Position numbers and translations under genes: made by a program
Notes under the pieces: model-generated
What the model was told of the DNA's origin: nothing
Database searches by the model: none
Seen by the model: the letters and a program-made list of their open reading frames with translations, nothing else
DNA from: a virus
Virus record (IMG/VR): IMGVR_UViG_3300045988_143938
Reading direction: 5' to 3' (one strand)
DNA length: 64,000 bases
Part shown: positions 1 through 64,000 of the stretch, piece by piece
Layout of the letters: each line of letters begins with the position of its first letter
Position numbering within the stretch: position 1 is the stretch's first letter

Positions 1-1
1 C

Positions 2-295
2 GCTGGTAATTATGGTGCTGCGACCGCTGGTGATAGTGGTGCTGCGACCGCTGGTGATAGTGGTGCTGCGACATCAAGAGGTAGTTCATCAACTGGAAAT
101 AACGGTTTAGCGGTGGCGCGAGGAACAAATGTAAAGGTCAGAGGAGGTATGGGATCTATCTTGGTTATAGCAGAGGAGCAAGAAAGCTCGTACAATGTTT
201 CCGGTTGGAAAGCCGTTGTGGTTGACGGCAAGAATATCAAGGCTGATACTTGGTATAGATTAGTAGACGGCGAATTTGTTGAGGTGGAATATTAA
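2..295 (+). CDS. 8-residue-repeat protein, C-terminal fragment (5' end lies outside the window)
   Basis: The frame is open from the window edge to TAA at 293-295. Three 24-nt units encode AGNYGAAT/AGDSGAAT/AGDSGAAT, followed by a globular tail ...DGKNIKADTWYRLVDGEFVEVEY. The ORF track shows only the Met-started part 113..295. Confidence 0.6.
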   Translation, partial: AGNYGAATAGDSGAATAGDSGAATSRGSSSTGNNGLAVARGTNVKVRGGMGSILVIAEEQESSYNVSGWKAVVVDGKNIKADTWYRLVDGEFVEVEY

Positions 296-312
296 GCTTA
301 CAATAATATATT

Positions 313-492
313 ATGATTAAAAAACTATTACAGAAGTATCAAACGTACAGGGATAAAAAGTTCCTTGCACGCTTGGAGAGAGTGCTAAACAATAACGTGG
401 TGGGCGCAAACTTATTTATAGAAAAAAATGTGTTTTCACTCAGGGGATTTCACATGTATTTTCCTGAAAGGCTGTTTATTAGATCTCTTTGA
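313..492 (+). CDS. hypothetical small protein (59 aa)
   Basis: ATG lies 18 nt after the previous stop on the same strand. The ORF is below the 60-aa track cutoff and its 3' end overlaps a 54-aa minus-strand ORF (450..614), so only one of the two may be real. Confidence 0.25.
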   Translation: MIKKLLQKYQTYRDKKFLARLERVLNNNVVGANLFIEKNVFSLRGFHMYFPERLFIRSL

Positions 493-626
493 AAAATAAA
501 GTTCCCTGCATCTTGTTTTCCTCTGCATGGAATGTTAAGCTGTTTGCAGATTGAGATAGTTAGACCAATTACTTCTTCAGGGCAGTAGATTGATGTTTTT
601 ATAAACTCTTTCATAAGTTATAATTT

Positions 627-701
627 TTAGAATTTGACGAAACAAAAGTAACAACAAAAAGGAGCATATCCAACAGTTATAATGACAAGTTAGAATTTGA
701 C
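627..701. promoter_or_regulatory. two direct copies of TTAGAATTTGAC (627-638, 690-701) in a control region
   Basis: Exact 12-mers lie 63 bp apart in the 140-bp gap upstream of the rightward gene string that starts at 758. A 12-bp imperfect inverted repeat, AGGAGCATATCC 660-671 / GGATGTGCTCCT 718-729, brackets the second copy. Confidence 0.45.
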
Positions 702-757
702 ACTCAACCTTTCATTAGGATGTGCTCCTTTCAAAATTTGGGTAAAACAAGATAGAT

Positions 758-955
758 ATGAATAAGAAAGAAGTAATTAAAATGGCAGAGAAATATTCAG
801 GTAGAACTATTTCTCAAGTAGATTATATGGCAGGTTTCCAAGCTGCTTGCAATATTGTAAGAGAGAAACTTGAAACTTCCTATAACGAAGATTTTTGCGA
901 TGCGATGGAAGAACTTGCGCAGGTTGCATATATGGATTTATCAGATGATTATTAA
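758..955 (+). CDS. hypothetical protein (65 aa)
   Basis: First ORF of a tightly packed same-strand gene string. No motif recognised. Confidence 0.5.
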   Translation: MNKKEVIKMAEKYSGRTISQVDYMAGFQAACNIVREKLETSYNEDFCDAMEELAQVAYMDLSDDY

Positions 956-972
956 CGTATAACAATACGGAC

Positions 973-1221
973 ATGAGCAAAAAGATAATTAGAAAACGAT
1001 GGATTAACATATTTGGAACTTACAGCTTTGAAGAAGTTGTTGAGATGGCTAAGAAAATGAATATAGAACTTTTGGCAGCATTCAAGCCACCTCTTTGTGT
1101 TGATATACATTTTAAAGGTAAAGGATTAAAAAAAGATTTTGATGCTTTTGAAATGGATTTGAGAGAAAAAGGGCATAAGGTATTTAATAGATGTCCGAAA
1201 ACAGGATTTGAATTTGGATAA
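973..1221 (+). CDS. hypothetical protein (82 aa)
   Basis: Same-strand packed ORF. No motif recognised. Confidence 0.5.
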   Translation: MSKKIIRKRWINIFGTYSFEEVVEMAKKMNIELLAAFKPPLCVDIHFKGKGLKKDFDAFEMDLREKGHKVFNRCPKTGFEFG

Positions 1222-1245
1222 TAATTTATAAAGAAAGGAATATTT

Positions 1246-1449
1246 ATGAAAGCAAAAATAAAAATTGAAAAGGTGTCAAATGGATATATTATTTCAAATG
1301 AAGAAATAAATGTAAGGAGAATAGGTAAGGACGAAAAAGATGCAATGAGTCATTTATCAGAAGCGATAGAAGACCATCTTTTAAAAACGAAATCAAACAC
1401 CACGTTAGAGATTGATATAGACATTAGAGAGGCGAAGATCAATTCATGA
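1246..1449 (+). CDS. hypothetical protein (67 aa)
   Basis: Same-strand packed ORF preceded by AAGGAA. No motif recognised. Confidence 0.5.
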   Translation: MKAKIKIEKVSNGYIISNEEINVRRIGKDEKDAMSHLSEAIEDHLLKTKSNTTLEIDIDIREAKINS

Positions 1450-1468
1450 TAACTTATAAAATATAGAA

Positions 1469-1852
1469 ATGAAACAGACAGTAGAAGAAGCAGCATACGA
1501 TTATGCTGCCCAAAAAACGAAGTTCAGAAAAGACGTTCTGAAAGAAGTAGATGCTGATGATTACGTTTCCCGTCACTCTGATTGTATGGAAGATTTTCAG
1601 TGCGGTGTACAATGGCAGGCAAAGCAATCGCCTTGGATAAGTGTTAAGGAACGGTTGCCGGAAGAGTTAGAAAGTGTCTTAGTTTTGTCTAATTATGAGG
1701 GCAAATATCTTTACGAAGTAGCTTTTATAATGAATGGGAAATGGATATGCCATAACAATAAACCTGCCTATTGGACACCCATCCCCTCTTTCGATGAGAT
1801 ACTCGAAGCCAACAAGGATGTACTGGAACGGATTAAACAGAAAGGAGAATGA
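1469..1852 (+). CDS. DUF551-like phage protein
   Basis: The C-terminal half, WISVKERLPEELESVLVLSNYEG...WICHNNKPAYWTPIP, matches the W-x-x-V-x-x-x-LP...VLV pattern of phage DUF551 domains. Recognised by eye only. Confidence 0.55.
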   Translation: MKQTVEEAAYDYAAQKTKFRKDVLKEVDADDYVSRHSDCMEDFQCGVQWQAKQSPWISVKERLPEELESVLVLSNYEGKYLYEVAFIMNGKWICHNNKPAYWTPIPSFDEILEANKDVLERIKQKGE

Positions 1853-2091
1853 CTATGAATGATGAAGAAATACGGAATTTAATCAAGATTCAGTTGCGAC
1901 ATCTAAGTAAAGAACTGTTGATAGACGCTCTTACTGATATTTGTATGGCAAATCCTGCATTTAGAATGACAAACGTTTTGGGCAGTTTACAATGTTTCAA
2001 TATAAGAGACGTTATAGATGGGGTACAACGAATAAATATGAGTTTTGATCCATTAAAACGAATATCAGAGAAGGAGGTGAATCATGGATAG
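1849..2091 (+). CDS. hypothetical protein (80 aa)
   Basis: Overlaps the upstream stop by 4 nt (ATGA coupling). Confidence 0.5.
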   Translation: MTMNDEEIRNLIKIQLRHLSKELLIDALTDICMANPAFRMTNVLGSLQCFNIRDVIDGVQRINMSFDPLKRISEKEVNHG

Positions 2092-2290
2092 TGTACAGAC
2101 ACAAACCTTTTCCATTCAGGGAGATGGAGGTGGTGAAGCATATATTGATTTTTGTAATGGAAGCTTATGTGTTTCTGTTGTAGTAGAAGGCAAGCAGGCG
2201 GACTTTCATTTTGATGATATTACTTTGAATATGTTTGCTTATGCTTATAAATTGCATTGTGAAGAATGCAAAAAAAAGGAAGGAAAATAA
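2084..2290 (+). CDS. hypothetical protein (68 aa)
   Basis: Overlaps the upstream gene by 8 nt on the same strand. Confidence 0.5.
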   Translation: MDSVQTQTFSIQGDGGGEAYIDFCNGSLCVSVVVEGKQADFHFDDITLNMFAYAYKLHCEECKKKEGK

Positions 2291-2310
2291 ATAACGAAAG
2301 GAGAATAATT

Positions 2311-2523
2311 ATGGAAGTAAAGAACGCAATAATAATAGATGGGGTGCTGCATGAAGCAGAGAAAGTGTATAATGGGCATTCTGATTGCAGTGACTGCTCG
2401 TTGCGTTATGAATGCGATGAATTTGAGAGCCAATACGAAACGTTTCTGTGTATTGTAATGAAATGTTTTCGTTTCGTCAATCGTGGCAAAGTAACAGATA
2501 TTAAAATAGATAAGGAGGAATAA
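2311..2523 (+). CDS. hypothetical Cys-containing protein (70 aa)
   Basis: Internal ATG at 2311 follows AAAGGAGAATAATT. The ORF-track start at 2266 would overlap the previous gene. Confidence 0.5.
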   Translation: MEVKNAIIIDGVLHEAEKVYNGHSDCSDCSLRYECDEFESQYETFLCIVMKCFRFVNRGKVTDIKIDKEE

Positions 2524-2525
2524 CA

Positions 2526-2933
2526 ATGGGATTTACAACACCAGCGTTTATACGCAAAAATACACCGGAATTAAGAAAGAAGTTGGAAAAATTAGGATAC
2601 AACCATCCTACTGATGTAATTGAAGATGAAAGGTTTTGTATTGCTACATCACCAGTTAACTGCAATTATCATATTATTATTAAAGGGGCTTTTGATGCTA
2701 CAAATCCTTATCGCACATGGAATTGTGCTGGAAGAATTGATTGTGGAACCAATGAAGAGCTTTTCTTAGCTATTGCCGCACTAAGAGATGATACAGATAA
2801 GCTTCAATGGTTTATTTCACCTGAAGGAGTTTGGGTTTACAATAAAGACTGTGACAGTATATTAGAAGTATTTAAATTGCACAAGGCTACCGTAAACGAA
2901 TTGATTGGACATTTTAAAGAAGAGGAGGAATAG
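2526..2933 (+). CDS. hypothetical protein (135 aa)
   Basis: Packed ORF preceded by GGAGGAATAACA. Confidence 0.55.
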   Translation: MGFTTPAFIRKNTPELRKKLEKLGYNHPTDVIEDERFCIATSPVNCNYHIIIKGAFDATNPYRTWNCAGRIDCGTNEELFLAIAALRDDTDKLQWFISPEGVWVYNKDCDSILEVFKLHKATVNELIGHFKEEEE

Positions 2934-2935
2934 CC

Positions 2936-3310
2936 ATGACCGAAGAACTTGTAACATTGGAAACATCTAAACTGCTGAAAGAGAAAGGATTTAATATATA
3001 CTGTGAAAATATCATCAGAGAAGATAACGGCACAATTATGAAGACTGTATTTAGAACAAATAAAGACCTACCCAAATTGTGCTATTCCAGGCCTACGCAA
3101 GCATTGGCTGTTAGATGGTTAAGGGAAGTTAAAAACTTGCATATTGAAATATACCGAAGTGCAGTAGGGTACGGCTATGCTATAGTGAAAGCCGATAACG
3201 GCACATGGATGGAAGACGATGATTCCAAAGGACCTAACGATGGTGGGAATTGGGACGCATACGAGGAAGCACTGGAAGCCGGGATTTTTGAAGCATTAAA
3301 ACTTATATGA
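2936..3310 (+). CDS. hypothetical protein (124 aa)
   Basis: Packed ORF preceded by GAGGAGGAATAGCC. Confidence 0.55.
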   Translation: MTEELVTLETSKLLKEKGFNIYCENIIREDNGTIMKTVFRTNKDLPKLCYSRPTQALAVRWLREVKNLHIEIYRSAVGYGYAIVKADNGTWMEDDDSKGPNDGGNWDAYEEALEAGIFEALKLI

Positions 3311-3968
3311 TTATGAAGAAGATTTTATTCAATGATAAATACTGCTTAACCCAAGCCGTATTGGAAGGTCGGAAGACTACGACAAGGAGAATTGTGACAG
3401 ATAAGAAATTACACTATTGGAAATGTAGTTGTCCTGATATGGTAATAGTCAGAGTTCCTGAATCACAAAAACTAAAAACTGATGATGATAATACTTATTT
3501 TGGCATAAAGGACAAAATATCATCCGAATATTATTGTGATACTATTACCTCTCCGTACAAGGTTGGCGAAGTTGTTGCCATTGCGCAAAGCTATATGGCG
3601 ATTGTGGTAATATGCCTGATTACGAATTGGACGAAGATGGCTATCCTATAATGCCAAAGAGAAGCGGATTTTTTAATAAAATGTTTGTCCGCGCTGACCT
3701 CATGCCCCATCACATCCGTATTACCAACATCAAGATAGAACGGTTGCAAAACATTTCCGATGAAGATTGCTTTAAGGAAGGAATTTATAAAGGACAATGC
3801 GGAAGTGCAGATACACATTTTATGGATGTTTATTATTACAAAGGAGACATTCAACCTTATTGCACTCCTCGTGAAGCCTTTGCCGTCCTTATAGATAAAA
3901 TATCCGGCAAAGGAACATGGAGTTCCAACCCTTATGTTTTCGTTTACGAATTTGAATTAGTTGATTAA
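3307..3968 (+). pseudogene. ASCH-domain-like gene split into two frames (3307..3651 and 3612..3968)
   Basis: The N-terminal piece, KILFNDKYCLTQAVLEGRKTTTRRI, and the C-terminal piece, HHIRITNIKIERLQNISDEDCFKEGI, look like the two ends of one ASCH-type fold. The second frame is open from 3540, so the frames overlap at 3540-3651. No X_XXY_YYZ slippery heptamer is seen in the overlap. Confidence 0.5.
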
Positions 3969-3970
3969 CC

Positions 3971-4162
3971 ATGAATAGAAACGAATACCGGGAACGCTGT
4001 AAACATTACAGCCATTACAGCGGGCAGTGTTACAAAAAATCGTCCATATCAGGCATAGCAAACAATGTGCATGTGAATATGAAATGTGACGGTAAATGTC
4101 CTCGCATGAGGAATTACGACAAGAGAAACGGAATATTAATTGATAAAGAAAAGCAATCATGA
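3971..4162 (+). CDS. hypothetical Cys-rich protein (63 aa)
   Basis: Packed ORF. Confidence 0.45.
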   Translation: MNRNEYRERCKHYSHYSGQCYKKSSISGIANNVHVNMKCDGKCPRMRNYDKRNGILIDKEKQS

Positions 4163-4377
4163 AAAAATACTATTACTATACTTATCGATCCAAATTAGGT
4201 GGAATATGCTGCGATGTATGCTCGATTGAAGATGGTGATTTTGATTTAAATCGCATGATGCGTGATTTGTATAAAGATTACGGGTGCGTGTGTATAATAA
4301 CTTTTTGGAAAGAAATATCCAAAGAAGAACACGAAGGGTTAATGGAGTTCTGTGATAAAGTTAATAAGGAGGGATAG
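4159..4377 (+). CDS. hypothetical protein (72 aa)
   Basis: 4-nt overlap with the upstream gene. Confidence 0.5.
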   Translation: MKKYYYYTYRSKLGGICCDVCSIEDGDFDLNRMMRDLYKDYGCVCIITFWKEISKEEHEGLMEFCDKVNKEG

Positions 4378-4379
4378 TT

Positions 4380-4829
4380 ATGAAGCGTGAAATAAAATTC
4401 AGAGGGCAAGTATTAAACTCCGTAAAGGATAAAAAAGACAATGTTGTTACAGAGTGGAAATCTTGGGTATATGGGGATTTACTTCATCGCCCTAATGGTG
4501 TTTTGCACATCCTTACTTTAAACGAAGAAAAAGGATGTTATGAGAACAATATAATAGATCCAAAAACGGTAGGACAGTTTACCGGGATGCCTGACAAGGG
4601 CGGTAAAGAAATCTATGAAGGCGACATTGTTCTGTGGAGAAGAGATGGTAAGCTGTATCTTGTTAAGTTCTACGCAGGAATGTTCTATGCTTCCGTTGAA
4701 GAGCTTAATAAAGGAGTTTACGGAGGATTCCCGCTTCATGTTTTAACTGTAGACGAAGAAGATGGGTATAAGTGCGAGGTTTGCGGTAATATTTATGATA
4801 ATTCGGAGTTGTTGAAAGGAGGTAAGTAA
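4380..4829 (+). CDS. YopX-family phage protein
   Basis: MKREIKFRGQ...WVYGDLLH...IIDPKTVGQFTGMPDKGGKEIYEGDIV is the characteristic YopX (PF09643) pattern. Confidence 0.8.
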   Translation: MKREIKFRGQVLNSVKDKKDNVVTEWKSWVYGDLLHRPNGVLHILTLNEEKGCYENNIIDPKTVGQFTGMPDKGGKEIYEGDIVLWRRDGKLYLVKFYAGMFYASVEELNKGVYGGFPLHVLTVDEEDGYKCEVCGNIYDNSELLKGGK

Positions 4830-5194
4830 TGAAGCATATATTTTTTTTATTTGTAGGAATTTTGGCTTTATACGAAATCATGAAAGCCTTAAACTGTAAG
4901 AGGGTTTATTCTCGTACATACGAATATATACATTCTCCCAAAGAAGATAAGAATACATATTTTAAAAAGCACCCCATGCTTCTTTTAATGAGCGTTTTGG
5001 ATCTTTTTGAGTGGATGACATTAATGGCAGGACTAATGACAAGTCAATGGGTTTTATTTTTGGCGGTGATGGCTTTGTCTTTATCAAGATTCTACCGCCT
5101 CGGTAGTTGGGCCGTATGTATAGACTGTATTATTACTGTGGCTATTTACTTGTTTGCTATTATTAATACTTATCATTTACATATAGAATTATGA
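4829..5194 (+). CDS. hypothetical membrane protein (121 aa, about 4 TM)
   Basis: Hydrophobic segments run throughout the protein. The start overlaps the yopX-like stop. Confidence 0.55.
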   Translation: MKHIFFLFVGILALYEIMKALNCKRVYSRTYEYIHSPKEDKNTYFKKHPMLLLMSVLDLFEWMTLMAGLMTSQWVLFLAVMALSLSRFYRLGSWAVCIDCIITVAIYLFAIINTYHLHIEL

Positions 5195-5370
5195 GTAAAT
5201 TAAGAAGATATAAAAAGGTAGATACGAGTCTGTCTCATTTGTGCACTTTTGCACCAGTTAAAGATCCAGCAGTGGTAATAGGGTCTTATTACTGCAAAAA
5301 CATTTGTCCTCATTGCCGAGGGACGTTGAATATATTAGGAGTTAGATATGTAAGATGTGATAAACCATGA
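5191..5370 (+). CDS. hypothetical small Cys-containing protein (59 aa)
   Basis: ATGA overlap with the upstream stop. Contains YYCKNICPHCRG...RCD. Below the track cutoff; translated by hand. Confidence 0.4.
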   Translation: MSKLRRYKKVDTSLSHLCTFAPVKDPAVVIGSYYCKNICPHCRGTLNILGVRYVRCDKP

Positions 5371-5372
5371 GT

Positions 5373-5397
5373 AAAAAAAGGGATGCCTGTACATCCC
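5373..5397 (-). terminator. intrinsic terminator (minus-strand sense)
   Basis: GGGATG 5380-85 pairs with CATCCC 5392-97 around a 6-nt loop. On the minus strand the hairpin is followed by T7 (plus-strand A7 at 5373-79). Confidence 0.5.
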
Positions 5398-5409
5398 CTT
5401 AAAACAGCA

Positions 5410-5544
5410 TTACGCCACTTTCTTACTATCTACCAAGAAAGAAAAGTATTTGGAATGTTTTGGATATATCCGCTTACCGTTCCTTATGATATACCGACAG
5501 AAAATACGAGTTTTGCCGTTTTCATTTTGCGTTCTAACAGTCAT
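5410..5544 (-). CDS. small basic protein (44 aa), stand-alone antisense-oriented gene
   Basis: MTVRTQNENGKTRIFCRYIIRNGKRIYPKHSKYFSFLVDSKKVA is preceded by GGAAAGGAGGTGTATTAT. Candidate -7 box (reverse complement TAacTTTG) at 5629-5636; terminator at 5373-5397. Confidence 0.4.
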   Translation of the reverse strand: MTVRTQNENGKTRIFCRYIIRNGKRIYPKHSKYFSFLVDSKKVA

Positions 5545-5628
5545 ATAATACACCTCCTTTCCGTTTTGCCTACTAACCTGTATTAGCAGACTTCAAGCTG
5601 CACCCTGTCAAGTGCAACTAAAAAAGCC

Positions 5629-5636
5629 CAAAGTTA
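5629..5636 (-). promoter_or_regulatory. Bacteroides-type -7 box (TAacTTTG on the minus strand)
   Basis: Matches the TAnnTTTG consensus, about 85 nt upstream of the 5544 start. Confidence 0.35.
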
Positions 5637-5911
5637 CAGGACATTGGGCTTAAATGTCTTTTCTCAATGAGAACGGACAAGAAAGGTGACGAATGACAGT
5701 TCGTCGGATTGGAGGTATTATACTCCTGTTAAAACGCGGTACAAATATAGGTTTTAGCCTACAAGTAAGGAACTTTATTAACGATTTTAATAGTCAAATT
5801 AACACATGAGTAAACTCTACAAAGCAACCATTTTCGGCAAACCGTTCATGCTTGGATGGTTCAGTCATGCGGACAAATGGTATCATAAAATTGGAATAAT
5901 ATATTGAGACA

Positions 5912-6310
5912 ATGAGAGCAACCGAAAAGAAACTAAGAGACAGACACGCCCGTCTGCCTGAACAATACAAGAAGGTAGACACGACAGTCAACGGGGATGC
6001 GGAAAACCTAATAGAGGAGCGCAAACAGTTTGAAAAGAACTTGGTTCCTCTGCGCCTTAGCAATACTACCGTTATATACGTAACAAAAGATAAGCAAAAC
6101 GAAGCGTATGCAGCAGTGGCGCGTAAACGAATGGGAATAGCCGAACCGAGGAAAGTATTCGTTGATCCTCTCTCACAGGAGAACATTACAAAGATGTACA
6201 AGGAGGACGGCATATCTCCCCGTAGAATAGCCGAAATATTGAATGTAAGCGTCAGGACGGTGTATCTAAGATTAGCCAAATACGGGCTTACAAAAGTGAA
6301 ATGCAGATAA
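5912..6310 (+). CDS. HTH DNA-binding protein (132 aa)
   Basis: The C-terminal ISPRRIAEILNVSVRTVYLRLAKYGL is a classic helix-turn-helix. The overlapping minus ORF 5794..6279 has an implausible composition. Confidence 0.65.
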   Translation: MRATEKKLRDRHARLPEQYKKVDTTVNGDAENLIEERKQFEKNLVPLRLSNTTVIYVTKDKQNEAYAAVARKRMGIAEPRKVFVDPLSQENITKMYKEDGISPRRIAEILNVSVRTVYLRLAKYGLTKVKCR

Positions 6311-6325
6311 TTAAAACTTGTAATT

Positions 6326-6835
6326 ATGAAAGATATTAAAAGAAAATACAGTTTCTCTGATATAGAGTTTAAGCCTTACTTTACAGAGGAAGAGGTAAAT
6401 TTTATCAAAAAGATGAAATTGATGAAAGATGTTGATAAGTACATGCAGGGAGTGGTTGAGTTTGAGAATGGTTATGGCGTCAGTGTACTTTTAGGACAGC
6501 TGTTTTATTCAGACGGAAAAGACACATACGAGGTGGCCGTTACCTATGACGGCCATATAATCAACCGAGATAACGAGCAGTGGGTAGAATGCTTTTTGGA
6601 CCGCTATGAAGTTGAGAAGCTGATGAACAATGTTGCCGGGCTTAACCCTATTGTCGTTGATTCGTTCGACAAAGGCGATTACTTGGTGTATAATTTTGAT
6701 AAATATCATACATATATAGTCAGTCCGGGAAGAGAAAACATTAGATTGTTTGGTTCTTTTTACGAAAGAAGAAAAGCCACCTATGAAGAAAGAGAGAAGA
6801 TATTCGAGAGATTGAGAAAATCATTAATTGTTTAA
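6326..6835 (+). CDS. hypothetical protein (169 aa)
   Basis: Clean ORF 15 nt after the previous stop. Confidence 0.6.
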   Translation: MKDIKRKYSFSDIEFKPYFTEEEVNFIKKMKLMKDVDKYMQGVVEFENGYGVSVLLGQLFYSDGKDTYEVAVTYDGHIINRDNEQWVECFLDRYEVEKLMNNVAGLNPIVVDSFDKGDYLVYNFDKYHTYIVSPGRENIRLFGSFYERRKATYEEREKIFERLRKSLIV

Positions 6836-6844
6836 ACAAAAGCT

Positions 6845-7006
6845 ATGGAAGATAATACATTAGACCAAAATCTTTATACCACCGCAATGAAAGAAGCGCT
6901 AAAGGTGGAGTTCTTGGAAAGCAACGAAGAGATTAAACTATATGCCGCCTCGCTGTATAATGCGATGATATGGGGTAGAAATCATACGGTTAAAGTAAAA
7001 TATTAA
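6845..7006 (+). CDS. hypothetical small protein (53 aa)
   Basis: ATG lies 9 nt after the previous stop. Hand-translated as MEDNTLDQNLYTTAMKEALKVEFLESNEEIKLYAASLYNAMIWGRNHTVKVKY. Confidence 0.35.
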   Translation: MEDNTLDQNLYTTAMKEALKVEFLESNEEIKLYAASLYNAMIWGRNHTVKVKY

Positions 7007-7037
7007 GTTTTTTATTTGGCGTTATAGAAAAAGGGCG

Positions 7038-7045
7038 TATATTTG
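7038..7045 (+). promoter_or_regulatory. Bacteroides-type -7 box TAtaTTTG
   Basis: Exact TAnnTTTG match in an intergenic gap. Confidence 0.45.
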
Positions 7046-7078
7046 CAGCGTTCAACTTTTATCCAAAGGCAAGCGGAA

Positions 7079-7102
7079 GCCTGCCATATGCAGGCGTTTT
7101 TT
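7079..7102 (+). terminator. intrinsic terminator in the antirepressor leader
   Basis: GCCTGC 7079-84 pairs with GCAGGC 7090-95 around a 5-nt loop, followed by G + T6. Confidence 0.6.
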
Positions 7103-7281
7103 ATGCTTGCGAGTTTGACGCTACAATATAGTGGCTGCCACCCCCATAGGTATAGTTAATGCTATATCTGCCTTTGGATAGGTTGAACAATGGGACAGGG
7201 CAGCCTTTTTCTTTGCCCTTCCGAAAAGCCGGATATGGGCAGGCTACCAGCCCTATAATGCCAATAAAGTTCAATAAATCT

Positions 7282-8082
7282 ATGGCAGAAATTAACAATT
7301 TGGGAGAACTGCTCCCTATCAGTGAAAACAACGGGAAAAAAGCCGTTAACGCACGTTACTTACATTCTTTTCTTGAAAGTAAACAAGAATTTGCTAATTG
7401 GATAAAAGGGCGTATTAATAAATACGACTTTGTAGAAGGAAAAGATTTTGAAACGCTCTATTTTGACTATCAAGGTAACTTATTGAATATCAGACATGAT
7501 AATTTTATCAAGTCTGAAAATCAGCAAGTTAGCAAAATAGAATATGCACTATCTATCGGCATGGCAAAAGAGCTTTCAATGCTCGAGAATAATGAACGAG
7601 GCAAACAAGCCCGAAAATATTTTATAGCATGCGAGGAAAACAAGCGTGAACTTTCCCGTAAGGAACTTCTTTTAATGGCTCTTCAAGCGGAAGAAGACAA
7701 GGAACGTTTAGCTTTGGAGAATGAAAAACAGCAGAAACAGATAGAAAGACTTAAACCTAAAGCTGATTTTGCTGAAAAAGCTTTTGCTATGGAAGGTAAG
7801 GTAGACATAGGCCAAGCCGCCAAAATTCTTAATCTTGGATATGGTAGAAACACCCTTTTCAAGAAGCTAAGGGAAGTTGGCGTATTCTTTGCAAATCGTA
7901 ATGAACCTAAGCAGAAATACATTGATGCAGGCTACTTTGAAATGACAGAAAAGCCTATATCAAGAAAAAATCATCCTGGATTTATTGTAATGGTTGTGAC
8001 ATGTACTCAAAAGGGATTAGCATACATCAATCACCTGTTTGGCGGCAATCCCTCAGACGGGAAATTAGCAAGAATAAGATAA
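7282..8082 (+). CDS. phage antirepressor (AntA-like N-terminus plus KilAC-type C-terminus)
   Basis: N-terminus: KKAVNARYLHSFLESKQEFANWIKGRINKYDFVEGKDFE (AntA pattern). C-terminus: KPKADFAEKAFAMEGKVDIGQAAKILNLGYGRNTLFKKLREVGVFF...KQKYIDAGYFEM (KilAC pattern). The start is taken at the MAEINNLG Met; the ORF-track start is 7159. Confidence 0.8.
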   Translation: MAEINNLGELLPISENNGKKAVNARYLHSFLESKQEFANWIKGRINKYDFVEGKDFETLYFDYQGNLLNIRHDNFIKSENQQVSKIEYALSIGMAKELSMLENNERGKQARKYFIACEENKRELSRKELLLMALQAEEDKERLALENEKQQKQIERLKPKADFAEKAFAMEGKVDIGQAAKILNLGYGRNTLFKKLREVGVFFANRNEPKQKYIDAGYFEMTEKPISRKNHPGFIVMVVTCTQKGLAYINHLFGGNPSDGKLARIR

Positions 8083-8146
8083 ACTAATATTATTTTGGGT
8101 AGGCGTAATCAGTCTGCCCGCTTAAAACCTAAAACAAATATTCATC

Positions 8147-8380
8147 ATGGAAAGAAATACAATACCTGCTAAAAAGCAATATGACGTCAGCGCAATGGGC
8201 GAATTTTTTAGAGACATTATAGCTCCTGAAGAACTTAGAAAAGAACTTGTAGAACTGGCGTTTGATTATGCGCAATACGTAGATGAAGGAAGCACATATT
8301 TGTTCAAAAACAATATGAGTACCATATACATACTGTATAGGGCACTGGAGGATGTGAAAGAATTAGAGACACAGGGTTAA
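8147..8380 (+). CDS. hypothetical protein (77 aa)
   Basis: Clean ORF and the last plus-strand gene before the convergent block. Confidence 0.5.
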   Translation: MERNTIPAKKQYDVSAMGEFFRDIIAPEELRKELVELAFDYAQYVDEGSTYLFKNNMSTIYILYRALEDVKELETQG

Positions 8381-8472
8381 CAGCATAGCCAGTTTTACCG
8401 CAACAATAAGCGGTATAGCATTGCAAATAACATCCTCGGCTATCTTTAGAGCACGTTCCATTGCATCATAGC

Positions 8473-8517
8473 AAGCAGTCGGCAGAACATCCAGTGCGGT
8501 AAGTCTTCCGACTGCTT
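8473..8517. terminator. 10-bp inverted repeat between convergent genes
   Basis: AAGCAGTCGG 8473-82 pairs with CCGACTGCTT 8508-17 around a 25-nt loop. There is no clear U tract, so it is called only as a stem-loop or possible bidirectional terminator. Confidence 0.4.
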
Positions 8518-8536
8518 AATCAATATGTCTAATTGT

Positions 8537-9016
8537 TCATTCATAGCTATATTTTAGGCACATGTAAGACCATATTTTATTATCTCCCGGCATCCAGTCT
8601 TCATCGTCAAACCAAAAGGCATATGCCGCTTCGATAATATCCTCTCCGTCCAAAACCTTGCACAGATCGGCCCAAAAAGCATTAAAGGCTACGTATTTAT
8701 CCCAGCGTGTACATCCTGACGGGAAATTCTTGTTCTTGGTGGCTTCCTCTATCTGATCTACCGTCCAATATCCACCCTTGTGTTCGTTGCCTTCCTTGTC
8801 GGTGTACTCCATATCGGCAACATCGTGCATGGCAAACTCCTCGTTGTAATGGCATCCGCTCATGGCACCGTACAGCTTCCTTAACGCCAGCCAATACTTT
8901 TTAGGCTCTTTCTCTTTCATCGGCTCCAGCACATCCGAAAGGATGCGGGTGCTCTCTATCATTACAGCTTCACCCTTGCCTTTGCCGTACTTTTCTATCA
9001 ATTCATAAATAGTCAT
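8537..9016 (-). CDS. hypothetical protein (159 aa)
   Basis: Long clean ORF. The internal alternative-frame ORFs 8697..8894 and 8707..8904 are judged spurious. Confidence 0.65.
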   Translation of the reverse strand: MTIYELIEKYGKGKGEAVMIESTRILSDVLEPMKEKEPKKYWLALRKLYGAMSGCHYNEEFAMHDVADMEYTDKEGNEHKGGYWTVDQIEEATKNKNFPSGCTRWDKYVAFNAFWADLCKVLDGEDIIEAAYAFWFDDEDWMPGDNKIWSYMCLKYSYE

Positions 9017-9052
9017 AATCTTTTCCCTTTCTTTTAATTAGTAGTATGTTTC

Positions 9053-9322
9053 TTATCTGAATATCCTGCTTGCACCTCTTAGCAACACCTCAAAAATAGC
9101 GTCTCCGGTAAGGTTTGCTCCCACCTCCCGCCAAAAATTGGGCTTGCTTTGCTTTCTGATTATTTGAAGCAGCAAGTCCTGCTGGCGAAGGTGATGTTCG
9201 TTGTTCTTTTCAATGTCTTTTTGTAATAATAAAAGAGCCTTGACACCGTCATCCTTGCAGTTACCTATACACTCGTTGAGGTATTTGTCCATGCAATACT
9301 TCATAATCTTCTTGTTGCCCAT
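9053..9322 (-). CDS. hypothetical protein (89 aa)
   Basis: Same-strand cluster member. Confidence 0.5.
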   Translation of the reverse strand: MGNKKIMKYCMDKYLNECIGNCKDDGVKALLLLQKDIEKNNEHHLRQQDLLLQIIRKQSKPNFWREVGANLTGDAIFEVLLRGASRIFR

Positions 9323-9382
9323 ATTGTTATTTCTTTCCGCATGACGGGCATTTAACCGTCTTTACGGGCTTTGGTTTTACAA

Positions 9383-9694
9383 TCACAAATCTTCCCATAA
9401 CCGATCGTATTTTTTGTTTATATAAGCCAAAAGCAAATCAATCCATAGTGCGGCCAAAGCGCACAGAAAAGAAACAAGGATGCAACGAATAACCGGACCT
9501 CCGCATGCAATGCTGTAAGCCAGCGTGAGCCAAAAGCTGATACACTTGCTGCATTTCAGCTTCTCCGATAAGTGTCCTATCTTCTCCGGGTTTACCGGAA
9601 CAAGTCTTTTCAAAATGCCTGCTATGGCATTGAAAAGTCCCAAATAGATGAACAGGCATACGGAAACGGTTATTATCATTGCATCCCCAATCAT
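9383..9694 (-). CDS. hypothetical membrane protein (103 aa, about 3 TM, CxxC)
   Basis: Hydrophobic helices plus KLKCSKCISFW. Preferred over the overlapping 9438..9698 frame. Confidence 0.55.
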   Translation of the reverse strand: MIGDAMIITVSVCLFIYLGLFNAIAGILKRLVPVNPEKIGHLSEKLKCSKCISFWLTLAYSIACGGPVIRCILVSFLCALAALWIDLLLAYINKKYDRLWEDL

Positions 9695-9697
9695 ACA

Positions 9698-10246
9698 CTA
9701 CTTGTTTTTGGATGATTTGGTTTCGTTTGCTAAGCTTTCATCTTCACCAAGCAATGCAGCTACGGCAGGCGCAGGAGCAGGGCTTGTGACAGTCAGGCCG
9801 AACTCTATTTCCACCGCATTTGTTTTCGTGCAGCAGTCTTGTACGTTGGTAGGACTTACCAGCACATTAGGCGTAACGGTAAGCGTTGCCGATGTGGGTA
9901 CTGTGGTTGAATAGAACGGTACGGTAATTGAAGTGAACACTGTATCCGTCTGCGGGCATACGTCACAATTGTTGCATCCGCATACGTATGGCAGATAACT
10001 TACCGAACCTACCAATTGGATAGACAGCGAATAAAGGTTTCCGCCTAAAGAATCAATAGACTTTAAAACGGCCCTCATGGTCCCGCTCAAAGGATATTGG
10101 GCGGTGATACAGATGTTCCGGTTACGACACAGATAATGAATCAGGTCAATGTAATACATTATTGGGGATGGTGTCGTAGTCCCTGTGGCTACGGGGACAA
10201 GCTCCAATACGGAGGTTTGTCCCGATTTGTTTTTACAACAGCTCAT
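9698..10246 (-). CDS. hypothetical Cys-rich beta-rich protein (182 aa)
   Basis: Contains MSCCKNK..., YVCGCNNCDVCPQ and VQDCCTK, with a Thr/Val/Ser-rich body and an Ala/Pro tail. Confidence 0.6.
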   Translation of the reverse strand: MSCCKNKSGQTSVLELVPVATGTTTPSPIMYYIDLIHYLCRNRNICITAQYPLSGTMRAVLKSIDSLGGNLYSLSIQLVGSVSYLPYVCGCNNCDVCPQTDTVFTSITVPFYSTTVPTSATLTVTPNVLVSPTNVQDCCTKTNAVEIEFGLTVTSPAPAPAVAALLGEDESLANETKSSKNK

Positions 10247-10269
10247 AATGAATCGTTTTTTTATTAATA

Positions 10270-10476
10270 TTATTCAGCAACGGGTTCCTCTGCTGATTGA
10301 GGGTATTTCTTTGGAGCCGGAACCCGGCTCTTCATCTCTTTTACAGAATCAGGCGTTCCTACACCCAGCAGCACATCGAGTTTTGCTTCAATGTTTATCA
10401 GCCGTTGTTCCGTAGCTATCAGGAACTTATTGTTTGATACTGCTATCTCGTAAATGGCTTGTATGTATTCGTTCAT
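10270..10476 (-). CDS. hypothetical protein (68 aa)
   Basis: Same-strand cluster member. Confidence 0.5.
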   Translation of the reverse strand: MNEYIQAIYEIAVSNNKFLIATEQRLINIEAKLDVLLGVGTPDSVKEMKSRVPAPKKYPQSAEEPVAE

Positions 10477-10485
10477 ATTGTTTTG

Positions 10486-10686
10486 TTATTTAAAATATTT
10501 GATGATTTGATTTTTTACAAACAGGTTGTCTTTCCATTTAGGAACGCACTCTGTCAGCTTTTGTGCTGTTACCGCTCTTCCCTCGGCAGCATGTTCGTTT
10601 ACAAAATCCTGCAATGCCTTTGAGGCTGCATCCGCTTCTTCCTGCGTATCGGCATATACTTTAAAATTTATTTCAAATCCTTTCAT
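10486..10686 (-). CDS. hypothetical protein (66 aa)
   Basis: Same-strand cluster member. Confidence 0.5.
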   Translation of the reverse strand: MKGFEINFKVYADTQEEADAASKALQDFVNEHAAEGRAVTAQKLTECVPKWKDNLFVKNQIIKYFK

Positions 10687-10702
10687 AGTGCATTTGTTTT
10701 AA

Positions 10703-11119
10703 TTACAACGGAGGCAGAGGCGGTGATACTGGAGCGGCACCCGAAGGCGGCATTCCACCTCCTTTTTTCAGGCTTTTCAAGAACTCTATGCCTTGCATGA
10801 TATCGTTCTGATTTTCTTTCACCCAGCCGAATATCGTTCCGGCGGTATCCCTCACCTGTTGCATGGTTGTGGGAGGAACAACATCAAACGTAGGCAGTTC
10901 TTCCATGTCCTTAGCGAGAAAATCATACAGCTTCTCCGCTTCCTCTACGTTTCCTTTGGCTATCATCAGAGTTTGCATTTTCAGTGCAACCTTACTGGTA
11001 GGCTTTATCATTTTCAGCATTTCCATATTGTATTTTTTCTTTCTCCAAAACATAAGTAGCAATGTTTTTTTGTAAAAAGGGAAAGGCTTAGTGTGCCCTT
11101 CCCCGATACCGAAATGCAA
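10703..11119 (-). CDS. hypothetical protein with Pro-rich C-terminus (138 aa; alternative start 11026)
   Basis: The ORF abuts the upstream stop. The MEMLKMIKP... Met at 11026 is an equally plausible start. Confidence 0.5.
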   Translation of the reverse strand: MHFGIGEGHTKPFPFYKKTLLLMFWRKKKYNMEMLKMIKPTSKVALKMQTLMIAKGNVEEAEKLYDFLAKDMEELPTFDVVPPTTMQQVRDTAGTIFGWVKENQNDIMQGIEFLKSLKKGGGMPPSGAAPVSPPLPPL

Positions 11120-11596
11120 TTATCCGTTGCAAGGACATCCGCAAGGCTGCGGTGCGCTGTACAATGCTACGGGCTGCGGACACATCTGTGAGCGACCAGT
11201 CAAACGGTCAGCCACGATCTGTGCTTCTGCCTGTGCGTATGCGCTTGCTCCTGCTCCCGCCAAAGCGTTAGCCGTAGCGCCTGTCTGAACATTTACGTAG
11301 TCAATCATGCGAGGTTGCTGATTTACACGTTCTGCGCGTTCTGCAATAGCCAGTTGAGCCAGTCGGTCAATGTCTCTTTGATTAGCCTTGCTTCCCTGTG
11401 CGGCATAAACGCCACCGAAAATCCAAGCGCCGATACCAGTTAACAAGGCCGCACTACCGATAGTAATAGCTGCAATTGATGTTCCGCTGGGTCTCTTCGC
11501 TGTTTTTTCAGCCACCATGAAGTGTTCGTAGGAACTCATGTCGGTTCCATCGGACATGGCTTTCATTGCCATTAAATCTTCTGCTGTCATAGTCAT
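11120..11596 (-). CDS. hypothetical single-pass membrane protein with Cys-rich tail (158 aa)
   Basis: TM segment IAAITIGSAALLTGIGAWIFGGVY and C-terminus CPQPVALYSAPQPCGCPCNG. Confidence 0.6.
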   Translation of the reverse strand: MTMTAEDLMAMKAMSDGTDMSSYEHFMVAEKTAKRPSGTSIAAITIGSAALLTGIGAWIFGGVYAAQGSKANQRDIDRLAQLAIAERAERVNQQPRMIDYVNVQTGATANALAGAGASAYAQAEAQIVADRLTGRSQMCPQPVALYSAPQPCGCPCNG

Positions 11597-11654
11597 AAAA
11601 TATTTATTGTTTCAAGGCAGCCCGATGTAGGCTGCATGACAAAGGACGACAGAA

Positions 11655-11966
11655 TCAATGTGCTATTATAGAAGAAACGAGCGGGTTATGGGCAAGTTCG
11701 GAGCTAATTTCGTGCAGGCAGTTTTTTACGCTCCACTTGTTTATTTTTACATCGAAATGGTTTCGTATCCTGTTTACCGACTGACGGGGTATCTTAGTTT
11801 GACGGGATATTTCCTCGTCCGTTAAAAACTGCGATAGGAAGTACACCAAAAGATAGCGCGCGTCTACGCATTCTTCTTTTTTACTGTCTATCAGTTCCAA
11901 TTCTCCAACCCCTGTATGCCTGCATACCGTAGACATCATAATCTGATACAAATCTCCTGTTTTCAT
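11655..11966 (-). CDS. DnaA-C-terminal-like HTH protein (103 aa)
   Basis: SKKEECVDARYLLVYFLSQFLTDEEISRQTKIPRQSVNRIRNHF resembles the R-x-x-x-x-x-AR...Y...(HTH)...sV pattern of the DnaA domain IV fold. Recognised by eye only. Confidence 0.5.
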   Translation of the reverse strand: MKTGDLYQIMMSTVCRHTGVGELELIDSKKEECVDARYLLVYFLSQFLTDEEISRQTKIPRQSVNRIRNHFDVKINKWSVKNCLHEISSELAHNPLVSSIIAH

Positions 11967-12102
11967 ATTATTCTGCTTTAAAACATGTAATTATTAAAAA
12001 CAAAAATCACAACCCGGCGTTATTAAACTCGAAAGCCTCGTAACAACTCGGATTGTGATTGTTGTCTCTTGTGTTCGTTTCGCAGACAGAGGACAAGAGA
12101 TA

Positions 12103-12128
12103 GGGGCTTTCTTTCTACTCTAAGCCCC
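12103..12128 (-). terminator. stem-loop downstream of the spanin-like gene
   Basis: GGGGCTT 12103-09 pairs with AAGCCCC 12122-28. There is no U tract. Two further 8-bp stems (TCTCTTGT/ACAAGAGA and AATCACAA/TTGTGATT) lie in the same 190-bp gap. Confidence 0.35.
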
Positions 12129-12160
12129 GAAAGAGCGTCAGCTAAAGCCAACTTCTACAC

Positions 12161-12646
12161 TTATTTCTTTTTTATCCTTATGGCAAGCCAAATAACGGCC
12201 AATGCGACACATGCAATGTTTAGCATCATGCTCGCACCTCCGTAATTGATTTTAAACCGTTCCCACCATGATAGTTTCCTTTCCACAGGATAGGGCTTTG
12301 GCACTTCAATTCTTCTTATCTTTTCAATGAAGTAAGGTATCTTGACCGTCACCGTAGATTGGGGATAGATGCCTAATGAGTGGTTCAATATCCCCTTATT
12401 CCAAGACGCATAACTATAAGCATACGGGTTATGCAGGAATGACACAGTATCGCGGGTAGACACGCTGTCTTTATAAGGTATCAGCTTCTCCTGAAACGTT
12501 GTATCGTGGTAGACTATACTGTCAAGCACTTTGGTTTCAACAGGCACATAGACCGTCCTCGTTCGGCACGAAGCAAACACGAACACCAGCAGCATAGCCA
12601 GCAATCCAACAGACGCCCAAAACAATAGATTTCTTAGTTCTTTCAT
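12161..12646 (-). CDS. unimolecular spanin candidate (lipobox N-terminus plus C-terminal TM)
   Basis: N-terminus LLAMLLVFVFASC carries a lipobox-like F-A-S-C. C-terminal TM is MMLNIACVALAVIWLAIRIKKK. The Met at 12646 forms an ATGA overlap with the stop of the upstream LamG gene. Confidence 0.5.
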   Translation of the reverse strand: MKELRNLLFWASVGLLAMLLVFVFASCRTRTVYVPVETKVLDSIVYHDTTFQEKLIPYKDSVSTRDTVSFLHNPYAYSYASWNKGILNHSLGIYPQSTVTVKIPYFIEKIRRIEVPKPYPVERKLSWWERFKINYGGASMMLNIACVALAVIWLAIRIKKK

Positions 12647-14004
12647 AATTTTTCCCAGTTTTCTTTTAACCATGTTATTTCATCATCGGTAAGTGTACGA
12701 TTAAAGAGAAGAATATCGCCATGACAACCGACAAACTCTCCAGTAATCTGTCCTCCTATTGCTAATACTTCACCGTCAGATGAATCACCGAAAGAGATAG
12801 GATTTCCGTTATAAGATTGCTTTGTCTGATAAGTTATGCCACTTTTATTTCTTAAATCGTCAATTCCCGTTGCTTTTGAAAATGAAAAGGTTTCACTATT
12901 TAATGAAACATTGATTTTTTCAAAAGTAAATGCACAATTAGGCCAAATGTTCCCCTTATTAGCAAATACTCTATTCCCGTCATTCTCAAACCACGTCCTA
13001 TCAGCAATAATAGTATAATCACTCAAGATAGGAAGTCCATAAGCAACCCCATAAGAACTACCATTATAACATAACTGGTTGGGATAGTCGGGAATTTGGG
13101 TAACAGTAACTTTAGAGTCTTCTTTTAATGAGATAGAAATTTTTGATGCTACACCTGATGTCTCCGATTCCGACCCGGGGATTGTATATATTCCATCTTT
13201 AAATACATTAATTTCCTTTGACGTACCATTATCAATGTAGCCCAGCCTTAAATATTTGACTTTATCGCTGAAACCCTTAACTTGTACATTAATAGAGTTA
13301 GACTTGGTACCGTATAAGGTAATATTTTTAACACCAGCGGTAGTAAACACGACTTGCTCAGGAGAAACCTCATCTGAATTACTATTAGTCCATTCCGTAA
13401 AATCAGCATGATATAACCCTATCCCGCTATCCAGTTTCCCTTTAAACTTATAGAGAAACAAATCATGTCCATTGGCACTGAAATCTTTAGCTTTAGAGGT
13501 AGGAAGTTGGGTAATTTTGATATTGCATTCGCCGACAGCATTCGTCTTAAAACCAAAATAACGGGAATTATTCTTAAAGGTATATATGCCGTCTTTTTTA
13601 ATTTCCCCTTTTCTTCCTGTATTATCTGAAACAATCAGAAATAAATCATCAGATACTCCAGTGATATTAATAGTTAAATCAGAATAAGGTTCTTGTTTAT
13701 CTTCAATAATATTATAAAGTTCTTTACTTTCAGTAATAAGAATTGTATTTTGAGTAACAGTTACCGTACCCCTATTAGGAAACTTATCCCATGTAGTAAA
13801 GTCCTCTGCATAGCTTTCAATCACATCATATTCAGTCAGTCCTTGCTTGCGAGGAGAATACCAACAAACAATACTGTATTTGAGACCGGACGGCCATGCA
13901 AGCCTATTACCGGAACGATCAGCAGGCAGCCCGATAGCAGAAAGACCCAAAGAGGGCATCCTAAATTCAGGGATTCGGATAGGAGGAATATTGATTTGTT
14001 TCAT
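12643..14004 (-). CDS. LamG/concanavalin-like domain protein (453 aa), probable virion or fibre-associated
   Basis: The C-terminal GEFVGCHGDILLFNRTLTDDEITWLKENW is the typical end of a LamG-type jelly roll. Beta-rich body. Confidence 0.6.
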   Translation of the reverse strand: MKQINIPPIRIPEFRMPSLGLSAIGLPADRSGNRLAWPSGLKYSIVCWYSPRKQGLTEYDVIESYAEDFTTWDKFPNRGTVTVTQNTILITESKELYNIIEDKQEPYSDLTINITGVSDDLFLIVSDNTGRKGEIKKDGIYTFKNNSRYFGFKTNAVGECNIKITQLPTSKAKDFSANGHDLFLYKFKGKLDSGIGLYHADFTEWTNSNSDEVSPEQVVFTTAGVKNITLYGTKSNSINVQVKGFSDKVKYLRLGYIDNGTSKEINVFKDGIYTIPGSESETSGVASKISISLKEDSKVTVTQIPDYPNQLCYNGSSYGVAYGLPILSDYTIIADRTWFENDGNRVFANKGNIWPNCAFTFEKINVSLNSETFSFSKATGIDDLRNKSGITYQTKQSYNGNPISFGDSSDGEVLAIGGQITGEFVGCHGDILLFNRTLTDDEITWLKENWEKL

Positions 14005-14006
14005 TG

Positions 14007-14288
14007 TTACCCCTCCTTAACAACCTTAGCCTCCAACACTTCCGTAAACGATTCAACCGACACATTAACCCCTGCCGGGACATCTACATTGAAAATCAAG
14101 TTGGCACTACCGTTGTACGGGCCATAGCCGCCTACGTAGATTGCATCCATGCCGTCAATGTTGGCATAGATATTTAGCGAACCTGCTTCTTGTCTCTTCA
14201 CCTGTATGGTAACAGGCCCTTCGGATACGAAAGATGCTACGTACTTGTTTTCCTCGTTTTTACTGAATGATAAATCTGTTGCTGCCAT
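14007..14288 (-). CDS. hypothetical protein (93 aa)
   Basis: Packed between the endolysin and LamG genes. Confidence 0.5.
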   Translation of the reverse strand: MAATDLSFSKNEENKYVASFVSEGPVTIQVKRQEAGSLNIYANIDGMDAIYVGGYGPYNGSANLIFNVDVPAGVNVSVESFTEVLEAKVVKEG

Positions 14289-14326
14289 AATGCTTTTATT
14301 TAATTGTTAATAATTATCCTTTATAA

Positions 14327-14911
14327 TTACGATTCAAATCCCAAATATTTCATAATACCCCACACATGAAGCGAGACAATAGCCCTTTTACCTTCCTCGG
14401 ACAACAAGAACTCCACATCCTCCCTATTATCCTGGAACAGATTCTCAGTAAGAACAGCCGGACAATTCGTGTGCCTCAGTATGTAAAACTGTGATTCTTT
14501 GTCAGGATCACCATCTGCCATATCTTTGCGCATTTTCATTCCCGGCAAACAGTGTTCAGCACCCTCGTACAGACAAGTAGCCAATTTATCAGCCTTTGTT
14601 TTGCCAACACTGGTCCATGCTTCCCAACCGCGGGCAGACATCCAATCACTTCCATTACCGGCAGCATTGCAGTGAATAGAAACAAGTATAGCCTGTGTAG
14701 GCTTGTATTCATTCGCTCTCCGGCAACGTTCGGATAACGGCACATCTATTTCTTCTTTTACAATTCGTTCCGCATCAATTCCGTTCTTTCTAAGCTCCAT
14801 CATCAGACGTTCAGCTATCTCACGAGTATAAGCATACTCCCTCAACCGGCCGTCCGGAGAACGCTTGCCAGGAGTGTTACTGCCATGCCCGTTGTCAATC
14901 AAGACTTTCAT
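14327..14911 (-). CDS. N-acetylmuramoyl-L-alanine amidase (Amidase_3) endolysin
   Basis: MKVLIDNGHGSNTPGKRSP...ILVSIHCNAAGNG...LTENLFQDN shows the hallmark Amidase_3 motifs. 4-nt overlap with the holin gene. Confidence 0.9.
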   Translation of the reverse strand: MKVLIDNGHGSNTPGKRSPDGRLREYAYTREIAERLMMELRKNGIDAERIVKEEIDVPLSERCRRANEYKPTQAILVSIHCNAAGNGSDWMSARGWEAWTSVGKTKADKLATCLYEGAEHCLPGMKMRKDMADGDPDKESQFYILRHTNCPAVLTENLFQDNREDVEFLLSEEGKRAIVSLHVWGIMKYLGFES

Positions 14912-15375
14912 TTCTTTTCCTCCTTATCTTTCGTTATTATCTCACTAACATCTTCTTTATCAACATTAAAAACCTTTTTGCAGAATACGCCCAAAGCCTT
15001 TAATACATTAAAATCATACCCTTTAGGCTTTAATATGTTGCTTATAATAGAGCAAAACTCTATGAAGCACACAAAGAGACAGGAATATATATCAATGTTC
15101 CACTTGTCTCCGGAAGCAATGTTTATCATCACAACCATGCAGACAAAGGCAAAGTAAGTTACCATTTTACCCATAGTACGGCGTATGGCTCCGGAGAAAC
15201 GTACTTCCTCATTCATTAATAAACTCTTCCTAACTCCAAATGCCAAATCGCAGATAATAACTGAAAATGATACTATCAGCCAAGGTATCATGTGCTCCAA
15301 TGACTGCATAATAAAGCTGCTTGCTATCACCGCGAATCCACCCGGTATGCTTTGGGTAACAATGTTTTCTTTCAT
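14908..15375 (-). CDS. phage holin (holin_4-like, multi-TM)
   Basis: Three to four TM segments, ICDLAFGVRKSLLMNEEVRFSGAIRRTMGKMVTYF, and a charged C-terminal tail. Lies directly upstream of the amidase. Confidence 0.75.
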   Translation of the reverse strand: MKENIVTQSIPGGFAVIASSFIMQSLEHMIPWLIVSFSVIICDLAFGVRKSLLMNEEVRFSGAIRRTMGKMVTYFAFVCMVVMINIASGDKWNIDIYSCLFVCFIEFCSIISNILKPKGYDFNVLKALGVFCKKVFNVDKEDVSEIITKDKEEKK

Positions 15376-15483
15376 TTTATCGTTATGTTTAAATTTCTTC
15401 TTATCTTTGTATCATTCATAGTATCAGAACTAATTACTACTGCATCCCCGTTTGGCTCGTGAGAGTGGAACGGGGAGTTGTTG

Positions 15484-16188
15484 TTATTTGGAAGTCCAAC
15501 CTACTGAACCATGATAATAATTTAATGCGCCGTTCCATATAGCCTTTCCGCTTCGGTTGAAGTTCATTTCAACCGTAGTGTTTATATTACCTGTCTTTAT
15601 ATTGTATAGTATATCCTGAAAATAGAACCAAACATATTTAGAGCCATTAGCAGGAACGGATATACTTGTAACTCCACCCGATACACTTCCCGGCTCCTTT
15701 TCAAACATATATGTTGGATACTTATCTATATCTCCGTCATAGAATTGATATGCCCTGAAATCATTCCTCTTAAATGTTGCTGAGAAATTAGACGTATTTG
15801 TCAACTTAACTCTGATGAGAAGCTCACCCGTAGTATTACTCATCACCATGTTTCCTGAGAACTCGTCAGTACATTCGTTCGCTCTGTAATATTCATGACC
15901 GAATGAAGGACTGAAAGCAATATCATTACCCGGATTGTCAATACCGCCACCGCCTTCTTCTGCATTGGAAGAAACGTTTAGATACATTATTGCCGGATTA
16001 AAGTCACCCTGTTTAGGCAACGGTATGAAATAAAACTTCCCGCTATTGTAATAGTACATACATAGATATATGCGATATCTGTAAGCGGGCTGCATCTGAT
16101 CTAATCCGTCTATTCTAAAGGTTATGTAATCACTCTGCAAGTTTCCGTAAGAATCAAGTATTGTATCCGAACTTTCTGAATATTCCAA
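15484..16188 (-). CDS. hypothetical beta-rich protein (234 aa), tail-fibre region
   Basis: Clean ORF 10 nt downstream of the RBP paralog. Confidence 0.6.
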   Translation of the reverse strand: MEYSESSDTILDSYGNLQSDYITFRIDGLDQMQPAYRYRIYLCMYYYNSGKFYFIPLPKQGDFNPAIMYLNVSSNAEEGGGGIDNPGNDIAFSPSFGHEYYRANECTDEFSGNMVMSNTTGELLIRVKLTNTSNFSATFKRNDFRAYQFYDGDIDKYPTYMFEKEPGSVSGGVTSISVPANGSKYVWFYFQDILYNIKTGNINTTVEMNFNRSGKAIWNGALNYYHGSVGWTSK

Positions 16189-16198
16189 TATGTTATCA

Positions 16199-16741
16199 TT
16201 ATAATCGCACAGAACCCCCCTCGAAATAGCATTCTCTTAAATCAATTTTGCCTTCAATAAGGTCATAGGCTTGCAAGTTATAAGTGCTATCATCCGGGTC
16301 TAAATCAAAGTTGATATCTAAGAATGATTGCGATGTGTTGTTTATTTCCCAACCACTGGCAGGATATACTGCCTGTATCGGAGGAACGGCATCTGTGTAA
16401 TAATTCTTAAAATCAGAAAGTCTAAAAGGCTCATTCTCACCCCCTACGGGAAGCCTATATTTCCAGTCTCCATGCGCTGCTTGGATAATATATTCTTGCT
16501 CAAAGCTGGAGAAAGCGTACGTATCAATGGTTATGCCATGCCCGACACTTCTTCTGTCTGCGTCGGAAATGTCAAATAATGCTGGATATGCTACGGGTTT
16601 ATATCTTGAGAACTTATTCAAGTTTGCATCCGCGGTAAAGTAACTTGGCGCATAATTGATATTAACACTGCCTCCTGCATCACGCAGAACCGCACCTACT
16701 TCGGAGCTTAAATCGACATCGGTATTAGGTACAATAGCCAT
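16199..16741 (-). CDS. receptor-binding/fibre protein paralog (short)
   Basis: The start is set at MAIVPNTDVDLSSEVGAVLRDAGGSVNINYAPSYFTADANLNKFSRYKP, which parallels the N-terminus of 18473..19606. The ORF-track start 16864 adds 41 unmatched residues. Confidence 0.65.
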   Translation of the reverse strand: MAIVPNTDVDLSSEVGAVLRDAGGSVNINYAPSYFTADANLNKFSRYKPVAYPALFDISDADRRSVGHGITIDTYAFSSFEQEYIIQAAHGDWKYRLPVGGENEPFRLSDFKNYYTDAVPPIQAVYPASGWEINNTSQSFLDINFDLDPDDSTYNLQAYDLIEGKIDLRECYFEGGSVRL

Positions 16742-16888
16742 ATCATACCTCCTTCCGTATAATGGTGATACCACCAGTAACAGCAATAGACATATCACTG
16801 CCACCGTCAATCTCGTAGTCTCCATGTACGACCCTGTCCGCTTCATATAGGCTTTCATCTGCATAACAATTCCAATTAGTGGATATTA

Positions 16889-16897
16889 CCCCCCCCC
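16889..16897. repeat. C9/G9 homopolymer tract
   Basis: Nine consecutive C residues in the gap upstream of the 16741/16864 start. Confidence 0.9.
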
Positions 16898-16977
16898 AGC
16901 AAACTATTGATAATCAATAGATTACCAACTACCAACAAATCAACCTTTACCTTTTTCATGACACAACCCCTTTCTGA

Positions 16978-17442
16978 CTACTGAACCATTACTTCTTGGA
17001 TTGTGATTATATCATCTACCTTGAAGTCATTGCTGGAGATGAATTTACCGAAAGCATCTTCTGATAGTTTTTCATATTCCAATTCATGCTTCCTTTCCCT
17101 TTCTTCTTTCAGGCACTCTTCCACATTCTTGTTAAATTCGTAGAAGAACATGTTGACTTCCTTGCGTTCATCTTCTGTCAAAGTGGTTTTACCACCTTCC
17201 TCATTCCATTGCAGAGCTTTCTTCTGCATCTCCTCGAAGTTTTCCCCTTTTAACTTTTCCTGCACGTCTTTTTTTAAATCTTCAAAGTCGGCCGCAATAG
17301 GTTTGAACTTTCTTACCGCCTTAATCACAATGAACTTATCCTTATCTTCCATTTTGGTAAGTTTGCTATCATTAAGGAGCTTATATACTGACTTGACGGT
17401 GTCTGTTGTAATTTCATTTTTTGATTTTTTATTTTCGCTCAT
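16978..17442 (-). CDS. hypothetical acidic coiled-coil protein (154 aa)
   Basis: Clean ORF, rich in Lys and Glu. Confidence 0.6.
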   Translation of the reverse strand: MSENKKSKNEITTDTVKSVYKLLNDSKLTKMEDKDKFIVIKAVRKFKPIAADFEDLKKDVQEKLKGENFEEMQKKALQWNEEGGKTTLTEDERKEVNMFFYEFNKNVEECLKEERERKHELEYEKLSEDAFGKFISSNDFKVDDIITIQEVMVQ

Positions 17443-17469
17443 TTTATTATTCTTTTAATGTTTGTACAA

Positions 17470-17802
17470 TTACAATGAAACAGGCTGTGCAGTAGCTATC
17501 TTGGCTTTCGTGTCGGCAATAAAGGTATTGACGGCCGCAGTAATCTCGCATTGTTCCTGCTTGTCTCCCACGTTATGGTTGATGCTCAGGTTCTCGTTGC
17601 CGTAGCTGTTGAAAGTAGCCACCTGTGAGCCGTCTTTCTTCACTGTGCCTGAATTGATGTTACCTACAATGCCGTTGTTTATCTCGGCATCCGCTTCAAT
17701 GTCATAGACCTTAGATTCGTCTACGGAGTTATTTACTCTTACTGTTGCTCTCACTAACTTTTCATAAGCCACTTTTTCAGCAGCGGTTGTTGATGTACTC
17801 AT
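17470..17802 (-). CDS. hypothetical protein (110 aa)
   Basis: Clean ORF. Confidence 0.55.
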   Translation of the reverse strand: MSTSTTAAEKVAYEKLVRATVRVNNSVDESKVYDIEADAEINNGIVGNINSGTVKKDGSQVATFNSYGNENLSINHNVGDKQEQCEITAAVNTFIADTKAKIATAQPVSL

Positions 17803-17824
17803 AACTTTTGTTTTTATTGGTTTA

Positions 17825-18070
17825 TTATTCTACTATTTCAATCTCTTCAATCTGAAAGAAGTACGTGTAATATCCTTTGAACTCACAGTACCAGTATGCG
17901 CGCCTTTCCTGCATGGCACTATCGTAGTCAGTTCCTTTCTTGAAAGCTTCAATCATTCTTTCAAGAGCTTTGTCTGCGTCCTCTGATTTCAAGTAATATT
18001 CTCTGTCGTACAGTTCGTCAACACCGATGTCAGGTGCGTGGTATTTGCTTAAAACTAAGTATGCTTTCAT
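17825..18070 (-). CDS. hypothetical protein (81 aa)
   Basis: Clean ORF 1 nt from the upstream stop. Confidence 0.5.
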   Translation of the reverse strand: MKAYLVLSKYHAPDIGVDELYDREYYLKSEDADKALERMIEAFKKGTDYDSAMQERRAYWYCEFKGYYTYFFQIEEIEIVE

Positions 18071-18071
18071 G

Positions 18072-18461
18072 CTATTCGATTATTATCATATTGTCATTTG
18101 CATCTACTTGCATCGATGCGATTTTCATTTGGGAAAGGCCGATTATTCCCAGTATCTCTATCCCGGTCTCACGCTCTATGCTGTTTCTCACGCCTGATAT
18201 GTCGGTAATGAGGAACTGCGGAATATCTTTCCCGCCAAACCGCACAAGCGTATTGCAGTAATACACATCTTCCATTTCACCGCCAGCGCCAACAAGAGAG
18301 CCGGGGTATTTGCGTCCTCTCACGATGTCGAACTTCTTTACCTTGTCCTCGGCAATAAGCCCAACACTCGCACCTGTATCGATAAGGAAGAAGCCTTTCT
18401 TTCCGTTTACCTCGGCTTCAATGATAAGCCGCTTGTCTGATAATGATTTGAACTGTTTCAT
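18072..18461 (-). CDS. retropepsin-like (clan AA) aspartic protease
   Basis: GFFLIDTGASVGLI carries the D-T-G-A active-site motif. A later ILGIIGLSQM matches the typical ILG-x-D-x-L region. The 129-aa size fits single-lobe retropepsins. Confidence 0.7.
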   Translation of the reverse strand: MKQFKSLSDKRLIIEAEVNGKKGFFLIDTGASVGLIAEDKVKKFDIVRGRKYPGSLVGAGGEMEDVYYCNTLVRFGGKDIPQFLITDISGVRNSIERETGIEILGIIGLSQMKIASMQVDANDNMIIIE

Positions 18462-18472
18462 GGTCTATTACA

Positions 18473-19606
18473 TTAATAATTCTGTATATCTACTGTTTGA
18501 GATAGCGTTTGTCCATTGATTACGACAGTTACATTCACTTTCTTTGCTCCGTCAAAATTGGATATTTGAGAACCAAGATATGACTTACCGAAACTAAGGT
18601 AGGTATCGGCGTCAATGTACTCGTTGTAAGTAAATGTGTTTATAACAGATTCATACTGAGTATATATAGTAACCTTGATATCGGCCGATAATCTACTGTT
18701 GGTATTATTGTATATCTTGCAGTTTACAGATATTACCTTTGTTCCGGTGCTAATCTTAGTAGCGCTTAATTCTTTTAATTCTACTGGTGGCGCGTAATTC
18801 TTCAATGTAACCTCACCGTATGTGAATGTTAACGGCGTGAAGAAACCGGACGTAGGAGCCGCACTTGAACCTACATCCTTAACGCTCGAAACAAAGAGGA
18901 ATGATTTATATTTTCCAGCAGCATGGAGAACCCTATCAAATACGAATATAGCATTACCCGGATAATTGCCTATTGTTGGGTCATCAGCGACAGAAGCGTT
19001 ACCAGTAGCCATATAAAACTCTGTACTACCAATCTTTAGCAGTCCGAGACATAAATAGCTATTTCTCCAATCACCAACTACACTACCTCCCGAATTAATA
19101 TAATAGAGATCGGCTAATGTAAGGTTGTATTGCTGAGACGGTTGTACGTTAACAGGAACCGTTATTGAAAAGGCGGTTGTGCTGTCAGCCATCATTACAG
19201 AGTCATTATAAGGTAAGTATGGCTGTACAGCTTCGGTGTAATATCCCCTGAAATCTTCAAGTCTTAGGGGTTCCGAAGTGCCACCGACTGGAGGTATATA
19301 GGCAAAATAAGGAGTATCACAATTTCCAGCAAGAGGCGAGCCGTTACGAACATAATCAGCCATGTAGTTGACATTGTCCCAATACGGCACATTAGATAAT
19401 CCCCAGTTTCTTGAACTGCGCTCATTATCGGTTACGTTAAAGTTTTTCGGGTATTTGAACGGCTTATACTTCGCCCATTCTCTAATATTTGCATCCGCCG
19501 TAAAAAAGCTTGGCGCATAATTGATATTAACATTACCCCCTGCATCTCTCAGCACCGCACTGATGTTGTTTGACAGGTTAATATTGGTATCGGGTATTAT
19601 TGCCAT
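18473..19606 (-). CDS. receptor-binding/fibre protein (377 aa)
   Basis: Immediately downstream of the 1465-aa fibre. The N-terminal 130 aa or so are shared with 16199..16741, and the C-terminus is beta-rich and divergent. Confidence 0.65.
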   Translation of the reverse strand: MAIIPDTNINLSNNISAVLRDAGGNVNINYAPSFFTADANIREWAKYKPFKYPKNFNVTDNERSSRNWGLSNVPYWDNVNYMADYVRNGSPLAGNCDTPYFAYIPPVGGTSEPLRLEDFRGYYTEAVQPYLPYNDSVMMADSTTAFSITVPVNVQPSQQYNLTLADLYYINSGGSVVGDWRNSYLCLGLLKIGSTEFYMATGNASVADDPTIGNYPGNAIFVFDRVLHAAGKYKSFLFVSSVKDVGSSAAPTSGFFTPLTFTYGEVTLKNYAPPVELKELSATKISTGTKVISVNCKIYNNTNSRLSADIKVTIYTQYESVINTFTYNEYIDADTYLSFGKSYLGSQISNFDGAKKVNVTVVINGQTLSQTVDIQNY

Positions 19607-22600
19607 TATGCTGCCCTCCTTTCCAGTTCGATAATACGGTTCATCATTTCTTTATTGCTATCTTTCAGCTCCTTGTTCTCTCTTTCAAGAAACTCTATTC
19701 TCGTTTCGTGGTTATTGAAATCCTCTATCAAAAATCTTTGGAAATGCTTTGCCATAGACAGTACGCATGTAGTTGCAAGCACATCATAACTCATTGTGAA
19801 GAAGCCCTCATTGTCTGTGTCTGTCACCTGTGGAAGAAATGCGTTCCAATACTGGGCGCTCGTTCCTGCTCTGACCTTGTATTTTTCATCTGTCTTGAAA
19901 GTGTAATCGAAAAGGTCAGCGTTTGCCATTACGTCAAGAGGTACGATGATGCTGTTCAGGACGTTCTTCTTTCTTAAGTCGGAGTACATGGTTATTCCGC
20001 CATAGGTGAGAAGATTACCCGGGCAAATAGTATTGCCACTTCCATCCAGCAGAGTTAAAGTTCTTGTAATTGACGCAAACTTACCTGTGTATTGCCTTAC
20101 ATAGATAGGCTCTGTGCCGTCATCCGCTGTTGCAATCTCTACCCAGCCTTGATTTGACGGGCCACCGCACCTAATACGGAATAAATCATTATCTGCCATT
20201 TGCTGGTATAGCAAGTTACGCTCGCTGCCGCCTGAAAGAATTTCGAAGTAGATAGTTCCAGCTACTCCAACATCTCCGTTTACATAAAGCTTGTTACCTG
20301 ATGTCGATAAACTGCCTATGCCGACGTTGCCGCCACCAAAGCACATTGTTATACCTCTTGATGTATTATATTGGAGGTGTAATTCGCTGCCATAATTATT
20401 TATCTCACTATTTCTTTCGCTATCATTTCCGTTGTTATCTGTCTCAATGCAGATAGCGTTAAATTTAGCTCCTCCTGTTACATTGTTTGTACCGTCAAAA
20501 GGCTTGCTGAATATTGTGCGAGGAGTTTGCAGCTTAGTGGCGGACGCTACATTGTCTCCAAGTGTAGCGAGAGTCCCACTTGAGGTAGGTAGGTGTAATG
20601 TATTTTGATAATCTCCTTGCGACATTATTCTGCAAGAAAAGTCACTACTCACACCTTGCTCTTCATGGAAATCTATATACTTTCCTATTTCCAATACGCC
20701 GTCTCCTCCGATGTAACATATTGAATTCCATTGTCCTTGATTTAAATGTTTGCCGTCCAACAAATCCGCATCCAGCCCTGAACCTGAACCATCGTTGCCG
20801 GCATGCCAAACTTTATAATTATTAGACCCTAAAAGAATATTTACGTCTCCGCTTACCCAGTCTTGATTAATATCGGTTTTAGCTATTCTTAGGTTACCGT
20901 CTCCGTCTGTGAAGTTAATTCCAATTCTATTGGAATCTGCGTTATTAAAACTGATAGCAGACTTGGTTCTTGGAATAGATATAAGGTCAATGCCGGAATC
21001 TGCGTTAAATAACAGTTTTCCCGTCATCGTATCCCCTGCCTTGTTGACGTAGCGATTATCTGTATAATGAAGATAGTTAACTTCATCAAGAAGCATTCGC
21101 CAGCTTTTCTTATCATCACCCCATCCTGATCTAAATTGTATGCCATTAGGTCCATCATTAGGATCTGACGAAGAGTGAGTAGAATATAATTGGAATCTTG
21201 AAGATCCAGCTATAAAAGATGTTACTTGTCCATAACCATGTCTTTTAATAGTAACTCCGTCTGGAAAAGCATTCAAATAAGTAAATGTTCCAAGTTTTTG
21301 CCACATGAAATCATCACCATCGTCAGTTGTGTAACCAAAATATCGGAAAAATCTTCCATCAGCATCAGACTGTGTATACGCATCCGTAATCCCATATCCC
21401 CCCAGCGTAGTAGGATGAGAGGACAACTCACTGAACGAATAACTCGGCTTGTTCGGCTGCTTGGCCCAAGAATACACGTCACTTGCTGGCAATGTGGTTG
21501 GGTAATTAGGTAATGTAATAAGCTTTGTGGTTTCATCAGGAGAATAGGTTGTTCCGTTAAGGATAATCCCGTCTACCGAACCACCGCCAACACCGCCTAT
21601 TACGCTTAATACACCACCCTCTTTGGATAATGTAGTATTGTCAATCGGAAGCGCATCAAGAATGGTAGATGCCGTATGACTGCCTTGTGCAAACATGGTA
21701 AGACTACCTGTCAAAATCAAATCACCGTCTAACTCAACCACTCCGTCAGAATGCTTCTTCACAAGTATATCACCGATATTCAAGCCATTTATAAACGACT
21801 TGATACCTGTAATGTCCTGTGCACCTGATTTGGTTACGTAATCGGCTAATAGCCCGGATATGTCGTTTTTGGTGTAGGCGTCTGTGATGCCATAGCCTGC
21901 AATAGTAGTAGGCTTGTTCTGTATCTCACTGAAATCATAGGCCGGTTTGGTGGCACCTATCCATGAGGGTTTGTCCGAAACATTCTCCCAATTGGTAGGG
22001 AACACTGACGGTTTACCGCCAATTTCATCCCATGAGTAAGAGGGCTTTGTACTACCTATCCAGCTGGGTTTTCCTGATATGTTGCCCCATTCAAGCGAAG
22101 TCGGATAATTAGGCAAGGTGATTATTCCGTCCTCATTAGGAGTGTAGGTATTACCATTAACCACTATACCGTTAGCAGTACCCTTTCCACCTGTTGCGAC
22201 AAGCTTTCCGTCAACCCATTGGATTGTCACACCGTCTATTGGGAGACCTTCGTAGATTGAAGGGACTTGAACGTCTGCGCCTGAGTACATGGTTACTCCG
22301 TAGGCGGTAATCAACGGTTTGGTTAAGAACAAGTATTCCTTTCCGTTGTCGTCAACCCTCTCTTCAAGGTTTCTGTCCCAAACTACTTTGTCGAGCTTCT
22401 TTCTATATTGTTTGCTTAGTTCGCTTTGTGATGAAAACTTATTATTTACAGATGTTTCAATCTCACTAATCTGTCCTTGTATTCTTTCAAGGGTGCTTGC
22501 GCTTGGCTCATTATTAAGAGTTACTTCAAATGTCGGTATCAACCCTTCTCCCTCTTTTATAGAGAGAGACTGTATTATCACGTTCTCATGGTCTATCCCC

Positions 22601-24003
22601 ATTTCGGGATCATTCACAGTAAGCCGCTTACCTTCCATTATTTCATTATAGAAGTTAGCGTTTCTTGCCATGAAAATTTCGTCGACGCCTATATTGTAAG
22701 AGTAGTTTGTGATGCTGTATTTGGCAAGATACTCTTTAGCCCTTTCCAATAACCTGTTTTCGGCAGCACGAATATATTCTTGTGGCATAAGTATGTTCAG
22801 AAGAACAAACTTGTCCCCGGCTTTCATGTTCCAGTCCTTGTTAGGAACTGTGAAATTATCTGTATCCGCTTCTTCGAGGGTGTTTCTTCCGAGCGTAAGG
22901 GTGTAGCTGCCATCCGAAGCCTTGACTATTTTGGCAATAGCGAAGGCATACCCTTGCAATGCACCGCTCTTCATGGAAAGCTGCGCTTCTGGCATATAGC
23001 TTTCGTTTAAGTCAAATCCCAAGTCATAAAGCTGTACCGTAAAAGTGGGTTGCGTTTCACTTGTTATTGCGTCAACACTCTTTATCTCGTCAATAGCCTG
23101 TCCAGCAGAGTTCTTCATCCCCGTAATAGAGGGATAAATATCGTCATAGGTTATCACGCCTTCGCGAATCCCGTATTTGGCGATAGCCTCGTTTGACGCC
23201 AGCACAAAGTCGGTAACTCCGTCAGTCTTAAAACTTGGCAGCATAAGACGAAGAGGAGATAAGGCGTAGTTGGCGGGGAGAATACTGTCAGTCCATTCAG
23301 GCTTTTTCGGATAACTGTAATCAAGGTTTCTTGTGCCACCATAGGCTCGTAACTTAGTTACAATCCCTGTGTCCGCATCAGATATTCGTTCAATCTCATA
23401 TAACCCCTTACCTTTGCCGTATTCAAAAACATTATTCACTACCGGTTCCGCACCGCCAATGGTAACGCTTCTTCCTTTTACGAAATAATTCAGCTTGTAT
23501 TCTGTGTTTACAAGAGAAAGAGCGCTCCAGCAGTTTTGGTTACTCATGGAGATGTTCTTTTCCTCGCTGTCTACGCCATCTGCAAGGGTTATGCTCCATA
23601 CACCTTTCCCGTACATGGCGTCCAAGCATGCCTGTATTCTTTCTGCAAGATATTTGACCGTTCCTGTAAACTCAACAACCAAAGGAGTAGGGTAGACTAT
23701 TCCGTTGTCGCTGGGAACAATATTACGCATCATGCACCTTTCAAGTTCGTATTTCAGAGAAACGAAATTAAGGTCATAACTGTATTGATGCTTTGATATT
23801 TTCTTTACCGTAGGAAGAAGCTCCAGTTCAAACCGTTCTCCTCTATAATCTATGTAATCAAATACGTCAAAGTTTATTTTGGCATCAGATATAAAAGTTG
23901 ATGTGCACGCGCGTTCCGCCATGAAAACCCCGGTGTACTCCAGCTTATCCAGTACACATCTGACTGTTTGTCCGTCCTTGCTATATACCGTAAACCGTCC
24001 CAT
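19606..24003 (-). CDS. tail-associated/tail fibre protein (1465 aa) with C-terminal S74-like intramolecular chaperone
   Basis: Lies downstream of the Dit-like gene. Carries fibre repeats KPSYSWDEIGGKPS / KPAYDFSEIQNKPTTIAGYGITDAYT / KPSYSFSELSSHPTTLGGYGITDAYT. The C-terminal MYSDLRKKNV (S-D-x-R-x-K) plus a coiled-coil end is typical of peptidase S74 chaperone domains (about 19609-19983). Confidence 0.8.
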   Translation of the reverse strand: MGRFTVYSKDGQTVRCVLDKLEYTGVFMAERACTSTFISDAKINFDVFDYIDYRGERFELELLPTVKKISKHQYSYDLNFVSLKYELERCMMRNIVPSDNGIVYPTPLVVEFTGTVKYLAERIQACLDAMYGKGVWSITLADGVDSEEKNISMSNQNCWSALSLVNTEYKLNYFVKGRSVTIGGAEPVVNNVFEYGKGKGLYEIERISDADTGIVTKLRAYGGTRNLDYSYPKKPEWTDSILPANYALSPLRLMLPSFKTDGVTDFVLASNEAIAKYGIREGVITYDDIYPSITGMKNSAGQAIDEIKSVDAITSETQPTFTVQLYDLGFDLNESYMPEAQLSMKSGALQGYAFAIAKIVKASDGSYTLTLGRNTLEEADTDNFTVPNKDWNMKAGDKFVLLNILMPQEYIRAAENRLLERAKEYLAKYSITNYSYNIGVDEIFMARNANFYNEIMEGKRLTVNDPEMGIDHENVIIQSLSIKEGEGLIPTFEVTLNNEPSASTLERIQGQISEIETSVNNKFSSQSELSKQYRKKLDKVVWDRNLEERVDDNGKEYLFLTKPLITAYGVTMYSGADVQVPSIYEGLPIDGVTIQWVDGKLVATGGKGTANGIVVNGNTYTPNEDGIITLPNYPTSLEWGNISGKPSWIGSTKPSYSWDEIGGKPSVFPTNWENVSDKPSWIGATKPAYDFSEIQNKPTTIAGYGITDAYTKNDISGLLADYVTKSGAQDITGIKSFINGLNIGDILVKKHSDGVVELDGDLILTGSLTMFAQGSHTASTILDALPIDNTTLSKEGGVLSVIGGVGGGSVDGIILNGTTYSPDETTKLITLPNYPTTLPASDVYSWAKQPNKPSYSFSELSSHPTTLGGYGITDAYTQSDADGRFFRYFGYTTDDGDDFMWQKLGTFTYLNAFPDGVTIKRHGYGQVTSFIAGSSRFQLYSTHSSSDPNDGPNGIQFRSGWGDDKKSWRMLLDEVNYLHYTDNRYVNKAGDTMTGKLLFNADSGIDLISIPRTKSAISFNNADSNRIGINFTDGDGNLRIAKTDINQDWVSGDVNILLGSNNYKVWHAGNDGSGSGLDADLLDGKHLNQGQWNSICYIGGDGVLEIGKYIDFHEEQGVSSDFSCRIMSQGDYQNTLHLPTSSGTLATLGDNVASATKLQTPRTIFSKPFDGTNNVTGGAKFNAICIETDNNGNDSERNSEINNYGSELHLQYNTSRGITMCFGGGNVGIGSLSTSGNKLYVNGDVGVAGTIYFEILSGGSERNLLYQQMADNDLFRIRCGGPSNQGWVEIATADDGTEPIYVRQYTGKFASITRTLTLLDGSGNTICPGNLLTYGGITMYSDLRKKNVLNSIIVPLDVMANADLFDYTFKTDEKYKVRAGTSAQYWNAFLPQVTDTDNEGFFTMSYDVLATTCVLSMAKHFQRFLIEDFNNHETRIEFLERENKELKDSNKEMMNRIIELERRAA

Positions 24004-24473
24004 TAGATCGAAAGTGTTATTTGGGTTTGAGGGTCAGTAACCCGGAATGTAACACTGAACGTCAACACATCTCCCTCGTCAGTCTTGCGAACGAAAAGAT
24101 CCGGTTCTACGGATTTGTAGTAGACACCCTGCCTGCCTATCTTGGTGTAGGTGTCGTAAACCTTAAGCTCTGCACCGGAATTGTCTTTGCCGGAAAGGTA
24201 ATCCAAAAAGCCAATCACCTTTTCATTGGCTGTATCCATTTCTCCCTTGTATGCAAATTCCACGTCAAGTTCATAGGCTTGCATGTAAAGTCTATCAGGG
24301 ATAAATGTATCCTCTCCGTCCTCGTCTTTCCAGTCTCTCTTCGGCAATTCTTTAGTTTCTCCGTAAACAGCAAACGGAAAGTCCTTGCACACAACTCCCC
24401 ATTGGGACTTTGTATCAATAACAGGACTTCCCGGCTTACTCTTTTGAAAATAGATACTGTAAAGCTTTGCCAT
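24003..24473 (-). CDS. distal-tail (Dit)-like protein (156 aa)
   Basis: Positional call: directly upstream of the large fibre gene, overlapping it. The family was not verified. Confidence 0.45.
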   Translation of the reverse strand: MAKLYSIYFQKSKPGSPVIDTKSQWGVVCKDFPFAVYGETKELPKRDWKDEDGEDTFIPDRLYMQAYELDVEFAYKGEMDTANEKVIGFLDYLSGKDNSGAELKVYDTYTKIGRQGVYYKSVEPDLFVRKTDEGDVLTFSVTFRVTDPQTQITLSI

Positions 24474-24494
24474 GTGTTATCTTGAGTTTGTGTT

Positions 24495-24545
24495 GTAAAA
24501 AAACAAAAAGAGCCAACTAACGGGAATACCGTTAATCAGCTCTTT
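24495..24545 (-). terminator. leader terminator A (conserved with 40142..40185)
   Basis: On the minus strand, CAAGCCAAAGAGC...GGCTCTTTTTGTTTTTTT. The outer stem is 24507-13/24539-45 and the inner stem is TAACGG/CCGTTA. It lies between the -7 box at 24565-72 and the ATG at 24473. Confidence 0.6.
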
Positions 24546-24564
24546 GGCTTGTTCAATGTTGATG

Positions 24565-24572
24565 CAAATATA
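24565..24572 (-). promoter_or_regulatory. -7 box TATATTTG (minus strand)
   Basis: Exact TAnnTTTG match, flanked by the palindrome TAGAATATATTCTA at 24573-86. Confidence 0.5.
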
Positions 24573-24619
24573 TAGAATATATTCTAAATAATCAATACAA
24601 AAACATAGAAAATAGATGA
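24573..24619. promoter_or_regulatory. motif locus 1: palindrome TAGAATATATTCTA plus TAGAAAATAGATGA
   Basis: 24573-86 is a perfect 14-bp palindrome. 24606-19 is one copy of the recurring 14-mer. Confidence 0.6.
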
Positions 24620-24673
24620 TTTTTATTGCTTCTGCTTATGATTAATAGCCAATACTATCCGGCCATATAAATT

Positions 24674-24847
24674 TCATTTGCCCGGAGTAACTATTTTCAT
24701 GTATGGATTTATCATGCGTTTCCCTTTCAGCGTCTTTTCAAGCTCATCTATTCTTTCGTGTGCCATCTGTAAATCTTCGGACAGGCGCAATAATTGTCTC
24801 GCAAGGGAAACATTCTCTTTCTGCAATTCGTATATTTTTTCTTCCAT
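24674..24847 (-). CDS. small coiled-coil protein (57 aa)
   Basis: Hand-translated as MEEKIYELQKENVSLARQLLRLSEDLQMAHERIDELEKTLKGKRMINPYMKIVTPGK. Preferred over the plus-strand ORF 24678..24872. Confidence 0.45.
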   Translation of the reverse strand: MEEKIYELQKENVSLARQLLRLSEDLQMAHERIDELEKTLKGKRMINPYMKIVTPGK

Positions 24848-24936
24848 GATGAAATATTTGTTTAGATATTAATAATAGGGGTATAGTTATAGCTATCGGG
24901 CATTTGAACCGACTGCTAATTTATTAAATAGTACGA

Positions 24937-25254
24937 TTAGTATTTCCTCATGCAGCTTACGAATAAGGCTATAATAGATATAATAATACCTATGACGGAA
25001 AGTATTAAATTCCAATTAACAGGATTATGCAAGTTTGGATTAACGGCAAGGTAATGCTTTCCCTCTTCGGTGAGTTTGACGCTCCACACTTGACCGCCAA
25101 CCAAATAAGAAGCCTTTACTAACCCTTTTCTTTCAATGGAGCGAACGGATGCGGCAAATACATGCTTCGGATATGTAACAGGACATTCTCCGCCAAATTC
25201 CGAAACGATCCTAAATGCTTGCTTTTCCTCCTTTGTAAGTCTTATTCGCTCCAT
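24937..25254 (-). CDS. hypothetical protein with C-terminal TM anchor (105 aa)
   Basis: The N-terminal part may be winged-helix-like. The C-terminal WNLILSVIGIIISIIALFVSCM is hydrophobic. Confidence 0.55.
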   Translation of the reverse strand: MERIRLTKEEKQAFRIVSEFGGECPVTYPKHVFAASVRSIERKGLVKASYLVGGQVWSVKLTEEGKHYLAVNPNLHNPVNWNLILSVIGIIISIIALFVSCMRKY

Positions 25255-25314
25255 AACCTACTCGTTTTCTGCAAATTTACTAAATACTACGCAAATATGT
25301 GTTGTTGTGCTATA

Positions 25315-26136
25315 CTATTTTATAGGCGAAATCTTTCTGTCAGAAGGTTTCCCACCGAACAACTGATTGATATAAGCAAGTCCTTTGGGCTTACAAAGTA
25401 CCTTTTGATATAATATGTCGGGGTGGCTGTCTCTGTGTATAGGCGGTAACAGCGTCATTTCAAAATACCCGGCGTCAATGTACTTTTGTTTCGGTTCGTT
25501 CCTGTCTTTAAAGAATACGCCCACTTCCTTTAGCTTTTTAAAAAGGGTGTTTCTCCCGAAACCGAGGTTGAGAATCTTTGCGGCTTGGCCTATGTCTACT
25601 TTGCCCTCTGCTTTGAAAGCGGCTTCGGCAAAGTCGGCTTTGGGTTTTAGTTTGGCGTTCTTCTCTTCAAGCTGCTTCTTTTCTTGTTCTAATCTCGCCT
25701 TTTCCTCACGCTCATTTTTTAACTGTGTGGCAAGGCTGATAACAAGATCGGGGTTGTTTATCATCTGCTCCAAAGTTGGCTGCGTGGCGGTCATGCCGTA
25801 TTGGAGAAGCTCTTTGATGCGGTCATTGCACCATAAATAAAAGTCAGGAGAAAGCCATTGAGCGAAGATTAATGCCAAATCCTCATGTAACCATGTACCT
25901 TGATTGTTACCTCCTTGATTTACAGTAACTAAACCCGTTGCGGGAATTCCCGTTTTGGCTGATAATGAGCTAATTAACTCATTTGTCTGTTTTGTTGACA
26001 AAAAGTCATTACAGCGTTTTCCAAACGGTTTGGCCATTTCGGTGGCGTTCACCATTACACTATCGCCTTTCTGAAAGGTAATAGGACTTCCATTGTATTG
26101 GAAGATTTGATTTTCATTCAAGTGTCGCATAAACAA
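25315..26136 (-). CDS. antirepressor-type protein (KilA-N plus KilAC)
   Basis: N-terminus: ITFQKGDSVMVNATEMAKPFGKR...GTWLHEDLALIFAQWLSPDFYLWCNDRIKEL (KilA-N pattern). C-terminus: KPKADFAEAAFKAEGKVDIGQAAKILNLGFGRNTLFKKLKEVGVFF (KilAC pattern). Confidence 0.8.
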   Translation of the reverse strand: MFMRHLNENQIFQYNGSPITFQKGDSVMVNATEMAKPFGKRCNDFLSTKQTNELISSLSAKTGIPATGLVTVNQGGNNQGTWLHEDLALIFAQWLSPDFYLWCNDRIKELLQYGMTATQPTLEQMINNPDLVISLATQLKNEREEKARLEQEKKQLEEKNAKLKPKADFAEAAFKAEGKVDIGQAAKILNLGFGRNTLFKKLKEVGVFFKDRNEPKQKYIDAGYFEMTLLPPIHRDSHPDILYQKVLCKPKGLAYINQLFGGKPSDRKISPIK

Positions 26137-26166
26137 TGAAAATTAAAAGTTAATAATATAAGAAGA

Positions 26167-26242
26167 AAGCAGAGGCTTTCTCCAAGTTGCGACACTTCCA
26201 TATTGGCTTTGGGGCGAAATATGTACGGAGAAACCTCTGCTT
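26167..26242. other. long inverted repeat in the antirepressor leader
   Basis: AAGCAGAGGCTTTCTCC 26167-83 pairs with GGAGAAACCTCTGCTT 26227-42 (16 of 17 positions paired). A second pair, GCGACACT (about 26189-96) / AGTGTCGC (about 26305-12), lies nearby. Confidence 0.5.
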
Positions 26243-26376
26243 ATATTTTGGGCAGTAGTTCAATATAGGGCATAAAAAATCCCCAATCCAAATATGTATA
26301 TAAAAGTGTCGCACTGCAAAGATAGATATAATCTTTGAAATAGCAATGGTAGCCAAATATATTTTCAATAATTAGC

Positions 26377-26384
26377 TACCTTTG
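26377..26384 (+). promoter_or_regulatory. -7 box TAccTTTG
   Basis: TAnnTTTG match 27 nt upstream of the ATG at 26411. Confidence 0.4.
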
Positions 26385-26410
26385 CTGCGACAATTAAAAT
26401 TTATCTATAT

Positions 26411-26710
26411 ATGAAAGATGTATTTGATAGTTTCTCTATTGGAGATTTTGTATTCCAATCAGAGAATATGACCTATTCAGAATTTCTTGCTTTTTGCAAA
26501 TCTGTGTTAGACGAAATTGAAAAACTCAACTTATCAGATAACGGATTCTACAAAGAGAAGAAGAACTCTATTGTAAAACTTTACAGATTTGCAAAATCAG
26601 CAGAAGCGTACGTTCGCACAAACGGAGCTACCGCAGGCGGTAATTCAGAGACTGATCTTGTTTATTTGAAAGCAATCCTCGACGGGATAAAAAAACGTCA
26701 CAATCTCTAA
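26411..26710 (+). CDS. hypothetical protein (99 aa)
   Basis: Clean ORF with its own -7 box. The 3' end overlaps the convergent gene by 83 nt. Confidence 0.55.
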   Translation: MKDVFDSFSIGDFVFQSENMTYSEFLAFCKSVLDEIEKLNLSDNGFYKEKKNSIVKLYRFAKSAEAYVRTNGATAGGNSETDLVYLKAILDGIKKRHNL

Positions 26711-26924
26711 TGGGTTGCACAAAATCCTTTAGGCTGGCGTTCATCTTCTTAATGGCTGCCAGTCTTTTGTCTATTTCTTCTTCTTGCTCTAATCCGTTAT
26801 CTGCTCTCCACAGCTCTAAATCCGCAACTTCTGCTATAAGCATTTCAAGCTGAACAATAAACTCGTTACAATTCCTGTGTAATTGCAATTCCTTTCGTTC
26901 TCTTTTACTTATCTCATCTTTCAT
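26628..26924 (-). CDS. hypothetical coiled-coil protein (98 aa)
   Basis: The ATG at 26924 lies about 30 nt downstream of the minus-strand -7 box at 26956-63. Confidence 0.5.
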   Translation of the reverse strand: MKDEISKRERKELQLHRNCNEFIVQLEMLIAEVADLELWRADNGLEQEEEIDKRLAAIKKMNASLKDFVQPIRDCDVFLSRRGLLSNKQDQSLNYRLR

Positions 26925-26936
26925 AATTATTTCATG

Positions 26937-26977
26937 TATTTTCTATATTTTTGTGCAAATATATAGAAAATAGGTGA
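26937..26977. promoter_or_regulatory. motif locus 2: TATTTTCTATAT / ATATAGAAAATA inverted pair bracketing a -7 box, extended to TAGAAAATAGGTGA
   Basis: 26937-48 and 26961-72 form a perfect 12-bp inverted repeat. The 14-mer is at 26964-77. CAAATATA at 26956-63 is the minus-strand -7 box. Confidence 0.65.
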
Positions 26978-27082
26978 TTTTCTCAAGCGATGCGGATAAT
27001 AAAAGGGTGGATGTGTTTTATAACATACAATAGTTGTTACAATAAATCATAAATAAAATAATATTTATCAATATAAAGTTGT

Positions 27083-27090
27083 TAACTTTG
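27083..27090 (+). promoter_or_regulatory. -7 box TAacTTTG
   Basis: TAnnTTTG match 32 nt upstream of the lipoprotein ATG. Confidence 0.45.
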
Positions 27091-27121
27091 CCGCACATTA
27101 ATTAACAAAAACAAATGCTTT

Positions 27122-27505
27122 ATGAGAAAGATTTTATTTTTACTGGCAATGTTGCCAATGTTAATGTTTAGTGCATGTTCGGATGATGACGACGAAGTTA
27201 AGATTACCTCTGAGCAAGTTACAGGAAAATGGAATGTTACTTGGGTGCAAGAGGGAAGCGCAAGTTCTGATATATCCAAAGGGAATATATATATGGAACT
27301 AAGAAGCGATGGGTCTTACAAGACTGTAATATTCGGAGATTACTACATTGGAAAATGGAAACTTGAAGGGAGTACCGTTGTTGGAACTACAATAGACCCT
27401 ATTACCGAACGTTATACATTTACGTCATTTGACGGTAAGAATGCGGAAATAGACTACTCTAATAGCGAAGGTGATAAAATGAAGTTCAGAGCTACAAAAG
27501 AGTAA
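27122..27505 (+). CDS. lipocalin-like lipoprotein (moron)
   Basis: Signal peptide with lipobox MLMFSAC, an acidic linker SDDDDE, and GKWNVTW...GKWKLEG motifs typical of Bacteroides lipocalin-like domains. Confidence 0.75.
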   Translation: MRKILFLLAMLPMLMFSACSDDDDEVKITSEQVTGKWNVTWVQEGSASSDISKGNIYMELRSDGSYKTVIFGDYYIGKWKLEGSTVVGTTIDPITERYTFTSFDGKNAEIDYSNSEGDKMKFRATKE

Positions 27506-27545
27506 TACACAACTTTAAGGCTTAATATATTAGTACATCATCAGG

Positions 27546-27577
27546 TCAAGCGGAGGAAACTCCGCTTGATTTGTTTG
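27546..27577 (+). terminator. intrinsic terminator
   Basis: TCAAGCGGAG, a GAAA loop, CTCCGCTTGA, then TTTGTTTG. Confidence 0.75.
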
Positions 27578-27708
27578 TGAGAGAAAGTTATTCTGTATTA
27601 ATAAGTAATCTATTAAAAACTAAACATTTAGATTGGTGCCACTTCGTTGTATGCTATTAAACATGTATAAAAAAATAAGTGATTTATTGCAATATAAACT
27701 TTAGTCGC

Positions 27709-27809
27709 TATATTTGCATCATAATTACGCTCATGGCTACGCATACCCGAAAGCAGCTTCTTGCCGCTTATCCTTAAATAATGGGTATGCCGACCCCTGG
27801 GCATTTTTT
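27709..27809 (+). ncRNA. candidate about 90-nt small RNA (promoter-to-terminator unit)
   Basis: -7 box TAtaTTTG at 27709-16. 8-bp stem GCATACCC 27741-48 / GGGTATGC 27783-90. Terminal ATGCC/GGCAT hairpin plus T6 at 27804-09. Only 10-14-codon ORFs lie inside. Confidence 0.35.
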
Positions 27810-27942
27810 ATAAATAACCATAATGAAAAAAGACAACAACTTCTCACCTGTAAGGGTTGCCGTATTGGTAGATAGCGGTTTTTATAATTTTGATTAGGTA
27901 TTTCCAATCGAAATTTTCTCTGCTTTTCTTGCCTTACATATT

Positions 27943-28022
27943 TTCGTTCTATCTTTCTAAAATTACTATTGTTAAAAAACTGATTTATTGGTTATTTATT
28001 TGCTTGTTCGTTCTATCTTTCT
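27943..28022. repeat. direct repeat TTCGTTCTATCTTTCT x2 (27943-58, 28007-22)
   Basis: Exact 16-mers 64 bp apart. The second abuts the -7 box TAtaTTTG at 28023-30. Confidence 0.7.
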
Positions 28023-28049
28023 TATATTTGCATATCAAATAGCGCTATA

Positions 28050-28298
28050 ATGAGTAATTGGAGCGAAAAACAAGAAGCGAAGAAAGAGGGCAAGGAAAAG
28101 GATAAGGTAAGGCGTGAAAAACTTGCAGGATTCTTTTTTAATTTGGCGCAAGTTTCTTTCACTGTATTATCTTTGGGATTGGCAATAACCCTTGTGAAAG
28201 AAGAACTTTATGATAACATTTTATTAATTGTTCTTGTTTCTATGGGAATTATACTTACGGTATTATTTGCAAAAATAGGTAATAACATTTTAAGATAA
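28050..28298 (+). CDS. hypothetical 2-TM membrane protein (82 aa)
   Basis: Lys/Glu-rich N-terminus followed by two hydrophobic helices. -7 box 20 nt upstream. Confidence 0.55.
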   Translation: MSNWSEKQEAKKEGKEKDKVRREKLAGFFFNLAQVSFTVLSLGLAITLVKEELYDNILLIVLVSMGIILTVLFAKIGNNILR

Positions 28299-28303
28299 AT
28301 ATT

Positions 28304-28405
28304 ATGGTTGCATTATATGGGTTTGGGCTTATAACAGTAATAACTGTTGCCTTTTGGATTTATACAGAAACTCCCTCCGGTAAAAAGTGGATAAAAGGGC
28401 TGTGA
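28304..28405 (+). CDS. mini TM protein 1 (33 aa)
   Basis: MVALYGFGLITVITVAFWIYTETPSGKKWIKGL. First of three tandem paralogs ending in GKKW[IL]. Confidence 0.45.
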   Translation: MVALYGFGLITVITVAFWIYTETPSGKKWIKGL

Positions 28406-28409
28406 TAAT

Positions 28410-28514
28410 ATGGATGGATTGACAATATTATTTATATTTACGAGTATAATAGGGGGAGGTTTTGCACTTTGGCTTAAAACCAAGTCAGGCAAGAAGTGGT
28501 TAAGAGAACTGTAA
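28410..28514 (+). CDS. mini TM protein 2 (34 aa)
   Basis: MDGLTILFIFTSIIGGGFALWLKTKSGKKWLREL. Confidence 0.45.
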   Translation: MDGLTILFIFTSIIGGGFALWLKTKSGKKWLREL

Positions 28515-28516
28515 TT

Positions 28517-28621
28517 ATGGAAGGTTTGTTAATCGTTTTGGGAGGTTCTGGAGCTTTAGCCTTTTTATTTGCTCTTTGGCTGAATACTCGAAAAGGCAAG
28601 AAGTGGCTTGCAAGCTTATAA
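28517..28621 (+). CDS. mini TM protein 3 (34 aa)
   Basis: MEGLLIVLGGSGALAFLFALWLNTRKGKKWLASL. Confidence 0.45.
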   Translation: MEGLLIVLGGSGALAFLFALWLNTRKGKKWLASL

Positions 28622-28648
28622 ATTGACTATTATTTAGATAAAACAATA

Positions 28649-28676
28649 AAGCCAGACACTACATCTGGCTTTTTCT
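28649..28676. terminator. bidirectional terminator at the right edge of the island
   Basis: AAGCCAGA 28649-56 pairs with TCTGGCTT 28664-71 around a 7-nt loop. T-rich runs follow on both strands. Confidence 0.6.
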
Positions 28677-29165
28677 TTGCAATACATCTCCCTCGGTTTC
28701 TACTACACAGTCCTCTCCATGAATATATACATATACAGAGGCTATTCCTCTTTGAATTACGTTTACCTTTGCCCGGTCATACACATTAATGAATATCTTG
28801 CAATACTGAGAACAGTCAATAGTCACTTCGCTATCATGACGGACATACAAATCACATATAGAGAAACCGTCAAATAGGAGAGTACCTTTACAGCTTCCGT
28901 TCAGTACGGATGTGTGGCTCATATTTCGCTTTTGTATATCTTCGTCAACAAATATGTTGTTTCTGTGAAGAATATCCTTATCGAAGTTTTCCTTTATGAA
29001 ATTATTGGTAGGATACCCTTTGTCTATACAGAAATCAATCCCATGCAAATACTTGTCAATTAACGCTTGTTGATCGGGAGAACCCCATTGTTCCGTCCAT
29101 TCCGTACATAATCCCAGTGATACTGCTTGGTTGAGTAATGTTCTGCTTAAAGCCTTGTCGTTCAT
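28659..29165 (-). CDS. hypothetical protein (168 aa) related in architecture to the 56481..57497 repeat protein
   Basis: The N-terminal A-x4-C...LIDKYL...ENFDKDIL parallels ANAC...LLKAI...ENFTEEEL of the repeat protein. The C-terminus has a degenerate alternating V/I pattern. Directly downstream of the tape measure gene. Confidence 0.6.
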   Translation of the reverse strand: MNDKALSRTLLNQAVSLGLCTEWTEQWGSPDQQALIDKYLHGIDFCIDKGYPTNNFIKENFDKDILHRNNIFVDEDIQKRNMSHTSVLNGSCKGTLLFDGFSICDLYVRHDSEVTIDCSQYCKIFINVYDRAKVNVIQRGIASVYVYIHGEDCVVETEGDVLQRKSQM

Positions 29166-29169
29166 AATT

Positions 29170-32100
29170 TTATATATTAATCTTTCGTTTCCCTTTGTCT
29201 ATAACCATACCCACTAATCCCATAAACTCCTTTAACACAGCCAAGTTGGCTTCTGTGTTTTGAGCACTTCTTAGCGTATTGTTAGCTATCGCTCTTAATT
29301 GCGTTAGTTGCTGTTCTGCGAGAATATTGTACTTTGGGAAAATTTCATTTCCTAATTTTTCAAGAAGAGCACGTTTTACACTTACATCCTGTCGGATGCT
29401 ATTCAGGTATGAACCTAAAAGGTTTGCCGTATCTTCTGTTACACCTTGTATTCCTTTTGTTAATCCGGAAGTGGAAGATTCCCCGGTAGCCGTAAGCGCT
29501 CCTCCGGTAGCTTTATCAAAGGTTTCAAGGAAAGATTGTGAGGCATCTATCATGGCTTTCCCCTCATTGTCGAAAAAGTCTTTTATAGCCCCTGCTGCAA
29601 CAGCGCCATTATCTTGAATATCCGTAAACTCCTTAAACAGGCCTTTTTCTCCGAAAAGTTTATCCTGTAACTTTTCAAACATGGGCTGTATTACCAAGTT
29701 CTTTAATATGTTGTTGGCAACACTTCGCATGATGTTGTTCACTACGTTGTCAAAAGCCTGCGCTGCATCTTCTCCGTTGGCAAAGGCTTCCGTTAACGCA
29801 TCACTTATCTGACTTGCCCAATCCTGAAAATCTATTCCGTACAAATCTTTGGTAAGGTCTTCCACGAAATAGGCGATTTGCTCGTTCAGTTCCGCAAGCT
29901 GGTTCTTATAGTCTTGTATCTTTCCTGCATCAGATTTCTTTTTCCCTTCTTCGTTTCTTAATTGGCCCTCTATCTCTGCACGTTGAGAAACAAGTCCCAC
30001 GTATTGGGCCTGATATTGTTTAAGGACGCTGTTATCAAGTTCCTTTCCTACGCCAACCTTTTCCAATGCTTCCAGCGCTTCCTTGTCTACACCTATTTTA
30101 AAGTTTAATCCCATAAAACGCTGCATCCCGGCAGGAAGGCTCTCCATTGATTTTATCCGTTTTTTTAATTCTTCCACATAGTCCAAACCCTCGTCTTTTA
30201 ATACTCGGAATTGCATTTTATAGCTTTCGGTAAGCGAACTCCCGGCGCGTTTAACTTGTTCTTCCAACTGTTCATATAGCAATATGGCACGCTCTATACT
30301 TTCGTCTCCACCAAGCGATCTGTCTATGGATTTTCCTAATTGATCGTAGGCGGACTTTAATTCCTCAACTCTTTGTTTGCTACGCTGGATACTTCTTTCA
30401 AGTCTTTTGTCATGTAGTTGCGCAATGCTTCCGATAAAACCGGTTATCCCACCGACTATACCGGCGGCTCCTTGCATTATAGCCATAGGATTTCCACTGG
30501 TAATTCCGGCAAAAAGGGTTCCTCCGCTTTGAGCAATGTTTAATAGTCCTCCTCCAACACTTTGAATTGTACTTAACGCGTCGGCCATACTGTCATTTCC
30601 CAAAGTATCGAACATAGAACTTAGATTACCTAATGTTCCAATGAGTAGATCAGACATTTCTATGATCTCCCCAAGTCCTATGCGTACCTTGTCAGATGAG
30701 CCAGTTTGCTTGTCTTGTGCATCAGTAACATTTTTTTCGGCATCCGCTAAAGTCTTTAGTTTAGGTACTAATTTATCAACAACCTTAGTCCGATAAGATA
30801 AACCACTATCCGTTCTTTTTGTTTCAGTATGGCTCGTGTCTGAAACGCCAGTAATCACCTTGCCCCCGTTTTGGATAAACGCAAGTTCTTGTTGAGCTTT
30901 TTTCAACTCTTTGGTAGCTTCTACGTACTCCTTTATTCCATTTGATAACGTCTTAAAAGGATTTCTGCTCTCGCTCTCATCGCGCAGCTTCTTTAATACA
31001 TTGATAAGCTCTTTGAACTCGTTGACTTTTAGGCTTTGCCCGGTAGTGTTTTTAAAATCCTCTAAATTTTTAATTAACCTATCAAGCGTTGCGGAAGACA
31101 ATCGGTCAAGATCATCGAAGGTTTTTGCCCAATCTTCTGAACTTTTGAATTGCTCAAATTTGATTGATGCGACATCTTCGCCCGCTTTCTCTTTCCTTTG
31201 TGTTATAAGTCTATCGGTAGCTTCTTCTCCAAACTTCTTTCTTCGACTTTCAATATCCGCTAAATCTTTTTGAAGATTGCGTTCAATGTCTTCTATCTTT
31301 TGGGAATAGTCCTTATAATCTTCTATCATGCCTAAAAGATTATCAAGGCTTTCCGACCGCATTTTCTTGCCCTCCTCGCTTATTGCTTGATACAGCTTTA
31401 AAACGGCTCCTTCTCCGAATTGCTTCTTTACATCATCCTCTTTCATGGCAAGGACATCAGTAATGGAAAACTTGCTTCCTGTCTTTTTTAGGGCATCTCC
31501 AAGCTGATTGCGGAAATCTTCAACAATGCTTTCAAATGATATGTTTTCACCGAAAGCAATGTTCATGGAAAGCGCTTTGTTTCCGGTCGCTTCAAATAGC
31601 TTTTTATACAAGTCCCATTTCTCTCCGGCTTGAGAGACATATTTCTCTATTTCCTTTAAGGCGTTATCGGCTTCTTTTTTTGCGTTTTCAATCTGCTCTT
31701 TGTCTATCTTAACGCCAAGAGAAACATATAAATCTTTTTGCTTCTCCTTGCTTTGATCCAGCTGGTTTTGGATATACTTGTACGCCTTACTCGGATCGCT
31801 CAAGTCTAAATTTACCCCCTTGCTATCAAATACTGGTGCAAATTCGGGTATATTCTTTACTCTTTGGGCGGCCGATTCTTCCCCCTCTATTTTCCTCCAT
31901 TTCTCGTAGCTGGATATAGCTTTTTCTATGAGGTCGGCACGATTCTTCCATTGCTCGGCAATAGGGTCTTTGGCTGTATCTGTTGACTTTTCTCTTCCGC
32001 CTAACGTTTCGTATATTTTCCTTGTCGTATCAAGTTCTTTGTTATAGGACGCTAATTGTTTTTCTGAAAATTTATTATCCGGATTAAGGCTGTCTATTTT

Positions 32101-34131
32101 CTTTTTTAAATCACTTATATTAGTAGACAACCTGCTCATGTATTCTTCATACGATTCACTCTCTTTAGGCTTTATGACATTCAAATCTCCAGCGAGCAAG
32201 TTTGCTTCCTTTTCCCAATCAGTCAATGGTTTACTTATATCTATTTGGCTCATCGAATGATAAGACTGTCTGGCTGTATCTATAATGTTAGCCAAGTCTA
32301 AACTTTGCTTTTCAAGTTCCAACAGTCTGTTTCTTGCTTTAGTAATATCCTCCGGTTTATATTTGGCAAAGGATAGTTCTCTTCCTGTCTCGTCAAACCT
32401 TCTATATCCACCCTCTCTGATAATCCCGGCAAGCCTTTCTCTTTCAACATCTACGCTCTGCTTTTGTATTTGCGCATTTGCCATGGTGCCGATAAATTGT
32501 TTTTTGTACAATTCCTTTTGCTCTTGAGAAAGTTTTCGCATCTTCTCAACAGAAAGGGATATTGCTACTCCGTATTTGTCTGTTTGGGCTACTGCATCCT
32601 TGAAGGTGTTAGATAAGTTCTTGGTTATACGTCCTAATTCCCTGCTTTCTTCTGCGCTTTTGTTGGCTTTTTGGCTAAGGGTTTCGTATCGGTCTATAAG
32701 TCCGTCAACGGCCTTGTTCCCCTTCATCTTATCGTTCGTATCGGAAATAGTCTTATTTAAATCTGTAATAACTTCTGTTGTAGTTTTGACTTCCTCTCGA
32801 AACATAACCAATGCTCCTACTACGGTTCCGATAAGAGTTATAATCCAAATTATTGGATTCTTTTTCATTGCAGCGTTTAACGCATTTTGCACAACCAGTA
32901 ATCCCTTAGTTGCGACATTTGTCAACATAACAGCAGTTCTATACGAACCATATACAAACGCCAACATGCCAAGTATATCGGCAACGGTTTCCCAATGTTT
33001 CATCAGCTTGGTAAGTATTTCCAAACTATCAGAAAGGACGCCGCTATTACCCTCTGCAATGTCTGCCATCATTACATCCCAAGCATCTTGCAAGTTGCTC
33101 CATTTACCCGCAAGACTTTCTGCGAGAGCTTCCTGCATGTTGTAGAATTTCCCGCCTTCATTGGTTAACTCCCAAAGAACATCTTTCACCATGCCAAAGC
33201 TGACTTCTTTTCGGCTGATCTTATCGAATACGTCTCCAGCACTGACAACTTTATTTTCAAGAACGGTAAACCGTTTCGCCAGCTCATCAACTAACGGAAT
33301 GCCTGCTTCTGTGAACTGTCTAAGCTCTTGCCCGCGAAGAAACGCGGCACTACGAACTTGTCCGTATGCCAATATGATACGTCCCATATCAACACCGACA
33401 CCCGCGGAAATATCAGCAAGCCGCTTAGTCGTATCGTAAAGCTCTTCGTAGGGGATACTATATGCAGAAAGCTGTTTTGCGTATGACGCTAATTCCTTAA
33501 ACTGGAACGGGGAAGCCACCGCTAACTCCTTGATGCGGTTGAATATCGTTTCAGCTTTCATGCTATCCCCGATAATAGAGGTCAGTGCGATGCGTTGTTT
33601 TTGGAACTCCCCACCAATGGTATATAATCCCCTAACAAAACGCTCTACTGTATATATGGAATACACGTTGGCGATTTGATTTCTTAACTCTCCGGCTATT
33701 CGAGACTGGGAAGACATGGTTGTATTTGCCCGCTTCATAGCGGAATTATGCGTATCTGCGGCTTTTGCTGCTTGTAAACGGACGTTTCTAAGCTGCTCAA
33801 GGGCTTTTTGAGAGTTGGCGTAAGCGTCGGCACGCATTATTTGAGAAACACCCCTCATGGCTCTTAATTCGCTTGTATTCACACCTTGCCCTTTAAAGGT
33901 TTCTGTAAGCTTCTTGATACTCTCACTATCCACCTCAAGCTTCACCTTGTACGTCTTGTTTTTCAGCAAGGAATCTACTTTATCCTCAATCTCTTTTACA
34001 TCAACCTTCAATCCTACTTTCGCGCTGACGGTTGCGTGCATGTTGACGAGCTTTTTTTTGATAGCTTCGTATTCTTGTGGTGTATAGTCTTTCAGGTGAA
34101 TCCCAAAATTCAAATTTCCGAGGTCTGCCAT
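29170..34131 (-). CDS. tail tape measure protein (1653 aa)
   Basis: Size, position after the chaperone pair, long coiled-coil stretches, and Gly-rich hydrophobic segments (for example GIVGGITGFIGSIAQL). Confidence 0.9.
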   Translation of the reverse strand: MADLGNLNFGIHLKDYTPQEYEAIKKKLVNMHATVSAKVGLKVDVKEIEDKVDSLLKNKTYKVKLEVDSESIKKLTETFKGQGVNTSELRAMRGVSQIMRADAYANSQKALEQLRNVRLQAAKAADTHNSAMKRANTTMSSQSRIAGELRNQIANVYSIYTVERFVRGLYTIGGEFQKQRIALTSIIGDSMKAETIFNRIKELAVASPFQFKELASYAKQLSAYSIPYEELYDTTKRLADISAGVGVDMGRIILAYGQVRSAAFLRGQELRQFTEAGIPLVDELAKRFTVLENKVVSAGDVFDKISRKEVSFGMVKDVLWELTNEGGKFYNMQEALAESLAGKWSNLQDAWDVMMADIAEGNSGVLSDSLEILTKLMKHWETVADILGMLAFVYGSYRTAVMLTNVATKGLLVVQNALNAAMKKNPIIWIITLIGTVVGALVMFREEVKTTTEVITDLNKTISDTNDKMKGNKAVDGLIDRYETLSQKANKSAEESRELGRITKNLSNTFKDAVAQTDKYGVAISLSVEKMRKLSQEQKELYKKQFIGTMANAQIQKQSVDVERERLAGIIREGGYRRFDETGRELSFAKYKPEDITKARNRLLELEKQSLDLANIIDTARQSYHSMSQIDISKPLTDWEKEANLLAGDLNVIKPKESESYEEYMSRLSTNISDLKKKIDSLNPDNKFSEKQLASYNKELDTTRKIYETLGGREKSTDTAKDPIAEQWKNRADLIEKAISSYEKWRKIEGEESAAQRVKNIPEFAPVFDSKGVNLDLSDPSKAYKYIQNQLDQSKEKQKDLYVSLGVKIDKEQIENAKKEADNALKEIEKYVSQAGEKWDLYKKLFEATGNKALSMNIAFGENISFESIVEDFRNQLGDALKKTGSKFSITDVLAMKEDDVKKQFGEGAVLKLYQAISEEGKKMRSESLDNLLGMIEDYKDYSQKIEDIERNLQKDLADIESRRKKFGEEATDRLITQRKEKAGEDVASIKFEQFKSSEDWAKTFDDLDRLSSATLDRLIKNLEDFKNTTGQSLKVNEFKELINVLKKLRDESESRNPFKTLSNGIKEYVEATKELKKAQQELAFIQNGGKVITGVSDTSHTETKRTDSGLSYRTKVVDKLVPKLKTLADAEKNVTDAQDKQTGSSDKVRIGLGEIIEMSDLLIGTLGNLSSMFDTLGNDSMADALSTIQSVGGGLLNIAQSGGTLFAGITSGNPMAIMQGAAGIVGGITGFIGSIAQLHDKRLERSIQRSKQRVEELKSAYDQLGKSIDRSLGGDESIERAILLYEQLEEQVKRAGSSLTESYKMQFRVLKDEGLDYVEELKKRIKSMESLPAGMQRFMGLNFKIGVDKEALEALEKVGVGKELDNSVLKQYQAQYVGLVSQRAEIEGQLRNEEGKKKSDAGKIQDYKNQLAELNEQIAYFVEDLTKDLYGIDFQDWASQISDALTEAFANGEDAAQAFDNVVNNIMRSVANNILKNLVIQPMFEKLQDKLFGEKGLFKEFTDIQDNGAVAAGAIKDFFDNEGKAMIDASQSFLETFDKATGGALTATGESSTSGLTKGIQGVTEDTANLLGSYLNSIRQDVSVKRALLEKLGNEIFPKYNILAEQQLTQLRAIANNTLRSAQNTEANLAVLKEFMGLVGMVIDKGKRKINI

Positions 34132-34139
34132 GTCGATTG

Positions 34140-34951
34140 TTATTTTGTGTCCTTTTTAATAGCGTTAACGCCGTTTACTATAAAATCATTAAGAGATATC
34201 CTTTGTCCTTTAGCTTCCTGCTCTTTCCTTTTTGCCTCCCATTTTTTTGTCAGCTCTTTCATCTCTTTGGAAGTGTGCATTCCCTTGTCTACCTTATCGT
34301 CATTATTGTACACCACAATAGGAGCATCGCATATAAGAAGCTCATACAGAGCATTGGTAAGCACCCAGTCCATGTACCAGTTAGGGATATTCACCATTCC
34401 CCAAAAGAGAACGAGAGGGCGGGTTAATTCGGGATGTTTTTCTCCGTTTGCAAAGGCTGCTCCTGCCGAAGTTCTTGAAGGATACGATCTGCTTCCTTTC
34501 TCGTCATCGTCATCACTGTGTCCTTCATTCCTGTCAAGAACATGGTAATGTTCAAGTATTGAAGTCTCTGAAATTCCACTTTTTTTTTACCAAGAGCGAC
34601 GACACTTGTCAGTTCTTGGTCTGTATATTTCTTCCACAGCATGCGCCAATGTATCCAATGGAAAAGCCTTATTTTCCACCAGTTATTCAGGATTATAAGA
34701 GACGCACATCGGGCTGTCACCTCATCGTCTTGTTTACATGATATAAAGGTGTGTGTCAGCTTTCTTATCGTTCCCCGGTGAAGCCACTTTATTCCAATCT
34801 CCTTTTCGCGAAGAGATACATAGTCTGTGCTGTTTTCAAGCACTTCATCAAGTCTTTCCTGTTCTACCGAAGTAGGTTGAGTTATCGTTTTGTCGTTCAT
34901 AATGTTTTGAGGTGTAAAAAGAAAAGGCGGCGGCATAAAGCTCACCGCCAT
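34140..34951 (-). CDS. GT-like chaperone fusion via -1 frameshift at the A9 tract
   Basis: The -1 frame is closed by TAA at 34587-89 (inside the A run) and then stays open from 34586 to the stop at 34140. It is exactly the -1 frame of the G ORF. Confidence 0.5.
34424..34951 (-). CDS. tail assembly chaperone (G-like)
   Basis: Lies between the tail tube and tape measure genes. Contains the A9 tract at 34580-88. Alternative start at 34900 (MNDKTI). Confidence 0.6.
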   Translation of the reverse strand: MAVSFMPPPFLFTPQNIMNDKTITQPTSVEQERLDEVLENSTDYVSLREKEIGIKWLHRGTIRKLTHTFISCKQDDEVTARCASLIILNNWWKIRLFHWIHWRMLWKKYTDQELTSVVALGKKKVEFQRLQYLNITMFLTGMKDTVMTMTRKEADRILQELRQEQPLQTEKNIPN

Positions 34952-34956
34952 TAATA

Positions 34957-35780
34957 TTAGGTACCAGTACCAGCCTGTGTAACTTCTACTGCTGCTGCTT
35001 TGCTTGCGGTAGAAATGTTCACAATGGCAGTTCTTGCAGATGCTCCATTATTTGCATCAACCTTGACCGTTACCACTTTGCCGCTTACGGAAGTCTTGCA
35101 CCATGTTTCTGTTGATGAAGCAGATACTGGGCTTTCTTCTGTTGTAGCTGTAATGGTCTTCCCTGTATTATCAGCGCTGCTGACGAAAGACAGGGAAGTA
35201 GGAGCTACGGTCAGGAGGCTTTTTTTGTTAAGAACGCGATATTGTCGTCAGAAGCAGCAGTGGACGCTGCACCGTCTTCAATTTCAATCGTTCCACTAAG
35301 CGCAAATGCAAACGGAGTGGTGGATGCGTTCTCGAACAACGGGCGTGCGTAGATAGCCATTTTCTTAACCAATATACATTTCTCTCCGTCTTCGCTCAAC
35401 AACGCAAAACCTGCATTAATCTTCTTACTGTTCAGAGTTACGGAGATTCCGGAATACTCTTGTCCGTTTACGGAAGCAGTTGCTACCTTGTTGGCTTCTC
35501 CGAGGAAGAAACTAACCAAATCCTCGCTTATACTCGGTACGGTAGCCGCAAATGTAATGTCACCTGCCGTACTTGTTACAGCCCAGTCCGCTTGAAGCCC
35601 ATGTACCTTTGTACGGTTCAACGTGGGTTCTGCTTGGGACAGGTTCAGGGAATCCACAGTAACGGGCAAGTCAAAGTCCGGCTCCACTGTTGCAAAGTCG
35701 GCAATACCACCCTTTACCAGCATGATAGAAGAAAGACCGCTAAACACTTCTTTCAACTCTTGTTTTGATTTCATTGCCAT
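34957..35780 (-). CDS. tail tube-BACON/Ig-like fusion via -1 frameshift at A_AAA_AAA_G
   Basis: The 0 frame ends ...ACA AAA AAA GCC TCC TGA (A7 at 35220-26). The -1 frame continues for 87 codons, SLLTVAPTSLSFVSSADNTGKTITATTEESPVSASSTETWCKTSVSGKVVTVKVDANNGASARTAIVNISTASKAAAVEVTQAGTGT, to TAA at 34957-59. Confidence 0.6.
35211..35780 (-). CDS. major tail (tube) protein (189 aa)
   Basis: Positional call: last gene before the chaperones and tape measure. Typical size. Confidence 0.7.
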   Translation of the reverse strand: MAMKSKQELKEVFSGLSSIMLVKGGIADFATVEPDFDLPVTVDSLNLSQAEPTLNRTKVHGLQADWAVTSTAGDITFAATVPSISEDLVSFFLGEANKVATASVNGQEYSGISVTLNSKKINAGFALLSEDGEKCILVKKMAIYARPLFENASTTPFAFALSGTIEIEDGAASTAASDDNIAFLTKKAS

Positions 35781-35810
35781 AATAAAAAGTTTTAATCGTT
35801 TATTTTATGT

Positions 35811-36215
35811 TTATTTTATCACAAGGTCAGCCCTTATCAATGTAGCGCTGAACCCTAATCCGTCATTACCTTTCAGTGTCAGCTTTGGGTTAGAGACGGT
35901 GATGACACTGTCACTAATCGGGAACAAGGAAAGGACTTTCCCAACAAGGGCGTCCATTACATTTAAATCTTCAACGCCGCTTTTCTTTAATCTCACGTAG
36001 ACCTCTACGGTGCAGTATGTTTGTACGTTTCCGAAACCGCATCCGTAAGTCGAGGAAGTCAATTGTCCCGGTAGTGATACTACTATGAAATTATCCATTT
36101 GCTTAGGAACGGCAGCGGGTCGGTCATTGGTAAACACGTTATCACTAACCGCAGCTGCTGCATTAAACAATGATTTAAGCGCGTCTTTGTATTTAAAATC
36201 CTGCTCGTATCCCAT
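35811..36215 (-). CDS. head-tail completion/tail terminator-like protein (134 aa)
   Basis: Positional call only. Confidence 0.5.
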   Translation of the reverse strand: MGYEQDFKYKDALKSLFNAAAAVSDNVFTNDRPAAVPKQMDNFIVVSLPGQLTSSTYGCGFGNVQTYCTVEVYVRLKKSGVEDLNVMDALVGKVLSLFPISDSVITVSNPKLTLKGNDGLGFSATLIRADLVIK

Positions 36216-36218
36216 AAC

Positions 36219-36758
36219 TTACATCGGTTTAAATGTCATCTTAGCTATGCTCTCTGCGTAATCGTATGTGTCGGAAAGCACATTCAGTCCTTTCTTGGAT
36301 TCCAAATAGTTGGAATATTCAGTACCTGTGCACATTACCAACCCTATTACATCACGAGGAGACCTATAATTCTTGAGGAAATTTACAGATGTGGTTAATC
36401 CGTATTCTCCGTTAGTATCAATCAGATTGTACTTTTTTATAGGTATAAGCCTTCCGTTTTCATAGCTTCTTACCATTATCACTCCAAGTCCGTCTCCTCT
36501 GCTCAATTTAGGGCGGGTAGCGTTCTTTAATCCTTGTGTGACAACAGCGGTTATTATTCGGGAAAGCCCGCCTCTATAATAAATTCCGACAGCCAATGAA
36601 GTCAACGTATTTCCGGTTACATTATGATATTGCGCTGATACTACTCCGTCATGCAGGAGCTTAATGGCGATCTCCGTTATCCTATCCAACATATAGTTGT
36701 CAATAACAGAATTAATCTTCTTCTTCGCGTCCTCCAAGACTTTAGCATTATCTTCCAT
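36219..36758 (-). CDS. head-tail connector region protein (179 aa)
   Basis: Positional call only. Confidence 0.5.
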   Translation of the reverse strand: MEDNAKVLEDAKKKINSVIDNYMLDRITEIAIKLLHDGVVSAQYHNVTGNTLTSLAVGIYYRGGLSRIITAVVTQGLKNATRPKLSRGDGLGVIMVRSYENGRLIPIKKYNLIDTNGEYGLTTSVNFLKNYRSPRDVIGLVMCTGTEYSNYLESKKGLNVLSDTYDYAESIAKMTFKPM

Positions 36759-36761
36759 ACC

Positions 36762-37094
36762 TTAATTTTTAGCCAGATTGAAATATAACGTTGTTCCCAT
36801 TTCCGTAGGATAGCAATCAGTTACAACACACGCTTCAAAGGTTCCGCCGTAGTCGGTAACGTCAACAAGGTCTCCCGCGATAATACCCTTCACAAGTCCG
36901 GGAATATCTATGGCGTAATCGCTTTTTATAACGTTGCTTTTCGTAAATGTTCTCAAAGAGGAGCTTCCATACTTGTTGCATTCTCCCTCATACAGAACTG
37001 TTTCCGATCCGTCTTCAAACGAGGTTTCCCCCGAAATACGATACACCTTGCATGTATGCGGAAAACGTGGATTGTTTACTTTCATAGAGGCCAC
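36762..37094 (-). CDS. head-tail connector region protein (110 aa)
   Basis: Positional call only. Confidence 0.5.
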   Translation of the reverse strand: MASMKVNNPRFPHTCKVYRISGETSFEDGSETVLYEGECNKYGSSSLRTFTKSNVIKSDYAIDIPGLVKGIIAGDLVDVTDYGGTFEACVVTDCYPTEMGTTLYFNLAKN

Positions 37095-37483
37095 CTTTTG
37101 TTCATGTTCATACCCAAGTTGACAATCTTAATAGACGATTTCTTAACATTCTCTCCATACAAAGCATATATGTCATTAGCCATTTGCCGTAAATTGCGCT
37201 TGTCATAAGCGGAACTCTCTGTACCGCCTTCTTTATGTTTCCAAACGCCATTGGCATCCTCTACACTTCCCGTTACACTCGGAGTGCTCGCGCACCACAT
37301 ATAAAGATCTGCCCGGCATAAGTCCTTGAGACGCTTTTCGATTGTAGTTACATCAGAACCGGAGGTGATGCTTCTGTCAATCAATATCGTATTGATTGCG
37401 TTGTCTGTAACCTCGAAGCCGACACAGCCACGAAGATATTCTTCAATGGTTGTGCCGGTAGTTGTATTTAGAGAATCTTTCAT
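37082..37483 (-). CDS. head-tail connector region protein (133 aa)
   Basis: Positional call: directly after the capsid gene. Confidence 0.5.
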   Translation of the reverse strand: MKDSLNTTTGTTIEEYLRGCVGFEVTDNAINTILIDRSITSGSDVTTIEKRLKDLCRADLYMWCASTPSVTGSVEDANGVWKHKEGGTESSAYDKRNLRQMANDIYALYGENVKKSSIKIVNLGMNMNKRWPL

Positions 37484-37485
37484 GG

Positions 37486-38697
37486 TTATTTACCCTTTAT
37501 GTTCAAGTAGTAGAACCAACGAACCTTGTTAGGAACAACCAATCCGGTAACTTCCGATTTGATAGTCTGCGTCATGGTTTCGTCGTTGAATACTTGGCGA
37601 ATCAGAGTGCGGCCGCCGTCATACAATGCTGTACGTGCACCCGGAGTTTCCATGAAGATAGGACGTCCGCATTGCACGTCTCCCAAATCTTCGTTCGGGA
37701 CATACGCCATAACTCCTTCCTCGAAGTTCTGCAAGGTCTTGTAGTTGATTTTCTGCGTATCCTTGTCGTAGCTTTCTACTACGGAGATAGAATCAATTAC
37801 TCTGATTTTGGCACCGATACGAGCTTCGATAAACGCCTTGATTGCTTCGTCAGGAACAAGATTTGCAAAAGCAAGCTGCATGTCTTTGTCGGAAATGTCC
37901 GGACGGTTGGCGACTGTGTACATCTGACGGAAATACGGCAGATTGATGATGTCGTCCCATGTGGTCTTGCTTACTTCCCAGTGCCCCTGTGGTGCAAAGT
38001 CTTTCTGTCGGCTGTCTCGGTTGACGTCACGCATTACCTTGATAGGATCAATTGTAGTACCTACGGCTGCTTTTTGTGTGACAACTCCGGTTGCATCAAC
38101 CTTATTGTACCAATGAGAATCTTTAATGTTCTTCTTGGGAACGCCAAAGTCTATTGACAAAGAGATGCCAAGAGGATTATTAGCCGCATCAATAATCAGG
38201 TTTCCTTTTTTGGATACGACTTGGTTTCTCTGATAAAGGAACGTGTTATAGTTACCTCCAAGCAAGCTGTCTACTCCATTAAACAGAAGTTCCATGATTG
38301 TAGCCTCTATTTCCGGTGTAGAACTGCCGATAGCATCCATCAGCATCATCTTTTCACGCAAGATTTTACGGCTTAACGTAATCTCGTGCTTGAAAGTAGG
38401 CAGTCCGCCCATTTGCAATGAAAGGCCGTCAGTTGACTTGGTAGCACCGTCACTGTCAATATCTACGTAGGTAGCCAGCGTGTACGGGCGAATTGTTGCC
38501 TCAATCTGTTCGTAAGTAGGATTCAGAGGAATGTTAGGATTTAACGGGAAACCCATTTGGGCAAAAGTCTGTTCTGCGTTATACTTATCCGCAAACATGT
38601 CGTTAATCCATGCCTCCAACGGTTTGTTGCCGGTATATCCCATAGCAGCAAGCCCTCTTCCTACAATATCGTAAAATTCTTTGTTTCTTGTGTACAT
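37486..38697 (-). CDS. major capsid protein (403 aa)
   Basis: Size and position after the scaffold and decoration-like genes. The family was not verified. The overlapping plus-strand ORFs are judged spurious. Confidence 0.65.
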   Translation of the reverse strand: MYTRNKEFYDIVGRGLAAMGYTGNKPLEAWINDMFADKYNAEQTFAQMGFPLNPNIPLNPTYEQIEATIRPYTLATYVDIDSDGATKSTDGLSLQMGGLPTFKHEITLSRKILREKMMLMDAIGSSTPEIEATIMELLFNGVDSLLGGNYNTFLYQRNQVVSKKGNLIIDAANNPLGISLSIDFGVPKKNIKDSHWYNKVDATGVVTQKAAVGTTIDPIKVMRDVNRDSRQKDFAPQGHWEVSKTTWDDIINLPYFRQMYTVANRPDISDKDMQLAFANLVPDEAIKAFIEARIGAKIRVIDSISVVESYDKDTQKINYKTLQNFEEGVMAYVPNEDLGDVQCGRPIFMETPGARTALYDGGRTLIRQVFNDETMTQTIKSEVTGLVVPNKVRWFYYLNIKGK

Positions 38698-38711
38698 ATT
38701 ATCCCCCTTTC

Positions 38712-39431
38712 TTATTCATTGGATTCGCGCACAAACTCAATCATAGGTAATTGTGCTTCTACTGATTTAGGAATACCGCCACCCGCTACGCGGTCCGCGT
38801 ATATTCTGCCTGCTCTTACTACGGCACATGTTGCAGAAATGCAACCTTCGGGGATGCAGACATCCTCAAATACAAGGCCGTTTACGTCACTTAAGTTTCC
38901 GCTTGAAGTTGCACCTTGCTTGGTAAGTTCCATTGTCCCTGTTACTCCGGTGCTTCCGGGGATAAACATGTAGGCCGGAACCATTGCAGCTGTCTTTTGC
39001 GTGAATGTCAGCACTGCGCCACTTCTTTTCACATCCCACTCTGTGAAAGTGGCCTTGCCGCCTTCAATCTTTGTAGCGACCAGTTCGGGGGTTGTTTCCG
39101 AAGCGCTTGTTACTGCGATTGAGTAGCTTTTGCTCCCCAATACAAAGGATAAATCTCCGTTGGCGGTAGCCTTGTTGGTGATAGTCAGCGTTACTACCGC
39201 TTTTACACCTGTCACTCCCTCCGCAGTAATCACCTCTACCTGTTTGCCGGGGCCGTTGAACTTAACCATTGTGCCAGCATGTATAATATCGCCAGGGTTT
39301 AATCCCATTCCGGCAACATCAATCATACCGCCTCCTTGATACAGTTCTCGAACTCTCGACCATACAGGAAAATTACCGCCAAATTCCGACCGGAATTGAC
39401 CGATAGTGTTGAATGTTCCTAATTGTCTCAT
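38712..39431 (-). CDS. head decoration-like protein with inserted beta domain (239 aa)
   Basis: PGDIIHAGTMVKFNG... and ...NGLVFEDVCIPEGCISATCAVVRAGRIYADRV resemble the gpD-type decoration fold pattern. The middle roughly 90 aa look like an extra beta domain. Recognised by eye only. Confidence 0.45.
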   Translation of the reverse strand: MRQLGTFNTIGQFRSEFGGNFPVWSRVRELYQGGGMIDVAGMGLNPGDIIHAGTMVKFNGPGKQVEVITAEGVTGVKAVVTLTITNKATANGDLSFVLGSKSYSIAVTSASETTPELVATKIEGGKATFTEWDVKRSGAVLTFTQKTAAMVPAYMFIPGSTGVTGTMELTKQGATSSGNLSDVNGLVFEDVCIPEGCISATCAVVRAGRIYADRVAGGGIPKSVEAQLPMIEFVRESNE

Positions 39432-39455
39432 CTTTTTTGTCTGTTTTAAAATGTG

Positions 39456-40118
39456 TTATTTGGTTTTCGGGAGCTTGCCTCTTGATTTCATTAACTCCTT
39501 AAAGGCTTCTCTTCGGCTTTTTGCCTGCTCTTCTCCGGTTTCCGCAAACTGATTGATACTTGGGGATGCTCCGTCTCCGAAAATCGCCTTGTATCTTTTC
39601 TCGTAGTTGCGTTTAGCACAGTTTACAATGTCCTCCACTTTCATTCCGTCTGTAATTTCCACATCGGAAATGGCAATGCCGAGGATCTCATCGTTGCAGA
39701 TGTTTTTACCACCATTCTCGATTTGAGATTTCAACTGGCTTTTGGATTCGGCCTTTAACTCGTTGATTGACGCGGCTCTTTTCTCCGCTTCTTTTTCCCC
39801 CTTTAGCTGCAAAAGCTCTTCTTCCATTTTTTTCAATTTGGCGGCAAGCGTTCCCTCGTTTGGTTCGTCTTTTGCATCGTCCGGGATTGGTTGAGGTTTG
39901 TAGTTTTTCTTGAAATCCTCAACTTGTGTTGCTACATCATGATTGTACTGTCCCTGTAACCCTTGCAGAAATCCGGTAGCCTTGTTGAAGTAAGTATCGT
40001 CAGGTTCACTTCCTTCCTCTAACGGGTTAAGGTCTATGTACTTCATTAATGTCTGTGACGAAAGGCTGGTTTGTCCAAGTCTTGTCGTTAATTCGGATAA
40101 GATTTGTTCTTTCTCCAT
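39456..40118 (-). CDS. capsid scaffolding protein (220 aa)
   Basis: Acidic and coiled-coil rich, immediately upstream of the decoration and capsid genes. Confidence 0.6.
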   Translation of the reverse strand: MEKEQILSELTTRLGQTSLSSQTLMKYIDLNPLEEGSEPDDTYFNKATGFLQGLQGQYNHDVATQVEDFKKNYKPQPIPDDAKDEPNEGTLAAKLKKMEEELLQLKGEKEAEKRAASINELKAESKSQLKSQIENGGKNICNDEILGIAISDVEITDGMKVEDIVNCAKRNYEKRYKAIFGDGASPSINQFAETGEEQAKSRREAFKELMKSRGKLPKTK

Positions 40119-40141
40119 CGTGTTTTATTTAGTTGTGTTAT

Positions 40142-40185
40142 AAAAAAAAGAGCCTATCAACGCTTTGTGCGTCAATAAGCTCTTT
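40142..40185 (-). terminator. leader terminator B (conserved with 24495..24545)
   Basis: On the minus strand, CAAGCCAAAGAGCTTATTGACG...CGTTGATAGGCTCTTTTTTTT. The outer stem is 40147-53/40179-85 and T8 corresponds to plus-strand A8 at 40142-49. Confidence 0.65.
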
Positions 40186-40208
40186 GGCTTGCATATCTAA
40201 TATTACTA

Positions 40209-40388
40209 TTATTCCTTCGTCAGTCTAACTCTCATAAATTTACGGCATCTCCTGCATATAATCCTAATGGAAGAACTTCCGCAAACTTCCTCAACGTCCA
40301 TTATTTTCTGTTTACACACCGGACATATTGCAAAGTTTCCTTTTCTATCAGGTAACTCTTCATCGAGTTGGACGTCAATTTTTATCAT
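40209..40388 (-). CDS. Com-like zinc-ribbon protein (59 aa), first ORF of the leftward late unit
   Basis: Hand-translated as MIKIDVQLDEELPDRKGNFAICPVCKQKIMDVEEVCGSSSIRIICRRCRKFMRVRLTKE. CPVC...CRRC has zinc-ribbon spacing like the Mu Com family. Below the track cutoff. Confidence 0.5.
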   Translation of the reverse strand: MIKIDVQLDEELPDRKGNFAICPVCKQKIMDVEEVCGSSSIRIICRRCRKFMRVRLTKE

Positions 40389-40407
40389 ATCACATGATTT
40401 AATAATG

Positions 40408-40415
40408 CAAATATA
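40408..40415 (-). promoter_or_regulatory. -7 box TATATTTG (minus strand)
   Basis: Exact match abutting the 14-mer at 40416-29. Confidence 0.5.
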
Positions 40416-40482
40416 TCACCTATTTTCTATAAAAACAACATTATAGACATATTTTTATGGGTAAAATTTAGAAAATAGATGA
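40416..40482. promoter_or_regulatory. motif locus 3: TCACCTATTTTCTA (40416-29) and GGGTAAAATTTAGAAAATAGATGA (40459-82), inverted pair in the divergent late promoter region
   Basis: Each copy lies next to a -7 box, at 40408-15 (minus) and 40490-97 (plus). Confidence 0.65.
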
Positions 40483-40489
40483 AAAATCG

Positions 40490-40497
40490 TATATTTG
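40490..40497 (+). promoter_or_regulatory. -7 box TATATTTG
   Basis: Exact match 7 nt after the 14-mer and 78 nt before the terL ATG. Confidence 0.5.
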
Positions 40498-40527
40498 CAC
40501 TATATATTACTCATAGAGCTGTGAATC

Positions 40528-40574
40528 AAGCCGGAGTATGCAAAATCATATTGCATGCGACGGCTTATTTTTTT
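40528..40574 (+). terminator. leader terminator C immediately before the terL start codon
   Basis: AAGCCG 40528-33 pairs with CGGCTT 40561-66, with an inner ATGCA/TGCAT stem, then A + T7 (40568-74). The ATG is at 40575. Confidence 0.55.
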
Positions 40575-43265
40575 ATGGAATACGACGGAATTGTACATAC
40601 AAAAAATGGAGAGGGCGTATTTACTTATGCGCACATGGAAAAGCTGCGTGAATATGGAAATCCGCTTAATATAATCGCCCAAAAAGGATGTCAAGAAAAG
40701 TTCCTTGCGTCTCCGGCAGATATTACTATATTTGGAGGAAACCGTGGTGGCGGAAAGGCGCTGATATTCAATGAATTAGTGTGTACTCCGTTCGGATTTA
40801 GAAAAATCCAAGACATTAAAGCCGGCGACATAATCACTGGCCTTGACGGAGGAATGCAAAGGGTTGTTTACAACTCCTATCAGGGATTTAAAGAGTGTGT
40901 AAGACTTAAATTCGTTGACGGCTCTTATGCTGACTGCTGCATAGATCACTTATGGAATATCAAGCAATCTAACCATTGTTCAAAGAAAAGGGCTTTATAT
41001 AACCTCCCCTTAGAGGATGAATGGCGGGTGTGGACTACTCAAATGATTATAGACCACATGGAAAAGCAGAAGGGGAAGAAGCAGCCGCGCCATTTATCTG
41101 TTCCGTTGTGCAAGCCAGTTCGATTCACCAAAGGGAAATACTTCAAGCCTAAATTCAGTCCGTATCTGATTGGTGCGCTCATCGGGGACGGATGTATTGC
41201 CGATAGTGTAATCAGTAAAAACTGCTGTTATTTATTTAATCCTGACGAGGAAGTCATTGGCGAGTTCAAGAAATCAGTAGGGTATTCTTCTTGCGAGTTT
41301 GAGAAAGGCTGCTACCGCATGCGCATCAACGACAAAGAGCTTATCGCAGAGATTCAGAAATTGAATATAACAGGGCGTGCGGCAGATAAACACGTTCCTG
41401 ACATGTATTTATATGGGTCGCTGGAGGAAAGATGGGCGCTTGTTCAGGGCTTAATGGATACCGACGGAACTATTGATGAAAGAGGGCACCTGTCTTATAC
41501 TACAATAAGCAAACAGCTTGCGGAAGATGTAAAATTCCTTATCAACAGTTTGGGAGGATTGGCGACGATTGGCAGAGGCACCGCGGGGTATAGAAATAGC
41601 AATGGAAAATTTATCCAATGTAATGACGCATACACTCTTTATATAAGAATCCCGGATGCCGAAAGGATGTTTCGCGTAAAAAGGAAAAAGGAAAGATGCA
41701 AACCTTATAATGGCGGAATAAGCATCAATGCGAGAAGAATTATAGGCTACGATATGATAGGGAAGAAGGAGTGTTGCTGTATTGCAGTAACCAATCCGGA
41801 TAGTTTGTTTCTGACAAGGGATTTTATTGTCACCCATAATTCTTGGGCCTTGCTAATGGAGGTCTTGAAAGATATAAATAACCCGAATTTTGCTTCTGTA
41901 ATCCTGAGAAACGAAAAAGAGGACTTGAGTAATATAGTAAACAAGTCTTATGAACTTTTCTCTCAATACGGAAAGTACAACCGCTCTATCTCGGACATGA
42001 CTTGGAACTTCTATAACGGAGGTTTTTTAAAGTTTTCCTATTATGCGGATTCTTACGAAGACTTCGTAAAGCGTTTTCAGGGAAAAGAGTTTGCCTTTAT
42101 CGGTATAGACGAAATCACTCACTCTGATTACCTGAAGTTCAAATACCTTATTACCAACAACCGTAATGCCTACGGTATAAGAAACCGTTTTTATGGCACA
42201 TGTAACCCTGACCCGGATAGCTGGGTACGTAAATTCATAGACTGGTGGATTGATGAAAACGGTAACCCTATTCCGGAGCGAGACGGGGTAATACGCTATT
42301 GCTTCATGGATGGCGACCGACCGGAAGATATTTACTGGGGGGATTCCGTAGACGAAGTTTATAACCAATGCAGGCATATCATAGATCCGTTGCTTACGCC
42401 GGGTCTTATCAGTAAGGGTTACGACAAGTCGGCATTCGTGAAGACAGTCACATTCATAAAGGGAAAGCTTGAAGAGAACGTTGCTCTTATATCTTCCGAC
42501 CCTAATTATTTAGCCAACCTGGCCCAGCAGGACGAAGAATCTCGCGCAAGGGACTTGGAAGGGAACTGGAACTTTAAAGCTGCCGGGGATGATATTATCA
42601 AGATGGAACACATGGAGCGCTTCTTTAAAAATACCGCCCAATACGGAGACGAGAAGCGTAGGGTATCATGCGATATTGCATACGAGGGAGGAGACAACCT
42701 TGTCTTGTGGCTGTGGATCGGGAACCATATCGAAGATGTATATGTGAGTAGGGATAATTCCAAGCGGACGGAAGAGTGTGTTGCCCATAAACTTAGAGAG
42801 TGGGGCGTGCTGGAAAAGGATTTTGTTTTTGACTTAAACGGCCCCGGCCAGGATTTTAAAGGGAAATTCCCCGATGCGGTCAGGTTTAATAATATGGCTG
42901 CTCCAATACCCGCGACAAAAGCGGATGAGAAATCAATCAAGTATGTGTACTCCTCTTTAAAATCACAGTGTGCGGATATTCTTGTAAAAAAGATAAAGAA
43001 CGAGGAGATATCCATAAATCCCGATTTGTTATCGCGCAAATTCTCCGGTAACGGATATTCCGGAGTAACCCTTTATAATATTCTTATGAAAGAGAGAAAG
43101 GCTATTCGGGACGCGGAAACAGACAAAGGGTTTGCCTTGATTAAAAAGGAAACTATGAAAAAATACGTCGGGCACTCTCCTGACTTTATAGAAGCGATGA
43201 TTTACAGACAAATTTTTGATATAAAAAAACATAACACAAAACCAAAAGGATTATGGAGATTATAA
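40575..43265 (+). CDS. terL: terminase large subunit, intein-containing precursor
   Basis: Walker A GGNRGGGK|...|S is interrupted. Walker B is FAFIGIDEITH. GTCNPD is present, followed by a nuclease-half-sized C-terminus. The start is set at MEYDG because the track start 40479 overlaps the promoter motif. Confidence 0.9.
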   Translation: MEYDGIVHTKNGEGVFTYAHMEKLREYGNPLNIIAQKGCQEKFLASPADITIFGGNRGGGKALIFNELVCTPFGFRKIQDIKAGDIITGLDGGMQRVVYNSYQGFKECVRLKFVDGSYADCCIDHLWNIKQSNHCSKKRALYNLPLEDEWRVWTTQMIIDHMEKQKGKKQPRHLSVPLCKPVRFTKGKYFKPKFSPYLIGALIGDGCIADSVISKNCCYLFNPDEEVIGEFKKSVGYSSCEFEKGCYRMRINDKELIAEIQKLNITGRAADKHVPDMYLYGSLEERWALVQGLMDTDGTIDERGHLSYTTISKQLAEDVKFLINSLGGLATIGRGTAGYRNSNGKFIQCNDAYTLYIRIPDAERMFRVKRKKERCKPYNGGISINARRIIGYDMIGKKECCCIAVTNPDSLFLTRDFIVTHNSWALLMEVLKDINNPNFASVILRNEKEDLSNIVNKSYELFSQYGKYNRSISDMTWNFYNGGFLKFSYYADSYEDFVKRFQGKEFAFIGIDEITHSDYLKFKYLITNNRNAYGIRNRFYGTCNPDPDSWVRKFIDWWIDENGNPIPERDGVIRYCFMDGDRPEDIYWGDSVDEVYNQCRHIIDPLLTPGLISKGYDKSAFVKTVTFIKGKLEENVALISSDPNYLANLAQQDEESRARDLEGNWNFKAAGDDIIKMEHMERFFKNTAQYGDEKRRVSCDIAYEGGDNLVLWLWIGNHIEDVYVSRDNSKRTEECVAHKLREWGVLEKDFVFDLNGPGQDFKGKFPDAVRFNNMAAPIPATKADEKSIKYVYSSLKSQCADILVKKIKNEEISINPDLLSRKFSGNGYSGVTLYNILMKERKAIRDAETDKGFALIKKETMKKYVGHSPDFIEAMIYRQIFDIKKHNTKPKGLWRL
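40758..41840 (+). mobile_element. intein (361 aa) with LAGLIDADG homing-endonuclease domain, class-3-like
   Basis: Block A: ALIFNELVCTPFGFRKIQDI. Block B: GSYADCCIDHLW. LAGLIDADG motifs: LIGALIGDGCI and LVQGLMDTDGTI. Block F: ECCCIAV. Block G: FIVTHN, followed by Ser +1. Confidence 0.8.
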
Positions 43266-44788
43266 ACACACGCCAGATTATGGTACGTCGTCCGTTCCGG
43301 AGGATATTGCCAAATGGCTATAAAGCCGCTGCTGGGGTTATTTCAGGAAACACCCTCATCAATGAACCGTCTGATAATCCTACGTATCAGATAATAACTC
43401 AAATGGACTTCATGCGTGAGTTTGAGCCTTCGGGACATGCGATTAATGACCCGCTGGTATATCCTGACAGGTTAAGGCAGGACCCGGAGACGAAGCAATG
43501 GTTCAGGGAGTATGTTATCAGATGCGCTTTTGCTTTTCAAAGAATAATAACGGTCAAGCATCTTGTCCACCTTTGCGGGAATGATATTCAGTTTGAAATG
43601 GAAGGCGATACCGAGAATGAGAAAGTGAAAGATACCTTCTTTAAATTTAGAACGGGATGGGCCGTAAAAGACATGGAAATCGCATGGTACGAGGCCGCTA
43701 AGTCTGTAAAGATAACCGGAGATACGGCATTTGTGGGATACCTTAGAAAAGGAAAATTCTATTGGAAAGTCCTTTCTTTTGAAAAAGGTGATGTATTGTA
43801 TCCTCATTTTGATAATGTTACAGGAGAGCTATCCTTGTTTGCCCGTTCTTATTCCAATTACGACAGCAGCGGGAATATTGTGACCGACTGGCTGGAGGTG
43901 TGGGATGAAAAGTATCTCCGTCGCTTTAAAAAAGGAGGAAAGGGATACAGCAAAATCAAACAAGTAATAAAAAACTTATTTGGATTGGACGGTTATGAAC
44001 TCGTCTCTCAGCAAGAGCATGGGTTTACGTTTATTCCTGTGGCTTACCATAGATGCGATGCCGGAGCTTGTTGGTCTCCCTCGCAAGACAGTATAGAGCA
44101 ATACGAACTCGCTTTCTCCCAGCTATCTCAAAACAATACAGCCTATGCGTTCCCGATTATGTATTTCAAGGGAGAAAATATAAATATAGATGGAGGTGTT
44201 GACGGAACTGTAAAATGTATCACAATGGGGCCGGACGATGAAGCCGGATACCTTAATAAACAGGATGTATCTACGGCTTTCGAAAAGCAGCTCGATACTC
44301 TTTACAAGCTGATATATGAACAGTCGTTTGCTGTAATTCCTCCGGAGGTAAGAAGCGGCGATCTTCCGGGTGTGGCTATAAAGCTGCTTTATTCACCGGC
44401 GTTTGAGAATGCGATGAAGGATGCGCAAGAATATAACCGCCTCGTGGACGACATGGTGAAGATTTTCACCTATGGATACGGAGTGGAAACGGAAAATCTT
44501 ATAGACCTGCAAAACTTGAGTGTATATGCTTGGATAAAACCCTATATCCATTTGAATGAATCGGAGCTTGTGCAGAATCTTGCCACTTGTGTGCAAAACG
44601 GATTTTTATCACGTCAAACCGCAAATGAGCAGATTCAAATGTATAGCAATCCCCGCGACTGGGACAGGATAATGAGAGAGAAAAAGGAAGAGCAGCAGGC
44701 TGATATCCTTTATCAACTCAAAACCACGCAACCTACTCCCGAAGAAGAGGAACCCGAACACAACCCGGCTGGAGATGATAAGCAATGA
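43253..44788 (+). CDS. portal protein (511 aa)
   Basis: Size, position directly after terL (13-nt overlap), and an acidic C-terminus. Confidence 0.75.
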   Translation: MEIINTRQIMVRRPFRRILPNGYKAAAGVISGNTLINEPSDNPTYQIITQMDFMREFEPSGHAINDPLVYPDRLRQDPETKQWFREYVIRCAFAFQRIITVKHLVHLCGNDIQFEMEGDTENEKVKDTFFKFRTGWAVKDMEIAWYEAAKSVKITGDTAFVGYLRKGKFYWKVLSFEKGDVLYPHFDNVTGELSLFARSYSNYDSSGNIVTDWLEVWDEKYLRRFKKGGKGYSKIKQVIKNLFGLDGYELVSQQEHGFTFIPVAYHRCDAGACWSPSQDSIEQYELAFSQLSQNNTAYAFPIMYFKGENINIDGGVDGTVKCITMGPDDEAGYLNKQDVSTAFEKQLDTLYKLIYEQSFAVIPPEVRSGDLPGVAIKLLYSPAFENAMKDAQEYNRLVDDMVKIFTYGYGVETENLIDLQNLSVYAWIKPYIHLNESELVQNLATCVQNGFLSRQTANEQIQMYSNPRDWDRIMREKKEEQQADILYQLKTTQPTPEEEEPEHNPAGDDKQ

Positions 44789-45567
44789 AACAGCCCACGC
44801 AACAACAGATACAGGAAGCCAAAGATTTTATAAGGCAGCGGCTAAAGGCTGAATTATCCATGCAGAAGCATTTGGATAATCTTCTCTTGCAAGCCGCAAA
44901 CGAGATTGTGGATATATCTTTGAAGTATAAGATAAAACCGTCCATGTTCCGCTTTTCCGCAAATGAAAAACTCGAAAGGGAGGTAGGTGTTGTTATCGGA
45001 AAGTTGCGAGAGATGATTTACGACTATACCGAAACACTTTCCGTTTATGACAGGAAAGAAGAAAGGGAGGCTATCATTGCTTTTATAAATAGGGAAGATC
45101 ATGGAAAGACGCTTTCGGAGCGTATTGATATTTATTGCAACCGCTTTAAGTATGAGATAGAGGCTGCTGTCGCCGCCGGGCTTATTGCCGGGATAAGCCG
45201 AAACAAAATAAAGGACAGCATAAGGGAGAACCTTAAATCTCCGTATGATAGCTCCTATTTCAAAAAGGCCGTAGAATCCGGGGTATCCGCAGCAACCCGC
45301 ATTAATACAAATGGAATAAGTTATGGAGTAGGGAAGTCCAACTCTTCCTATAACTCACTGAATACCCTTACCCGGTATGCTATCGGGTCCGCATGGATGT
45401 GGTTTAATGGAGTTCATAAACAAAAAGAAGGAGCTATCGGTTTTTATTCATATAGAGGGAGCGGCTACCCATGCTCTTATTGTGATAGTATGGTCGGGTA
45501 TCATCCTATATCCGACTATCAGAGCCAGTGGCATATAAGGTGCTGTTGTTATTTTGTATTTGTATAA
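44785..45567 (+). CDS. head morphogenesis (SPP1 gp7 / Mu F-like) protein (260 aa)
   Basis: Positional call, with a 4-nt overlap with the portal gene. Cys/His-rich C-terminus. The family was not verified. Confidence 0.5.
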   Translation: MKQPTQQQIQEAKDFIRQRLKAELSMQKHLDNLLLQAANEIVDISLKYKIKPSMFRFSANEKLEREVGVVIGKLREMIYDYTETLSVYDRKEEREAIIAFINREDHGKTLSERIDIYCNRFKYEIEAAVAAGLIAGISRNKIKDSIRENLKSPYDSSYFKKAVESGVSAATRINTNGISYGVGKSNSSYNSLNTLTRYAIGSAWMWFNGVHKQKEGAIGFYSYRGSGYPCSYCDSMVGYHPISDYQSQWHIRCCCYFVFV

Positions 45568-45584
45568 TTAAAAGTTACAATAAT

Positions 45585-46142
45585 ATGTTGAGAGGTAAAG
45601 AGGAAAAAATCACATTCAGCAAAGGACTTGGGACCGAATGTAGGAAACTGGGAATCAGCGCAAAAGAAAAGGCTTTTGCAGACCTTTTAGCGCTGGGATG
45701 GAAAGATAAAGACGCTTATCTCATCTCCGGCCTTTATAACCCTGTGTATAATTTAGAGATGAATAAGAAGAATATGAATGCCCTCCTTTCCCAGGATAAG
45801 GACTTCATGGATTATCTTACCTTTATAAACAAGCGTGTAAATCGTAGACAGAAAGAGAGCGAGAAAGAGGAAGAGTTTTTGGTTGAAGGTGTTAGTGATG
45901 AAGATATTGCTTCTGAGCTTTCAAAGGAAAACCAGCTTCGTAAGCTTATCGCCGCCCGTAAAAAGTACGATGGCAAAGAGGGCTGCAAGGAATGGATAGA
46001 CCTCACCAAAATGATTGCAGACATCACGCAGATTAAGAAAGACGAGATAAAAGAAGAAGATACTACCACTCATTTTTATCTTCCAATTTCATGCAATAAT
46101 TGCTCCTTGTACCTTGCCGCTAAAAAGAAAGCCGGGAAATGA
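45585..46142 (+). CDS. hypothetical protein (possible small terminase; weak)
   Basis: ISAKEKAFADLLALGWKDKDAYLISG loosely resembles the HTH of small terminases. The start is at the ATG at 45585. Confidence 0.45.
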   Translation: MLRGKEEKITFSKGLGTECRKLGISAKEKAFADLLALGWKDKDAYLISGLYNPVYNLEMNKKNMNALLSQDKDFMDYLTFINKRVNRRQKESEKEEEFLVEGVSDEDIASELSKENQLRKLIAARKKYDGKEGCKEWIDLTKMIADITQIKKDEIKEEDTTTHFYLPISCNNCSLYLAAKKKAGK

Positions 46143-46178
46143 CACCCGGCTACTTCTTCCTTATACATAGGTTTGTGT

Positions 46179-46568
46179 TCAGTTTTTGTCTTTATCAGAC
46201 GCTTCCTCCATCTCCTTTTTCATCTCATACATCTGCCTTTCCTCCTCAATAATCTTGGCGTCCTCCTCGTCAGAAATCGGCTTGGCGTCCGCGCGGTCAA
46301 GGGCATCCCAGACTGCCTTTAGCACATCCACCTGCAACTTCGCGTCAATACAATTCCCTACATACTGGGTATTACGCAGCATTAGCATAGGCAGATTATC
46401 AACCCTGTCTTCTATCGGAACGCTATCCAATAGTACAAACATTATGCTTCCCGCGCTGTACTCAATGGAGAAATCACCGCATACCGTTGATGCCTTGATA
46501 AAAGGAATGCCGTCTTTCTTATACTTGAGAATAGTTATATTCCCGACTTGTGTCTTTCCGAAATCCAT
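46179..46568 (-). CDS. hypothetical protein with acidic tail (129 aa)
   Basis: Clean ORF downstream of the primase-helicase gene. Confidence 0.55.
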   Translation of the reverse strand: MDFGKTQVGNITILKYKKDGIPFIKASTVCGDFSIEYSAGSIMFVLLDSVPIEDRVDNLPMLMLRNTQYVGNCIDAKLQVDVLKAVWDALDRADAKPISDEEDAKIIEEERQMYEMKKEMEEASDKDKN

Positions 46569-46600
46569 AATCTTTTTGTGTTATATTTATTATTGCAAAT

Positions 46601-48208
46601 CTATTCTTCAACAAAATCATCACTCAGGAAATCATCATCCGAATATTCCCAGCCCTCAAACAGGTTCGTTTTCGCTTCTTCGGCAATGTTGGGTACATGT
46701 CTCATAAAATTGTTCGCGATGTCCTCGTTCCCACACCACAGATTATAAGAGTTGTTGTATCCCTTTTCCCTCACGTATCCGAGAGAAAGCATGTCGATAC
46801 CCAGCTTTCTTTGCGACATAGGGACGATCCCGTTCTTCTTGCAGAATCGTTCATAGTTCTTGTATATCTCCGATGATGTGAAATTGATAACGCCGCTTCC
46901 TTCAAATTCTTCGGGCTGGCACTCCTTGTATTTGAGGTATTCCGATATACTTCCGTCCACAAGCTTTCCGTCCCGTCCTATGACCGTAGAGCGTATCCTC
47001 TCCAGCTTCATATCTATCTTTCCTCCGAGATTCTCCGGCATCCTCCAGTTGTTTTTCTTTAGCTCGCAAAGACCTTTGACTATCCAAGCCATTATGCCGG
47101 CATGTTCCGATTTGAGCCTTTCCGCGAGCATGGTATCCCTTTTCTCTACGGGGATAGTCTTGTCGAAATTAAGTACGAGCGCCCGTCTCTGCATACTCTC
47201 ATCATCCGGGTCCTCCCGGTTAAGAAAGTCCTTTGGCTGCCAACGGTAGTTAGAGTTACACAGCATGATAGGCGGTCTTTGCATCATCGTTATATTGCCG
47301 CCTATTCCCCGGCAGGCAATAGGTTCCCCGCTGGAGATAGCCTTTATGATGCTCATATCCTTAAAATCCCCTCGGTTACTCTCCGTACAGTACATAAGCC
47401 TCTTCCCGGACATGGAATACGCAGCACGAAGCTGTTCATCACCTCTGCTGGCAAACTGGCTCATCTTGATATTAAGTATCTCGTCCTCTCCGAACATATC
47501 CTTAAGCACCCGGTAGATAACACTCTTCCCGTTTGCTCCCGTACCTTGCAATATCAGGAAATACTCAAAGCTTATATTACGTCTGTTGACAAGACAGGCT
47601 CCAAGAAACATCTGTAATATTCTCCGCTTGTGCTTCTCAGGAAGAACACCGTCCATATCATCCGTAGGCATCCAGTTCTCTCCGAGGAAACTTCTCCATA
47701 TAGGACAGTTGAATATCTCCTTGCGGTCATACTTGAACGGATACATCTTCACACAATCAAAGCGGGGAGAGTGGGGATAGGTCTTTAACCGGTTCATGTC
47801 AACGACACAGTTAGTGAAGCACATAATACTAAGGTCGGGACGAAGCTCATGGTCCCGGATAACATTGATTATACGGTTCATATAGGCATACATGGCCTTA
47901 TTGGTACGGTCACGAGCTGCAACACCCATCTTCTCAAGCCACCTGTCTACGGCATCATACAGGACATTGTAATCCATGAACTCATATATCTTACCCGTAA
48001 AAACATACAAGGAGCTATAATGAGAGGTGTTATCCCTCGTCAAAACACCATAACCCTCCCTGAATAACTCCTCAAGGCGTCTGCCGTATCTGTCTGTGCG
48101 CTCAGGATTGCTTGTAACCAAAGATATATCCCTGAACGTAGCCGCATATTCATCGCAATGTTCGGATAATAATCCAAGTACGTAATCCTTTAAATCCTTC
48201 CTATCCAT
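46601..48208 (-). CDS. P4/D5-family primase-helicase (SF3 NTPase)
   Basis: Walker A LILQGTGANGKSV, LMYCTES (Walker B-like), and size and context next to origin-like DNA. Confidence 0.8.
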   Translation of the reverse strand: MDRKDLKDYVLGLLSEHCDEYAATFRDISLVTSNPERTDRYGRRLEELFREGYGVLTRDNTSHYSSLYVFTGKIYEFMDYNVLYDAVDRWLEKMGVAARDRTNKAMYAYMNRIINVIRDHELRPDLSIMCFTNCVVDMNRLKTYPHSPRFDCVKMYPFKYDRKEIFNCPIWRSFLGENWMPTDDMDGVLPEKHKRRILQMFLGACLVNRRNISFEYFLILQGTGANGKSVIYRVLKDMFGEDEILNIKMSQFASRGDEQLRAAYSMSGKRLMYCTESNRGDFKDMSIIKAISSGEPIACRGIGGNITMMQRPPIMLCNSNYRWQPKDFLNREDPDDESMQRRALVLNFDKTIPVEKRDTMLAERLKSEHAGIMAWIVKGLCELKKNNWRMPENLGGKIDMKLERIRSTVIGRDGKLVDGSISEYLKYKECQPEEFEGSGVINFTSSEIYKNYERFCKKNGIVPMSQRKLGIDMLSLGYVREKGYNNSYNLWCGNEDIANNFMRHVPNIAEEAKTNLFEGWEYSDDDFLSDDFVEE

Positions 48209-48348
48209 ATTTATTATATAACGTTTTTATAAGCATACCATAAAGAACATAACGGAACTGGGATTAGGTCTCATTCTTAAAAATAACATCTTCTCTTCTC
48301 TCTTTTGAGGGTTAAAAATATATATATATGTTCTTTATCATCATTATG

Positions 48349-48356
48349 CAAATATA
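48349..48356 (-). promoter_or_regulatory. -7 box TATATTTG (minus strand) for the primase-helicase gene
   Basis: Exact TAnnTTTG match about 140 nt upstream of the ATG at 48208. Confidence 0.45.
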
Positions 48357-48381
48357 CAACTACTTGATAATAAAACAAGTA

Positions 48382-48422
48382 ATTTTCTAAAAAAATAGGG
48401 GTAAAATTTAGAAAATAGGTGA
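48382..48422. promoter_or_regulatory. motif locus 4: ATTTTCTA (48382-89) and GGGTAAAATTTAGAAAATAGGTGA (48399-422)
   Basis: The 24-mer matches 40459-82 at 23 of 24 positions. Confidence 0.65.
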
Positions 48423-49127
48423 TTTTTTAGAGAATAACGGGAGTTATTGAAAAAATACGGCTTTTTTGGAGGGTAAAACATCCTTACAAATGCGGGAAAT
48501 TGGACAAAAAATGGGGGAAAATAAAAATTTTTAGGGGTGGTGATTACATCCGATATTCTTACATATAATAGGGGTGGGGTGGGGTGCTTTCTACGTGGTT
48601 GTGTATGGTGTATTATTGATTATAAATGTGTTATAGTTTATATTATTGCTATAATATAAAGTTGTAATATCATTACAAAAGAGGATAATTTTCCGAATAT
48701 CACGAAAGCTCCAAAATAAACGTAATTCATTGATTGTCAACCAAATACCCCAATCTCCTTAACCTGCAACTACAACATAACCGTATAATCACCTATTAAC
48801 CAGTCAATTACCCATACATAATTAATCCTATTATACCCCTGTATTCCTATTATAAATAATATCTATAAATTAATTATCTGCAATAGATAAAATCTATTAT
48901 GAGGCTATGCTTGTTGATCCAGTTATTATATACTTATACGTTCGTATGCTATAATGTTCCTATATACCCTATTATTTAGTATTATATATTTACATTGGTA
49001 TGCATGTGTTGTTACGCTTATATATCATTGTAAATCAATGTATTATGATTATATATTTTATGCTGTAAAACATGCTTATTTTATTGAAATATTTTGCTAT
49101 TTTCTTTGCTGTTTCAAATATAATTCG

Positions 49128-49135
49128 TATATTTG
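49128..49135 (+). promoter_or_regulatory. -7 box TATATTTG
   Basis: Exact match at the start of the rightward gene string. Confidence 0.45.
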
Positions 49136-49374
49136 TAATGTAAGAAAGAGGTAAACATAAGGCCTTTAATCTTACAAGCGTTGTTTATATGATGAGATAT
49201 AAAAGAACCTGCTAACACAGGGAATGCTAACAGGTTCAAAGAAGGGAATAACTTAGATAAGTACCCAACAGGAAAGGCAAAGGTACTTATCTTGGTTTAA
49301 ACTTCCAAATTATCCGCTTATAAAATTTAGACGCTGTAATAAAGTTGAATTATAAACATTTAAATATTACAGTT

Positions 49375-49770
49375 ATGAAGACATTAGAAAGTATCTTTTC
49401 AGAGATTAAAGAAGCTGGTGTAATCACTAAACAGCAATTACAGTTATTAAAGAACCGTTCTAACAGAGAACAGAAAGACGTTATCAACTACGATTGGATT
49501 GAAAGTATCGGAGACGGTTACGGTATTCCCTTGACAGAGGAGCAAGGCGAACAGGGCTTGAAGTGGTTAAAGAAGTTCATCAAGAAGAACGGAGAAAGTA
49601 ACGTTTTTGGATATAGAGAGCTTGAAATAATTGGTAGTGCTTCTCCTTGTGATTTTGTTTTTAAAGGTTTTTATGATGCCGGTAACGGTTGGTTTAGAAA
49701 CTTCCTGCCTATCTACCAGCTTAACGGAATGGAATATATTCCCATGAAAGAACCTTATATCATAGGATAA
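49375..49770 (+). CDS. hypothetical protein (131 aa)
   Basis: ATG at 49375. The track start 49345 is a TTG. Confidence 0.6.
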   Translation: MKTLESIFSEIKEAGVITKQQLQLLKNRSNREQKDVINYDWIESIGDGYGIPLTEEQGEQGLKWLKKFIKKNGESNVFGYRELEIIGSASPCDFVFKGFYDAGNGWFRNFLPIYQLNGMEYIPMKEPYIIG

Positions 49771-49771
49771 T

Positions 49772-49873
49772 ATGTTCTGCGTTATGTTGCTATTGTTCGG
49801 TGCTGTGTTGTTCATCAGCGGCACCGATATTACAGAGATAAGAAAATACAAGGATCAATCAGATAAATTTTAA
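49772..49873 (+). CDS. mini TM protein (33 aa)
   Basis: MFCVMLLLFGAVLFISGTDITEIRKYKDQSDKF fills the gap between flanking genes. Confidence 0.3.
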   Translation: MFCVMLLLFGAVLFISGTDITEIRKYKDQSDKF

Positions 49874-49877
49874 GGTT

Positions 49878-50117
49878 ATGAAAAAGTTAATATATACACT
49901 GTTACTTATTTTGACAAGCGCCGTTTGTTTCTCCAATGGGAATAATATACATACTATCTACTCGTTTGCCAAGACACAAAGCGATACTATTTTCATGGTA
50001 AGCGTGAAGGGTGATAAGGTGACTAAGATTAACGGGTATAAAAACCCGGATCACCTCTCTAAATTAAATAAAGCTTTAGACGAAAATAGTAATAAGGTTT
50101 TGAGGCTTTCAAAGTAA
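49878..50117 (+). CDS. secreted small protein (79 aa)
   Basis: N-terminal signal-like sequence MKKLIYTLLLILTSAVCFS. Confidence 0.55.
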   Translation: MKKLIYTLLLILTSAVCFSNGNNIHTIYSFAKTQSDTIFMVSVKGDKVTKINGYKNPDHLSKLNKALDENSNKVLRLSK

Positions 50118-50140
50118 TAACAAATAAAATATATACAATT

Positions 50141-50344
50141 ATGAGAACAAAAACACAGCTTTCAGATTTTAACTTCCAGTTTTCCGGATACGGGCATTAT
50201 AGAGTATCTTATACAAGTCCGGCAACCGGCAAGCAATGGAGTACGGTAATCAGTGACATGACATTGATAGACGCTACCAAGAATGCGGACGAGCCGAAAC
50301 GGAAAGATTTGGAAGCGTTGAAACGGTTATGTAAGAATAATTAA
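50141..50344 (+). CDS. hypothetical protein (67 aa)
   Basis: Packed ORF. Confidence 0.5.
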   Translation: MRTKTQLSDFNFQFSGYGHYRVSYTSPATGKQWSTVISDMTLIDATKNADEPKRKDLEALKRLCKNN

Positions 50345-50357
50345 AAGATATACGATT

Positions 50358-50654
50358 ATGGCAAAGACATTAAAGCAGTTAAGCGATCAGCAAGAGAGAT
50401 TTAATAAGCTGTGGAAATATGCAAGTAATAGCACAAAACGGCTTGCAAAAAGGGTTTGGATAGTGAGATATCAAGAAGTTCATAAAACTTGTGATTGCGG
50501 GCAATATTCGAATAATATGCCCGGCGGCTTCCTCCCTGATTACGCAGTACATTACGCTGCTAAGATTAACGGAGGGAAAGCAACGGAATATTACGACGGC
50601 TTTAAGCTTGATAAAATTGCATCCGACATATTTAATAGGGTGGCAATGTTTTAA
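50358..50654 (+). CDS. hypothetical protein (98 aa)
   Basis: Packed ORF. Confidence 0.55.
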   Translation: MAKTLKQLSDQQERFNKLWKYASNSTKRLAKRVWIVRYQEVHKTCDCGQYSNNMPGGFLPDYAVHYAAKINGGKATEYYDGFKLDKIASDIFNRVAMF

Positions 50655-50682
50655 TTGATTTTCAACTTTAAAACAAAAGGAT

Positions 50683-50877
50683 ATGAAAAAAAACTATTTC
50701 ATACAGATAAACGAGGAAGTGCGCAGTATAATGCTTCAACCATGCAGCGCTTTTGAGGCTATAAGATTGTTGAATTTTTACAGGGATGGGATAAGCTTAC
50801 TAAAAGATACACAACAAGTTACAAGCATTGAACTGTATAAGATTGGCGAATCATTGCCAAAACGAACTTTAATATAA
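50683..50877 (+). CDS. hypothetical protein (64 aa)
   Basis: Packed ORF. Confidence 0.5.
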   Translation: MKKNYFIQINEEVRSIMLQPCSAFEAIRLLNFYRDGISLLKDTQQVTSIELYKIGESLPKRTLI

Positions 50878-50890
50878 GGAGGAATAAACT

Positions 50891-51031
50891 ATGTATTTAG
50901 GCTTTATACTTTGGGCGATAATTTTAGTTGTGATCGTGTGGAATACTAACCCGGCACTAGTTATTATATCCGTAGTGATAGGGGTTGTGTTTGCGATTGC
51001 AAAAACAACAGATAATAAACCAAAAGAATGA
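50891..51031 (+). CDS. mini 2-TM protein (46 aa)
   Basis: MYLGFILWAIILVVIVWNTNPALVIISVVIGVVFAIAKTTDNKPKE. GGAGGAATAAACT lies upstream. Confidence 0.4.
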   Translation: MYLGFILWAIILVVIVWNTNPALVIISVVIGVVFAIAKTTDNKPKE

Positions 51032-51032
51032 C

Positions 51033-51875
51033 ATGGAAACATTGAAGGACGTTTTTTTGAAAAAATACCCGCAATACGGAAAGGTGCTGCGGGTATATGA
51101 AGAGGTTAACGAAACGGAGTGCACCTTCGAGAGTATTACAAAACCAAGGTTGTACAACTTCGTTCAGGCTCTTAATGACAGGCTGGCAACAAACAGTGCT
51201 AAAACCTATTGCGCTATGTTTAAATCGGTTCTTAACCTGTACAGCGATATGTATTCTTTCCCGAAAGGCTTTGAAGCTATATTAACCCTGAAGAAGGACG
51301 CAACGCAAAGTACATGGTTAACGGATGAAGAAATTAAAAAACTACTCTCATACGATCCGGCTAATGATACAGAACGGACAGTGAAAAACTGTTTTCTTCT
51401 CGGTTGTCTGACAGGTGCAAGACATTCGGACTACGTATGTTTTACAGAGGACAATATAATAGACGGACGACTGGTCTATATTTCCCAAAAAACAAAAACG
51501 AAAGCGGAGATTCCAGCGGCTCCGGCTGTGTTACGGATATTAGAGGAAAACAAAAAGTACAACCTTAGCCAGCGGAAACTGTCTGATGTGACATTTAATG
51601 ATACGATAAGAAGTATATGCCGGAAGTGTGGAATAAACCAACGAATAAAACTGTATCAGGCGGGCGAATATGCAACAGGGGAAAAGTGGGAGTTTATTTC
51701 CTCGCATTCAGCGCGGAAGTCTTGCGCAACCAACTTATATTTAAGGGGAGCGGATCTGTATTCTATCAGCCGGATGTTAGGACACTCCAGTGTAACCATG
51801 ACGGAAACGTATATTTGTTGCGGGCTGCGTGAATTGTCAGATAAGATAATAGGATATTTCAACGGGTTTAAATAA
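51033..51875 (+). CDS. tyrosine recombinase (short, 280 aa)
   Basis: The catalytic set is visible: GARHSD (Arg), SHSARKSCAT (His-x-x-Arg) and LGHSSVTMTETY (His...Tyr). Confidence 0.8.
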   Translation: METLKDVFLKKYPQYGKVLRVYEEVNETECTFESITKPRLYNFVQALNDRLATNSAKTYCAMFKSVLNLYSDMYSFPKGFEAILTLKKDATQSTWLTDEEIKKLLSYDPANDTERTVKNCFLLGCLTGARHSDYVCFTEDNIIDGRLVYISQKTKTKAEIPAAPAVLRILEENKKYNLSQRKLSDVTFNDTIRSICRKCGINQRIKLYQAGEYATGEKWEFISSHSARKSCATNLYLRGADLYSISRMLGHSSVTMTETYICCGLRELSDKIIGYFNGFK

Positions 51876-51955
51876 TATGCTTTAAAACATACTGTATAAG
51901 ATGAATTAAAGAGAGATAAACGGTATTTTTGCAAACAATTTTAAAAAAAAAGGTT

Positions 51956-52156
51956 ATGAAAACTTACGATGTACACTTCAACGACGCTAACGACTCTAAT
52001 AGCAAAGGTTTTAATGAATCATTTGAGTATTGCAAAAATTATATAGAAACCTATAACGGCACCAATGAATCATATTTCGAGGACTACAAGGGAGGAATCG
52101 TATCGATCGTGTGTAATGAAACCGGAGAAGAGGTTTATTCGGAGGATATAAGATAG
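51956..52156 (+). CDS. hypothetical acidic protein (66 aa)
   Basis: ATG at 51956. Confidence 0.5.
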   Translation: MKTYDVHFNDANDSNSKGFNESFEYCKNYIETYNGTNESYFEDYKGGIVSIVCNETGEEVYSEDIR

Positions 52157-52157
52157 A

Positions 52158-52400
52158 ATGGAGCAAGAAAGTAGATACGCATACGACGAGGAAAGCGTAA
52201 AACATATTGTGCACTGGGCTTTAACGGCCCAGCTGCCTACTCAAATAGAGTTGAGCGAATCGGAGAGTATATTTGATGTTAAGAAGTACATACAGGCGAA
52301 CATAAACGACATAAACCAACATTTTCCGGACCCATTTTACAATCCGGCAATTGATAGACTGTACAGGTTGAAGGAATTTATGGATAACTCGCAATCCTGA
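52158..52400 (+). CDS. hypothetical protein (80 aa)
   Basis: Starts 2 nt after the upstream stop. Confidence 0.5.
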   Translation: MEQESRYAYDEESVKHIVHWALTAQLPTQIELSESESIFDVKKYIQANINDINQHFPDPFYNPAIDRLYRLKEFMDNSQS

Positions 52401-52417
52401 AACGAACATATACACAC

Positions 52418-52465
52418 AGCCCGGCGAACGATTTTGCATCTTTATAAGACCTCTTCCGCCGGGCT
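52418..52465. terminator. 9-bp inverted repeat between convergent genes
   Basis: AGCCCGGCG 52418-26 pairs with CGCCGGGCT 52457-65. Confidence 0.5.
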
Positions 52466-52471
52466 ATTGAA

Positions 52472-53605
52472 TTACAATTTACTGTCCATCTTTTCAAATT
52501 CTTCTTGTACGGACTTGTTTAGCACTTTGGCGTAGATCTGTGTAGTTTTTATATCCGTATGTCCCATCATTTTTGCAAGGTTTTCAATCGAAACTCCCAT
52601 ATTCAATGCCATAACCGCAAAACTATGCCGGGCCATGTGCGAATGTAGGTTTTGTTTTATCCTCGCGAGCTCCTGAACGACTTTCAGTCTTAAATTATAC
52701 TGATAGTTGCTTATTACGGGCAGTTTGAAATCGTATTTTTGCAGAATTTCCATTGCGGGCTTAAGAAGCATCAGGAAATACTCTTCTTCCGTTTTTACTC
52801 TTACGTCTCTTATAAAGAATTTGTTCCCTTTCTTGATTACACCGCTAAAATCAAAGTTGAACAAATCTGCATAAGACAAACCCGTAAAACATTGGAATAC
52901 GAACAAGTCTCTAACCCGTTCAATGCTCTCGGATGCCGTTTTTAAGCCTTGTATTTGCTTTATCTGTTCTAAGGTGAGGTATTTTATACCTTCGCTCTTT
53001 CCGCGCTCAAATTTGAGCTTATTATACGGGTTGTCTTTCAGCAAATCATATTTGATGGCTTCGTTTATATATCTTTTCAGGCGCTTATGATAACCATGTA
53101 TTGTCGTCTGCTTGTTGTACTTCCCATGAAGGAAATTGTCATAGTGCATTATGTTAGCCGTAGTAACGTCCGTAAAGTAAACGATCCGACCGAACTCTTT
53201 CAGGGATGTTATTAAGGAGGCATGCGTATTTAACGTTCCTTGCCTGAGGTCGGTTCTTTCGCCCACTCTCCGTTTTATAAAATCTATAAAGCTTTCTTTT
53301 GTTTGGGAATACTTTAAAAAGTGTTCCAGCTTATCAAAACTGAAAGGTTCTTTGTTTTTTACCAACCCGTTTATGAACTCGTTGATGTTCCGCATTTGCG
53401 TATCAAGCCTTTCGTTGAGGTCTAAAGATTGAACGGTATTCTTAACCTTTGTTTTTTCGCTCCATTGGTCGGAATACAACCGAACGCCTGTACTTAACCA
53501 TTTTCTTTTCCGTTCAAACAAAATTTCTATTTGAACGGTTCCTTTCGTTGTCTTGCTTGCCGTATGTTTACGGTCAAAAACAAACCTTAATACTGGATAC
53601 TTCAT
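52472..53605 (-). CDS. int: site-specific integrase (Bacteroides-type tyrosine recombinase, 377 aa)
   Basis: The N-terminal MKYPVLRFVFDRKHTASKTTKGTVQIEILF arm-binding style is typical of Bacteroidetes integrases. C-terminus: HMARHSFAVMALNMGVSIENLAKMMGHTDIKTTQIYAKV. Confidence 0.9.
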   Translation of the reverse strand: MKYPVLRFVFDRKHTASKTTKGTVQIEILFERKRKWLSTGVRLYSDQWSEKTKVKNTVQSLDLNERLDTQMRNINEFINGLVKNKEPFSFDKLEHFLKYSQTKESFIDFIKRRVGERTDLRQGTLNTHASLITSLKEFGRIVYFTDVTTANIMHYDNFLHGKYNKQTTIHGYHKRLKRYINEAIKYDLLKDNPYNKLKFERGKSEGIKYLTLEQIKQIQGLKTASESIERVRDLFVFQCFTGLSYADLFNFDFSGVIKKGNKFFIRDVRVKTEEEYFLMLLKPAMEILQKYDFKLPVISNYQYNLRLKVVQELARIKQNLHSHMARHSFAVMALNMGVSIENLAKMMGHTDIKTTQIYAKVLNKSVQEEFEKMDSKL

Positions 53606-53619
53606 AATTTAAAAGATTT

Positions 53620-53697
53620 GGTATCACACAAGGGTATCACATTTGTATCACATTTCGTGAAATAGAATGAAATAGAATGAACTAAAATGAAACAACA
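53620..53697. repeat. clustered direct repeats next to int: (G)GTATCACA x3, then four 10-bp TGAA-phased units
   Basis: GTATCACA occurs at 53621, 53634 and 53645. The units TGAAATAGAA, TGAAATAGAA, TGAACTAAAA and TGAAACAACA span 53658-97. Confidence 0.8.
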
Positions 53698-53722
53698 TTA
53701 GCGGTGTGTTTGTTCTCCTAAA

Positions 53723-53932
53723 TCATTGATTATTACGTAAAACGCTGATAATAAACAAAAAGGGACTACGTTTTTGTAATCCCTTGCTGTGATCCGCAAG
53801 AAATGTGCAAACTTTAGTATCTTTAAATAATTTATACGACAAAGGGTCTATTTCATTTTTGTCAATATAATCTCCATTTATCATTCTTTTTAAGAGAATT
53901 TCCGTATTACTGTATTTTTCATAGTTTTCCAT
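53723..53932 (-). CDS. hypothetical protein (69 aa)
   Basis: The start is set at MENYEKY. The longer track ORF extends into AT-rich promoter-like DNA. Confidence 0.35.
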   Translation of the reverse strand: MENYEKYSNTEILLKRMINGDYIDKNEIDPLSYKLFKDTKVCTFLADHSKGLQKRSPFLFIISVLRNNQ

Positions 53933-54116
53933 ACTCTTAAAATTCAAATAGTTACATAAAATATGTTTTATAACATATAGAATAGTGTGCAAATAATACA
54001 AAATATATACTATCTTTGCATTGTTGTTAGAACGATAGAACGACAGCAACAATACATAAAAAACAGAAGCAGCTATAAAAACCGCTTATTAGTATTTGTT
54101 GATGGCAAAAATAACA

Positions 54117-54157
54117 ATTTTCTAAATAAAATCAAATAAAACATAGAAAATAGGTGA
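54117..54157. promoter_or_regulatory. motif locus 5: ATTTTCTA (54117-24) and TAGAAAATAGGTGA (54144-57)
   Basis: Inverted pair 10 nt upstream of the ATG at 54168. Confidence 0.6.
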
Positions 54158-54167
54158 AATAAATAGT

Positions 54168-54374
54168 ATGAAAGTAACGAGAGAAGAAATTTTAAAGATT
54201 AAGCCGGGAAGTTCACTTACAGTGTATATGCCCGATTATAGAGCTTGTGATTCAGTAAGAGCCACCGCGTATAGAACCGCATTAGCAGACCCGAGACCGG
54301 ACGTAGAGAGATATAGGGTATCTATTGATACTAAAAAATGGAAAGTAACAATTACAGCAATAAAAAGATCATGA
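54168..54374 (+). CDS. hypothetical protein (68 aa)
   Basis: Clean ORF with an ATGA overlap with the excisionase-like gene. Confidence 0.55.
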   Translation: MKVTREEILKIKPGSSLTVYMPDYRACDSVRATAYRTALADPRPDVERYRVSIDTKKWKVTITAIKRS

Positions 54375-54619
54375 ACCGCACAGAAGCAAGAATAGTAGCA
54401 GAAGAACTGTATAAGCTTATGCGCAAAGACGTGAAAAGGCTTGTGGAGGAGACAATAATTGAATGTTCCGATGAATGGATTGGAGTAGGAGAGGCTGCAA
54501 ATATTCTTGGATGCTCTGTTGGTACCTTGTATAACAATATAGACAGTATCCCACATACTAAAAACGGGAGATTGCTCCGATTTAGAAAAGCGTCATTGAT
54601 TAAATATTTAGAAAGATGA
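54371..54619 (+). CDS. xis: excisionase-family HTH protein
   Basis: WIGVGEAANILGCSVGTLYNNIDSIPHTKNGRLLRFRKASLIKYL is the HTH_17/excisionase pattern. Located near int. Confidence 0.7.
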   Translation: MNRTEARIVAEELYKLMRKDVKRLVEETIIECSDEWIGVGEAANILGCSVGTLYNNIDSIPHTKNGRLLRFRKASLIKYLER

Positions 54620-54852
54620 GAAGCTTCAATTTGAATAAAATCACAAGTCTTGGACTGCGAATAGCATTGATTATGGTTGTTATGGCAGGATGTGTATATG
54701 GTGGCCGCGTAGAGTATAATGATGATGTATTATCCGGTATAAGCTCTGAAAAATACGACTTTATCAGCAGCAGGATAAGCGATAATTCAAGATCGGCAGT
54801 CGTAAATGAATACATGAAAAACAAACGGTACTACGACAGTATTGAATTTTAA
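54616..54852 (+). CDS. small lipoprotein candidate (78 aa)
   Basis: LRIALIMVVMAGC is a lipobox-like signal. Confidence 0.5.
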   Translation: MRSFNLNKITSLGLRIALIMVVMAGCVYGGRVEYNDDVLSGISSEKYDFISSRISDNSRSAVVNEYMKNKRYYDSIEF

Positions 54853-54878
54853 AAACCGCGTTGTGTGAATAACGCTCC

Positions 54879-54991
54879 TTCCTCTTAGCTCAACGGTTAG
54901 AGCATCGCTAAGGTTATTTGTTCGTAAGGGTTTAGCGTTTCCGGTCTGTTCCGGTTAGCGATTGTTGCACGTTCGATTCGTGCAGAGGAAG
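54879..54991 (+). ncRNA. tRNA-like element with expanded anticodon arm
   Basis: Acceptor stem: TTCCTCT 54879-85 / AGAGGAA 54984-90. D arm: GCTC-AACGGTTA-GAGC. T arm: GCACG-TTCGATT-CGTGC. 5-nt variable loop. In place of a 17-nt anticodon stem-loop there is an 8-bp helix, ATCGCTAA 54904-11 / TTAGCGAT 54955-62, enclosing 43 nt. Confidence 0.5.
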
Positions 54992-54999
54992 CAAGATAC

Positions 55000-55372
55000 A
55001 CCGTTCTTTGACGTATTGAATGTGAAACAAAGTTTGAATATCTGATATTCGGATTTGTTTCAATATAACTAAGGATTACGTATAGCGGAAACGCCGAAAC
55101 TACGTATAGGCTTGGTTATCGTGATTGTTTCTCGCACCGAAATGTCCTACGGTAGAGAAGTATGCGGTTTGGGCGCCCGTATCGCGAGAAACAACAGGTC
55201 ATAAAGACAATATAAGCGTCCGATACAGTCTTAAATCGGTATAAAGTATGCGGTGGTAATGAAAGGCGGCCGTACACGCTTATTATATATATTCTCGTGG
55301 CTCACCATAAGGCGAGTGGTAAGGCTTAACATCGGAACGCTCACGAGAACAATTACTAATCACTAATTTAAA
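55000..55372 (+). ncRNA. ORF-free, hairpin-dense region (candidate structured RNA)
   Basis: No ORF of 60 aa or more in any frame. Nested stems read by eye, with approximate positions: TGAAACAAA/TTTGTTTCA with inner GAATATC/GATATTC (about 55021-63); TTGTTTCTCGC/GCGAGAAACAA (11 bp, about 55125-95); AAGCGT/ACGCTT; TTCTCGTG/CACGAGAA (about 55292-350). Confidence 0.4.
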
Positions 55373-55384
55373 ATCAAAATTATT

Positions 55385-55777
55385 ATGAAGAATTATTTTA
55401 TAGCAGCTATTATCGGGGTTGTTGTGTTAGTGGGAATTTTTGCAGTTATTCCTTATTATAATGTATGGCAACAAGAAATGTCCGGTAAGGCGGAATTTGC
55501 AAAAGCAGAGCAGAACCGCAAGATAAAAATTGAAGAAGCGAAAGCTAATCTTGAGGCTGAAAAATTAAACGCTCAAGCAGAAATAGAGCGAGCCAAAGGA
55601 GCCGCGGAAGCAATAAAGATAGAGAACGGAAGCATTACTCCTGCTTATATTCAATATCTATGGGTAAGGCAGCAAAGTAACTTAAATGATAAAACTGTCA
55701 TCTATATTCCGACAGAAACTAATCTTCCAATTTTAGAAGCATCCAGACAATATGGAAAATCGACAAGTAGTATTTGA
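55385..55777 (+). CDS. N-terminally anchored coiled-coil membrane protein, SPFH-C-like (130 aa)
   Basis: TM segment IAAIIGVVVLVGIFAVI, then AEFAKAEQNRKIKIEEAKANLEAEKLNAQAEIERAKGAAEAIKIENGSITPAYIQYLW, which resembles the C-terminal repeats of band-7/prohibitin proteins. Recognised by eye only. Confidence 0.55.
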   Translation: MKNYFIAAIIGVVVLVGIFAVIPYYNVWQQEMSGKAEFAKAEQNRKIKIEEAKANLEAEKLNAQAEIERAKGAAEAIKIENGSITPAYIQYLWVRQQSNLNDKTVIYIPTETNLPILEASRQYGKSTSSI

Positions 55778-56141
55778 CGGAAAGGACATTACTTTTTGTG
55801 CCGATAACGTTCCTGTTGTAAACGGAAATCCGCCGGAAGAGATAGTAATTAGTGGAGATTATACTATTGACGCGTTTTCTTTGGTTGAACTGGTTGCTGC
55901 TATTAATAAAAATGCATGCGGCATGGTAGTATCAACTCCTATTGTTTTTCATTGTGAGGCATATGGAACATCCTGTATTCGAATATTTTCAAGAGAAAAA
56001 CTACCGGAAGAGATTGAAGATGCGCTTAATGTACCGAAAAGGATGTTGAACGCTTTAGAAAAAGACGTACAACAATTAAAAGAAAAAATAGAAGCACATA
56101 ATAACCTTGTGTGGTATAAGCGCATAAGAAAGATAGTATAG
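55752..56141 (+). CDS. hypothetical protein (129 aa)
   Basis: Overlaps the upstream gene by 26 nt. Confidence 0.55.
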   Translation: MENRQVVFDGKDITFCADNVPVVNGNPPEEIVISGDYTIDAFSLVELVAAINKNACGMVVSTPIVFHCEAYGTSCIRIFSREKLPEEIEDALNVPKRMLNALEKDVQQLKEKIEAHNNLVWYKRIRKIV

Positions 56142-56185
56142 GATATCTTATCAGTAGATAATATATAACTAAATCAAAATCGAAC

Positions 56186-56407
56186 ATGAAATACTGCAAA
56201 AACCAATACGGAATACCAATAAAAAAGTGGTGCGTCACATGCCAGTTTTATGATAGCTGCAAACAAAAAGCTAATAATATGGGCTTGAAAGATAACTGTT
56301 GGGTTATGAAAGATGCTTATCAGAAAGCCGGGAAAGGTGACGGAAGATTACGTAAGCTGGTGATTGAAGATACTTTAGCAGGGAAAACTTTTAAATTCTC
56401 TGATTAA
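56186..56407 (+). CDS. hypothetical Cys-containing protein (73 aa)
   Basis: Clean ORF. Confidence 0.5.
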   Translation: MKYCKNQYGIPIKKWCVTCQFYDSCKQKANNMGLKDNCWVMKDAYQKAGKGDGRLRKLVIEDTLAGKTFKFSD

Positions 56408-56480
56408 ATATTTGTTTAGGTTGCCGGGCGGTCTGAGAAGATAGTCCGGTTTTTAGTTGGAAATCATCAATAACAATTAT

Positions 56481-57497
56481 ATGAAAACATTTGAAGAATT
56501 AAAAGAAGAACTATTGAACCGGGCAAAAAACGCAAATGCCTGCCAAAACGGTTACAAAATGGGACTTGATGCTAAAAATAAGGCTGATCTATTAAAAGCC
56601 ATCACCGCTAACTGGTTTTGGGTATTAATAGATGCAAGGATAGTTGATGCAATATATCTCGAAGAAAATTTTACTGAGGAAGAACTTTCGGAAGCTGGTA
56701 TCTATACACGAAAATGCCATGAGGTAAGAGCTGTGTCTTTTGCCTGCGGCAGTGCAACGGTGAAAGCCTGCGGCAGTGCAACGGTGAAAGCCTGCGACAG
56801 TGCAACGGTGAGAGCCTGCGGCAGTGCAACGGTGGAAGCCTGCGACAGTGCAACGGTGAGAGCCTGCGGCAGTGCAACGGTGGAAGCCTACGACAGTGCA
56901 ACGGTGAGAGCCTACGGCAGTGCAACGGTGGAAGCCTACGGCAGTGCAACGGTGAGAGCCTACGGCAGTGCAACGGTGGAAGCCTACGGCAGTGCAACGG
57001 TGGAAGCCTACGACAGTGCAACGGTGAGAGCCTACGGCAGTGCAACGGTGGAAGCCTACGGCAGTGCAACGGTGGAAGCCTACGGCAGTGCAACGGTGAA
57101 AGCCTGCGACAGTGCAACGGTGAGAGCCTGCGGCAGTGCAACGGTGGAAGCCTACGACAGTGCAACGGTGGAAGCCTACGGCAGTGCAACGGTGGAAGCC
57201 TACGGCAGTGCAACGGTGAAAGCCTGCGACAGTGCAACGGTGAGAGCCTACGGCAGTGCAACGGTGGAAGCCTACGACAGTGCAACGGTGAGAGCCTACG
57301 GCAGTGCAACGGTGAAAGCCTGCGACAGTGCAACGGTGAGAGCCTACGGCAGTGCAACGGTGAGAGCCTGCGACGAATCCTATGTAGAAGACTGTACGGG
57401 TAATATTAGACCGAGATATGATTACGCAATAGTCAAAGATTACCATAACCATAAGATATATATCAGAAAAGGAAAATTTGAGATAATAGAGGTTTGA
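56481..57497 (+). CDS. tandem octapeptide-repeat protein (338 aa)
   Basis: A roughly 90-aa N-terminal domain, 26 exact-length [GD]SATV[KRE]A[CY] units, one degenerate unit (DESYVEDC), and a roughly 40-aa tail. ATG at 56481 (the track start 56457 is a TTG). Confidence 0.75.
   Translation: MKTFEELKEELLNRAKNANACQNGYKMGLDAKNKADLLKAITANWFWVLIDARIVDAIYLEENFTEEELSEAGIYTRKCHEVRAVSFACGSATVKACGSATVKACDSATVRACGSATVEACDSATVRACGSATVEAYDSATVRAYGSATVEAYGSATVRAYGSATVEAYGSATVEAYDSATVRAYGSATVEAYGSATVEAYGSATVKACDSATVRACGSATVEAYDSATVEAYGSATVEAYGSATVKACDSATVRAYGSATVEAYDSATVRAYGSATVKACDSATVRAYGSATVRACDESYVEDCTGNIRPRYDYAIVKDYHNHKIYIRKGKFEIIEV
56748..57371 (+). repeat. 26 x 24-bp perfect-phase tandem repeat (coding)
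   Basis: The unit is GRCAGTGCAACGGTGRRAGCCTRC. All copies are identical except for four purine (A/G) positions. Confidence 0.95.
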
Positions 57498-57608
57498 CCT
57501 ATTTCAACCGCAATAAGGTAGTGCTATTACTGTACTAAAAGCCGCGAGATAAACGAAGTGCGCACCGTTTTGATTTAACCTTGTACAGGCGGTTCAAAAG
57601 AAGAAATA

Positions 57609-57845
57609 ATGGAAAATGAGCTTGAAGAATTATATAAGGAACTGAACAAAGTTAAGTCCTCCCCATTAGCGTATCTTCCTGAATACGGATATTCTTCAAA
57701 GGAGGAAATTATTCAGCTTATAGAGGAAGATATAGAGGAATTGCGCACAGAAATAGAACGCAGTCAATACGATTACACACCTGATGAGCTTGAAGAAGAA
57801 AGAATGAGCCTTTGTGTTAGTCAGGGGTTATCAAGATATTGTTAA
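57609..57845 (+). CDS. hypothetical acidic protein (78 aa)
   Basis: Clean ORF. Confidence 0.5.
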   Translation: MENELEELYKELNKVKSSPLAYLPEYGYSSKEEIIQLIEEDIEELRTEIERSQYDYTPDELEEERMSLCVSQGLSRYC

Positions 57846-57864
57846 ACTAATAAATATAGAAATA

Positions 57865-58719
57865 ATGGGTTTAGAAAATTATGAAGTGCTTCCAGTAGAA
57901 GCACAAGATGTTCAAATCGTACAGGTAGATGCAGTTGAACGCGCAAACGTAGATAGTCAAGTTGCAACAGCAAAACAATATCCAAGAAGTATCAAAAGGT
58001 GCGTTGACAATTCTATTGCTATGGCAACAATGGACGCAGAAACGGCTCAAAGTTGCGGGTATGCGTTGCCTCGCGGTGGAAAGCCTATTACCGGGCCGTC
58101 CGTTCACCTTGCAAAGATTATTGTTTCCAATTGGGGAAATATGAGAACAGAAGCTAAGGTAGTTCAAATCACCGACAAGCAAATAATCAGTAGAGGCACC
58201 TGCTGGGATTTGGAAGCTAACGTAGCCTCTGCCTTTGAGGTGAGAAGAAGCATTGTAGGTAAAAACGGAAATAGATTCAGCGATGATATGATTACCGTTA
58301 CCGGAAATGCAGCAAATAGCATTGCATACAGAAATGCGGTGTTTGCCGTTGTTCCTAAAGCGGTGGTTGAAAAGGTATATAAAGCCGCACAAAAATTTAT
58401 CACCGGCGATCTATCCGATGAAGAAAAAATAATAAAAAGAAGAAAAGGTGCAATAGACTTCTTGTTTGATGAATACGGTATTACAGAGGAGGAAACAATT
58501 AAGTTGTGCGGCAAACAAACAATCAATCAGATTAAAGCGAATGAAATAGCGCTGCTTCTTGGAATTGTTCAGTCTCTGAAAGACGGAGATACTACCGTTG
58601 ATGAACTTATGAAGCCAATCAGAGGAAGCAAGGAAGCAAAAAAAGAGGCTATGAGAAAGGCAATGGAACCGGTAGTTGATAAAACAACAGGTGAAATCTT
58701 TAACCAGCCAGCGCAATGA
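57865..58719 (+). CDS. putative single-strand annealing recombinase (SSAP)
   Basis: Immediately upstream of, and overlapping, a YqaJ-type exonuclease gene, which is the classic SSAP-exonuclease pairing. The family (RecT, Redbeta or other) was not resolved by eye. Confidence 0.5.
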   Translation: MGLENYEVLPVEAQDVQIVQVDAVERANVDSQVATAKQYPRSIKRCVDNSIAMATMDAETAQSCGYALPRGGKPITGPSVHLAKIIVSNWGNMRTEAKVVQITDKQIISRGTCWDLEANVASAFEVRRSIVGKNGNRFSDDMITVTGNAANSIAYRNAVFAVVPKAVVEKVYKAAQKFITGDLSDEEKIIKRRKGAIDFLFDEYGITEEETIKLCGKQTINQIKANEIALLLGIVQSLKDGDTTVDELMKPIRGSKEAKKEAMRKAMEPVVDKTTGEIFNQPAQ

Positions 58720-59384
58720 TAGAACAAAATTCAAGTGAATGGTTGAAGTCTCGAATTGGTTTTTTTACGGGAAGTCGCATTGGAGACCTTATGACAAGCG
58801 GGAAAAAAGGGGAACTGTTTGGAAAGACAGCCCTTTCCTATATATATGAAGTGTGCGCAGAGAGAAATCTACTCCCTAAGTATATTGAAGACGATTACTA
58901 CTTCGAGATATACCAGCAGCAAGTAAGCTTCAGTAATAAATATACTGATTGGGGACATGAGGTCGAGGACTTTGCAGCAGAACGTTACCAACTTGTCACA
59001 GGTTGCGAACTTGAAGAGTGTGAAAGCATACAGCATCCTACAATACCTTACTTTTCCGCTTCTCCTGACCGGATAGCAATTAAGGATGTCTTAAGAAGGG
59101 TGGTAGAGATAAAATGCCCAACTCCTAAAAAGTTCATGGAGTATATGAATGAGGTTAAGGATAACGATACGCTTAAATCAGTAAATCCTCTATACTTCTA
59201 CCAAACACAAGCGGAGATGTCCTGTACGGCTTTGGACAAAGCCGATTTTGTCGTTTTCTGCCCGTTCTTGAAACATAACATTCACATTGTAGAGATAACG
59301 AGGGATGAAGCTGTAATATCCGAATTCGAGAAGCGGATAACTGCTGCAAATGAAATTATTAATCAAATACTTAACAAAAAATGA
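58716..59384 (+). CDS. YqaJ-like viral recombinase exonuclease (PD-(D/E)XK)
   Basis: QNSSEWLKSRIGFFTGSRIGDLM, SASPDRI and VVEIKCP match the YqaJ/lambda-exonuclease motifs. Confidence 0.8.
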   Translation: MIEQNSSEWLKSRIGFFTGSRIGDLMTSGKKGELFGKTALSYIYEVCAERNLLPKYIEDDYYFEIYQQQVSFSNKYTDWGHEVEDFAAERYQLVTGCELEECESIQHPTIPYFSASPDRIAIKDVLRRVVEIKCPTPKKFMEYMNEVKDNDTLKSVNPLYFYQTQAEMSCTALDKADFVVFCPFLKHNIHIVEITRDEAVISEFEKRITAANEIINQILNKK

Positions 59385-59761
59385 ATTTAACCGGAAGCAT
59401 AGATTTGCTAAAGCTTGAAAAGACAGGCATAGCAACAATTAAAAACAAAAAGTGTGTTATTATTCCCATTGAGGAAAATGACTTGTATGTAAGCATGGAC
59501 GAAAATCTGAAAGCGAAGTCCGTATATCTTGGCCTTAATGTTAATGAACGAAGAGAACCGAGCCAGTTTGGGAAGACGCATTATTGCAAGCAGTCTTTAT
59601 CAAGGCAATACAGGGACGCGAACAAGACGGAGGCAGAGGCCAAATCAAAGGTTTATCTTGGAGACTTCAAGCCTTATGAGTTTGAGGGTTCAAGCAATGC
59701 GGCTGCTACGGTGGAAGCGCCTGTTGAGCAGGTTGGTGACGATTCAGATTTGCCGTTTTAG
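59381..59761 (+). CDS. putative ssDNA-binding protein with SSB-type acidic C-terminal tip
   Basis: Ends ...EQVGDDSDLPF (compare bacterial SSB ...DDDIPF). Lies in the recombination module. The body is not an obvious canonical OB-fold SSB. Confidence 0.45.
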   Translation: MNLTGSIDLLKLEKTGIATIKNKKCVIIPIEENDLYVSMDENLKAKSVYLGLNVNERREPSQFGKTHYCKQSLSRQYRDANKTEAEAKSKVYLGDFKPYEFEGSSNAAATVEAPVEQVGDDSDLPF

Positions 59762-59808
59762 TTTCTAAATATATGAAAACAAATAGCTATTTAAAAAGCG
59801 GTTAATAA

Positions 59809-59868
59809 ATAACAAATATGTTATAAAGCACTATTGAACTCCATTGCTTATTATAACAAATATGTTAT
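59809..59868. promoter_or_regulatory. two copies of the palindrome ATAACAAATATGTTAT (59809-24, 59853-68) upstream of hicA
   Basis: Exact 16-bp palindromes 44 bp apart. The second overlaps the -7 box TAtcTTTG at 59866-73. Confidence 0.65.
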
Positions 59869-59901
59869 CTTTGTGCCGTAAACAAATGGTCTTTGATTAT
59901 C

Positions 59902-60087
59902 ATGAAAGTATCAGAGTTCTTGAAAAAGGCTGCGAAGATAGGATGCCAGTTTGTTAGTCATGGGAAAGAACACGATGTTTGGTACAGTCCAAAAACTGGA
60001 AAGTATTTTCGTGTCGGCCGGCATGGCTCTCAAGAGATAAAAGGCGGAACCCTTAACAGCATGATGAAAGATGCGGGTCTTAAGTGA
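59902..60087 (+). CDS. hicA: HicA-family toxin (61 aa)
   Basis: FLKKAAKIGCQFVSHGKEHDVWYSPKTGKYFRVGRHGSQEIKGGTLNSMMKDAGL matches the HicA pattern (G-x-H...H...I-x-x-G-T-L...AGL). Confidence 0.8.
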   Translation: MKVSEFLKKAAKIGCQFVSHGKEHDVWYSPKTGKYFRVGRHGSQEIKGGTLNSMMKDAGLK

Positions 60088-60133
60088 CCCGCACATTTGT
60101 TTGCCCTAAACAAATATTCATTCTATTGCAATT

Positions 60134-60538
60134 ATGAAAGTAACAGCGGTAATTGAAATGTGGGACGACAAGACAATCAGTGTATATGTCCCCGAATTTG
60201 ACGGTTTCAGCTTGAGCGGTCAAGGAAAAAGTGTAGATGAAGCAAAATGTGCGCTACATGAATGTGTCGAAGATTATGTTACCATGTTTAAAGAACAAGG
60301 CAAAGACGTTCCTAAATCATTGGTTGATATAAACTTTGAATACAAGTATGATATAGCGTCTTTTTTTGAGAATTTCAAGTTTATAAGCGTATCTACCTTT
60401 GCCAAGTATGCGGGTATTAATCCATCGCTAATGCGGCAATATAAACAAAGAATAGCTTTTGCTTCTGAAAGTCAAAAGAATAAGATCGAAAGTGCTATAC
60501 ATAAAGCTGGTAAAGAACTGGCAGCCGTAAGGCTTTGA
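60134..60538 (+). CDS. hicB: HicB-family antitoxin (134 aa)
   Basis: The N-terminal VIEMWDDKTISVYVPEFDGFSLSGQGKSVDEAKCALHECVEDYV is HicB-like. A DNA-binding-type C-terminal extension follows. Confidence 0.75.
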   Translation: MKVTAVIEMWDDKTISVYVPEFDGFSLSGQGKSVDEAKCALHECVEDYVTMFKEQGKDVPKSLVDINFEYKYDIASFFENFKFISVSTFAKYAGINPSLMRQYKQRIAFASESQKNKIESAIHKAGKELAAVRL

Positions 60539-60576
60539 TATATCATTTGTTTACATCTCCTCTTTTGAGGAACTAA

Positions 60577-60607
60577 GGCGGTGGAATTAATTTTCACCGC
60601 TTTTTTA
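60577..60607 (+). terminator. intrinsic terminator after hicB
   Basis: GGCGGTG 60577-83 pairs with CACCGC 60595-600, followed by T6. Confidence 0.7.
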
Positions 60608-60640
60608 TTGATTTTCCTTTGGCATTTTGATTTGAGTTAG

Positions 60641-60648
60641 TATCTTTG
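60641..60648 (+). promoter_or_regulatory. -7 box TAtcTTTG
   Basis: Exact TAnnTTTG match about 190 nt upstream of the ATG at 60839. Confidence 0.45.
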
Positions 60649-60838
60649 CGGTGAACACGCCAAGTTCATGTATTAGACATAATTTGTAGTAGCTATTTTT
60701 TGTGGCTGCGCATTGCGTTTATATTGCAAAGATATAGAGGCTATCACTCACATGGGTTACTACGATTATGTAATAACTTGGACTTGGCGGTTCGTGAGGC
60801 GATAGCCTTTCTTATTTTAATAACTCAAATTTCATAAC

Positions 60839-61459
60839 ATGCCAAGTCCAATGAAATTGAGCAGCAATCGAAGTATAGTAAATTGTGGACTCACGTCTGC
60901 ACACGACACGTGCACCCTTTCATTATCTTCTTCAACCGAAGAAATCAAACGTTATTTTAAAGCCATTTTGGAACTTTCAAAACTGGATGTTCCCTACCCA
61001 GTAAACCTTGATAGTTGCTGGATGCTGTGCTATTCTGCAAAAGAAAAAGCAGTGCGAGCTTTAAAGGAAAATTTTATAGAAAGTGTTGATTATCAATTTT
61101 TAGCCCAAAATGGCGAAAACTCAAAATGCGGCAGACCATCAATAGAATACCACCTCTCCGTCTCATGCTTAGAATACTTCATCGCCCGCAAGGTTCGCCC
61201 TGTCTTCGATGTGTACCGCGAAGTCTTTCACAAGGTGAACGAGATTGCCCCGAATATTGCCAAGTCAAGCGCAGCCGACAAGCGGAAAATAGCCCGTCTC
61301 GAAGCGGAAATCGAAAGGCTCGAAGAACAACTCAAATGGGCAAGGTGGAGCGAACGCAGGGAAATAGAACTAAAATGCTCATGCTTCCACTACCTTGTCA
61401 AGACGAAGCAGTACGACAAGTGGGATGAATACAGACGGACCGGAATAATAAAACCATAA
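60839..61459 (+). CDS. AntA-domain antirepressor-like protein (206 aa)
   Basis: YPVNLDSCWMLCYSAKEKAVRALKENFIESVDYQFLAQNGENSKCGRPSIEYHLSVSCLEYFIARK matches the AntA/AntB pattern. A coiled-coil C-terminus follows. Confidence 0.65.
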   Translation: MPSPMKLSSNRSIVNCGLTSAHDTCTLSLSSSTEEIKRYFKAILELSKLDVPYPVNLDSCWMLCYSAKEKAVRALKENFIESVDYQFLAQNGENSKCGRPSIEYHLSVSCLEYFIARKVRPVFDVYREVFHKVNEIAPNIAKSSAADKRKIARLEAEIERLEEQLKWARWSERREIELKCSCFHYLVKTKQYDKWDEYRRTGIIKP

Positions 61460-61463
61460 CGCC

Positions 61464-61547
61464 ATGATTGAAATACTTATCGTGCTTGGTAGCCTATATG
61501 CGGGCTACCTCACTTTCCGCAAAAAGGGAGAGAAACTTTTCTATTGA
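61464..61547 (+). CDS. mini TM protein (27 aa)
   Basis: MIEILIVLGSLYAGYLTFRKKGEKLFY has the same design (TM plus basic K-K-G tail) as the 28304-28621 trio. Confidence 0.3.
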   Translation: MIEILIVLGSLYAGYLTFRKKGEKLFY

Positions 61548-61571
61548 GTAAAATCTAAGAAATTAAATATT

Positions 61572-62405
61572 ATGAACACTTCAATTATTAAATTCGATTA
61601 CAACGGAAATCAAATTCCTTTTGAAAAAGGAGATGATGTAATGGTAAACCTTACAGCTATGGCAAAAGCCTATCCTGATAAGAATTTATCCACAATTGTT
61701 AACTCGCAGGAAATCAGTGATTATTGCGCATCACTTTCCAAACTAAAAAATTTTAGTTTGGCTGATTTACTGATAGTTAAGAGAGGCGGAGATAATCCTG
61801 GTACTTGGGCTCACCGTCTTGTCGCTATTCGTGTTGCACAAAAACTAAATTCCGATTTAGCGGTGTGGGTGGATATGAGAGTAGATGAGCTTCTTAAATA
61901 CGGTATGACCGCCACGCAGCCAACTTTGGAGCAGATGATAAACAACCCCGATCTTGTTATCAGCCTTGCCACGCAGTTAAAGAGCGAACGCGAGGAGAAA
62001 CAAAGGATAGAGACGGAGAACTTGTATCTAAAAGAACAGAACGAAGCTCAACGCCCAGCTGTAATATTTACAGAAAGCGTAAAGGTAAGTAGTACGAACA
62101 TACTTATTGAAGACCTCGCAAAACTCATTACTCAGAACGGATATAAAATCGGAGAAATCAGATTGTACAATTGGTTTGTGGATAATGGGTATTTGGTACG
62201 GCACAAGAGATGGAGCAATTCAAGAAGGAAATACGAGAACTATTACACCCCAACACAGAGGGCTGCGGAAATGAAGCTGTTTTGGGTATCAGAAAGGGTT
62301 ATTTCAAATCCGGGTCAACCACAGTTTACAAGATTTACATGTTATGTAACCGGAGAGGGACAGGTATATTTCATTAATAAATTCAATAAATTAAAAGTTG
62401 CATAA
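61572..62405 (+). CDS. antirepressor-type protein (KilA-N plus ANT-like C-terminus)
   Basis: IPFEKGDDVMVNLTAMAKAY...GTWAHRLVAIRVAQKLNSDLAVWVDMRVDEL is the KilA-N pattern. The linker YGMTATQPTLEQMINNPDLVISLATQLK is identical to that of 25315..26136. Confidence 0.8.
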   Translation: MNTSIIKFDYNGNQIPFEKGDDVMVNLTAMAKAYPDKNLSTIVNSQEISDYCASLSKLKNFSLADLLIVKRGGDNPGTWAHRLVAIRVAQKLNSDLAVWVDMRVDELLKYGMTATQPTLEQMINNPDLVISLATQLKSEREEKQRIETENLYLKEQNEAQRPAVIFTESVKVSSTNILIEDLAKLITQNGYKIGEIRLYNWFVDNGYLVRHKRWSNSRRKYENYYTPTQRAAEMKLFWVSERVISNPGQPQFTRFTCYVTGEGQVYFINKFNKLKVA

Positions 62406-62406
62406 A

Positions 62407-62787
62407 ATGAAAACAGATGTAAGAACAGTGTACCATTGCGAACACTGCAATAAAATATCACTCAACAAAGGGGCTATGACATTACATGAGGATAAATGTA
62501 AGAGAAACCCCGTTAATAGGGCTTATTGCATAGGATGCAAGCATCTCATAGTAGAGGATATAGAATATAGCGATAAGATTAGTGAATGCGATTCTGATGA
62601 GTTTACTCCAGGTGTAAGGCCTCGCCGCAAATTTATATGCGATATGGACAACAAGGTAATGTATCATCCAAAAGTCAGAACGTTCAGTAAGGAGAAAAGA
62701 GATATGATACTTAGCATATCTCAAAAGCCTATGCCTAATCAGATTGAAGGTTGCAAGGACTTTGAGGAAAGGGACATTCCATTTTGA
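62407..62787 (+). CDS. Cys-rich zinc-finger-like protein (126 aa)
   Basis: YHCEHCNK...HEDKCKRN...YCIGCKH. ATG at 62407. Confidence 0.55.
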   Translation: MKTDVRTVYHCEHCNKISLNKGAMTLHEDKCKRNPVNRAYCIGCKHLIVEDIEYSDKISECDSDEFTPGVRPRRKFICDMDNKVMYHPKVRTFSKEKRDMILSISQKPMPNQIEGCKDFEERDIPF

Positions 62788-62820
62788 TTATGAAACTATT
62801 ATTATTAAAATACAAGTATT

Positions 62821-63231
62821 ATGCTGTACGAATTTAAGCTTAAAGTAAACAAGGTTAACGAGAAAGGCGATGAAAAAGAAGTCACCGAGCAATTCATCAC
62901 TGATGTAGATTTGTTCTGTCAGGCAGAACAGAAAGGCCTTGAAATGTACGCTTCTAACAATATGGAGTGTGACGTTTTCGCAATCAGCCGTAGCAAGATA
63001 CGTGAGATTGTCAATGAGAAGCAGGATGATGAGTTCTTTTACAAGATAACCCTTGTTGAAGTTTTTGTTGACGACAACGGGAAAGAAAAAGAGAATAAAT
63101 ATTACGTTCTCATAGCGGCAAAGAATATGGATGATGCCAACAAAAAGGCGGCGGAATACATGAAGCAGGGACTTCAAGATATGAAGCTGGACGCTATTGC
63201 CAAAACAAAGATTTTGGACTTAGTAAAATAA
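62821..63231 (+). CDS. hypothetical protein (136 aa)
   Basis: Clean ORF. The antisense ORF 62788..63177 is judged spurious. Confidence 0.6.
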   Translation: MLYEFKLKVNKVNEKGDEKEVTEQFITDVDLFCQAEQKGLEMYASNNMECDVFAISRSKIREIVNEKQDDEFFYKITLVEVFVDDNGKEKENKYYVLIAAKNMDDANKKAAEYMKQGLQDMKLDAIAKTKILDLVK

Positions 63232-63369
63232 ACCAAAAGCCCTCTACTGATGTAGAAGTTCTGTGAAAGGTTCAGGTTAAGATTTAATCAGCTAACAAAT
63301 TAACTATCCCGGTGTGGTTTGACCGCCTATCCGGGAACAAGGGCCTGTGAAGATTGGGCAGGTGAATAT

Positions 63370-63513
63370 GGAGAAGTGGTGTAATTGGTAGGCACGCCGT
63401 GGGTAGCGCGGTGAGTGTAATAGAAATAGGAAGTTGGTGCTTTTCCACCTTAGCAGTCATGCTATAGTAACAAGCCGAATAAACTCGTCCCGGTTCGAGC
63501 CCGGGCTTCTCCT
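63370..63513 (+). ncRNA. second tRNA-like element (acceptor/D/T arms, about 90-nt non-canonical middle)
   Basis: Acceptor stem: GGAGAAG 63370-76 / CTTCTCC 63506-12. D arm: GTGT-AATTGGTAG-GCAC. T arm: CCCGG-TTCGAGC-CCGGG. No canonical anticodon stem-loop follows the D arm. It lies at the 3' end of a 297-nt ORF-free gap. Confidence 0.45.
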
Positions 63514-63528
63514 CTAAATATATTTACC

Positions 63529-63693
63529 ATGAGACTTACATTAACTAAAACCGAAATTGCAATTGTTCAGAAACTTGTGATAGACCGAAAGCGTGACATT
63601 CATAATGCAGGAGGTGACAGCAAGCAGTATGAGATGCTAAGTAAGCTAAATAAAAAGATTGCAAGGCAGGCAAAGAAATTTTATAAAACATGA
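63529..63693 (+). CDS. hypothetical small protein (54 aa)
   Basis: Hand-translated as MRLTLTKTEIAIVQKLVIDRKRDIHNAGGDSKQYEMLSKLNKKIARQAKKFYKT. ATGA overlap with the next gene. Confidence 0.4.
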   Translation: MRLTLTKTEIAIVQKLVIDRKRDIHNAGGDSKQYEMLSKLNKKIARQAKKFYKT

Positions 63694-63875
63694 AACCCTA
63701 CGTAATTACCTCTATGGCTCTCATTACACACAGCGGAAAAAAGTTACCGCTTACAGTAATAGAGAGCCACATCCTAACAAAACCTTTGGAAACAATCAAG
63801 GATAAGCTGCTTGATGCTTTCTCTACGATGAAAGACAAGCCGGTGAATGTTGAATTGAAAATAAAATATGTATGA
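63690..63875 (+). CDS. hypothetical protein (61 aa)
   Basis: Coupled overlaps at both ends. Confidence 0.5.
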   Translation: MKPYVITSMALITHSGKKLPLTVIESHILTKPLETIKDKLLDAFSTMKDKPVNVELKIKYV

Positions 63876-64000
63876 AAAATGTAGAAAGTAAAATACAAAT
63901 AGCTTGTGTTAATTGGTTTCGTTACCAATATCCCAAATACAAAAAACTCCTATTTTCTGTTCCTAATGGTGGCGCAAGAAATTCAATCACTGGAGCAATC
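63872..64000 (+). CDS. VRR-NUC-type nuclease, N-terminal fragment (runs off the window)
   Basis: MKNVESKIQIACVNWFRYQYPKYKKLLFSVPNGGARNSITGAI matches the E-S-x-I-Q...PNGG-x-R start of VRR-NUC domains. Confidence 0.6.
   Translation, partial: MKNVESKIQIACVNWFRYQYPKYKKLLFSVPNGGARNSITGAI

Follow-up and report, generated by a model that had tools for sequence, protein, structure and literature searches.

The repeated 14-base word TAGAAAATAGRTGA in the window (the whole 64,000-nucleotide stretch of viral DNA analyzed here) is real and represents a locally lengthened version of an 8-base core, TAGAAAAT. The evidence supports a promoter-associated cis-element at module boundaries that is much commoner than chance and is kept out of coding DNA, and the set of copies most likely represents docking sites of a putative phage regulator that switches the phage operons. 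In particular, TAGAAAAT is predicted to be the recognition core of a phage-encoded, sequence-specific DNA-binding regulator with repression or a roadblock as its favored mode of action, a reading that is held tentatively and with slightly less than even confidence.

Six exact copies of the 14-mer are present in the window, at 24606-19, 26964-77, 40416-29 (-), 40469-82, 48409-22 and 54144-57, precisely where the preliminary description had placed them, compared with 0 matches in 100 dinucleotide-preserving shuffles; TAGAAAATACATGA at 26932-45 (-) makes a seventh copy, deviating at a single position. The 8-mer is found ten times, with nine copies inside five control loci and 9/10 copies intergenic against an intergenic share of 12.4% of the window (binomial 6e-8). 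Inverted pairs of the form ATTTTCTA-N17-40-TAGAAAAT number four in the window versus none in the shuffles, which upholds the half-site pairing described earlier at four loci. The inverted partner stands 8, 18-19 or 39 bp away, and the half-sites are separated by about 1.5, 2.5 or 4.5 helical turns, differing by about whole turns; such separations are uncommon for a dimer with simple symmetry. Inspection of the sequence likewise confirms the perfect 12-bp inverted repeat (26937-48 and 26961-72), the palindrome at 24573-86, and the identity of 40459-82 and 48399-422 at 23/24 positions. The 14-mer as the motif requires amendment: the word itself stands, its AGRTGA tail is limited to the window's own lineage, and comparison with relatives indicates that the functional and conserved unit is the 8-mer in inverted pairs, the 14-mer being lineage-specific.

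At site A, upstream of the leftward tail-fibre operon promoter, the distal element is a full 14-mer, TAGAAAATAGATGA (24606..24619, +), with its partner core 19 nt away; the proximal element is a palindrome, TAGAATATATTCTA (24573..24586), containing two degenerate cores, and the proximal core TAGAATAT (24579-86, -) ends 6 nt upstream of the fibre-operon -7 box TATATTTG (24565..24572, -). Site B is a long palindrome, TCATGTATTTTCTA-N18-TAGAAAATAGGTGA (26932..26977), which heads a leftward island operon that includes the KilA-N/Ant gene 25315-26136 and encloses two overlapping, opposed -7 boxes, 26946-53 (+) and 26956-63 (-). The C-left 14-mer (40416..40429, -) has a core that ends 6 nt upstream of the -7 box 40408-15 (-) serving the Zn-ribbon gene and head operon, and the C-right 14-mer (40469..40482, +) has a core that overlaps the -33 position and ends 13 nt upstream of the -7 box 40490-97 (+) serving the terminase/portal operon. 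Sites D and E share the structure ATTTTCTA-N19-TAGAAAATAGGTGA; the former (48382..48422, +) lies 25 nt upstream of the -7 box 48349-56 (-), the promoter of the primase/helicase operon, and the latter (54117..54157, +) is situated within the leader of the rightward early operon, which has its promoter box at 54011-18, with 10 nt between the end of the site and the ATG at 54168. The boxes reported previously at 26956-63, 40408-15 and 40490-97 were recovered, and additional ones were located at 24565-72 (-), 26946-53 (+), 48349-56 (-) and 54106-13 (-). Of the claim that the loci are operon starts at module boundaries, the association with module-boundary promoters stands, but the site assigned to the start of the "xis operon", site E, is a transcribed leader and not a promoter. 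Two sites extend the earlier list: a degenerate TAGAAAAA at 7025-32 (+), followed after 5 nt by a -7 box TATATTTG at 7038 (unit 7025..7045) and heading the anti-repressor gene 7159-8082, and a degenerate core, TACAAAAT, located 6 nt upstream of the box of the early promoter at 54011.

One core copy usually lies 3-6 nt upstream of the Bacteroides -7 box (TAnnTTTG), within the -33/-7 spacer, as at A, C-left and 7038; at C-right it covers the -33, the cores of site B bracket both -7 boxes and the start sites, and site E is downstream of its promoter in the leader, where a bound protein could only hinder. The motif promoters possess consensus -7 boxes with TTG 19-20 nt upstream and should therefore fire unaided. 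Positions at A, C-left, 7038, C-right, B (anti-repressor operon) and E fit negative control, and A, D and E each combine a strong distal site with a weak one nearer the promoter, a classical layout of cooperative repression. Under such control, the promoters, of host type (sigma-A, TAnnTTTG) and heading the tail-fibre, head, packaging, replication and anti-repressor operons, would be bound by a regulator that occupies strong sites in cooperation with their weaker partners; the bound protein would then occlude RNA polymerase or serve as a roadblock, consensus-strength promoters would be kept silent until released by the lytic programme, and intrinsic terminators in the leaders could provide the late operons with a second lock. 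Site positions favor repression or a roadblock, with a Q/AlpA-like loader or activator as a serious rival. Besides the unusual half-site separations, further features count against repression or are left unexplained by it: the core-to-box distances of 3-6, 13-15, 25 and 37 nt fall into roughly one helical phase, which is expected for proteins touching RNA polymerase and speaks against simple occlusion; the primase pair upstream of the -33 element occupies an activator-type position; and a repressor does not account for the leader terminators behind A, C-left, C-right and 7038.

These leader terminators, which were absent from the preliminary description, lie behind several motif promoters and make the antiterminator option worth considering. 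For instance, an intrinsic terminator at 24507..24545 (-), which separates promoter A from the opening gene of the fibre operon (start 24473), combines a U-run with a preceding 17-bp stem (-25.5 kcal/mol, z -4.8), and LoVEphage, L279, L281 and Dulem-like phages have a leader terminator at this location as well. Another, at 40528..40574 (+), directly precedes the terminase ATG (40575) with -26.4 kcal/mol, z -4.7 and a U-run, shows compensatory stem changes across clades, and recurs in LoVEphage and Dulem virus 40. The terminator at 40147..40185 (-), where the Zn-ribbon gene (40209-40388) gives way to the head operon, is paralogous to that in the site-A leader, and a hairpin with a U-run occurs at ~7079-7102 in the leader after the 7025..7045 promoter. 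Consensus promoters at A, C-right, 7038 and the window-specific box 54106 are followed by an intrinsic terminator within 40-75 nt, and at C-left the terminator comes after a 59-aa ORF; a terminator within 75 nt accompanies 4/7 motif promoters versus ~2/21 others.

Such an arrangement argues for a loading or activator site of a late positive regulator resembling lambda Q or Pseudomonas AlpA, by which an early-operon protein, with HTH_17 (54371-54619) as the best candidate, would bind TAGAAAAT in the promoter spacer, contact RNA polymerase, and allow it to pass the terminators of the leaders and transcribe the fibre, head, packaging and anti-repressor operons; this is considered possible, albeit rather unlikely. 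The promoter-then-terminator layout kept in LoVEphage, Dulem virus 40, L279 and L281, the compensatory changes in the terminase hairpin, and the single helical phase agree with it, as does the core between -33 and -7 at A, C-left and 7038, since the binding elements of Q (lambda) and AlpA (Pseudomonas aeruginosa) also lie between the hexamers of a constitutive promoter that is followed by an intrinsic terminator before the operon (PMC9371919). However, activation is impossible from B, which brackets the -7 boxes and start sites, and from E in the leader, positions unable to load polymerase; a leader terminator was not found at the site D promoter; the initially transcribed regions contain no recurring -7-like, pause-inducing element; a Q/AlpA mechanism has no use for the inverted partners; and no Q- or AlpA-like protein was recognized. 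A separate conserved leader element, AGAGCT...AAGCC, is also present and could be the real antitermination signal.

The candidate HTH_17 protein (54371..54619, +; 82 aa) is an excisionase-like winged helix with an N-terminal helix of 31 residues, and its gene is translationally coupled to a 68-aa ORF (54168-54374). Its model resembles excisionases and BldC (RdfS 8dgl, Xis 4j2n and BldC 6ama, with weak E-values only), not Q or AlpA. Excisionase-family HTH proteins acting as transcription regulators in mobile elements offer a precedent by analogy. The CTnDOT proteins Xis2c and Xis2d act in Bacteroides and bind upstream of the constitutive tra promoter to raise its output, which would also suit a positive regulator, and deletion of the tra leader results in a 10-fold increase (PMC3809561); mycobacteriophage D29 gp36 is an excisionase-family HTH repressor, and known HTH_17/MerR-like members bind direct head-to-tail repeats (PMC12266134). 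The likeness to Xis2c/Xis2d, gp36 and Streptomyces BldC resides in the window's small Xis-like winged-helix gene, which adjoins the integrase module; unlike their sites, the window repeats are inverted with long spacers, and HTH_17 is a candidate binder only. A second candidate is a CI-like HTH protein of ~105 aa, encoded beside the integrase in relatives and missing from the window through a 2.7-kb deletion; both candidates are conserved wherever the core is conserved. The window has no CI-like gene, having lost both of those that relatives carry, with products of ~105 and 118-147 aa; therefore, any lysogen-expressed repressor here would have to be another protein.

Compared with temperate-phage repressor sites (lambda OL/OR-type operators and the mycobacteriophage L5 gp71 "stoperators"), the motif is similarly a short word repeated at many intergenic control points, overlapping lytic promoters or sitting in transcribed leaders, with a core conserved across the phage cluster and varying flanks. 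It differs in consisting of inverted 8-mers 8/19/39 bp apart, in the absence of the repressor gene from the window, and in occurring in both orientations, mostly upstream of promoters, whereas the L5 stoperators, as Brown et al. in 1997 are said to have described, are one-orientation and intragenic. Moreover, the switch promoter of relatives with CI-like genes has a single degenerate core (TACAAAAT or cAGAAAAT) without a partner; hence, TAGAAAAT is not a classical immunity operator, and an immunity (CI/switch) role is unlikely. The earlier choice among a repressor operator, an activator site and an antiterminator loader is narrowed by the evidence without being settled. P2 Ogr and Mu C-type activator sites, whose upstream position is constant and whose promoters have poor -35 elements, similarly provide one dyad-symmetric element common to all late operon promoters, but in the window the distance to the -7 box varies between 0 and 37 nt and the promoters look complete.

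An intrinsic promoter element for host RNA polymerase, namely an A-tract or extended motif preceding the -7 box that phage promoters would share owing to strength and not regulator binding, is improbable. Degenerate TACAAAAT, cAGAAAAT, TTGAAAAT, TATAAAAT and AGAAAAAT do lie 3-7 nt upstream of -7 boxes, the early switch promoter and distant prophages (Prevotella, Barnesiella, others) having such versions, and in B40-8 promoters an A-rich run with a terminal T likewise precedes the box by ~7 nt. Nevertheless, exact cores also stand 13, 15, 25, 37 and 52 nt from boxes and in both orientations, distal copies lack a following box, the distal copy at D surpasses every other element of its region in conservation, and many window promoters have no core; a generic Bacteroides promoter element was rejected, as GAAAAT occurs 2-7 nt upstream in 0/78 TAnnTTTG boxes of Bacteroides phage B40-8.

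Far less probable are DNA recombination sites, whether crossover points of a site-specific recombinase or homology patches for module exchange instead of transcription signals. The module-boundary location, the two tyrosine recombinase genes (51033-51875 and 52472-53605), and the left-flanking gene at B, which is not the same in close relatives and changes exactly at the motif, would be accommodated, but the C region has one orientation at all ~75 related loci, the enclosed 18-39 bp segments are too short for inversion, and the fixed distance to -7 boxes is left unexplained. An integrase arm site was rejected, the likely arm-type repeats being another word, GTATCACA, in three copies at 53621-52. 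Scarcely credible is an RNA hairpin formed by the two arms and acting on transcripts: complementarity of the arms, better folding of pairs B and C than of shuffles, and transcription of pair E speak for it, but pairs A, D and E reach only -1.9 to -5.3 kcal/mol, no better than shuffles, and a stable hairpin was rejected. Start sites fall within the element at B, neither pair C, located between two divergent promoters, nor pair D, upstream of its promoter, is transcribed as a unit, and the invariant arms show no covariation.

Comparison with relatives indicates that the core is an invariant island within otherwise diverged intergenic DNA and is kept at the same promoter positions across a widespread gut Bacteroides phage family. 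In the LoVEphage group (portal identity 86-91% and ~51% to the window phage), TAGAAAAT/ATTTTCTA occupy the same positions with diverged fillers and spacers, and spacer lengths are kept at 6/39/13 at the head/terminase promoters, identical across four clades, and at 19 at the primase and fibre promoters. Between the head/terminase boxes, the two cores are invariant at 15/16 columns versus 22/60 others (p 4e-5), with the C-left core and its 6-nt spacing invariant in four clades. The distal core of the primase promoter is invariant at 8/8 versus 4/45 flanking columns (p 6e-7), and the 19-nt spacer keeps its length and changes its sequence across clades. Relative L279 has an exact TAGAAAAT at the site-A proximal position with the same 6-nt gap to the box. 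LoVEphage itself (portal ~51% identical) carries the same core at syntenic promoters, and its most repeated 11-mer is ATTATTTTCTA. The pair equivalent to site E precedes the homologous gene in relatives, with LoVEphage having a single core 3 nt before the gene, and the core pattern recurs in Bacteroides and Phocaeicola prophages.

The preliminary description had placed the 14-mer TAGAAAATAGRTGA at six positions in the window, and all six are occupied by it, with no match in 100 dinucleotide-preserving shuffles. When mismatches are allowed, a seventh copy, TAGAAAATACATGA (26932-45, -), is obtained, which forms the left arm of the palindrome at site B, the promoter of the island/anti-repressor operon (26932-26977); the perfect 12-bp inverted repeat at this site, the palindrome at 24573-86 in the fibre-operon promoter (site A, 24573-24619), and the 23/24 identity between 40459-82 and 48399-422 were likewise found as claimed. 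The 8-mer core TAGAAAAT occurs ten times in the window, nine copies being within five control regions, and 9/10 are intergenic, against an intergenic share of the window of 12.4% (binomial 6e-8). The layout ATTTTCTA-N17-40-TAGAAAAT, in which ATTTTCTA is the inverted partner form, was counted four times versus zero in shuffles; the core occurs in both orientations, and the pairs are inverted.

Conservation in relatives further differentiates the element into a core and an extension. For the head/terminase promoters (C-left, 40416-29, and C-right, 40469-82), loci from four clades were picked by means of the portal gene, not the motif, and the region between the Zn-ribbon and terminase genes has the same layout in all four, box-6 nt-ATTTTCTA-39 nt-TAGAAAAT-13 nt-box, with the 6-, 39-, and 13-nt stretches diverging in sequence; the cores are invariant at 15/16 positions versus 22/60 of the other columns (Fisher 4e-5). 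At the primase promoter (site D, 48382-48422), the distal core is invariant at 8/8 positions versus 4/45 for the spacer and flank (6e-7), the 19-nt length of the spacer is maintained across clades, and the proximal half decays to ATATTATA in two clades. Similarly, the fibre promoter of a relative whose first gene is 79% identical reads ACTTTCTA-N19-TAGAAAAT-6 nt-TATATTTG. The exact 14-mer is absent from the genome of the related LoVEphage; nonetheless, the core is present at syntenic sites, as ATTATTTTCTA-N8-TAGAAAATAAT ahead of the terminase and of the fibre operon, as two copies ahead of the helicase operon, and as one copy 3 nt ahead of the homologue of the ORF at 54168, while ATTATTTTCTA is the most repeated 11-mer of that genome. 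The AGRTGA tail is confined to the window's own clade, in whose strains position 11 of the 14-mer toggles between G and A at the same site. Because the flanks diverge and the tail is clade-limited, the 8-mer is taken as the functional unit and the 14-mer as a lineage-specific extension; thus, the proposal that the repeated word is a regulatory element stands for the core, which is kept across clades, but not for the long form as its unit. The core is predicted, with high confidence, to be a protein-binding regulatory DNA site.

When each promoter is read in its own direction towards TAnnTTTG, the Bacteroides -7 box, a shared plan is seen: a distal copy is separated by a spacer from a proximal TAGAAAAT, and a short gap follows before the box. 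The gap is 6 nt at site A (where the core reads TAGAATAT), 6 nt at C-left, 13 nt at C-right, and 25 nt at site D; a degenerate site, TAGAAAAA (7025-32), precedes by 5 nt the box at 7038 that heads an anti-repressor gene, and a core lies 3 nt before a window-specific box at 54106. Since a TTG is read from the sequences 19-20 nt upstream of the boxes, the core falls within the -33/-7 spacer at A, C-left, and 7038, and in LoVEphage it is likewise flanked by the two promoter elements at A and D; in the window, C-right has it over the -33 position, at D it sits just upstream of -33, and at B and E it is not between the promoter elements either. Site B departs from the plan in that its arms adjoin a pair of -7 boxes that overlap and face opposite ways, 26946-53 (+) and 26956-63 (-), and the element therefore spans both start sites. 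Site E (54117-54157), described earlier as the start of the xis operon, does hold the pair, but the pair lies ~100-140 nt beyond the early promoter box (54011), in the leader of the early xis-like operon, and ends 10 nt short of the ATG at 54168. Transcribed DNA holds only site E, plus site A under read-through from the island operon.

Several other readings of the element were rejected. A generic Bacteroides sigma-A promoter element is ruled out because none of the 78 TAnnTTTG boxes of the unrelated Bacteroides phage B40-8 has GAAAAT 2-7 nt upstream, most other boxes of the window lack a core, and the core-to-box distance varies between 0 and 52 nt; however, boxes are often preceded at ~7 nt by A-rich runs ending in T, and degenerate cores occur also at early promoters and in distant prophages, so part of the proximal copy may overlap a generic promoter preference. 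An RNA hairpin is dismissed, as folding is not stronger than in shuffles for the pairs at A, D, and E, and neither C nor D is transcribed as a whole; an Rfam search of the window returned no family. An invertible promoter or segment is contradicted by ~75 loci in one orientation and by segments of merely 18-39 bp, and a Shine-Dalgarno role of AGGTGA by the facts that only site E precedes a start codon and that the tail is absent from sister clades. Finally, an integrase arm site is ruled out, since a different repeat, GTATCACA, adjoins int in three copies. These three repeats (53621-53652, +) lie 11-13 bp apart directly upstream of the integrase start and are followed in relatives by GAAATAGAATGA-type repeats; these repeats are likely arm-type sites of attP.

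Of the repressor, activator, and antiterminator options initially offered, the regulatory-site reading common to them is well supported, whereas the direction of control is only inferred. Negative control is put forward, tentatively, as the most likely main mode: a phage regulator would bind the cores, thereby repressing or roadblocking transcription. Such action fits every site position, whether in the spacer, over -33, or in the early leader, and fits the bracketing of the -7 boxes and start sites of the anti-repressor operon; promoters that are seemingly able to fire unaided are in keeping with it as well. Alternatively, a Q/AlpA-type loader or an activator may act at the cores, a less likely but serious rival, for which the downstream leaders are one argument. 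Motif promoters tend to have intrinsic terminators ahead of the operon body, namely at 24545-24507 after promoter A, at 40528-40574 directly before the terminase ATG, at 40185-40147 after the 59-aa Zn-ribbon gene downstream of C-left, and at ~7079-7102 after the 7038 promoter, with a weaker one in the B operon before the KilA-N/Ant gene and none in the leader of site D. A terminator lies <=75 nt from the box at 4/7 motif promoters versus about 2/21 others, the promoter-then-terminator layout is found again in LoVEphage, Dulem virus 40, and other relatives, and the terminase hairpin stem is preserved via compensatory changes.

Loading at the cores is further favoured by their spacer position, which is that of the lambda Q-binding and AlpA-binding elements (PMC9371919), by core-to-box distances (3-6, 13-15, 25, and 37 nt) in roughly constant helical phase, and by the precedent of CTnDOT in Bacteroides, in which excisionase-family proteins boost a constitutive promoter with an inhibitory leader (PMC3809561). 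As in Q/AlpA systems, an intrinsic terminator stands between promoter and operon at A, C-right, and 7038, and at C-left after an ORF; however, sites B and E and the inverted partners are left unaccounted for, no pause element was found in the initially transcribed region (no TAnnTTTG-like word recurs within ~25 nt downstream of the boxes), and Pfam and PHROGs scans of ~50 window ORFs gave no Q- or AlpA-like protein. L5-type stoperators differ as well, being asymmetric, in one orientation, and in transcribed regions, whereas the present sites take both orientations and are mostly untranscribed.

The leaders contain further conserved words. The fibre and head leader terminators, 24507-24545 (-) and 40147-40185 (-), are paralogues (AAGCCAAAGAGCTkATTrACG...), and the word AGAGCT...AAGCC also lies ahead of leader hairpins in LoVEphage and Dulem virus 40; the terminase leader (40515-40535, +) carries the invariant 24-nt stretch TCATAGAGCTGTGA(A/T)TCAAGCCGG. 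These words could be a separate antitermination or pause signal. In the primase-operon leader, 48209-48342 (-), a long-range stem AAAGAACATA ... TATGTTCTTT is found also in an 85%-identical clade although the interior differs, and it is not a terminator because it has no U-run. To the right of the primase promoter, in AT-rich DNA with few genes (49205-49285, -), the -7 box TACCTTTG at 49278 is followed ~35 nt on by a strong 14-bp hairpin with a U-run (49237-49205), which may define a short ~80-nt transcript, e.g., an sRNA or a replication primer.

Repression at the cores resembles a CI-type immunity operator set in that repeated specific sites overlap lytic promoters, with the difference that in relatives the switch promoter, which adjoins the repressor gene, holds no full site and that no CI-like repressor gene is present in the window. 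In relatives, such as contig IMGVR_UViG_3300045988_139342, and also in contigs with the same 14-mers, two CI-like HTH genes lie between int and the early operon; the first product has ~105 aa and is 62-69% identical across exact-core clades, and the second (118-147 aa), which has a coiled-coil tail, shows no more than ~29% identity from clade to clade, its LoVEphage version being a fusion with an S24 peptidase. Both genes are missing from the window, where ~200 bp (53798-53996) stand in place of ~2.7 kb of the related locus L334 (1089-3825); in close relatives, the lost 2.7 kb, from integrase to early operon, comprises the two CI-like genes and two further genes. Because this stretch is lost, the window may be a repressor-less, possibly virulent, deletion variant, and the CI-like genes are retained in six clade-1 contigs with the same motif, that is, in 6/6 loci reaching far enough upstream. 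The argument that the motif is no repressor site for want of a CI gene was accordingly dropped, as the loss is a deletion seen only in the window.

At the switch promoter of four related loci (L047, L334, L335, and L337) and LoVEphage, at most one degenerate core is present and the inverted partner is absent, so the TAGAAAAT set is probably not the immunity operator. The start site of that promoter instead bears clade-variable inverted repeats (GTAAC..GTTAC, GTTGC..GCAAC, GTAATA..TATTAC) that look like an immunity determinant. In the window, an inverted repeat GTTGTT..AGCAAC lies at 54019-54054 (+), directly past the early promoter box, with equivalents in L047, L334, L335, and LoVEphage, and the switch-promoter leader of relatives also ends in a terminator; the repeat after the early box is either an immunity operator or a 5' RNA hairpin whose changes are compensatory.

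Among the candidate proteins, the 68-aa product of the ORF at 54168 (54168-54374) is always trailed, with an ATGA overlap, by an 82-aa HTH_17 protein (54371-54619). The former gives a confident model (pLDDT 94), no family match, and no meaningful match in a fold search with that model; the latter is modelled as a 31-residue helix plus an excisionase-like winged helix, the nearest structures being RdfS, mycobacteriophage Xis, and BldC with weak E-values, and its helix-turn-helix residues are its most conserved part. PDB sequence searches with both proteins gave no match. The 105-aa CI-like protein is conserved as well as the HTH_17 candidate, and none of the three proteins is missing from any lineage examined, even from Dulem virus 40 with its degenerate core; presence or absence therefore cannot pick the cognate protein.

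The first gene after promoter C-left, upstream of the terminator, encodes a 59-aa four-cysteine zinc-ribbon protein (40209-40388, -) that is kept in LoVEphage and Dulem virus 40. Its CxxC...CxxC spacing and IRIICRRCRKFMRV stretch are taken by eye to resemble phage Mu Com, an RNA-binding translational activator, a likeness that Pfam does not confirm; neither this protein nor the CI-like proteins of relatives had a Pfam match.

By analogy with other excisionase-family proteins, a dual regulator would reconcile repression with loading. The window shares with such regulators (Xis2c/Xis2d, gp36, BldC) an HTH_17/Xis-like winged-helix protein in its integration module, and D29 gp36, of the excisionase family, is a repressor (PMC12266134). 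However, the known members bind direct head-to-tail repeats, whereas the pairs here are inverted. It is doubtful, although conceivable, that the TAGAAAAT pairs and conserved leader terminators make up a DNA-loaded antitermination system for Bacteroidota sigma-A (-33/-7) promoters, controlled by a small excisionase-like protein with a second role in excision. If antitermination were the true reading, no earlier Q/AlpA-like late switch would be on record for Bacteroidota, and this one would operate in a temperate phage group that ranks among the most prevalent in the human gut.

Phages with regulator sites dispersed over their promoters are already known. The literature searched makes no mention of the motif or of regulation in the LoVEphage group, and describes neither the element nor its conservation across the family nor its coupling with leader terminators. 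Very little has been charted of how temperate Bacteroides phages regulate their genes. The element stands at the start of the operons for fibre, head, packaging, replication, and anti-repressor functions and in the leader of the early xis-like operon, throughout a phage group found very commonly in the human gut; LoVEphage was detected in ~8% of 1,241 viromes, and few temperate phages of the gut are commoner than its group (PMC12629997). An 8-bp word, defined promoters and leader terminators, and three or four small candidate proteins provide a testable handle for working out prophage silence and switch-on, and the same parts could serve for phage-derived regulated promoters in Bacteroides engineering.

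The window represents the circularly permuted genome of a temperate siphovirus, with an integrase (52472-53605), a second tyrosine recombinase (51033-51875), a D5-type primase/helicase (46601-48208), a terminase (40575-43265, +), and a portal (43253-44788). Megablast against deposited phage records gave no close relative; the portal is ~51% identical to those of the Bacteroides phages LoVEphage, BI-TP1, and PV4-TP1, with the same gene order, and many IMG/VR contigs are near-identical or have 86-91% portal identity. The composite 14-mer pattern had no match in 185,579 representative genomes, by which neither host nor attachment site was found, and an IMG/VR scan for ATTTTCTA-N7-9-TAGAAAAT is uninformative, since it hit >120 unrelated AT-rich contigs with one match apiece. 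The large terminase has 896 aa versus ~540 aa in LoVEphage and contains an intein-like insert with a LAGLIDADG homing-endonuclease domain. Three anti-repressor-type proteins (AntA/KilAC; KilA-N plus Ant) are encoded in this one phage, at 7159-8082 (+), 25315-26136 (-), and 61572-62405 (+), and the motif or a degenerate form is at the promoters of two of the three genes. In the island operon, a 105-aa protein (24937-25254, -) without a family match appears by eye to combine a winged-helix domain with a transmembrane helix at its C-terminus. The short second tyrosine recombinase (280 aa) is followed by a DUF6965 protein (51033-52400, +), and this pair, kept in Dulem virus 40 and in LoVEphage (there beside a ParA-like gene), may serve dimer resolution or plasmid-like maintenance.

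Follow-up and report, generated by a model that had tools for sequence, protein, structure and literature searches.

The window, a 64,000-nt stretch of viral DNA (IMG/VR record IMGVR_UViG_3300045988_143938), carries a run of tail genes on its minus strand, to which all features below belong. The tail-tube ORF (35211..35780), which the ORF listing gives as a 189-aa protein ending in ...AFLTKKAS*, lies after the head-tail joining genes, with a major head protein gene (phrog_29) upstream, and directly before the G/GT chaperone and tape measure genes. It closes with ACA AAA AAA GCC TCC TGA, the last codons being TTA (35231-29), ACA (35228-26), AAA (35225-23), AAA (35222-20), GCC, TCC and TGA (35213-11), and the heptamer A_AAA_AAA (35220..35226) stands in the 0-frame X_XXY_YYZ register, two codons ahead of the UGA stop (35211..35213). 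Read in the −1 frame from 35220, the sequence runs as SLLTVAPTSLSF...VEVTQAGTGT for 87 codons to a stop at 34957-34959. This extension (34957..35220), a BACON/Ig-like segment, would bring the long product to 274 aa, with the predicted fusion junction ...LTKK-SLLTVAP... (junction peptide region ...AFLTKKSLLTVAPTSL...). The sequence-only reading had described the end of the ORF, the heptamer, the 87-residue frame and its junction in these terms, and all of its coordinates are correct. A terminator-like hairpin with a T-run (34928..34950) comes directly after the extension stop and not after the 0-frame stop, which places the BACON segment inside the tail-tube transcription unit.

The tail assembly chaperone G ORF (34424..34951) has a conserved start that is probably MNDK at 34900, and homologues of G lie downstream of the tube gene in all relatives. 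Within it, an A9 slip site (34580..34588; GGT AAA AAA AAA GTG) opens into the chaperone T part, whose −1 frame is open from the A9 to a stop at 34140 (34140..34586); the tract is A9 in nearly all relatives and A8 in one assembly. A tape measure protein of 1653 aa follows (29170..34131; Pfam TMP_3, 63.4 bits). The second poly-A recoding site that had been proposed 640 bp from the first is thus real and conserved. Lying between the genes for the tube and the tape measure, and leading in its −1 frame into T, the site fits the lambda-type G/GT tail assembly chaperone frameshift reportedly described by Xu, Hendrix and Duda in 2004; it is a recoding event separate from that of the tube gene, concerning an assembly chaperone as against virion decoration. 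By itself an A7 is nothing rare, the window holding 29 A/T runs of at least 7 nt. A third in-register A7 (34248-34242) was considered as a recoding site and set aside as incidental, its −1 frame being only 10 codons long. At the tube gene, what goes beyond chance is that an in-register tract coincides with a −1 frame open for 87 codons, that this frame codes for a recognisable domain, and that the arrangement is conserved.

We assigned the 189-aa protein by fold and by gene position. It matched no Pfam or PHROG family, and searches of GenBank phages (blastn, tblastn) returned LoVEphage-type relatives only (88 nt at 77%), the nearest phages, LoVEphage, BI-TP1 and PV4-TP1, sharing about 25% protein identity. 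When a model of the fused protein was compared with the PDB using Foldseek, the best matches were siphophage tail-tube proteins (8zdj_S at 1.2e-7, 8vhx_H, 9jgh, 6xgr, which is the YSD1 major tail protein, Bxb1 and JBD30), some of them about as long as the fused protein; against BFVD, major tail proteins came out on top, including a Lactococcus 936 'major tail protein extension'. By its predicted fold and its position, the protein is a siphophage tube protein, as the sequence-only reading had supposed, and it belongs to an undescribed sequence family. Relatives without the module stop at the same ...IAFLTK... position, and the short form is the full-length tube protein.

The HMM search that the earlier reading had proposed for the extension returned PF13004 (BACON) at 31.5 bits and PF19190 at 24.7 bits, the latter just under the Pfam cut-off of 25 that applies to both. 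Among nine diverged lineages, PF13004 matched in eight (best E 2.4e-11) and PF19190 in five, and a profile of the extension matched the BACON region of PDB 3zmr with an E of 0.0016. With the 87-aa extension as query, an exhaustive search gave 350 matches, against 2 by word-indexed homology search. An AF2 model of the natural fusion P0002 (pLDDT 86.5) consists of a tube domain followed by a beta-sandwich at residues 190-270, in which the Ig-like part has eight strands (residues 191-269, pLDDT mostly >90). The extension is therefore a BACON domain with a predicted Ig-like beta-sandwich fold. Other phage proteins of tail-tube size carry BACON as in-frame fusions; phrog_17745, phrog_6767 and phrog_14600 hold BACON-carrying proteins of 230-260 aa, the hhalign score of which against the tube protein is dominated by the BACON part. 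A tail-tube role for these is indicated by gene position in L114 only, and the long downstream ORF there has no Pfam match. The BACON domain of BoGH5A (3zmr) is reported not to bind its glycan, and glycan binding by the module therefore cannot be assumed; adherence to glycans or mucus through the predicted module is a conjecture.

We analysed the conservation of the site among more than 100 retrieved contigs of this phage lineage. An A7 or A9 in register, followed by 83-87 open codons in the −1 frame, is kept in 92 loci from independent assemblies, the window included, whose tail-tube proteins are 63-99% identical; 88 of these (the window counted) have A7 and 4 have A9, and none has lost the slip site, the 0-frame stop or the −1 ORF. 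Conservation of the A-tract and the open −1 frame in relatives, which the earlier reading had asked for, thus extends to all module-bearing relatives, down to 63% protein identity. At the slip site, AAA AAA is invariant across 60 distinct fused-ORF sequences, and CTGACCGT at the 0-frame stop is without variation in all module-bearing sequences. The −1 frame evolves as a coding sequence, with a dN/dS of 0.04-0.44, variable sites at the three codon positions numbering 46/41/79, and a 3-nt indel that preserves the frame, over a divergence that spans dS values of about 1 or saturated. All 80 IMG/VR contigs and most other assemblies have A7, while the P0025 lineage has A9; a different true tract length as the general state, raised earlier as an objection, is thereby excluded, and there is a minority of A8. 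In six assemblies an A8 puts ...LTKKSLLTVAP... in frame and encodes exactly the predicted fusion protein; ERR11777982, ERR11770397, ERR10101632 and ERZ28565082 are among the sources of A8 contigs. These alleles occur in at least four sublineages (P0002, P0013, P0018, P0019, P0020) and make up very roughly 6-14% of the member sequences in protein clusters. The P0020 protein contains further frame errors, which suggests noisy reads, and one A8 lineage is decaying, its TGA changed to CGA with a premature TAA.

In relatives without the module, the tube gene is followed directly by a hairpin and the chaperone gene, a G+C-rich inverted repeat being recognisable by eye immediately after the tail-tube stop. 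A-runs at this place are of 5 nt or less in 16 of 17 such loci. The exception, L122, a relative of 39% identity, has an A9 and no module, so an A-run at the end of the tube gene is not always a recoding signal. That some lineages do without the module, and that one allele is decaying, hints indirectly that the extension may be dispensable. No extension was found in the cultured relative PV4-TP1, and IMG/VR scans with P0030 and P0069 as queries yielded no loci. A scan of GTDB genomes with a single tube protein returned nothing; with an alignment it returned seven distant relatives, four from Bacteroidota (a Bacteroides MAG, Barnesiella and two Segatella) and the other three from bins with the labels Lachnospiraceae, Bacilli and Spirochaetaceae, and the module was absent from the five of the seven whose 3' ends were read. 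The source lineage appears to be one of widespread, uncultured temperate siphophages of gut Bacteroidales.

The RNA 3' of the A7 can fold into a three-way junction. Helix S1, which closes it, pairs UGACCGU (35207..35213), beginning 6 nt past the heptamer and taking the 0-frame stop as its first three bases, with ACGGUCA (35064..35070; codons T238 and V239 of the fused protein), and is paired in 29 of 29 distinct sequences. Helix S2 joins CUUCCCUG (35191..35198) to CAGGGAAG (35158..35165), with 93.5-94.3% of alignment cells paired, and helix S3 joins ACCAUU (35152..35157) to AGUGGU (35072..35077). Across the junction, 96.7% of alignment cells are paired, and the covariation score was reached by none of 500 shuffles. 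RNAalifold recovered S1, S2 and S3 unaided, and the minimum free energy of −54.3 kcal/mol corresponds to a z of −3.5 against dinucleotide shuffles and of −3.7 and −3.0 against protein-preserving codon shuffles. Compensatory changes affect two pairs of S3, one going from CG to UA in three sequences and the other from UA to CG in three and to AU in one; their number is small, they trace to three or four deep lineages, and in the P0027 lineage part of S3 no longer pairs. Among 84 columns that are invariant in amino acid and at least fourfold degenerate, the codon is frozen in 7, and 6 of these 7 lie in the extension, where they form the arms of S1 and S2 (Fisher p 0.004). Since S1 never varies, its support comes from frozen synonymous sites and not from covariation, and the stop codon places a constraint of its own on the first three bases of the helix; S2 in turn overlaps conserved BACON motifs (PTSLSF, NTGKT). 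A local outer helix (35209-35203 with 35149-35144), paired in 64% of alignment cells, was dropped in favour of the long-range S1. Rfam holds no family for the junction. This conserved three-way junction, set behind the A7 by a 6-nt spacer, is a candidate −1 frameshift stimulator, newly recognised here from the sequences.

We propose that the tube protein is probably made in two forms, one plain and one bearing the BACON domain, through ribosomal −1 slippage on the A7 aided by the RNA junction. Most ribosomes would decode ACA AAA AAA GCC TCC UGA in the 0 frame and terminate there with the 189-aa tube subunit, while a fraction, given by the efficiency of the slip, would move back one base on A_AAA_AAA with both lysine tRNAs on the heptamer. 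The junction would aid the slip, its closing helix (UGACCGU/ACGGUCA) being expected at the entrance of the mRNA channel. Slipped ribosomes would continue with ...TKK-SLLTVAPTSL..., adding the 87-residue Ig-like domain to make the 274-aa subunit, and co-assembly of both forms would yield a tube in which a set proportion of subunits expose BACON on the tail exterior. There, the module may help the virion adhere to glycans of the host cell or the mucosa. Through the A7/A8 polymorphism, populations could also switch between partly and fully decorated tails. Bacteroidota largely do without Shine-Dalgarno interactions, and our literature search found no description of such a ribosomal −1 stimulator in this phylum. 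It is a tentative idea, which we hold at somewhat under an even chance, that the BACON module brings its recoding cassette with it, in the form of a junction of about 150 nt within the BACON coding sequence whose closing helix holds the tube stop, and that this acts as a −1 stimulator in Bacteroidota.

The same protein would result if RNA polymerase added one A on the A7 or A9, producing A8 mRNAs that encode the in-frame fusion. Transcriptional slippage of this kind gains some credit from the A9 of the G/GT site and of the P0025 lineage, a length at which bacterial RNA polymerases slip (PMC5009743). An A7, however, is short for efficient polymerase slippage, and the tract keeps precisely to the X_XXY_YYZ register, with a conserved structure 6 nt 3' of it that contains frozen synonymous sites, as expected for a ribosomal stimulator. 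We know of no role of 3' RNA structure in polymerase slippage. The conserved junction, the compensatory changes and the frozen synonymous sites thus favour ribosomal −1 frameshifting, and we consider the polymerase explanation unlikely. We regard it as very unlikely that the variation lies in the DNA, in a kind of phase variation where A7 and A8 genomes are mixed and the BACON form comes from A8 genomes only. The recurrence of A8 in several sublineages and its share of the clusters would fit such variation, but its scarcity beside the uniform A7 of the IMG/VR contigs, the frame errors of P0020 and the decay of one A8 lineage speak against it, as does purifying selection on the −1 frame across the A7 lineages, which requires that the extension be expressed from A7 genomes.

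Could the segment instead be translated as a small protein of its own, unfused, from a non-canonical start or by termination-reinitiation at an overlapping stop? Gene callers sometimes give a separate ORF of 54-83 aa, and in the P0027 lineage (L109-111) an ATG in TGATGACC overlaps the stop and could start an independent 83-aa BACON protein. In the window, however, the ORF listing has no ATG, GTG or TTG start that yields an ORF of at least 40 aa in the extension; the first GTG gives 39 residues only, and there, as in most lineages, none of these codons precedes the first beta-strand (TVAPTSLSF). A separate start would also leave aside the invariant in-register heptamer and the existence of natural in-frame fusions, and a free 8-kDa BACON domain has no evident way into the virion; we therefore give this reading little credence. 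Least probable of all, and scarcely credible in our view, is that the extension is a dead remnant, a former in-frame tube-BACON fusion broken by a 1-nt deletion and no longer expressed. The in-frame BACON fusions seen in other tube-sized phage proteins and the one decaying lineage are what such a history would leave, but the 83-87 codons are open in every A7 or A9 lineage at a dS of about 1 or saturated, and the selection analysis, with a dN/dS well below 1 and a frame-preserving indel, contradicts it.

A ribosomal frameshift that decorates the tube has its closest parallel in phage SPP1, where one gene gives two tube subunits, gp17.1 and gp17.1*, by a programmed frameshift just as the tube ORF closes, and the extension, also of 87 residues, is a surface domain of Ig-like/FN3 type; it is non-essential and carried by a fixed minority of subunits (~3:1; Auzat et al. 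2008, via PMC6316719). SPP1 likewise has a G/GT-type chaperone frameshift just downstream. The two systems differ in the shift, which in SPP1 is +1 at CCC_UAA through tRNA scarcity and here would be −1 on A_AAA_AAA, with an RNA structure lying 3' of it. SPP1 also adds FN3 in Bacillota rather than BACON in Bacteroidota, and there is no sequence homology between them. Frameshifts also add Ig-like domains to the major tail proteins of Listeria phages A118, A500 and PSA (+1) and to the capsid proteins of Lactobacillus phage A2 and coliphage T3 (−1) (PMC5009743), and the Lactococcus 936 group has the TpeX extension of its major tail protein (PMC6669499). In all of these, recoding attaches a C-terminal Ig-like or carbohydrate-binding decoration to a fraction of the major structural subunits, but the shift sites, directions and domain families are others, none is from Bacteroidota and none involves BACON. 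For the RNA element, IS911 offers the nearest likeness: there, too, a three-way junction of stem-loops acts as 3' stimulator behind an A-rich lysine heptamer (cited in PMC5009743), with A_AAA_AAG as the heptamer and an upstream Shine-Dalgarno stimulator as features of its own. The junction described here differs in spanning about 150 nt of its own coding sequence and in a closing helix that includes the 0-frame stop, and it has no sequence relation to that of IS911. BACON domains (PF13004/PF19190) are known from structural proteins of crAss-like and other Bacteroidota gut phages (PMC6949934, PMC8008677, PMC13370021), but there the domain belongs to the ordinary ORFs of other structural proteins, often in tandem repeats; these three papers describe neither BACON encoded through a natural frameshift nor BACON on a tail tube protein, and the peptides of the extension were not found in the supplements of PMC13370021. 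The phage trick is thus a known one, while the host group, the type of domain and the RNA element appear to be new here.

A phage engineered to display BACON proteins associated more with epithelium and mucus and was better retained in the gut (PMC13370021), and Ig-like and BACON domains on the virions of gut phages have been proposed as the molecular basis of adherence to mucus and epithelium. Translation signals in Bacteroides differ from those of E. coli. The A7, the 6-nt spacer and the three-way junction would make up a compact cassette for studies of frameshifting in Bacteroides, and could serve as a natural template for displaying domains sub-stoichiometrically on phage tails. On the most abundant tail protein, a frameshift can conceal a domain of this kind, and ORF-based surveys would for that reason under-count decorated phages. 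If our reading is true, gene callers miss such domains or mislabel them as tiny ORFs, and the adhesin-like decorations of gut siphophage tails are systematically under-counted.

The tail-tube ORF on the minus strand (35780-35211; 189 aa, C-terminus ...DDNIAFLTKKAS*) ends with the codons ACA (35228-35226), AAA AAA (35225-35220), GCC, TCC and TGA (35213-35211), which places an A_AAA_AAA heptamer (A7, 35226-35220) exactly in the X_XXY_YYZ register. From 35220, the -1 frame runs for 87 codons (SLLTVAPTSLSFVSSADNTGKTITATT...VEVTQAGTGT) to a stop at 34959-34957. These are the coordinates and the junction that a sequence-only reading had proposed for a frameshift appending a BACON/Ig-like domain to the major tail protein, and all proved correct on re-reading. 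By itself the A7 is unremarkable, since the window (40% G+C) contains 29 A/T runs of at least 7 nt and another in-register A7; the signal comes from the heptamer being in register together with a long open -1 frame, what that frame encodes and how well it is conserved. That other heptamer, the third A_AAA_AAA in register (ACA AAA AAA TGG, 34248-34242, minus strand, within the chaperone T part), is probably incidental because its -1 frame spans just 10 codons; it is usable as an internal control in slippage assays. We found no ATG, GTG or TTG in the window able to start the whole BACON domain, the first GTG in the extension leaving only 39 residues. A terminator-like hairpin (34950-34928, minus strand) follows the extension stop and not the 0-frame stop, so the BACON segment is part of the tube transcription unit. 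The ORF-finder start of the chaperone gene (ATG 34951, minus strand) falls inside this hairpin; relatives point to MNDKT at 34900, on the same strand, as its conserved start. The slip site of the chaperone gene (GGT AAA AAA AAA GTG, 34588-34580, minus strand; -1 frame open to 34140) is conserved as A9 in relatives and fits a classical G/GT frameshift, and the earlier claim of two poly-A recoding sites 640 bp apart is thus confirmed.

We established the identity of the extension by the HMM search suggested for it: it scores 31.5 bits against Pfam BACON PF13004 (cut-off 25) and 24.7 bits against the viral BACON_2 model. Among nine diverged extensions from relatives, eight match BACON (best E 2.4e-11) and five BACON_2, and their profile matches the BACON domain of 3zmr, a Bacteroides ovatus GH5 enzyme (E 0.0016). 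The 189-aa protein has no match in Pfam or PHROG. Upstream of its gene lie those for the major head protein (phrog_29) and for head-tail proteins; downstream come the chaperone pair and then the tape measure gene (1653 aa; TMP_3, 63 bits). AlphaFold, run on P0002 (98% identical), a protein naturally fused in frame, gave a model with a mean pLDDT of 86.5 in which a linker of low confidence connects an N-terminal domain to a beta-sandwich (residues 190-270). The top Foldseek matches of this model are siphophage tail-tube proteins (Douge 8zdj_S, 1.2e-7; Chi, YSD1, Bxb1, JBD30), some about as long as the fused protein, and the top BFVD matches are major tail proteins, among them a Lactococcus 936 'major tail protein extension'.

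As a temperate siphophage, the window encodes an SPP1-like portal, a large terminase and an integrase whose arm-binding domain is of the Bacteroidota type; domain searches located this tyrosine integrase (Arm-DNA-bind_5; 52472-53605, minus strand) and three antirepressor-like genes with KilAC (ANT) at 7159-8082 (+), 25315-26136 (-) and 61572-62405 (+), two of which also have KilA-N and one AntA. These genes therefore mark the element as a temperate phage or prophage. A search of the window for tRNA genes was negative. The 928-aa large terminase (40479-43265, plus strand) carries Terminase_6N at aa 455-698 and LAGLIDADG_3 at aa 320-373, which suggests a putative intein or homing-endonuclease insertion. 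Distant relatives of the tube protein lie mainly within Bacteroides, Barnesiella and Segatella genomes, and the nearest GenBank phages (LoVEphage, BI-TP1, PV4-TP1) are about 25% identical.

Conservation of the A7 and of the open -1 frame, which the sequence-only reading had made a test of its proposal, was then assessed among relatives. All 80 IMG/VR contigs with tube proteins 79-99% identical carry CAAAAAAAG, keep the 0-frame stop two codons later and leave the -1 frame open for 86 or 87 codons, the difference being a 3-nt indel that preserves the frame. Deeper lineages retain the arrangement although identity of the extension falls to about 56-65%: A7 is kept in the P0030 and P0027 lineages (tube protein 63% and 69% identical), while the P0025 lineage (tube protein 70%) has A9 with the register still kept. 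Across lineages, variable sites in the -1 frame are distributed 46/41/79 over the three codon positions, and pairwise dN/dS is 0.04-0.44, with dS near 1 or saturated. Three loci of the P0027 lineage (L109-L111, about 2059-2075) have tandem stops with an overlapping ATG (GGC TGA TGA CCG), so that termination-reinitiation could give their BACON segment an independent start as well; the A7 and the first helix downstream (S1) remain conserved there.

The 170 nt 3' of the A7 fold with an energy of -54.3 kcal/mol (z -3.5 against dinucleotide shuffles). Against two protein-preserving nulls, in which synonymous codons were reshuffled or redrawn, z was -3.7 and -3.0, and in each null a single shuffle of 500 reached as low an energy. 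The predicted fold is a three-way junction of helices on the minus strand: S1 (UGACCGU 35213-35207 with ACGGUCA 35070-35064), S2 (CUUCCCUG 35198-35191 with CAGGGAAG 35165-35158) and S3 (ACCAUU 35157-35152 with AGUGGU 35077-35072). S1 begins 6 nt after the heptamer and contains the 0-frame UGA. RNAalifold recovered all three helices unaided from 29 distinct sequences; 96.7% of the alignment cells were paired, versus 36-50% after shifting the partner columns by 1-3 positions. All 29 sequences pair S1, which never varies and so yields no covariation; the stop codon additionally constrains three of its bases. Two pairs of S3 have changed in a compensatory way (CG to UA in three sequences; UA to CG in three and to AU in one), events supplied by few deep branches, and S3 is imperfect in the P0027 lineage. 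The covariation score was reached by none of 500 shuffles. In a codon-freezing test on the fused 274-codon ORF, 84 columns were amino-acid-invariant with at least 4-fold degeneracy, and only seven of these always used the same codon. One lies near the start codon; the other six belong to the extension (CTG190, ACC191, TCC196, GGG207, ACG238, GTC239). The six coincide exactly with the S1 and S2 arms (6/27 in the extension versus 1/57 in the tube body; Fisher p 0.004), S2 overlapping conserved BACON motifs. No Rfam family matches the junction.

Programmed -1 ribosomal frameshifting at A_AAA_AAA is the best-supported reading of these sequence data. Most ribosomes would stop at the UGA and release the 189-aa tube subunit, while a fraction would slip on the heptamer as S1 reaches the mRNA entrance, giving a tube-BACON subunit of 274 aa; with both forms polymerising on the tape measure, the tail would be decorated in part with BACON domains. 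Transcriptional slippage on the A-run would yield the same protein, and its case is strongest where the tract is A9; we consider it unlikely, since the spacer length (6 nt) and the frozen synonymous sites point to a ribosomal stimulator. A-runs at the tube 3' end also occur without recoding: L122, a contig binned as Lachnospiraceae (about 2050-2080) whose tube relative (39% identity) ends ...AWLKKKATA*, has an A9 run but no BACON module, its -1 frame being just 15 codons.

DNA-level A7/A8 variation does exist among assemblies: six of them, from at least three sublineages, have A8 and encode exactly the predicted fusion (...LTKKSLLTVAP...). These assembled A8 may be candidate alleles, homopolymer error being the alternative. 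As a general explanation, with the BACON form made only from A8 genomes, such variation is very improbable, because it does not account for A7 lineages in which the -1 frame is under selection. The reading of a BACON domain added to the tail tube by frameshifting is supported by domain, fold, conservation and selection. Four of the A8 loci are intact (L095-L097, L108). The other two (L106 and L107, one lineage in two samples, 103 cluster members) read CGA in place of the TGA and meet a premature TAA 28 residues into the extension, which suggests ongoing loss of their module. In module-less relatives (P0042, 60%; P0028, 70%; a group 37-39% identical to P0042; PV4-TP1; genome-encoded relatives), the tube gene stops at the same ...IAFLTK... 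position, directly followed by the hairpin and the chaperone gene, and the lysine codons are AAG or the A-run is at most 5, with L122 the sole exception. The decaying lineage and those without the module provide indirect evidence that the BACON domain may be dispensable, as in SPP1.

An exhaustive search with the 87-aa extension retrieved many proteins with one to 16 BACON-like stretches, including phage proteins of 228-261 aa with one in-frame C-terminal BACON 44-58% identical to the extension (P0094, P0131, P0137, P0138, P0146, P0161, P0166, P0180, P0215). Their N-domains belong to PHROGs 17745, 6767 and 14600, of unknown function; when these proteins were aligned with the tube protein by profile, most of the score came from BACON. 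Since a phrog_17745 homologue occupies the tail-tube position in locus L114, in-frame BACON on tube-size proteins probably exists elsewhere. P0137 has the ...SLLTVAP... junction in common with the window fusion.

Frameshift-added Ig-like domains are, as the sequence-only reading held, an established phage theme (PMC6316719, PMC5009743), with cases in Listeria phages A118, A500 and PSA, Lactobacillus phage A2 and coliphage T3 (PMC5009743); the extension known as TpeX occurs in the Lactococcus 936 group (PMC6669499). SPP1 gp17.1/gp17.1* are made at a ratio of about 3:1 by a +1 shift at CCC_UAA that adds an 87-aa FN3-type domain (PMC6316719), whereas the window has a predicted -1 shift at A_AAA_AAA and a BACON domain, both extensions being 87 residues long. 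A three-way junction acts as stimulator in IS911 (PMC5009743). BACON domains on gut phage structural proteins, with a role in epithelial and mucus association, are ordinary ORFs in PMC6949934, PMC8008677 and PMC13370021, which describe no tail-tube frameshift. Frameshift-appended Ig-like decoration is therefore already known; the new part here is the conserved RNA element, for which our searches of papers and Rfam families gave no earlier description. The finding bears on gut-virome surveys.

Follow-up and report, generated by a model that had tools for sequence, protein, structure and literature searches.

The terL gene of this virus (IMG/VR record IMGVR_UViG_3300045988_143938) encodes a large terminase with an ATP-binding loop interrupted by 361 residues; what is this insert, by which route would it leave the protein, and is it alive or dead? 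Analysis of the window, i.e. the whole stretch of 64,000 nucleotides, indicates that the insert is very probably a full-length class 3 intein, whereby a HINT splicing domain carries a nested LAGLIDADG homing endonuclease; this reading is supported by sequence and fold.

Results

The host gene and the limits of the insert

A single open reading frame of 928 codons (40479-43265) encloses the whole insert. The stretch from the ATG at 40479 to MEYDG is an open frame that is probably not translated: the intein-free homologues P0005 and P0006 begin at the equivalent MEHDK, and the protein of a 98% identical sister phage (P0001) has just 7 residues before MEYDG, so that the start was placed at MEYDG.

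40575-43265, plus strand: terL (probable start), with the in-frame insert within the Walker A loop
40575-40757, plus strand: TerL N-extein, 61 aa, probable start MEYDG (coordinates checked)
40734-40757, plus strand: first eight codons of the Walker A loop, GGNRGGGK; Ser+1 at 41841-41843 completes the loop once spliced
40758-41840, plus strand: intein, 361 aa, Ala1 (GCG, 40758-40760) to Asn361, delimited by translation, profiles, intein-free homologues and fold
41841-43265, plus strand: TerL C-extein, 474 aa and stop codon (Pfam Terminase_6N, phrog_979)
43253-44788: portal gene, directly after terL
37486-38697: major head protein gene, near terL

The host protein is a large terminase of the Terminase_6N type (PF03237, phrog_979) with an N-terminal ATPase and Walker A loop, and its C-extein shares 60% identity with the TerL of Bacteroides phage LoVEphage, which has no intein. 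terL is the sole terminase-like gene detected, and the window encodes integrases; the virus is a temperate, LoVEphage-related, Bacteroides-type gut phage. A tRNA scan, which might have given a clue to the integration site or the host, found zero tRNA genes. With the entire terL gene as query, megablast found no match among 50,697 phage records, and thus no deposited phage is closely related to this one in DNA sequence.

The insert separates, in frame, Lys from Ser in the Walker A loop. The first-pass annotation had placed a 361-residue insert at 40758-41840 within the TerL P-loop, and the translation matches the residues that it quoted, with every motif in its place. The junctions that it proposed, Ala1 and Asn361/Ser+1 (a slash marks the insertion point throughout), are borne out by alignment to intein-free TerL alleles: the homologues P0002, P0005 and P0006, from syntenic phages and 81% identical, read GGNRGGGK/SWALLMEVL (across the junction, GGNRGGGKSWALLMEVLKDI, also given as GGNRGGGKSWALLMEVL) and, at this level of identity, correspond to the predicted spliced product. 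The canonical GxxxxGKS that was expected to reappear upon removal of the insert is accordingly present in these homologues as GGNRGGGKS. Against Terminase_6N, the precursor scores 44.9 bits and the product of in silico splicing at A1/N361 scores 57.2 bits; solely with this splice did the match reach the P-loop (profile position 2). Removal of the insert restores a contiguous, conserved host protein, as is characteristic of an intein. The Ala1 codon, GCG, is three changes away from a Cys codon (TGY), and the sister phage protein also has Ala1.

Splicing blocks and class

40758-40817, plus strand: block A, ALIFNELVCTPFGFRKIQDI; residue 1 is Ala, no N-terminal nucleophile (in-register alignment to class 3 DnaB inteins)
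40920-40955, plus strand: block B, GSYADCCIDHLW; His64 is B:10 and Trp66 is B:12 (aligned with HQW of 6bs8)
41769-41789, plus strand: block F, ECCCIAV; Cys341 is F:4, codon TGT at 41778-41780 (aligned with the catalytic Cys of 6bs8/6rix, 'rcvev')
41820-41843, plus strand: block G, DFIVTHN and Ser+1; Thr359 is G:5, followed by His360 and Asn361 (family alignment)

Solved class 3 inteins served as the aligned reference for placing the Trp-Cys-Thr (WCT) triplet: residues 5-69 align to residues 5-70 of Msm DnaBi1 (6bs8), and 'cciav...ivthn' of blocks F and G aligns to 'rcvev...vpthn' of a solved class 3 intein. In the family alignment, Trp66, Cys341, Thr359, His360 and Asn361, as well as His64, are invariant (120/120 relatives). 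At position 1, 89 of the 120 have Ala, and the others have Pro, Ser, Glu, Met, Gly, Cys, Leu, Gln, Val or Asp; at position +1, 88 have Thr and 32 have Ser. Class 3 inteins generally have Ser or Thr at +1 and only rarely Cys. Of 167 copies in an independent set, all had Cys F:4, 162 had Trp B:12 and 164 had Thr G:5.

The HINT fold with blocks A, B, F and G and the terminal His360-Asn361 followed by the nucleophile Ser+1 identify the insert as an intein; the absence of Cys, Ser or Thr at position 1, the WCT triplet at B:12, F:4 and G:5, and Ser+1 are the marks of class 3. A class 1 intein would have Cys or Ser at position 1 as its first nucleophile, whereas residue 1 is Ala here, and class 2 (KlbA-type) inteins have no WCT, which is present here and invariant in the family. 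The class 3 call of the first-pass annotation, made from the triplet and the missing N-terminal nucleophile, is thus supported, the triplet being invariant in one set of relatives and nearly so in the other, and block A being in register with the solved inteins. Similarity fails to discriminate between the classes, the class 1 intein gp41-1 matching the family profile at E = 8e-20 vs. approximately 1e-19 for class 3 DnaB inteins, and the predicted class rests on residue 1 and WCT instead. Grafting WCT onto gp41-1 did not yield an efficient class 3 intein (PMC7664689), and the triplet is therefore diagnostic by covariation and insufficient alone.

Fold and the endonuclease domain

The AF2 model of the insert (pLDDT 95.1, pTM 0.93) comprises a HINT domain and a LAGLIDADG endonuclease, and its top Foldseek matches are intein-endonucleases (PI-SceI, TliVMA and PI-PfuI; E from 4e-16 to 2e-9). 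Over 70 columns, the N-terminal half superposes to 1.0-1.2 Å on the class 3 inteins Msm DnaBi1 and Mch DnaB1, and HMMER alignments to 6riz, 6rix and 6bs8 span blocks A/B and F/G.

41115-41723, plus strand: LAGLIDADG homing-endonuclease domain, approximately residues 120-322 (limits approximate; PF14528, Foldseek)
41166-41198, plus strand: LAGLIDADG motif 1, LIGALIGDGCI, residues 137-147, with Asp144 (in 112/120 relatives)
41388-41390, plus strand: Lys211 of the endonuclease domain (invariant)
41439-41474, plus strand: LAGLIDADG motif 2, LVQGLMDTDGTI, residues 228-239, with Asp236 (in 117/120 relatives)

Both LAGLIDADG motifs reported previously are present with their acidic residues kept, in agreement with the Pfam LAGLIDADG_3 profile (PF14528; 40.4 bits vs. 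a cut-off of 22.5) and with Foldseek, where the domain matches the TliVMA intein, PI-SceI, PI-PfuI and I-DmoI. Two motifs, acidic residues and a fold of the PI-SceI/I-DmoI type are the hallmarks of a LAGLIDADG endonuclease. The intein-free allele in L015 is a candidate homing target, GGAGGAAAA/TCGTGGGCATTGC (putative site), and reads GGCGGGAACCGTGGCGGAGGAAAA/TCGTGGGCATTGCTTATGGAGG around the insertion point.

Distribution and selection

Two intein-containing terminase PHROGs match the insert (E = 1.6e-28 and 8.9e-21), relatives occur in 821 phage records, and approximately 16,000 representative clusters of the protein library match it, a level that is far beyond chance. Among the closest 120 TerL clusters, 17 have an intein, three of these being mini-inteins without the endonuclease, so that its distribution among close TerL relatives is patchy. 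A search of all six-frame segments of the window with the family HMM found no inteins beyond the TerL insert. Within the lineage, alleles at the same site start with Ala1, Cys1 (P0034), Pro1, Leu1 or Met1, and a sibling insertion site two residues upstream as well as mini-intein derivatives were observed.

When compared with the sister phage (L018, 98% identical), the intein shows 24 synonymous and 3 non-synonymous differences (pN/pS 0.032), and therefore is under purifying selection; the ratio is 0.041 for the endonuclease part, which suggests that endonuclease activity is retained, and 0.010 for the C-extein. No signature of recent homing was detected in this comparison (nucleotide identity of 97.5% for the intein vs. 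97.8-98.2% for the exteins), and this equal divergence indicates that intein and exteins were inherited together. Nor does the intein contrast with its flanks in GC content (about 0.42-0.44 vs. 0.36-0.47), and thus there is no sign of recent invasion in this lineage.

Alternative interpretations

Position 9 is a Cys that directly precedes the conserved TPxG of block A, and a class 1 intein starting there (NELV/CTPFG) would leave ALIFNELV in the mature TerL. The first-pass annotation had named this start as one that would overturn its junctions. However, the intein-free homologues proceed from GGGK to SWALL without any ALIFNELV-like residues; splicing at Cys9 scores 46.1 bits against Terminase_6N vs. 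57.2, with a match that begins at profile position 11 and contains no P-loop; position 9 is mostly Leu, Val, Ile or Tyr in the relatives, with Cys in just 8/120; and block A is already in register with the solved class 3 inteins from residue 1. The intein-free alignment together with the lower profile score rules out this start, and the probability left to it is negligible. Ala1 itself is shared with the KlbA inteins, suggestive of a class 2 mechanism in which Ser+1 attacks the amide at the N-terminal junction and Cys341 is merely structural. Such a route is very unlikely for this family, given that class 2 inteins by definition have no WCT (PMC2807308), whereas the triplet is invariant here, and that the F:4 Cys was obligatory in every class 3 intein tested (PMC2807308, PMC5222942, PMC6195587).

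The integrases in the window, and hence a possible prophage, also raise the prospect that the intein has lost splicing and that the prophage is defective, with terL reduced to a pseudogene. However, every catalytic residue is preserved, the pN/pS ratios vs. the sister phage are low in the intein (0.03) and in the C-extein (0.01), the cluster of the same protein (P0001) has 560 member sequences, and the genes nearby for portal, capsid and tail are intact, all of which makes a dead insert highly improbable. The full-length class 3 intein is thus the reading retained below.

Comparison with known inteins

The first-pass annotation had named the DnaB intein of mycobacteriophage Bethlehem (MP-Be DnaB; PMC2807308) as the one for which class 3 was first established; the first residue is Pro1 in this prototype and Ala1 here, the class being unaffected. 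Both inteins lack Cys, Ser or Thr as first residue, contain WCT and a LAGLIDADG endonuclease within approximately 340-360 aa, end in His-Asn and are followed by Ser or Thr; both come from phages and interrupt a host protein of the helicase or ATPase type. The host proteins themselves differ (DnaB vs. TerL), and the two are likened by features rather than by direct sequence similarity. The class 3 TerL inteins of actinobacteriophages, including mycobacteriophage TerL1-a and TerL1-b (PMC5050341; bioRxiv 10.1101/2025.01.02.630785), likewise lie in the Walker A loop of the large terminase, at the 'classic' site between the invariant Lys and the next Ser/Thr, with sibling sites displaced by one or two residues; they too have a LAGLIDADG endonuclease and occur patchily in related phages. 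However, the present host TerL is of the Terminase_6N type (PF03237) and the phage is Bacteroides-associated; Kelley et al. described inteins in the P-loop for TerL of the Terminase_1 type, and those that they found in TerL6 were confined to the C-motif.

In Parabacteroides phages PF672P1 and PF672P2 (OP172819, OP172820), the TerL intein occupies the same site (GGGK/A...THN/T), with Ala1, a LAGLIDADG domain and WCT (DHLW, ECRCIKV, VVTHN), and is 39% identical over the whole intein, whereas the exteins are just 27% identical, the +1 residue is Thr and block F reads CRC instead of CCC. The higher identity to PF672P2 in the intein than in the exteins, along with the patchy 17 of 120 TerL clusters, may be evidence of mobility. 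Msm DnaBi1 (6bs8) and Mch DnaB1 (6rix, 6riy) share the HINT N-half (28% identity, in register from residue 1), with F:4 Cys, B:10 His, B:12 Trp and G:5 Thr aligned, but are bacterial mini-inteins without an endonuclease, located at another site in DnaB. The best PDB match to the family profile is gp41-1, as the WCT graft (6riz; C1A, F65W, D107C; E = 8e-25) ahead of the wild type (6qaz); the latter, however, has Cys1, Phe at B:12 and Asp at F:4, follows the class 1 mechanism, and is naturally split without an endonuclease. PI-SceI, TliVMA and PI-PfuI have the same two-domain HINT and LAGLIDADG architecture but are class 1 inteins with Cys1, from archaea or yeast, in VMA or RNR hosts, at 11-16% identity.

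Discussion

In class 3 splicing, the block-F Cys attacks first, two branched intermediates follow in succession, and the F:4 Cys is obligatory (PMC2807308, PMC5222942, PMC7664689). With these precedents, terL would be translated as a precursor of approximately 896 aa with a broken ATP-binding loop, and Cys341, activated by His64, Trp66 and Thr359, would be the initiating nucleophile that attacks the Lys(-1)-Ala1 peptide bond to form a branched intermediate with a block-F thioester. The N-extein would then be transferred to the hydroxyl of Ser+1, cyclisation of Asn361 would free the intein, and an O-to-N shift would restore GGNRGGGKS in a mature TerL of 535 aa. By homology, this branched-intermediate chemistry is the predicted route. 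The excised intein would act as a site-specific endonuclease, probably cutting intein-free terL at GGAGGAAAR/TCNTGGGC, and recombinational repair would copy the intein into that allele.

Six cysteines (C47, C60, C61, C339, C340 and C341) occupy or adjoin positions of the splicing blocks or the one aligned with Cys48 of Msm DnaBi1, a residue that under oxidative stress inhibits that intein through a disulfide to its catalytic F:4 Cys (PMC6195587); Cys47 is the counterpart of Cys48 in the alignment. Conceivably, splicing of this class 3 intein could be gated by redox state or zinc, tying TerL maturation and packaging to the reduced anaerobic host, an addition to the class 3 explanation rather than an alternative to it. 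We consider such gating unlikely, and slightly less likely still that this cysteine-rich region is a redox or metal switch permitting TerL maturation and packaging only in a reduced cell of the host, an obligate anaerobe. Cys is found at position 47 in just 11/120 relatives, and although covariation of Cys in a first set (positions A9, 47, B:6, B:7, F:2 and F:3) was strong between 47 and F:3, and strong and inverse between B:6 and F:3, these signals were confined to the TerL clade, so that shared ancestry probably accounts for them, and were not reproduced in the independent set. Were gating real, the intein would be a post-translational checkpoint on virion production and not a purely selfish element.

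The P-loop of phage terminases is a documented site of class 3 inteins, mentioned already when the class was founded in 2010 and later surveyed in mycobacteriophages (PMC2807308, PMC5050341, bioRxiv 10.1101/2025.01.02.630785). The present intein is an ordinary member of this very large, well-described family and its novelty is low; it opens no new mechanism and contradicts no current knowledge. On this allele in Bacteroides phages, a literature search yielded just general statements that crAss-like Delta and Zeta phages have TerL inteins (PMC7886860, PMC10136315), the word 'intein' is absent from the LoVEphage paper (PMC8525569), and the same-site gene of PF672P1 and PF672P2 is annotated only as 'hypothetical protein' in the deposited records. 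Intein-containing proteins in the phage collection often bear names that do not fit the host protein, e.g. 'DarB-like antirestriction' where other records give helicase or terminase for the match, which intein similarity may explain.

The finding is mainly of value for annotation: in Bacteroidales gut phages, LoVEphage-like and others, terL can exceed its expected length by approximately 360 codons because of a class 3 intein in the P-loop, such genes at present go under 'hypothetical protein', as in PF672P1 and PF672P2, and the spliced sequence is advisable for TerL phylogenies and gene-sharing networks. The lineage alleles, together with the sibling site and the mini-inteins, form a compact natural series on the tolerance of position 1 and on shifts of the insertion site.

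The terL gene and its insert

The gene for the large terminase subunit (TerL) is interrupted within the Walker A loop by 361 residues, which the first-pass annotation had quoted as an intein and which are the exact translation of 40758-41840 (+). On re-derivation of the coordinates, all the motifs quoted there were found where it had placed them:

40479-43265 (+), terL ORF, a single long ORF of 928 codons
40734-40757 (+), first 8 codons of Walker A, GGNRGGGK
40758-40760 (+), Ala1, codon GCG
40920-40955 (+), block B, GSYADCCIDHLW (His64 = B:10, Trp66 = B:12)
41166-41198 (+), LAGLIDADG motif 1, LIGALIGDGCI
41439-41474 (+), LAGLIDADG motif 2, LVQGLMDTDGTI
41769-41789 (+), block F, ECCCIAV (Cys341 = F:4)
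41820-41843 (+), block G and +1 residue, DFIVTHN|S (Thr359 = G:5, His360, Asn361, Ser+1)

The C-terminal part of TerL matches Pfam Terminase_6N and phrog_979 (large terminase), and the insert matches Pfam LAGLIDADG_3 (40.4 bits, cut-off 22.5), NCBIfam 'exception' models that contain inteins, and two PHROG terminase families, themselves intein-containing (phrog_36964, E = 1.6e-28). A 128-codon antisense ORF within the intein coding region (41451-41837, -) is probably spurious. Inteins of actinobacteriophages with an endonuclease ORF on the antisense strand have been described (bioRxiv 10.1101/2025.01.02.630785), whereas the endonuclease of the window intein is in frame.

The true start of terL is probably ATG 40575 (MEYDG), given that intein-free homologues begin at the equivalent Met and that P0001, the TerL of a 98%-identical sister phage (L018), has just 7 residues before MEYDG. 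Counted from this ATG, the N-extein, intein and C-extein comprise 61, 361 and 474 aa, respectively, and mature TerL 535 aa. The ORF stays open for 32 codons upstream (40479-40574); this DNA is 83-89% identical to that of an intein-free syntenic phage (L015), compared to ~72-78% for the adjoining N-extein coding sequence, and its frame is lost in the sister phage, where P0001 begins 7 residues before MEYDG. The stretch lies in the AT-rich divergent intergenic region 40119-40574 and may represent conserved sequence with a role in regulation or packaging.

Splice junctions

When the in-silico spliced TerL was used as the query against a collection of 5.8 billion proteins, intein-free homologues (P0002-P0006; 536-582 aa, 81% identity) were found to read ...ADITIFGGNRGGGKSWALLMEVLKDI..., i.e. 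the predicted ligation product; the gene for P0002 lies in L015, where capsid, TerL and portal genes follow one another as they do in the window. These sequences fix the intein as Ala1...Asn361 with Ser+1, bearing out the originally proposed junctions, and exclude the Cys start at V|CTPFG that had been named as the alternative. The Terminase_6N profile provides an independent check that agrees with the A1/N361 junctions: the precursor scores 44.9 bits, from profile position 11, and TerL spliced at A1/N361 scores 57.2 bits, from position 2, with the P-loop regained, compared to 46.1 bits, again from position 11, for splicing from Cys9.

Class 3 assignment

Class 3 inteins are defined by the lack of an N-terminal nucleophile, the WCT triplet (Trp B:12, Cys F:4, Thr G:5) and Ser or Thr at +1 (PMC2807308, PMC5050341). 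The window intein has Ala1, the complete triplet and Ser+1, and thus shows all sequence-level features of the published definition. In HMMER alignments, its residues 5-69 align to residues 5-70 of the class 3 intein Msm DnaBi1, so that both inteins share one register from the first residue, and 'cciavtnpdslfltrd.fivthn' aligns to 'rcvevdnpehlylagpgmvpthn'. Cys341 is thereby paired with the catalytic F:4 Cys, and Trp66 and Thr359 with the Trp and Thr of the WCT triplet.

In an alignment of 120 related inteins, gathered from two homologue searches, none deviates from His B:10, Trp B:12, Cys F:4, Thr G:5, His G:6 or Asn G:7. The +1 residue is Thr (88) or Ser (32), the -1 residue is Lys in 102 of the 120 (the classic GK|S/T P-loop site), and position 1 is Ala in 89, Pro in 13, Ser in 6, Glu in 3, Met and Gly in 2 each, and Cys, Leu, Gln, Val and Asp in 1 each. 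An independent set came from an exhaustive HMMER search through 1.84 billion representative proteins, in which 15,961 clusters matched at E <= 1e-3 and 2,456 did so at E <= 1e-30; in a second alignment of 167 copies (166 from the 150 best matches of this search plus the window intein), Cys F:4 is found in 167, Trp B:12 in 162 and Thr G:5 in 164. Intein classes cannot be told apart by sequence similarity, since the family profile is matched equally well by the class 1 gp41-1 intein and by class 3 DnaB inteins. A Ser or Cys start was found in 3 of 37 WCT inteins (PMC2807308). The invariant triplet of the 120 relatives and the register with Msm DnaBi1 support the class 3 reading of the first-pass annotation.

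The AlphaFold2 model of the intein (alignment of 63 sequences) has a mean pLDDT of 95.1 and pTM of 0.93. Its best Foldseek PDB matches are intein-endonucleases, namely the TliVMA intein, PI-SceI and PI-PfuI (E 4e-16 to 2e-9); the middle domain is matched by the free LAGLIDADG enzyme I-DmoI, and the N-terminal HINT half superposes on class 3 Msm DnaBi1 (6bs8) and Mch DnaB1 (6rix, 6riy) at 1.0-1.2 Å over 70 columns with 28% identity. By analogy with MP-Be DnaB, Msm DnaBi1, Mch DnaB1 and other tested class 3 inteins (PMC2807308, PMC5222942, PMC6195587, PMC7664689), we infer that splicing would proceed through attack by the F:4 Cys (Cys341), formation of a block-F thioester branch, transfer to Ser+1 and Asn cyclisation.

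Blocks B and F are unusually Cys-rich. Six Cys of the intein are at or next to splicing-block positions or at the aligned Cys48 position (Cys47; Cys60 and Cys61, 40935-40940; Cys339-341, 41772-41780), and the CC-H-W-CCC pattern occurs in only 2 of the 120 relatives. Cys47 (40896-40898) aligns to Cys48 of Msm DnaBi1, whose disulfide with the catalytic Cys, formed under oxidative stress, is inhibitory (PMC6195587). Position 47 is Cys in only 11 of the 120 relatives, and covariation tests on the Cys positions gave no robust signal beyond clade effects. A redox- or zinc-gated terminase in the phage of an anaerobe appears quite improbable.

Signs of function

P0001 is the closest relative, with DNA 97.5-98.2% identical over N-extein, intein and C-extein alike. 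Compared to L018, the intein shows 24 synonymous and 3 non-synonymous differences (pN/pS 0.032), the endonuclease part 13 and 2 (0.041), and the C-extein 24 and 1 (0.010). Thus, the splicing and endonuclease parts are both under purifying selection, and the intein has been co-inherited with its host gene. The LAGLIDADG acidic residues of both motifs (Asp144, Asp236) and the invariant Lys211 are present. The window holds no second terminase and the P-loop is interrupted, so a viable phage needs splicing.

Host phage

Genes of the window code for portal, head, tape-measure and tail-fibre proteins as well as for a primase/helicase, two tyrosine integrases, antirepressors and a YqaJ recombinase. 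The tyrosine-recombinase (phage integrase family) genes, 50985-51875 (+) and 52472-53605 (-), lie ~600 bp apart; all 64 kb of the window look phage-derived, and no host flank was identified. The C-extein shares 60% identity with TerL of the nearest named phages, Bacteroides phage LoVEphage, Bacteroides phage BI-TP1 and Phocaeicola phage PV4-TP1. LoVEphage TerL (L019, MW660583.1, 1207-2841) is 544 aa long and therefore lacks the intein; eight tRNA genes lie just upstream of its terL, whereas none was found anywhere in the window. The nearest genome matches are uncultured Bacteroides MAGs. Relatedness, rather than a direct host link, thus supports the earlier description as a Bacteroidales phage.

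Related alleles and mobility

TerL inteins are known from two P-loop sites that differ by a single residue, one of them the 'classic' Lys|Thr site (Kelley et al., PMC5050341), and have also been reported in crAss-like phages of Bacteroidetes (PMC7886860); a 2025 survey of actinobacteriophages counted 287 class 3 inteins, most of which are in TerL and Cas4 (bioRxiv 10.1101/2025.01.02.630785). The window intein belongs to an already known category; specific to it are a host protein of Terminase_6N type, its occurrence in a LoVEphage-like lineage of gut phages and the local series of alleles.

Bacteroides phage BS-TP3 (PQ571276.1, L002 2896-4863) has a 'terminase large subunit' gene with an Ala1/WCT intein in the P-loop (GQPGMGK|AQPLY...IVTHN|TTLA), among early-region genes (HNH endonuclease, NinB/Orf homologous-recombination protein match, DNA helicase); from their sequence, its exteins look like a small AAA or RecA-like ATPase, and the TerL label may derive from intein similarity. 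RefSeq phage records give the label 'DarB-like antirestriction' to numerous unrelated proteins with inteins, at positions that are a helicase, terminase or RNA polymerase subunit in other records; this naming may have propagated through the shared intein.

An intein is carried by 17 of the 120 closest TerL clusters. Alleles at the same site begin with Cys (P0034, 57% identical, the closest non-identical relative, which combines Cys1 with WCT), Leu (P0041), Met (P0049, P0097) or Pro (P0090), and eight Pro1 inteins (P0021, P0023, P0028, P0031, P0063, P0076, P0111, P0112) occupy a sibling site two residues upstream (GGSRGG|PL...THN|SKS); the WCT inteins of this series are 43-57% identical to the window intein. 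P0069, P0075 and P0120 carry mini-inteins of ~175-230 aa at the upstream P-loop site in which little or nothing of the LAGLIDADG domain is left but W, CCC and THN are kept, a state that fits the decay phase of a homing cycle. Parabacteroides phages PF672P1 and PF672P2 have an Ala1/WCT intein at the same TerL site as the window, in a gene annotated 'hypothetical protein'; the intein is 39% identical to that of the window, whereas the exteins are just 27% identical. Distant relatives (28-35% identity) reside in P-loops of PhoH, UvrD-like, DnaB, AAA, thymidine kinase and SNF2 proteins. In alleles without the intein, the sequence ...GGAGGAAAR|TCNTGGGC... is the likely target. This combination of a patchy distribution with decayed copies and nearby sites is typical of spread driven by a homing endonuclease.
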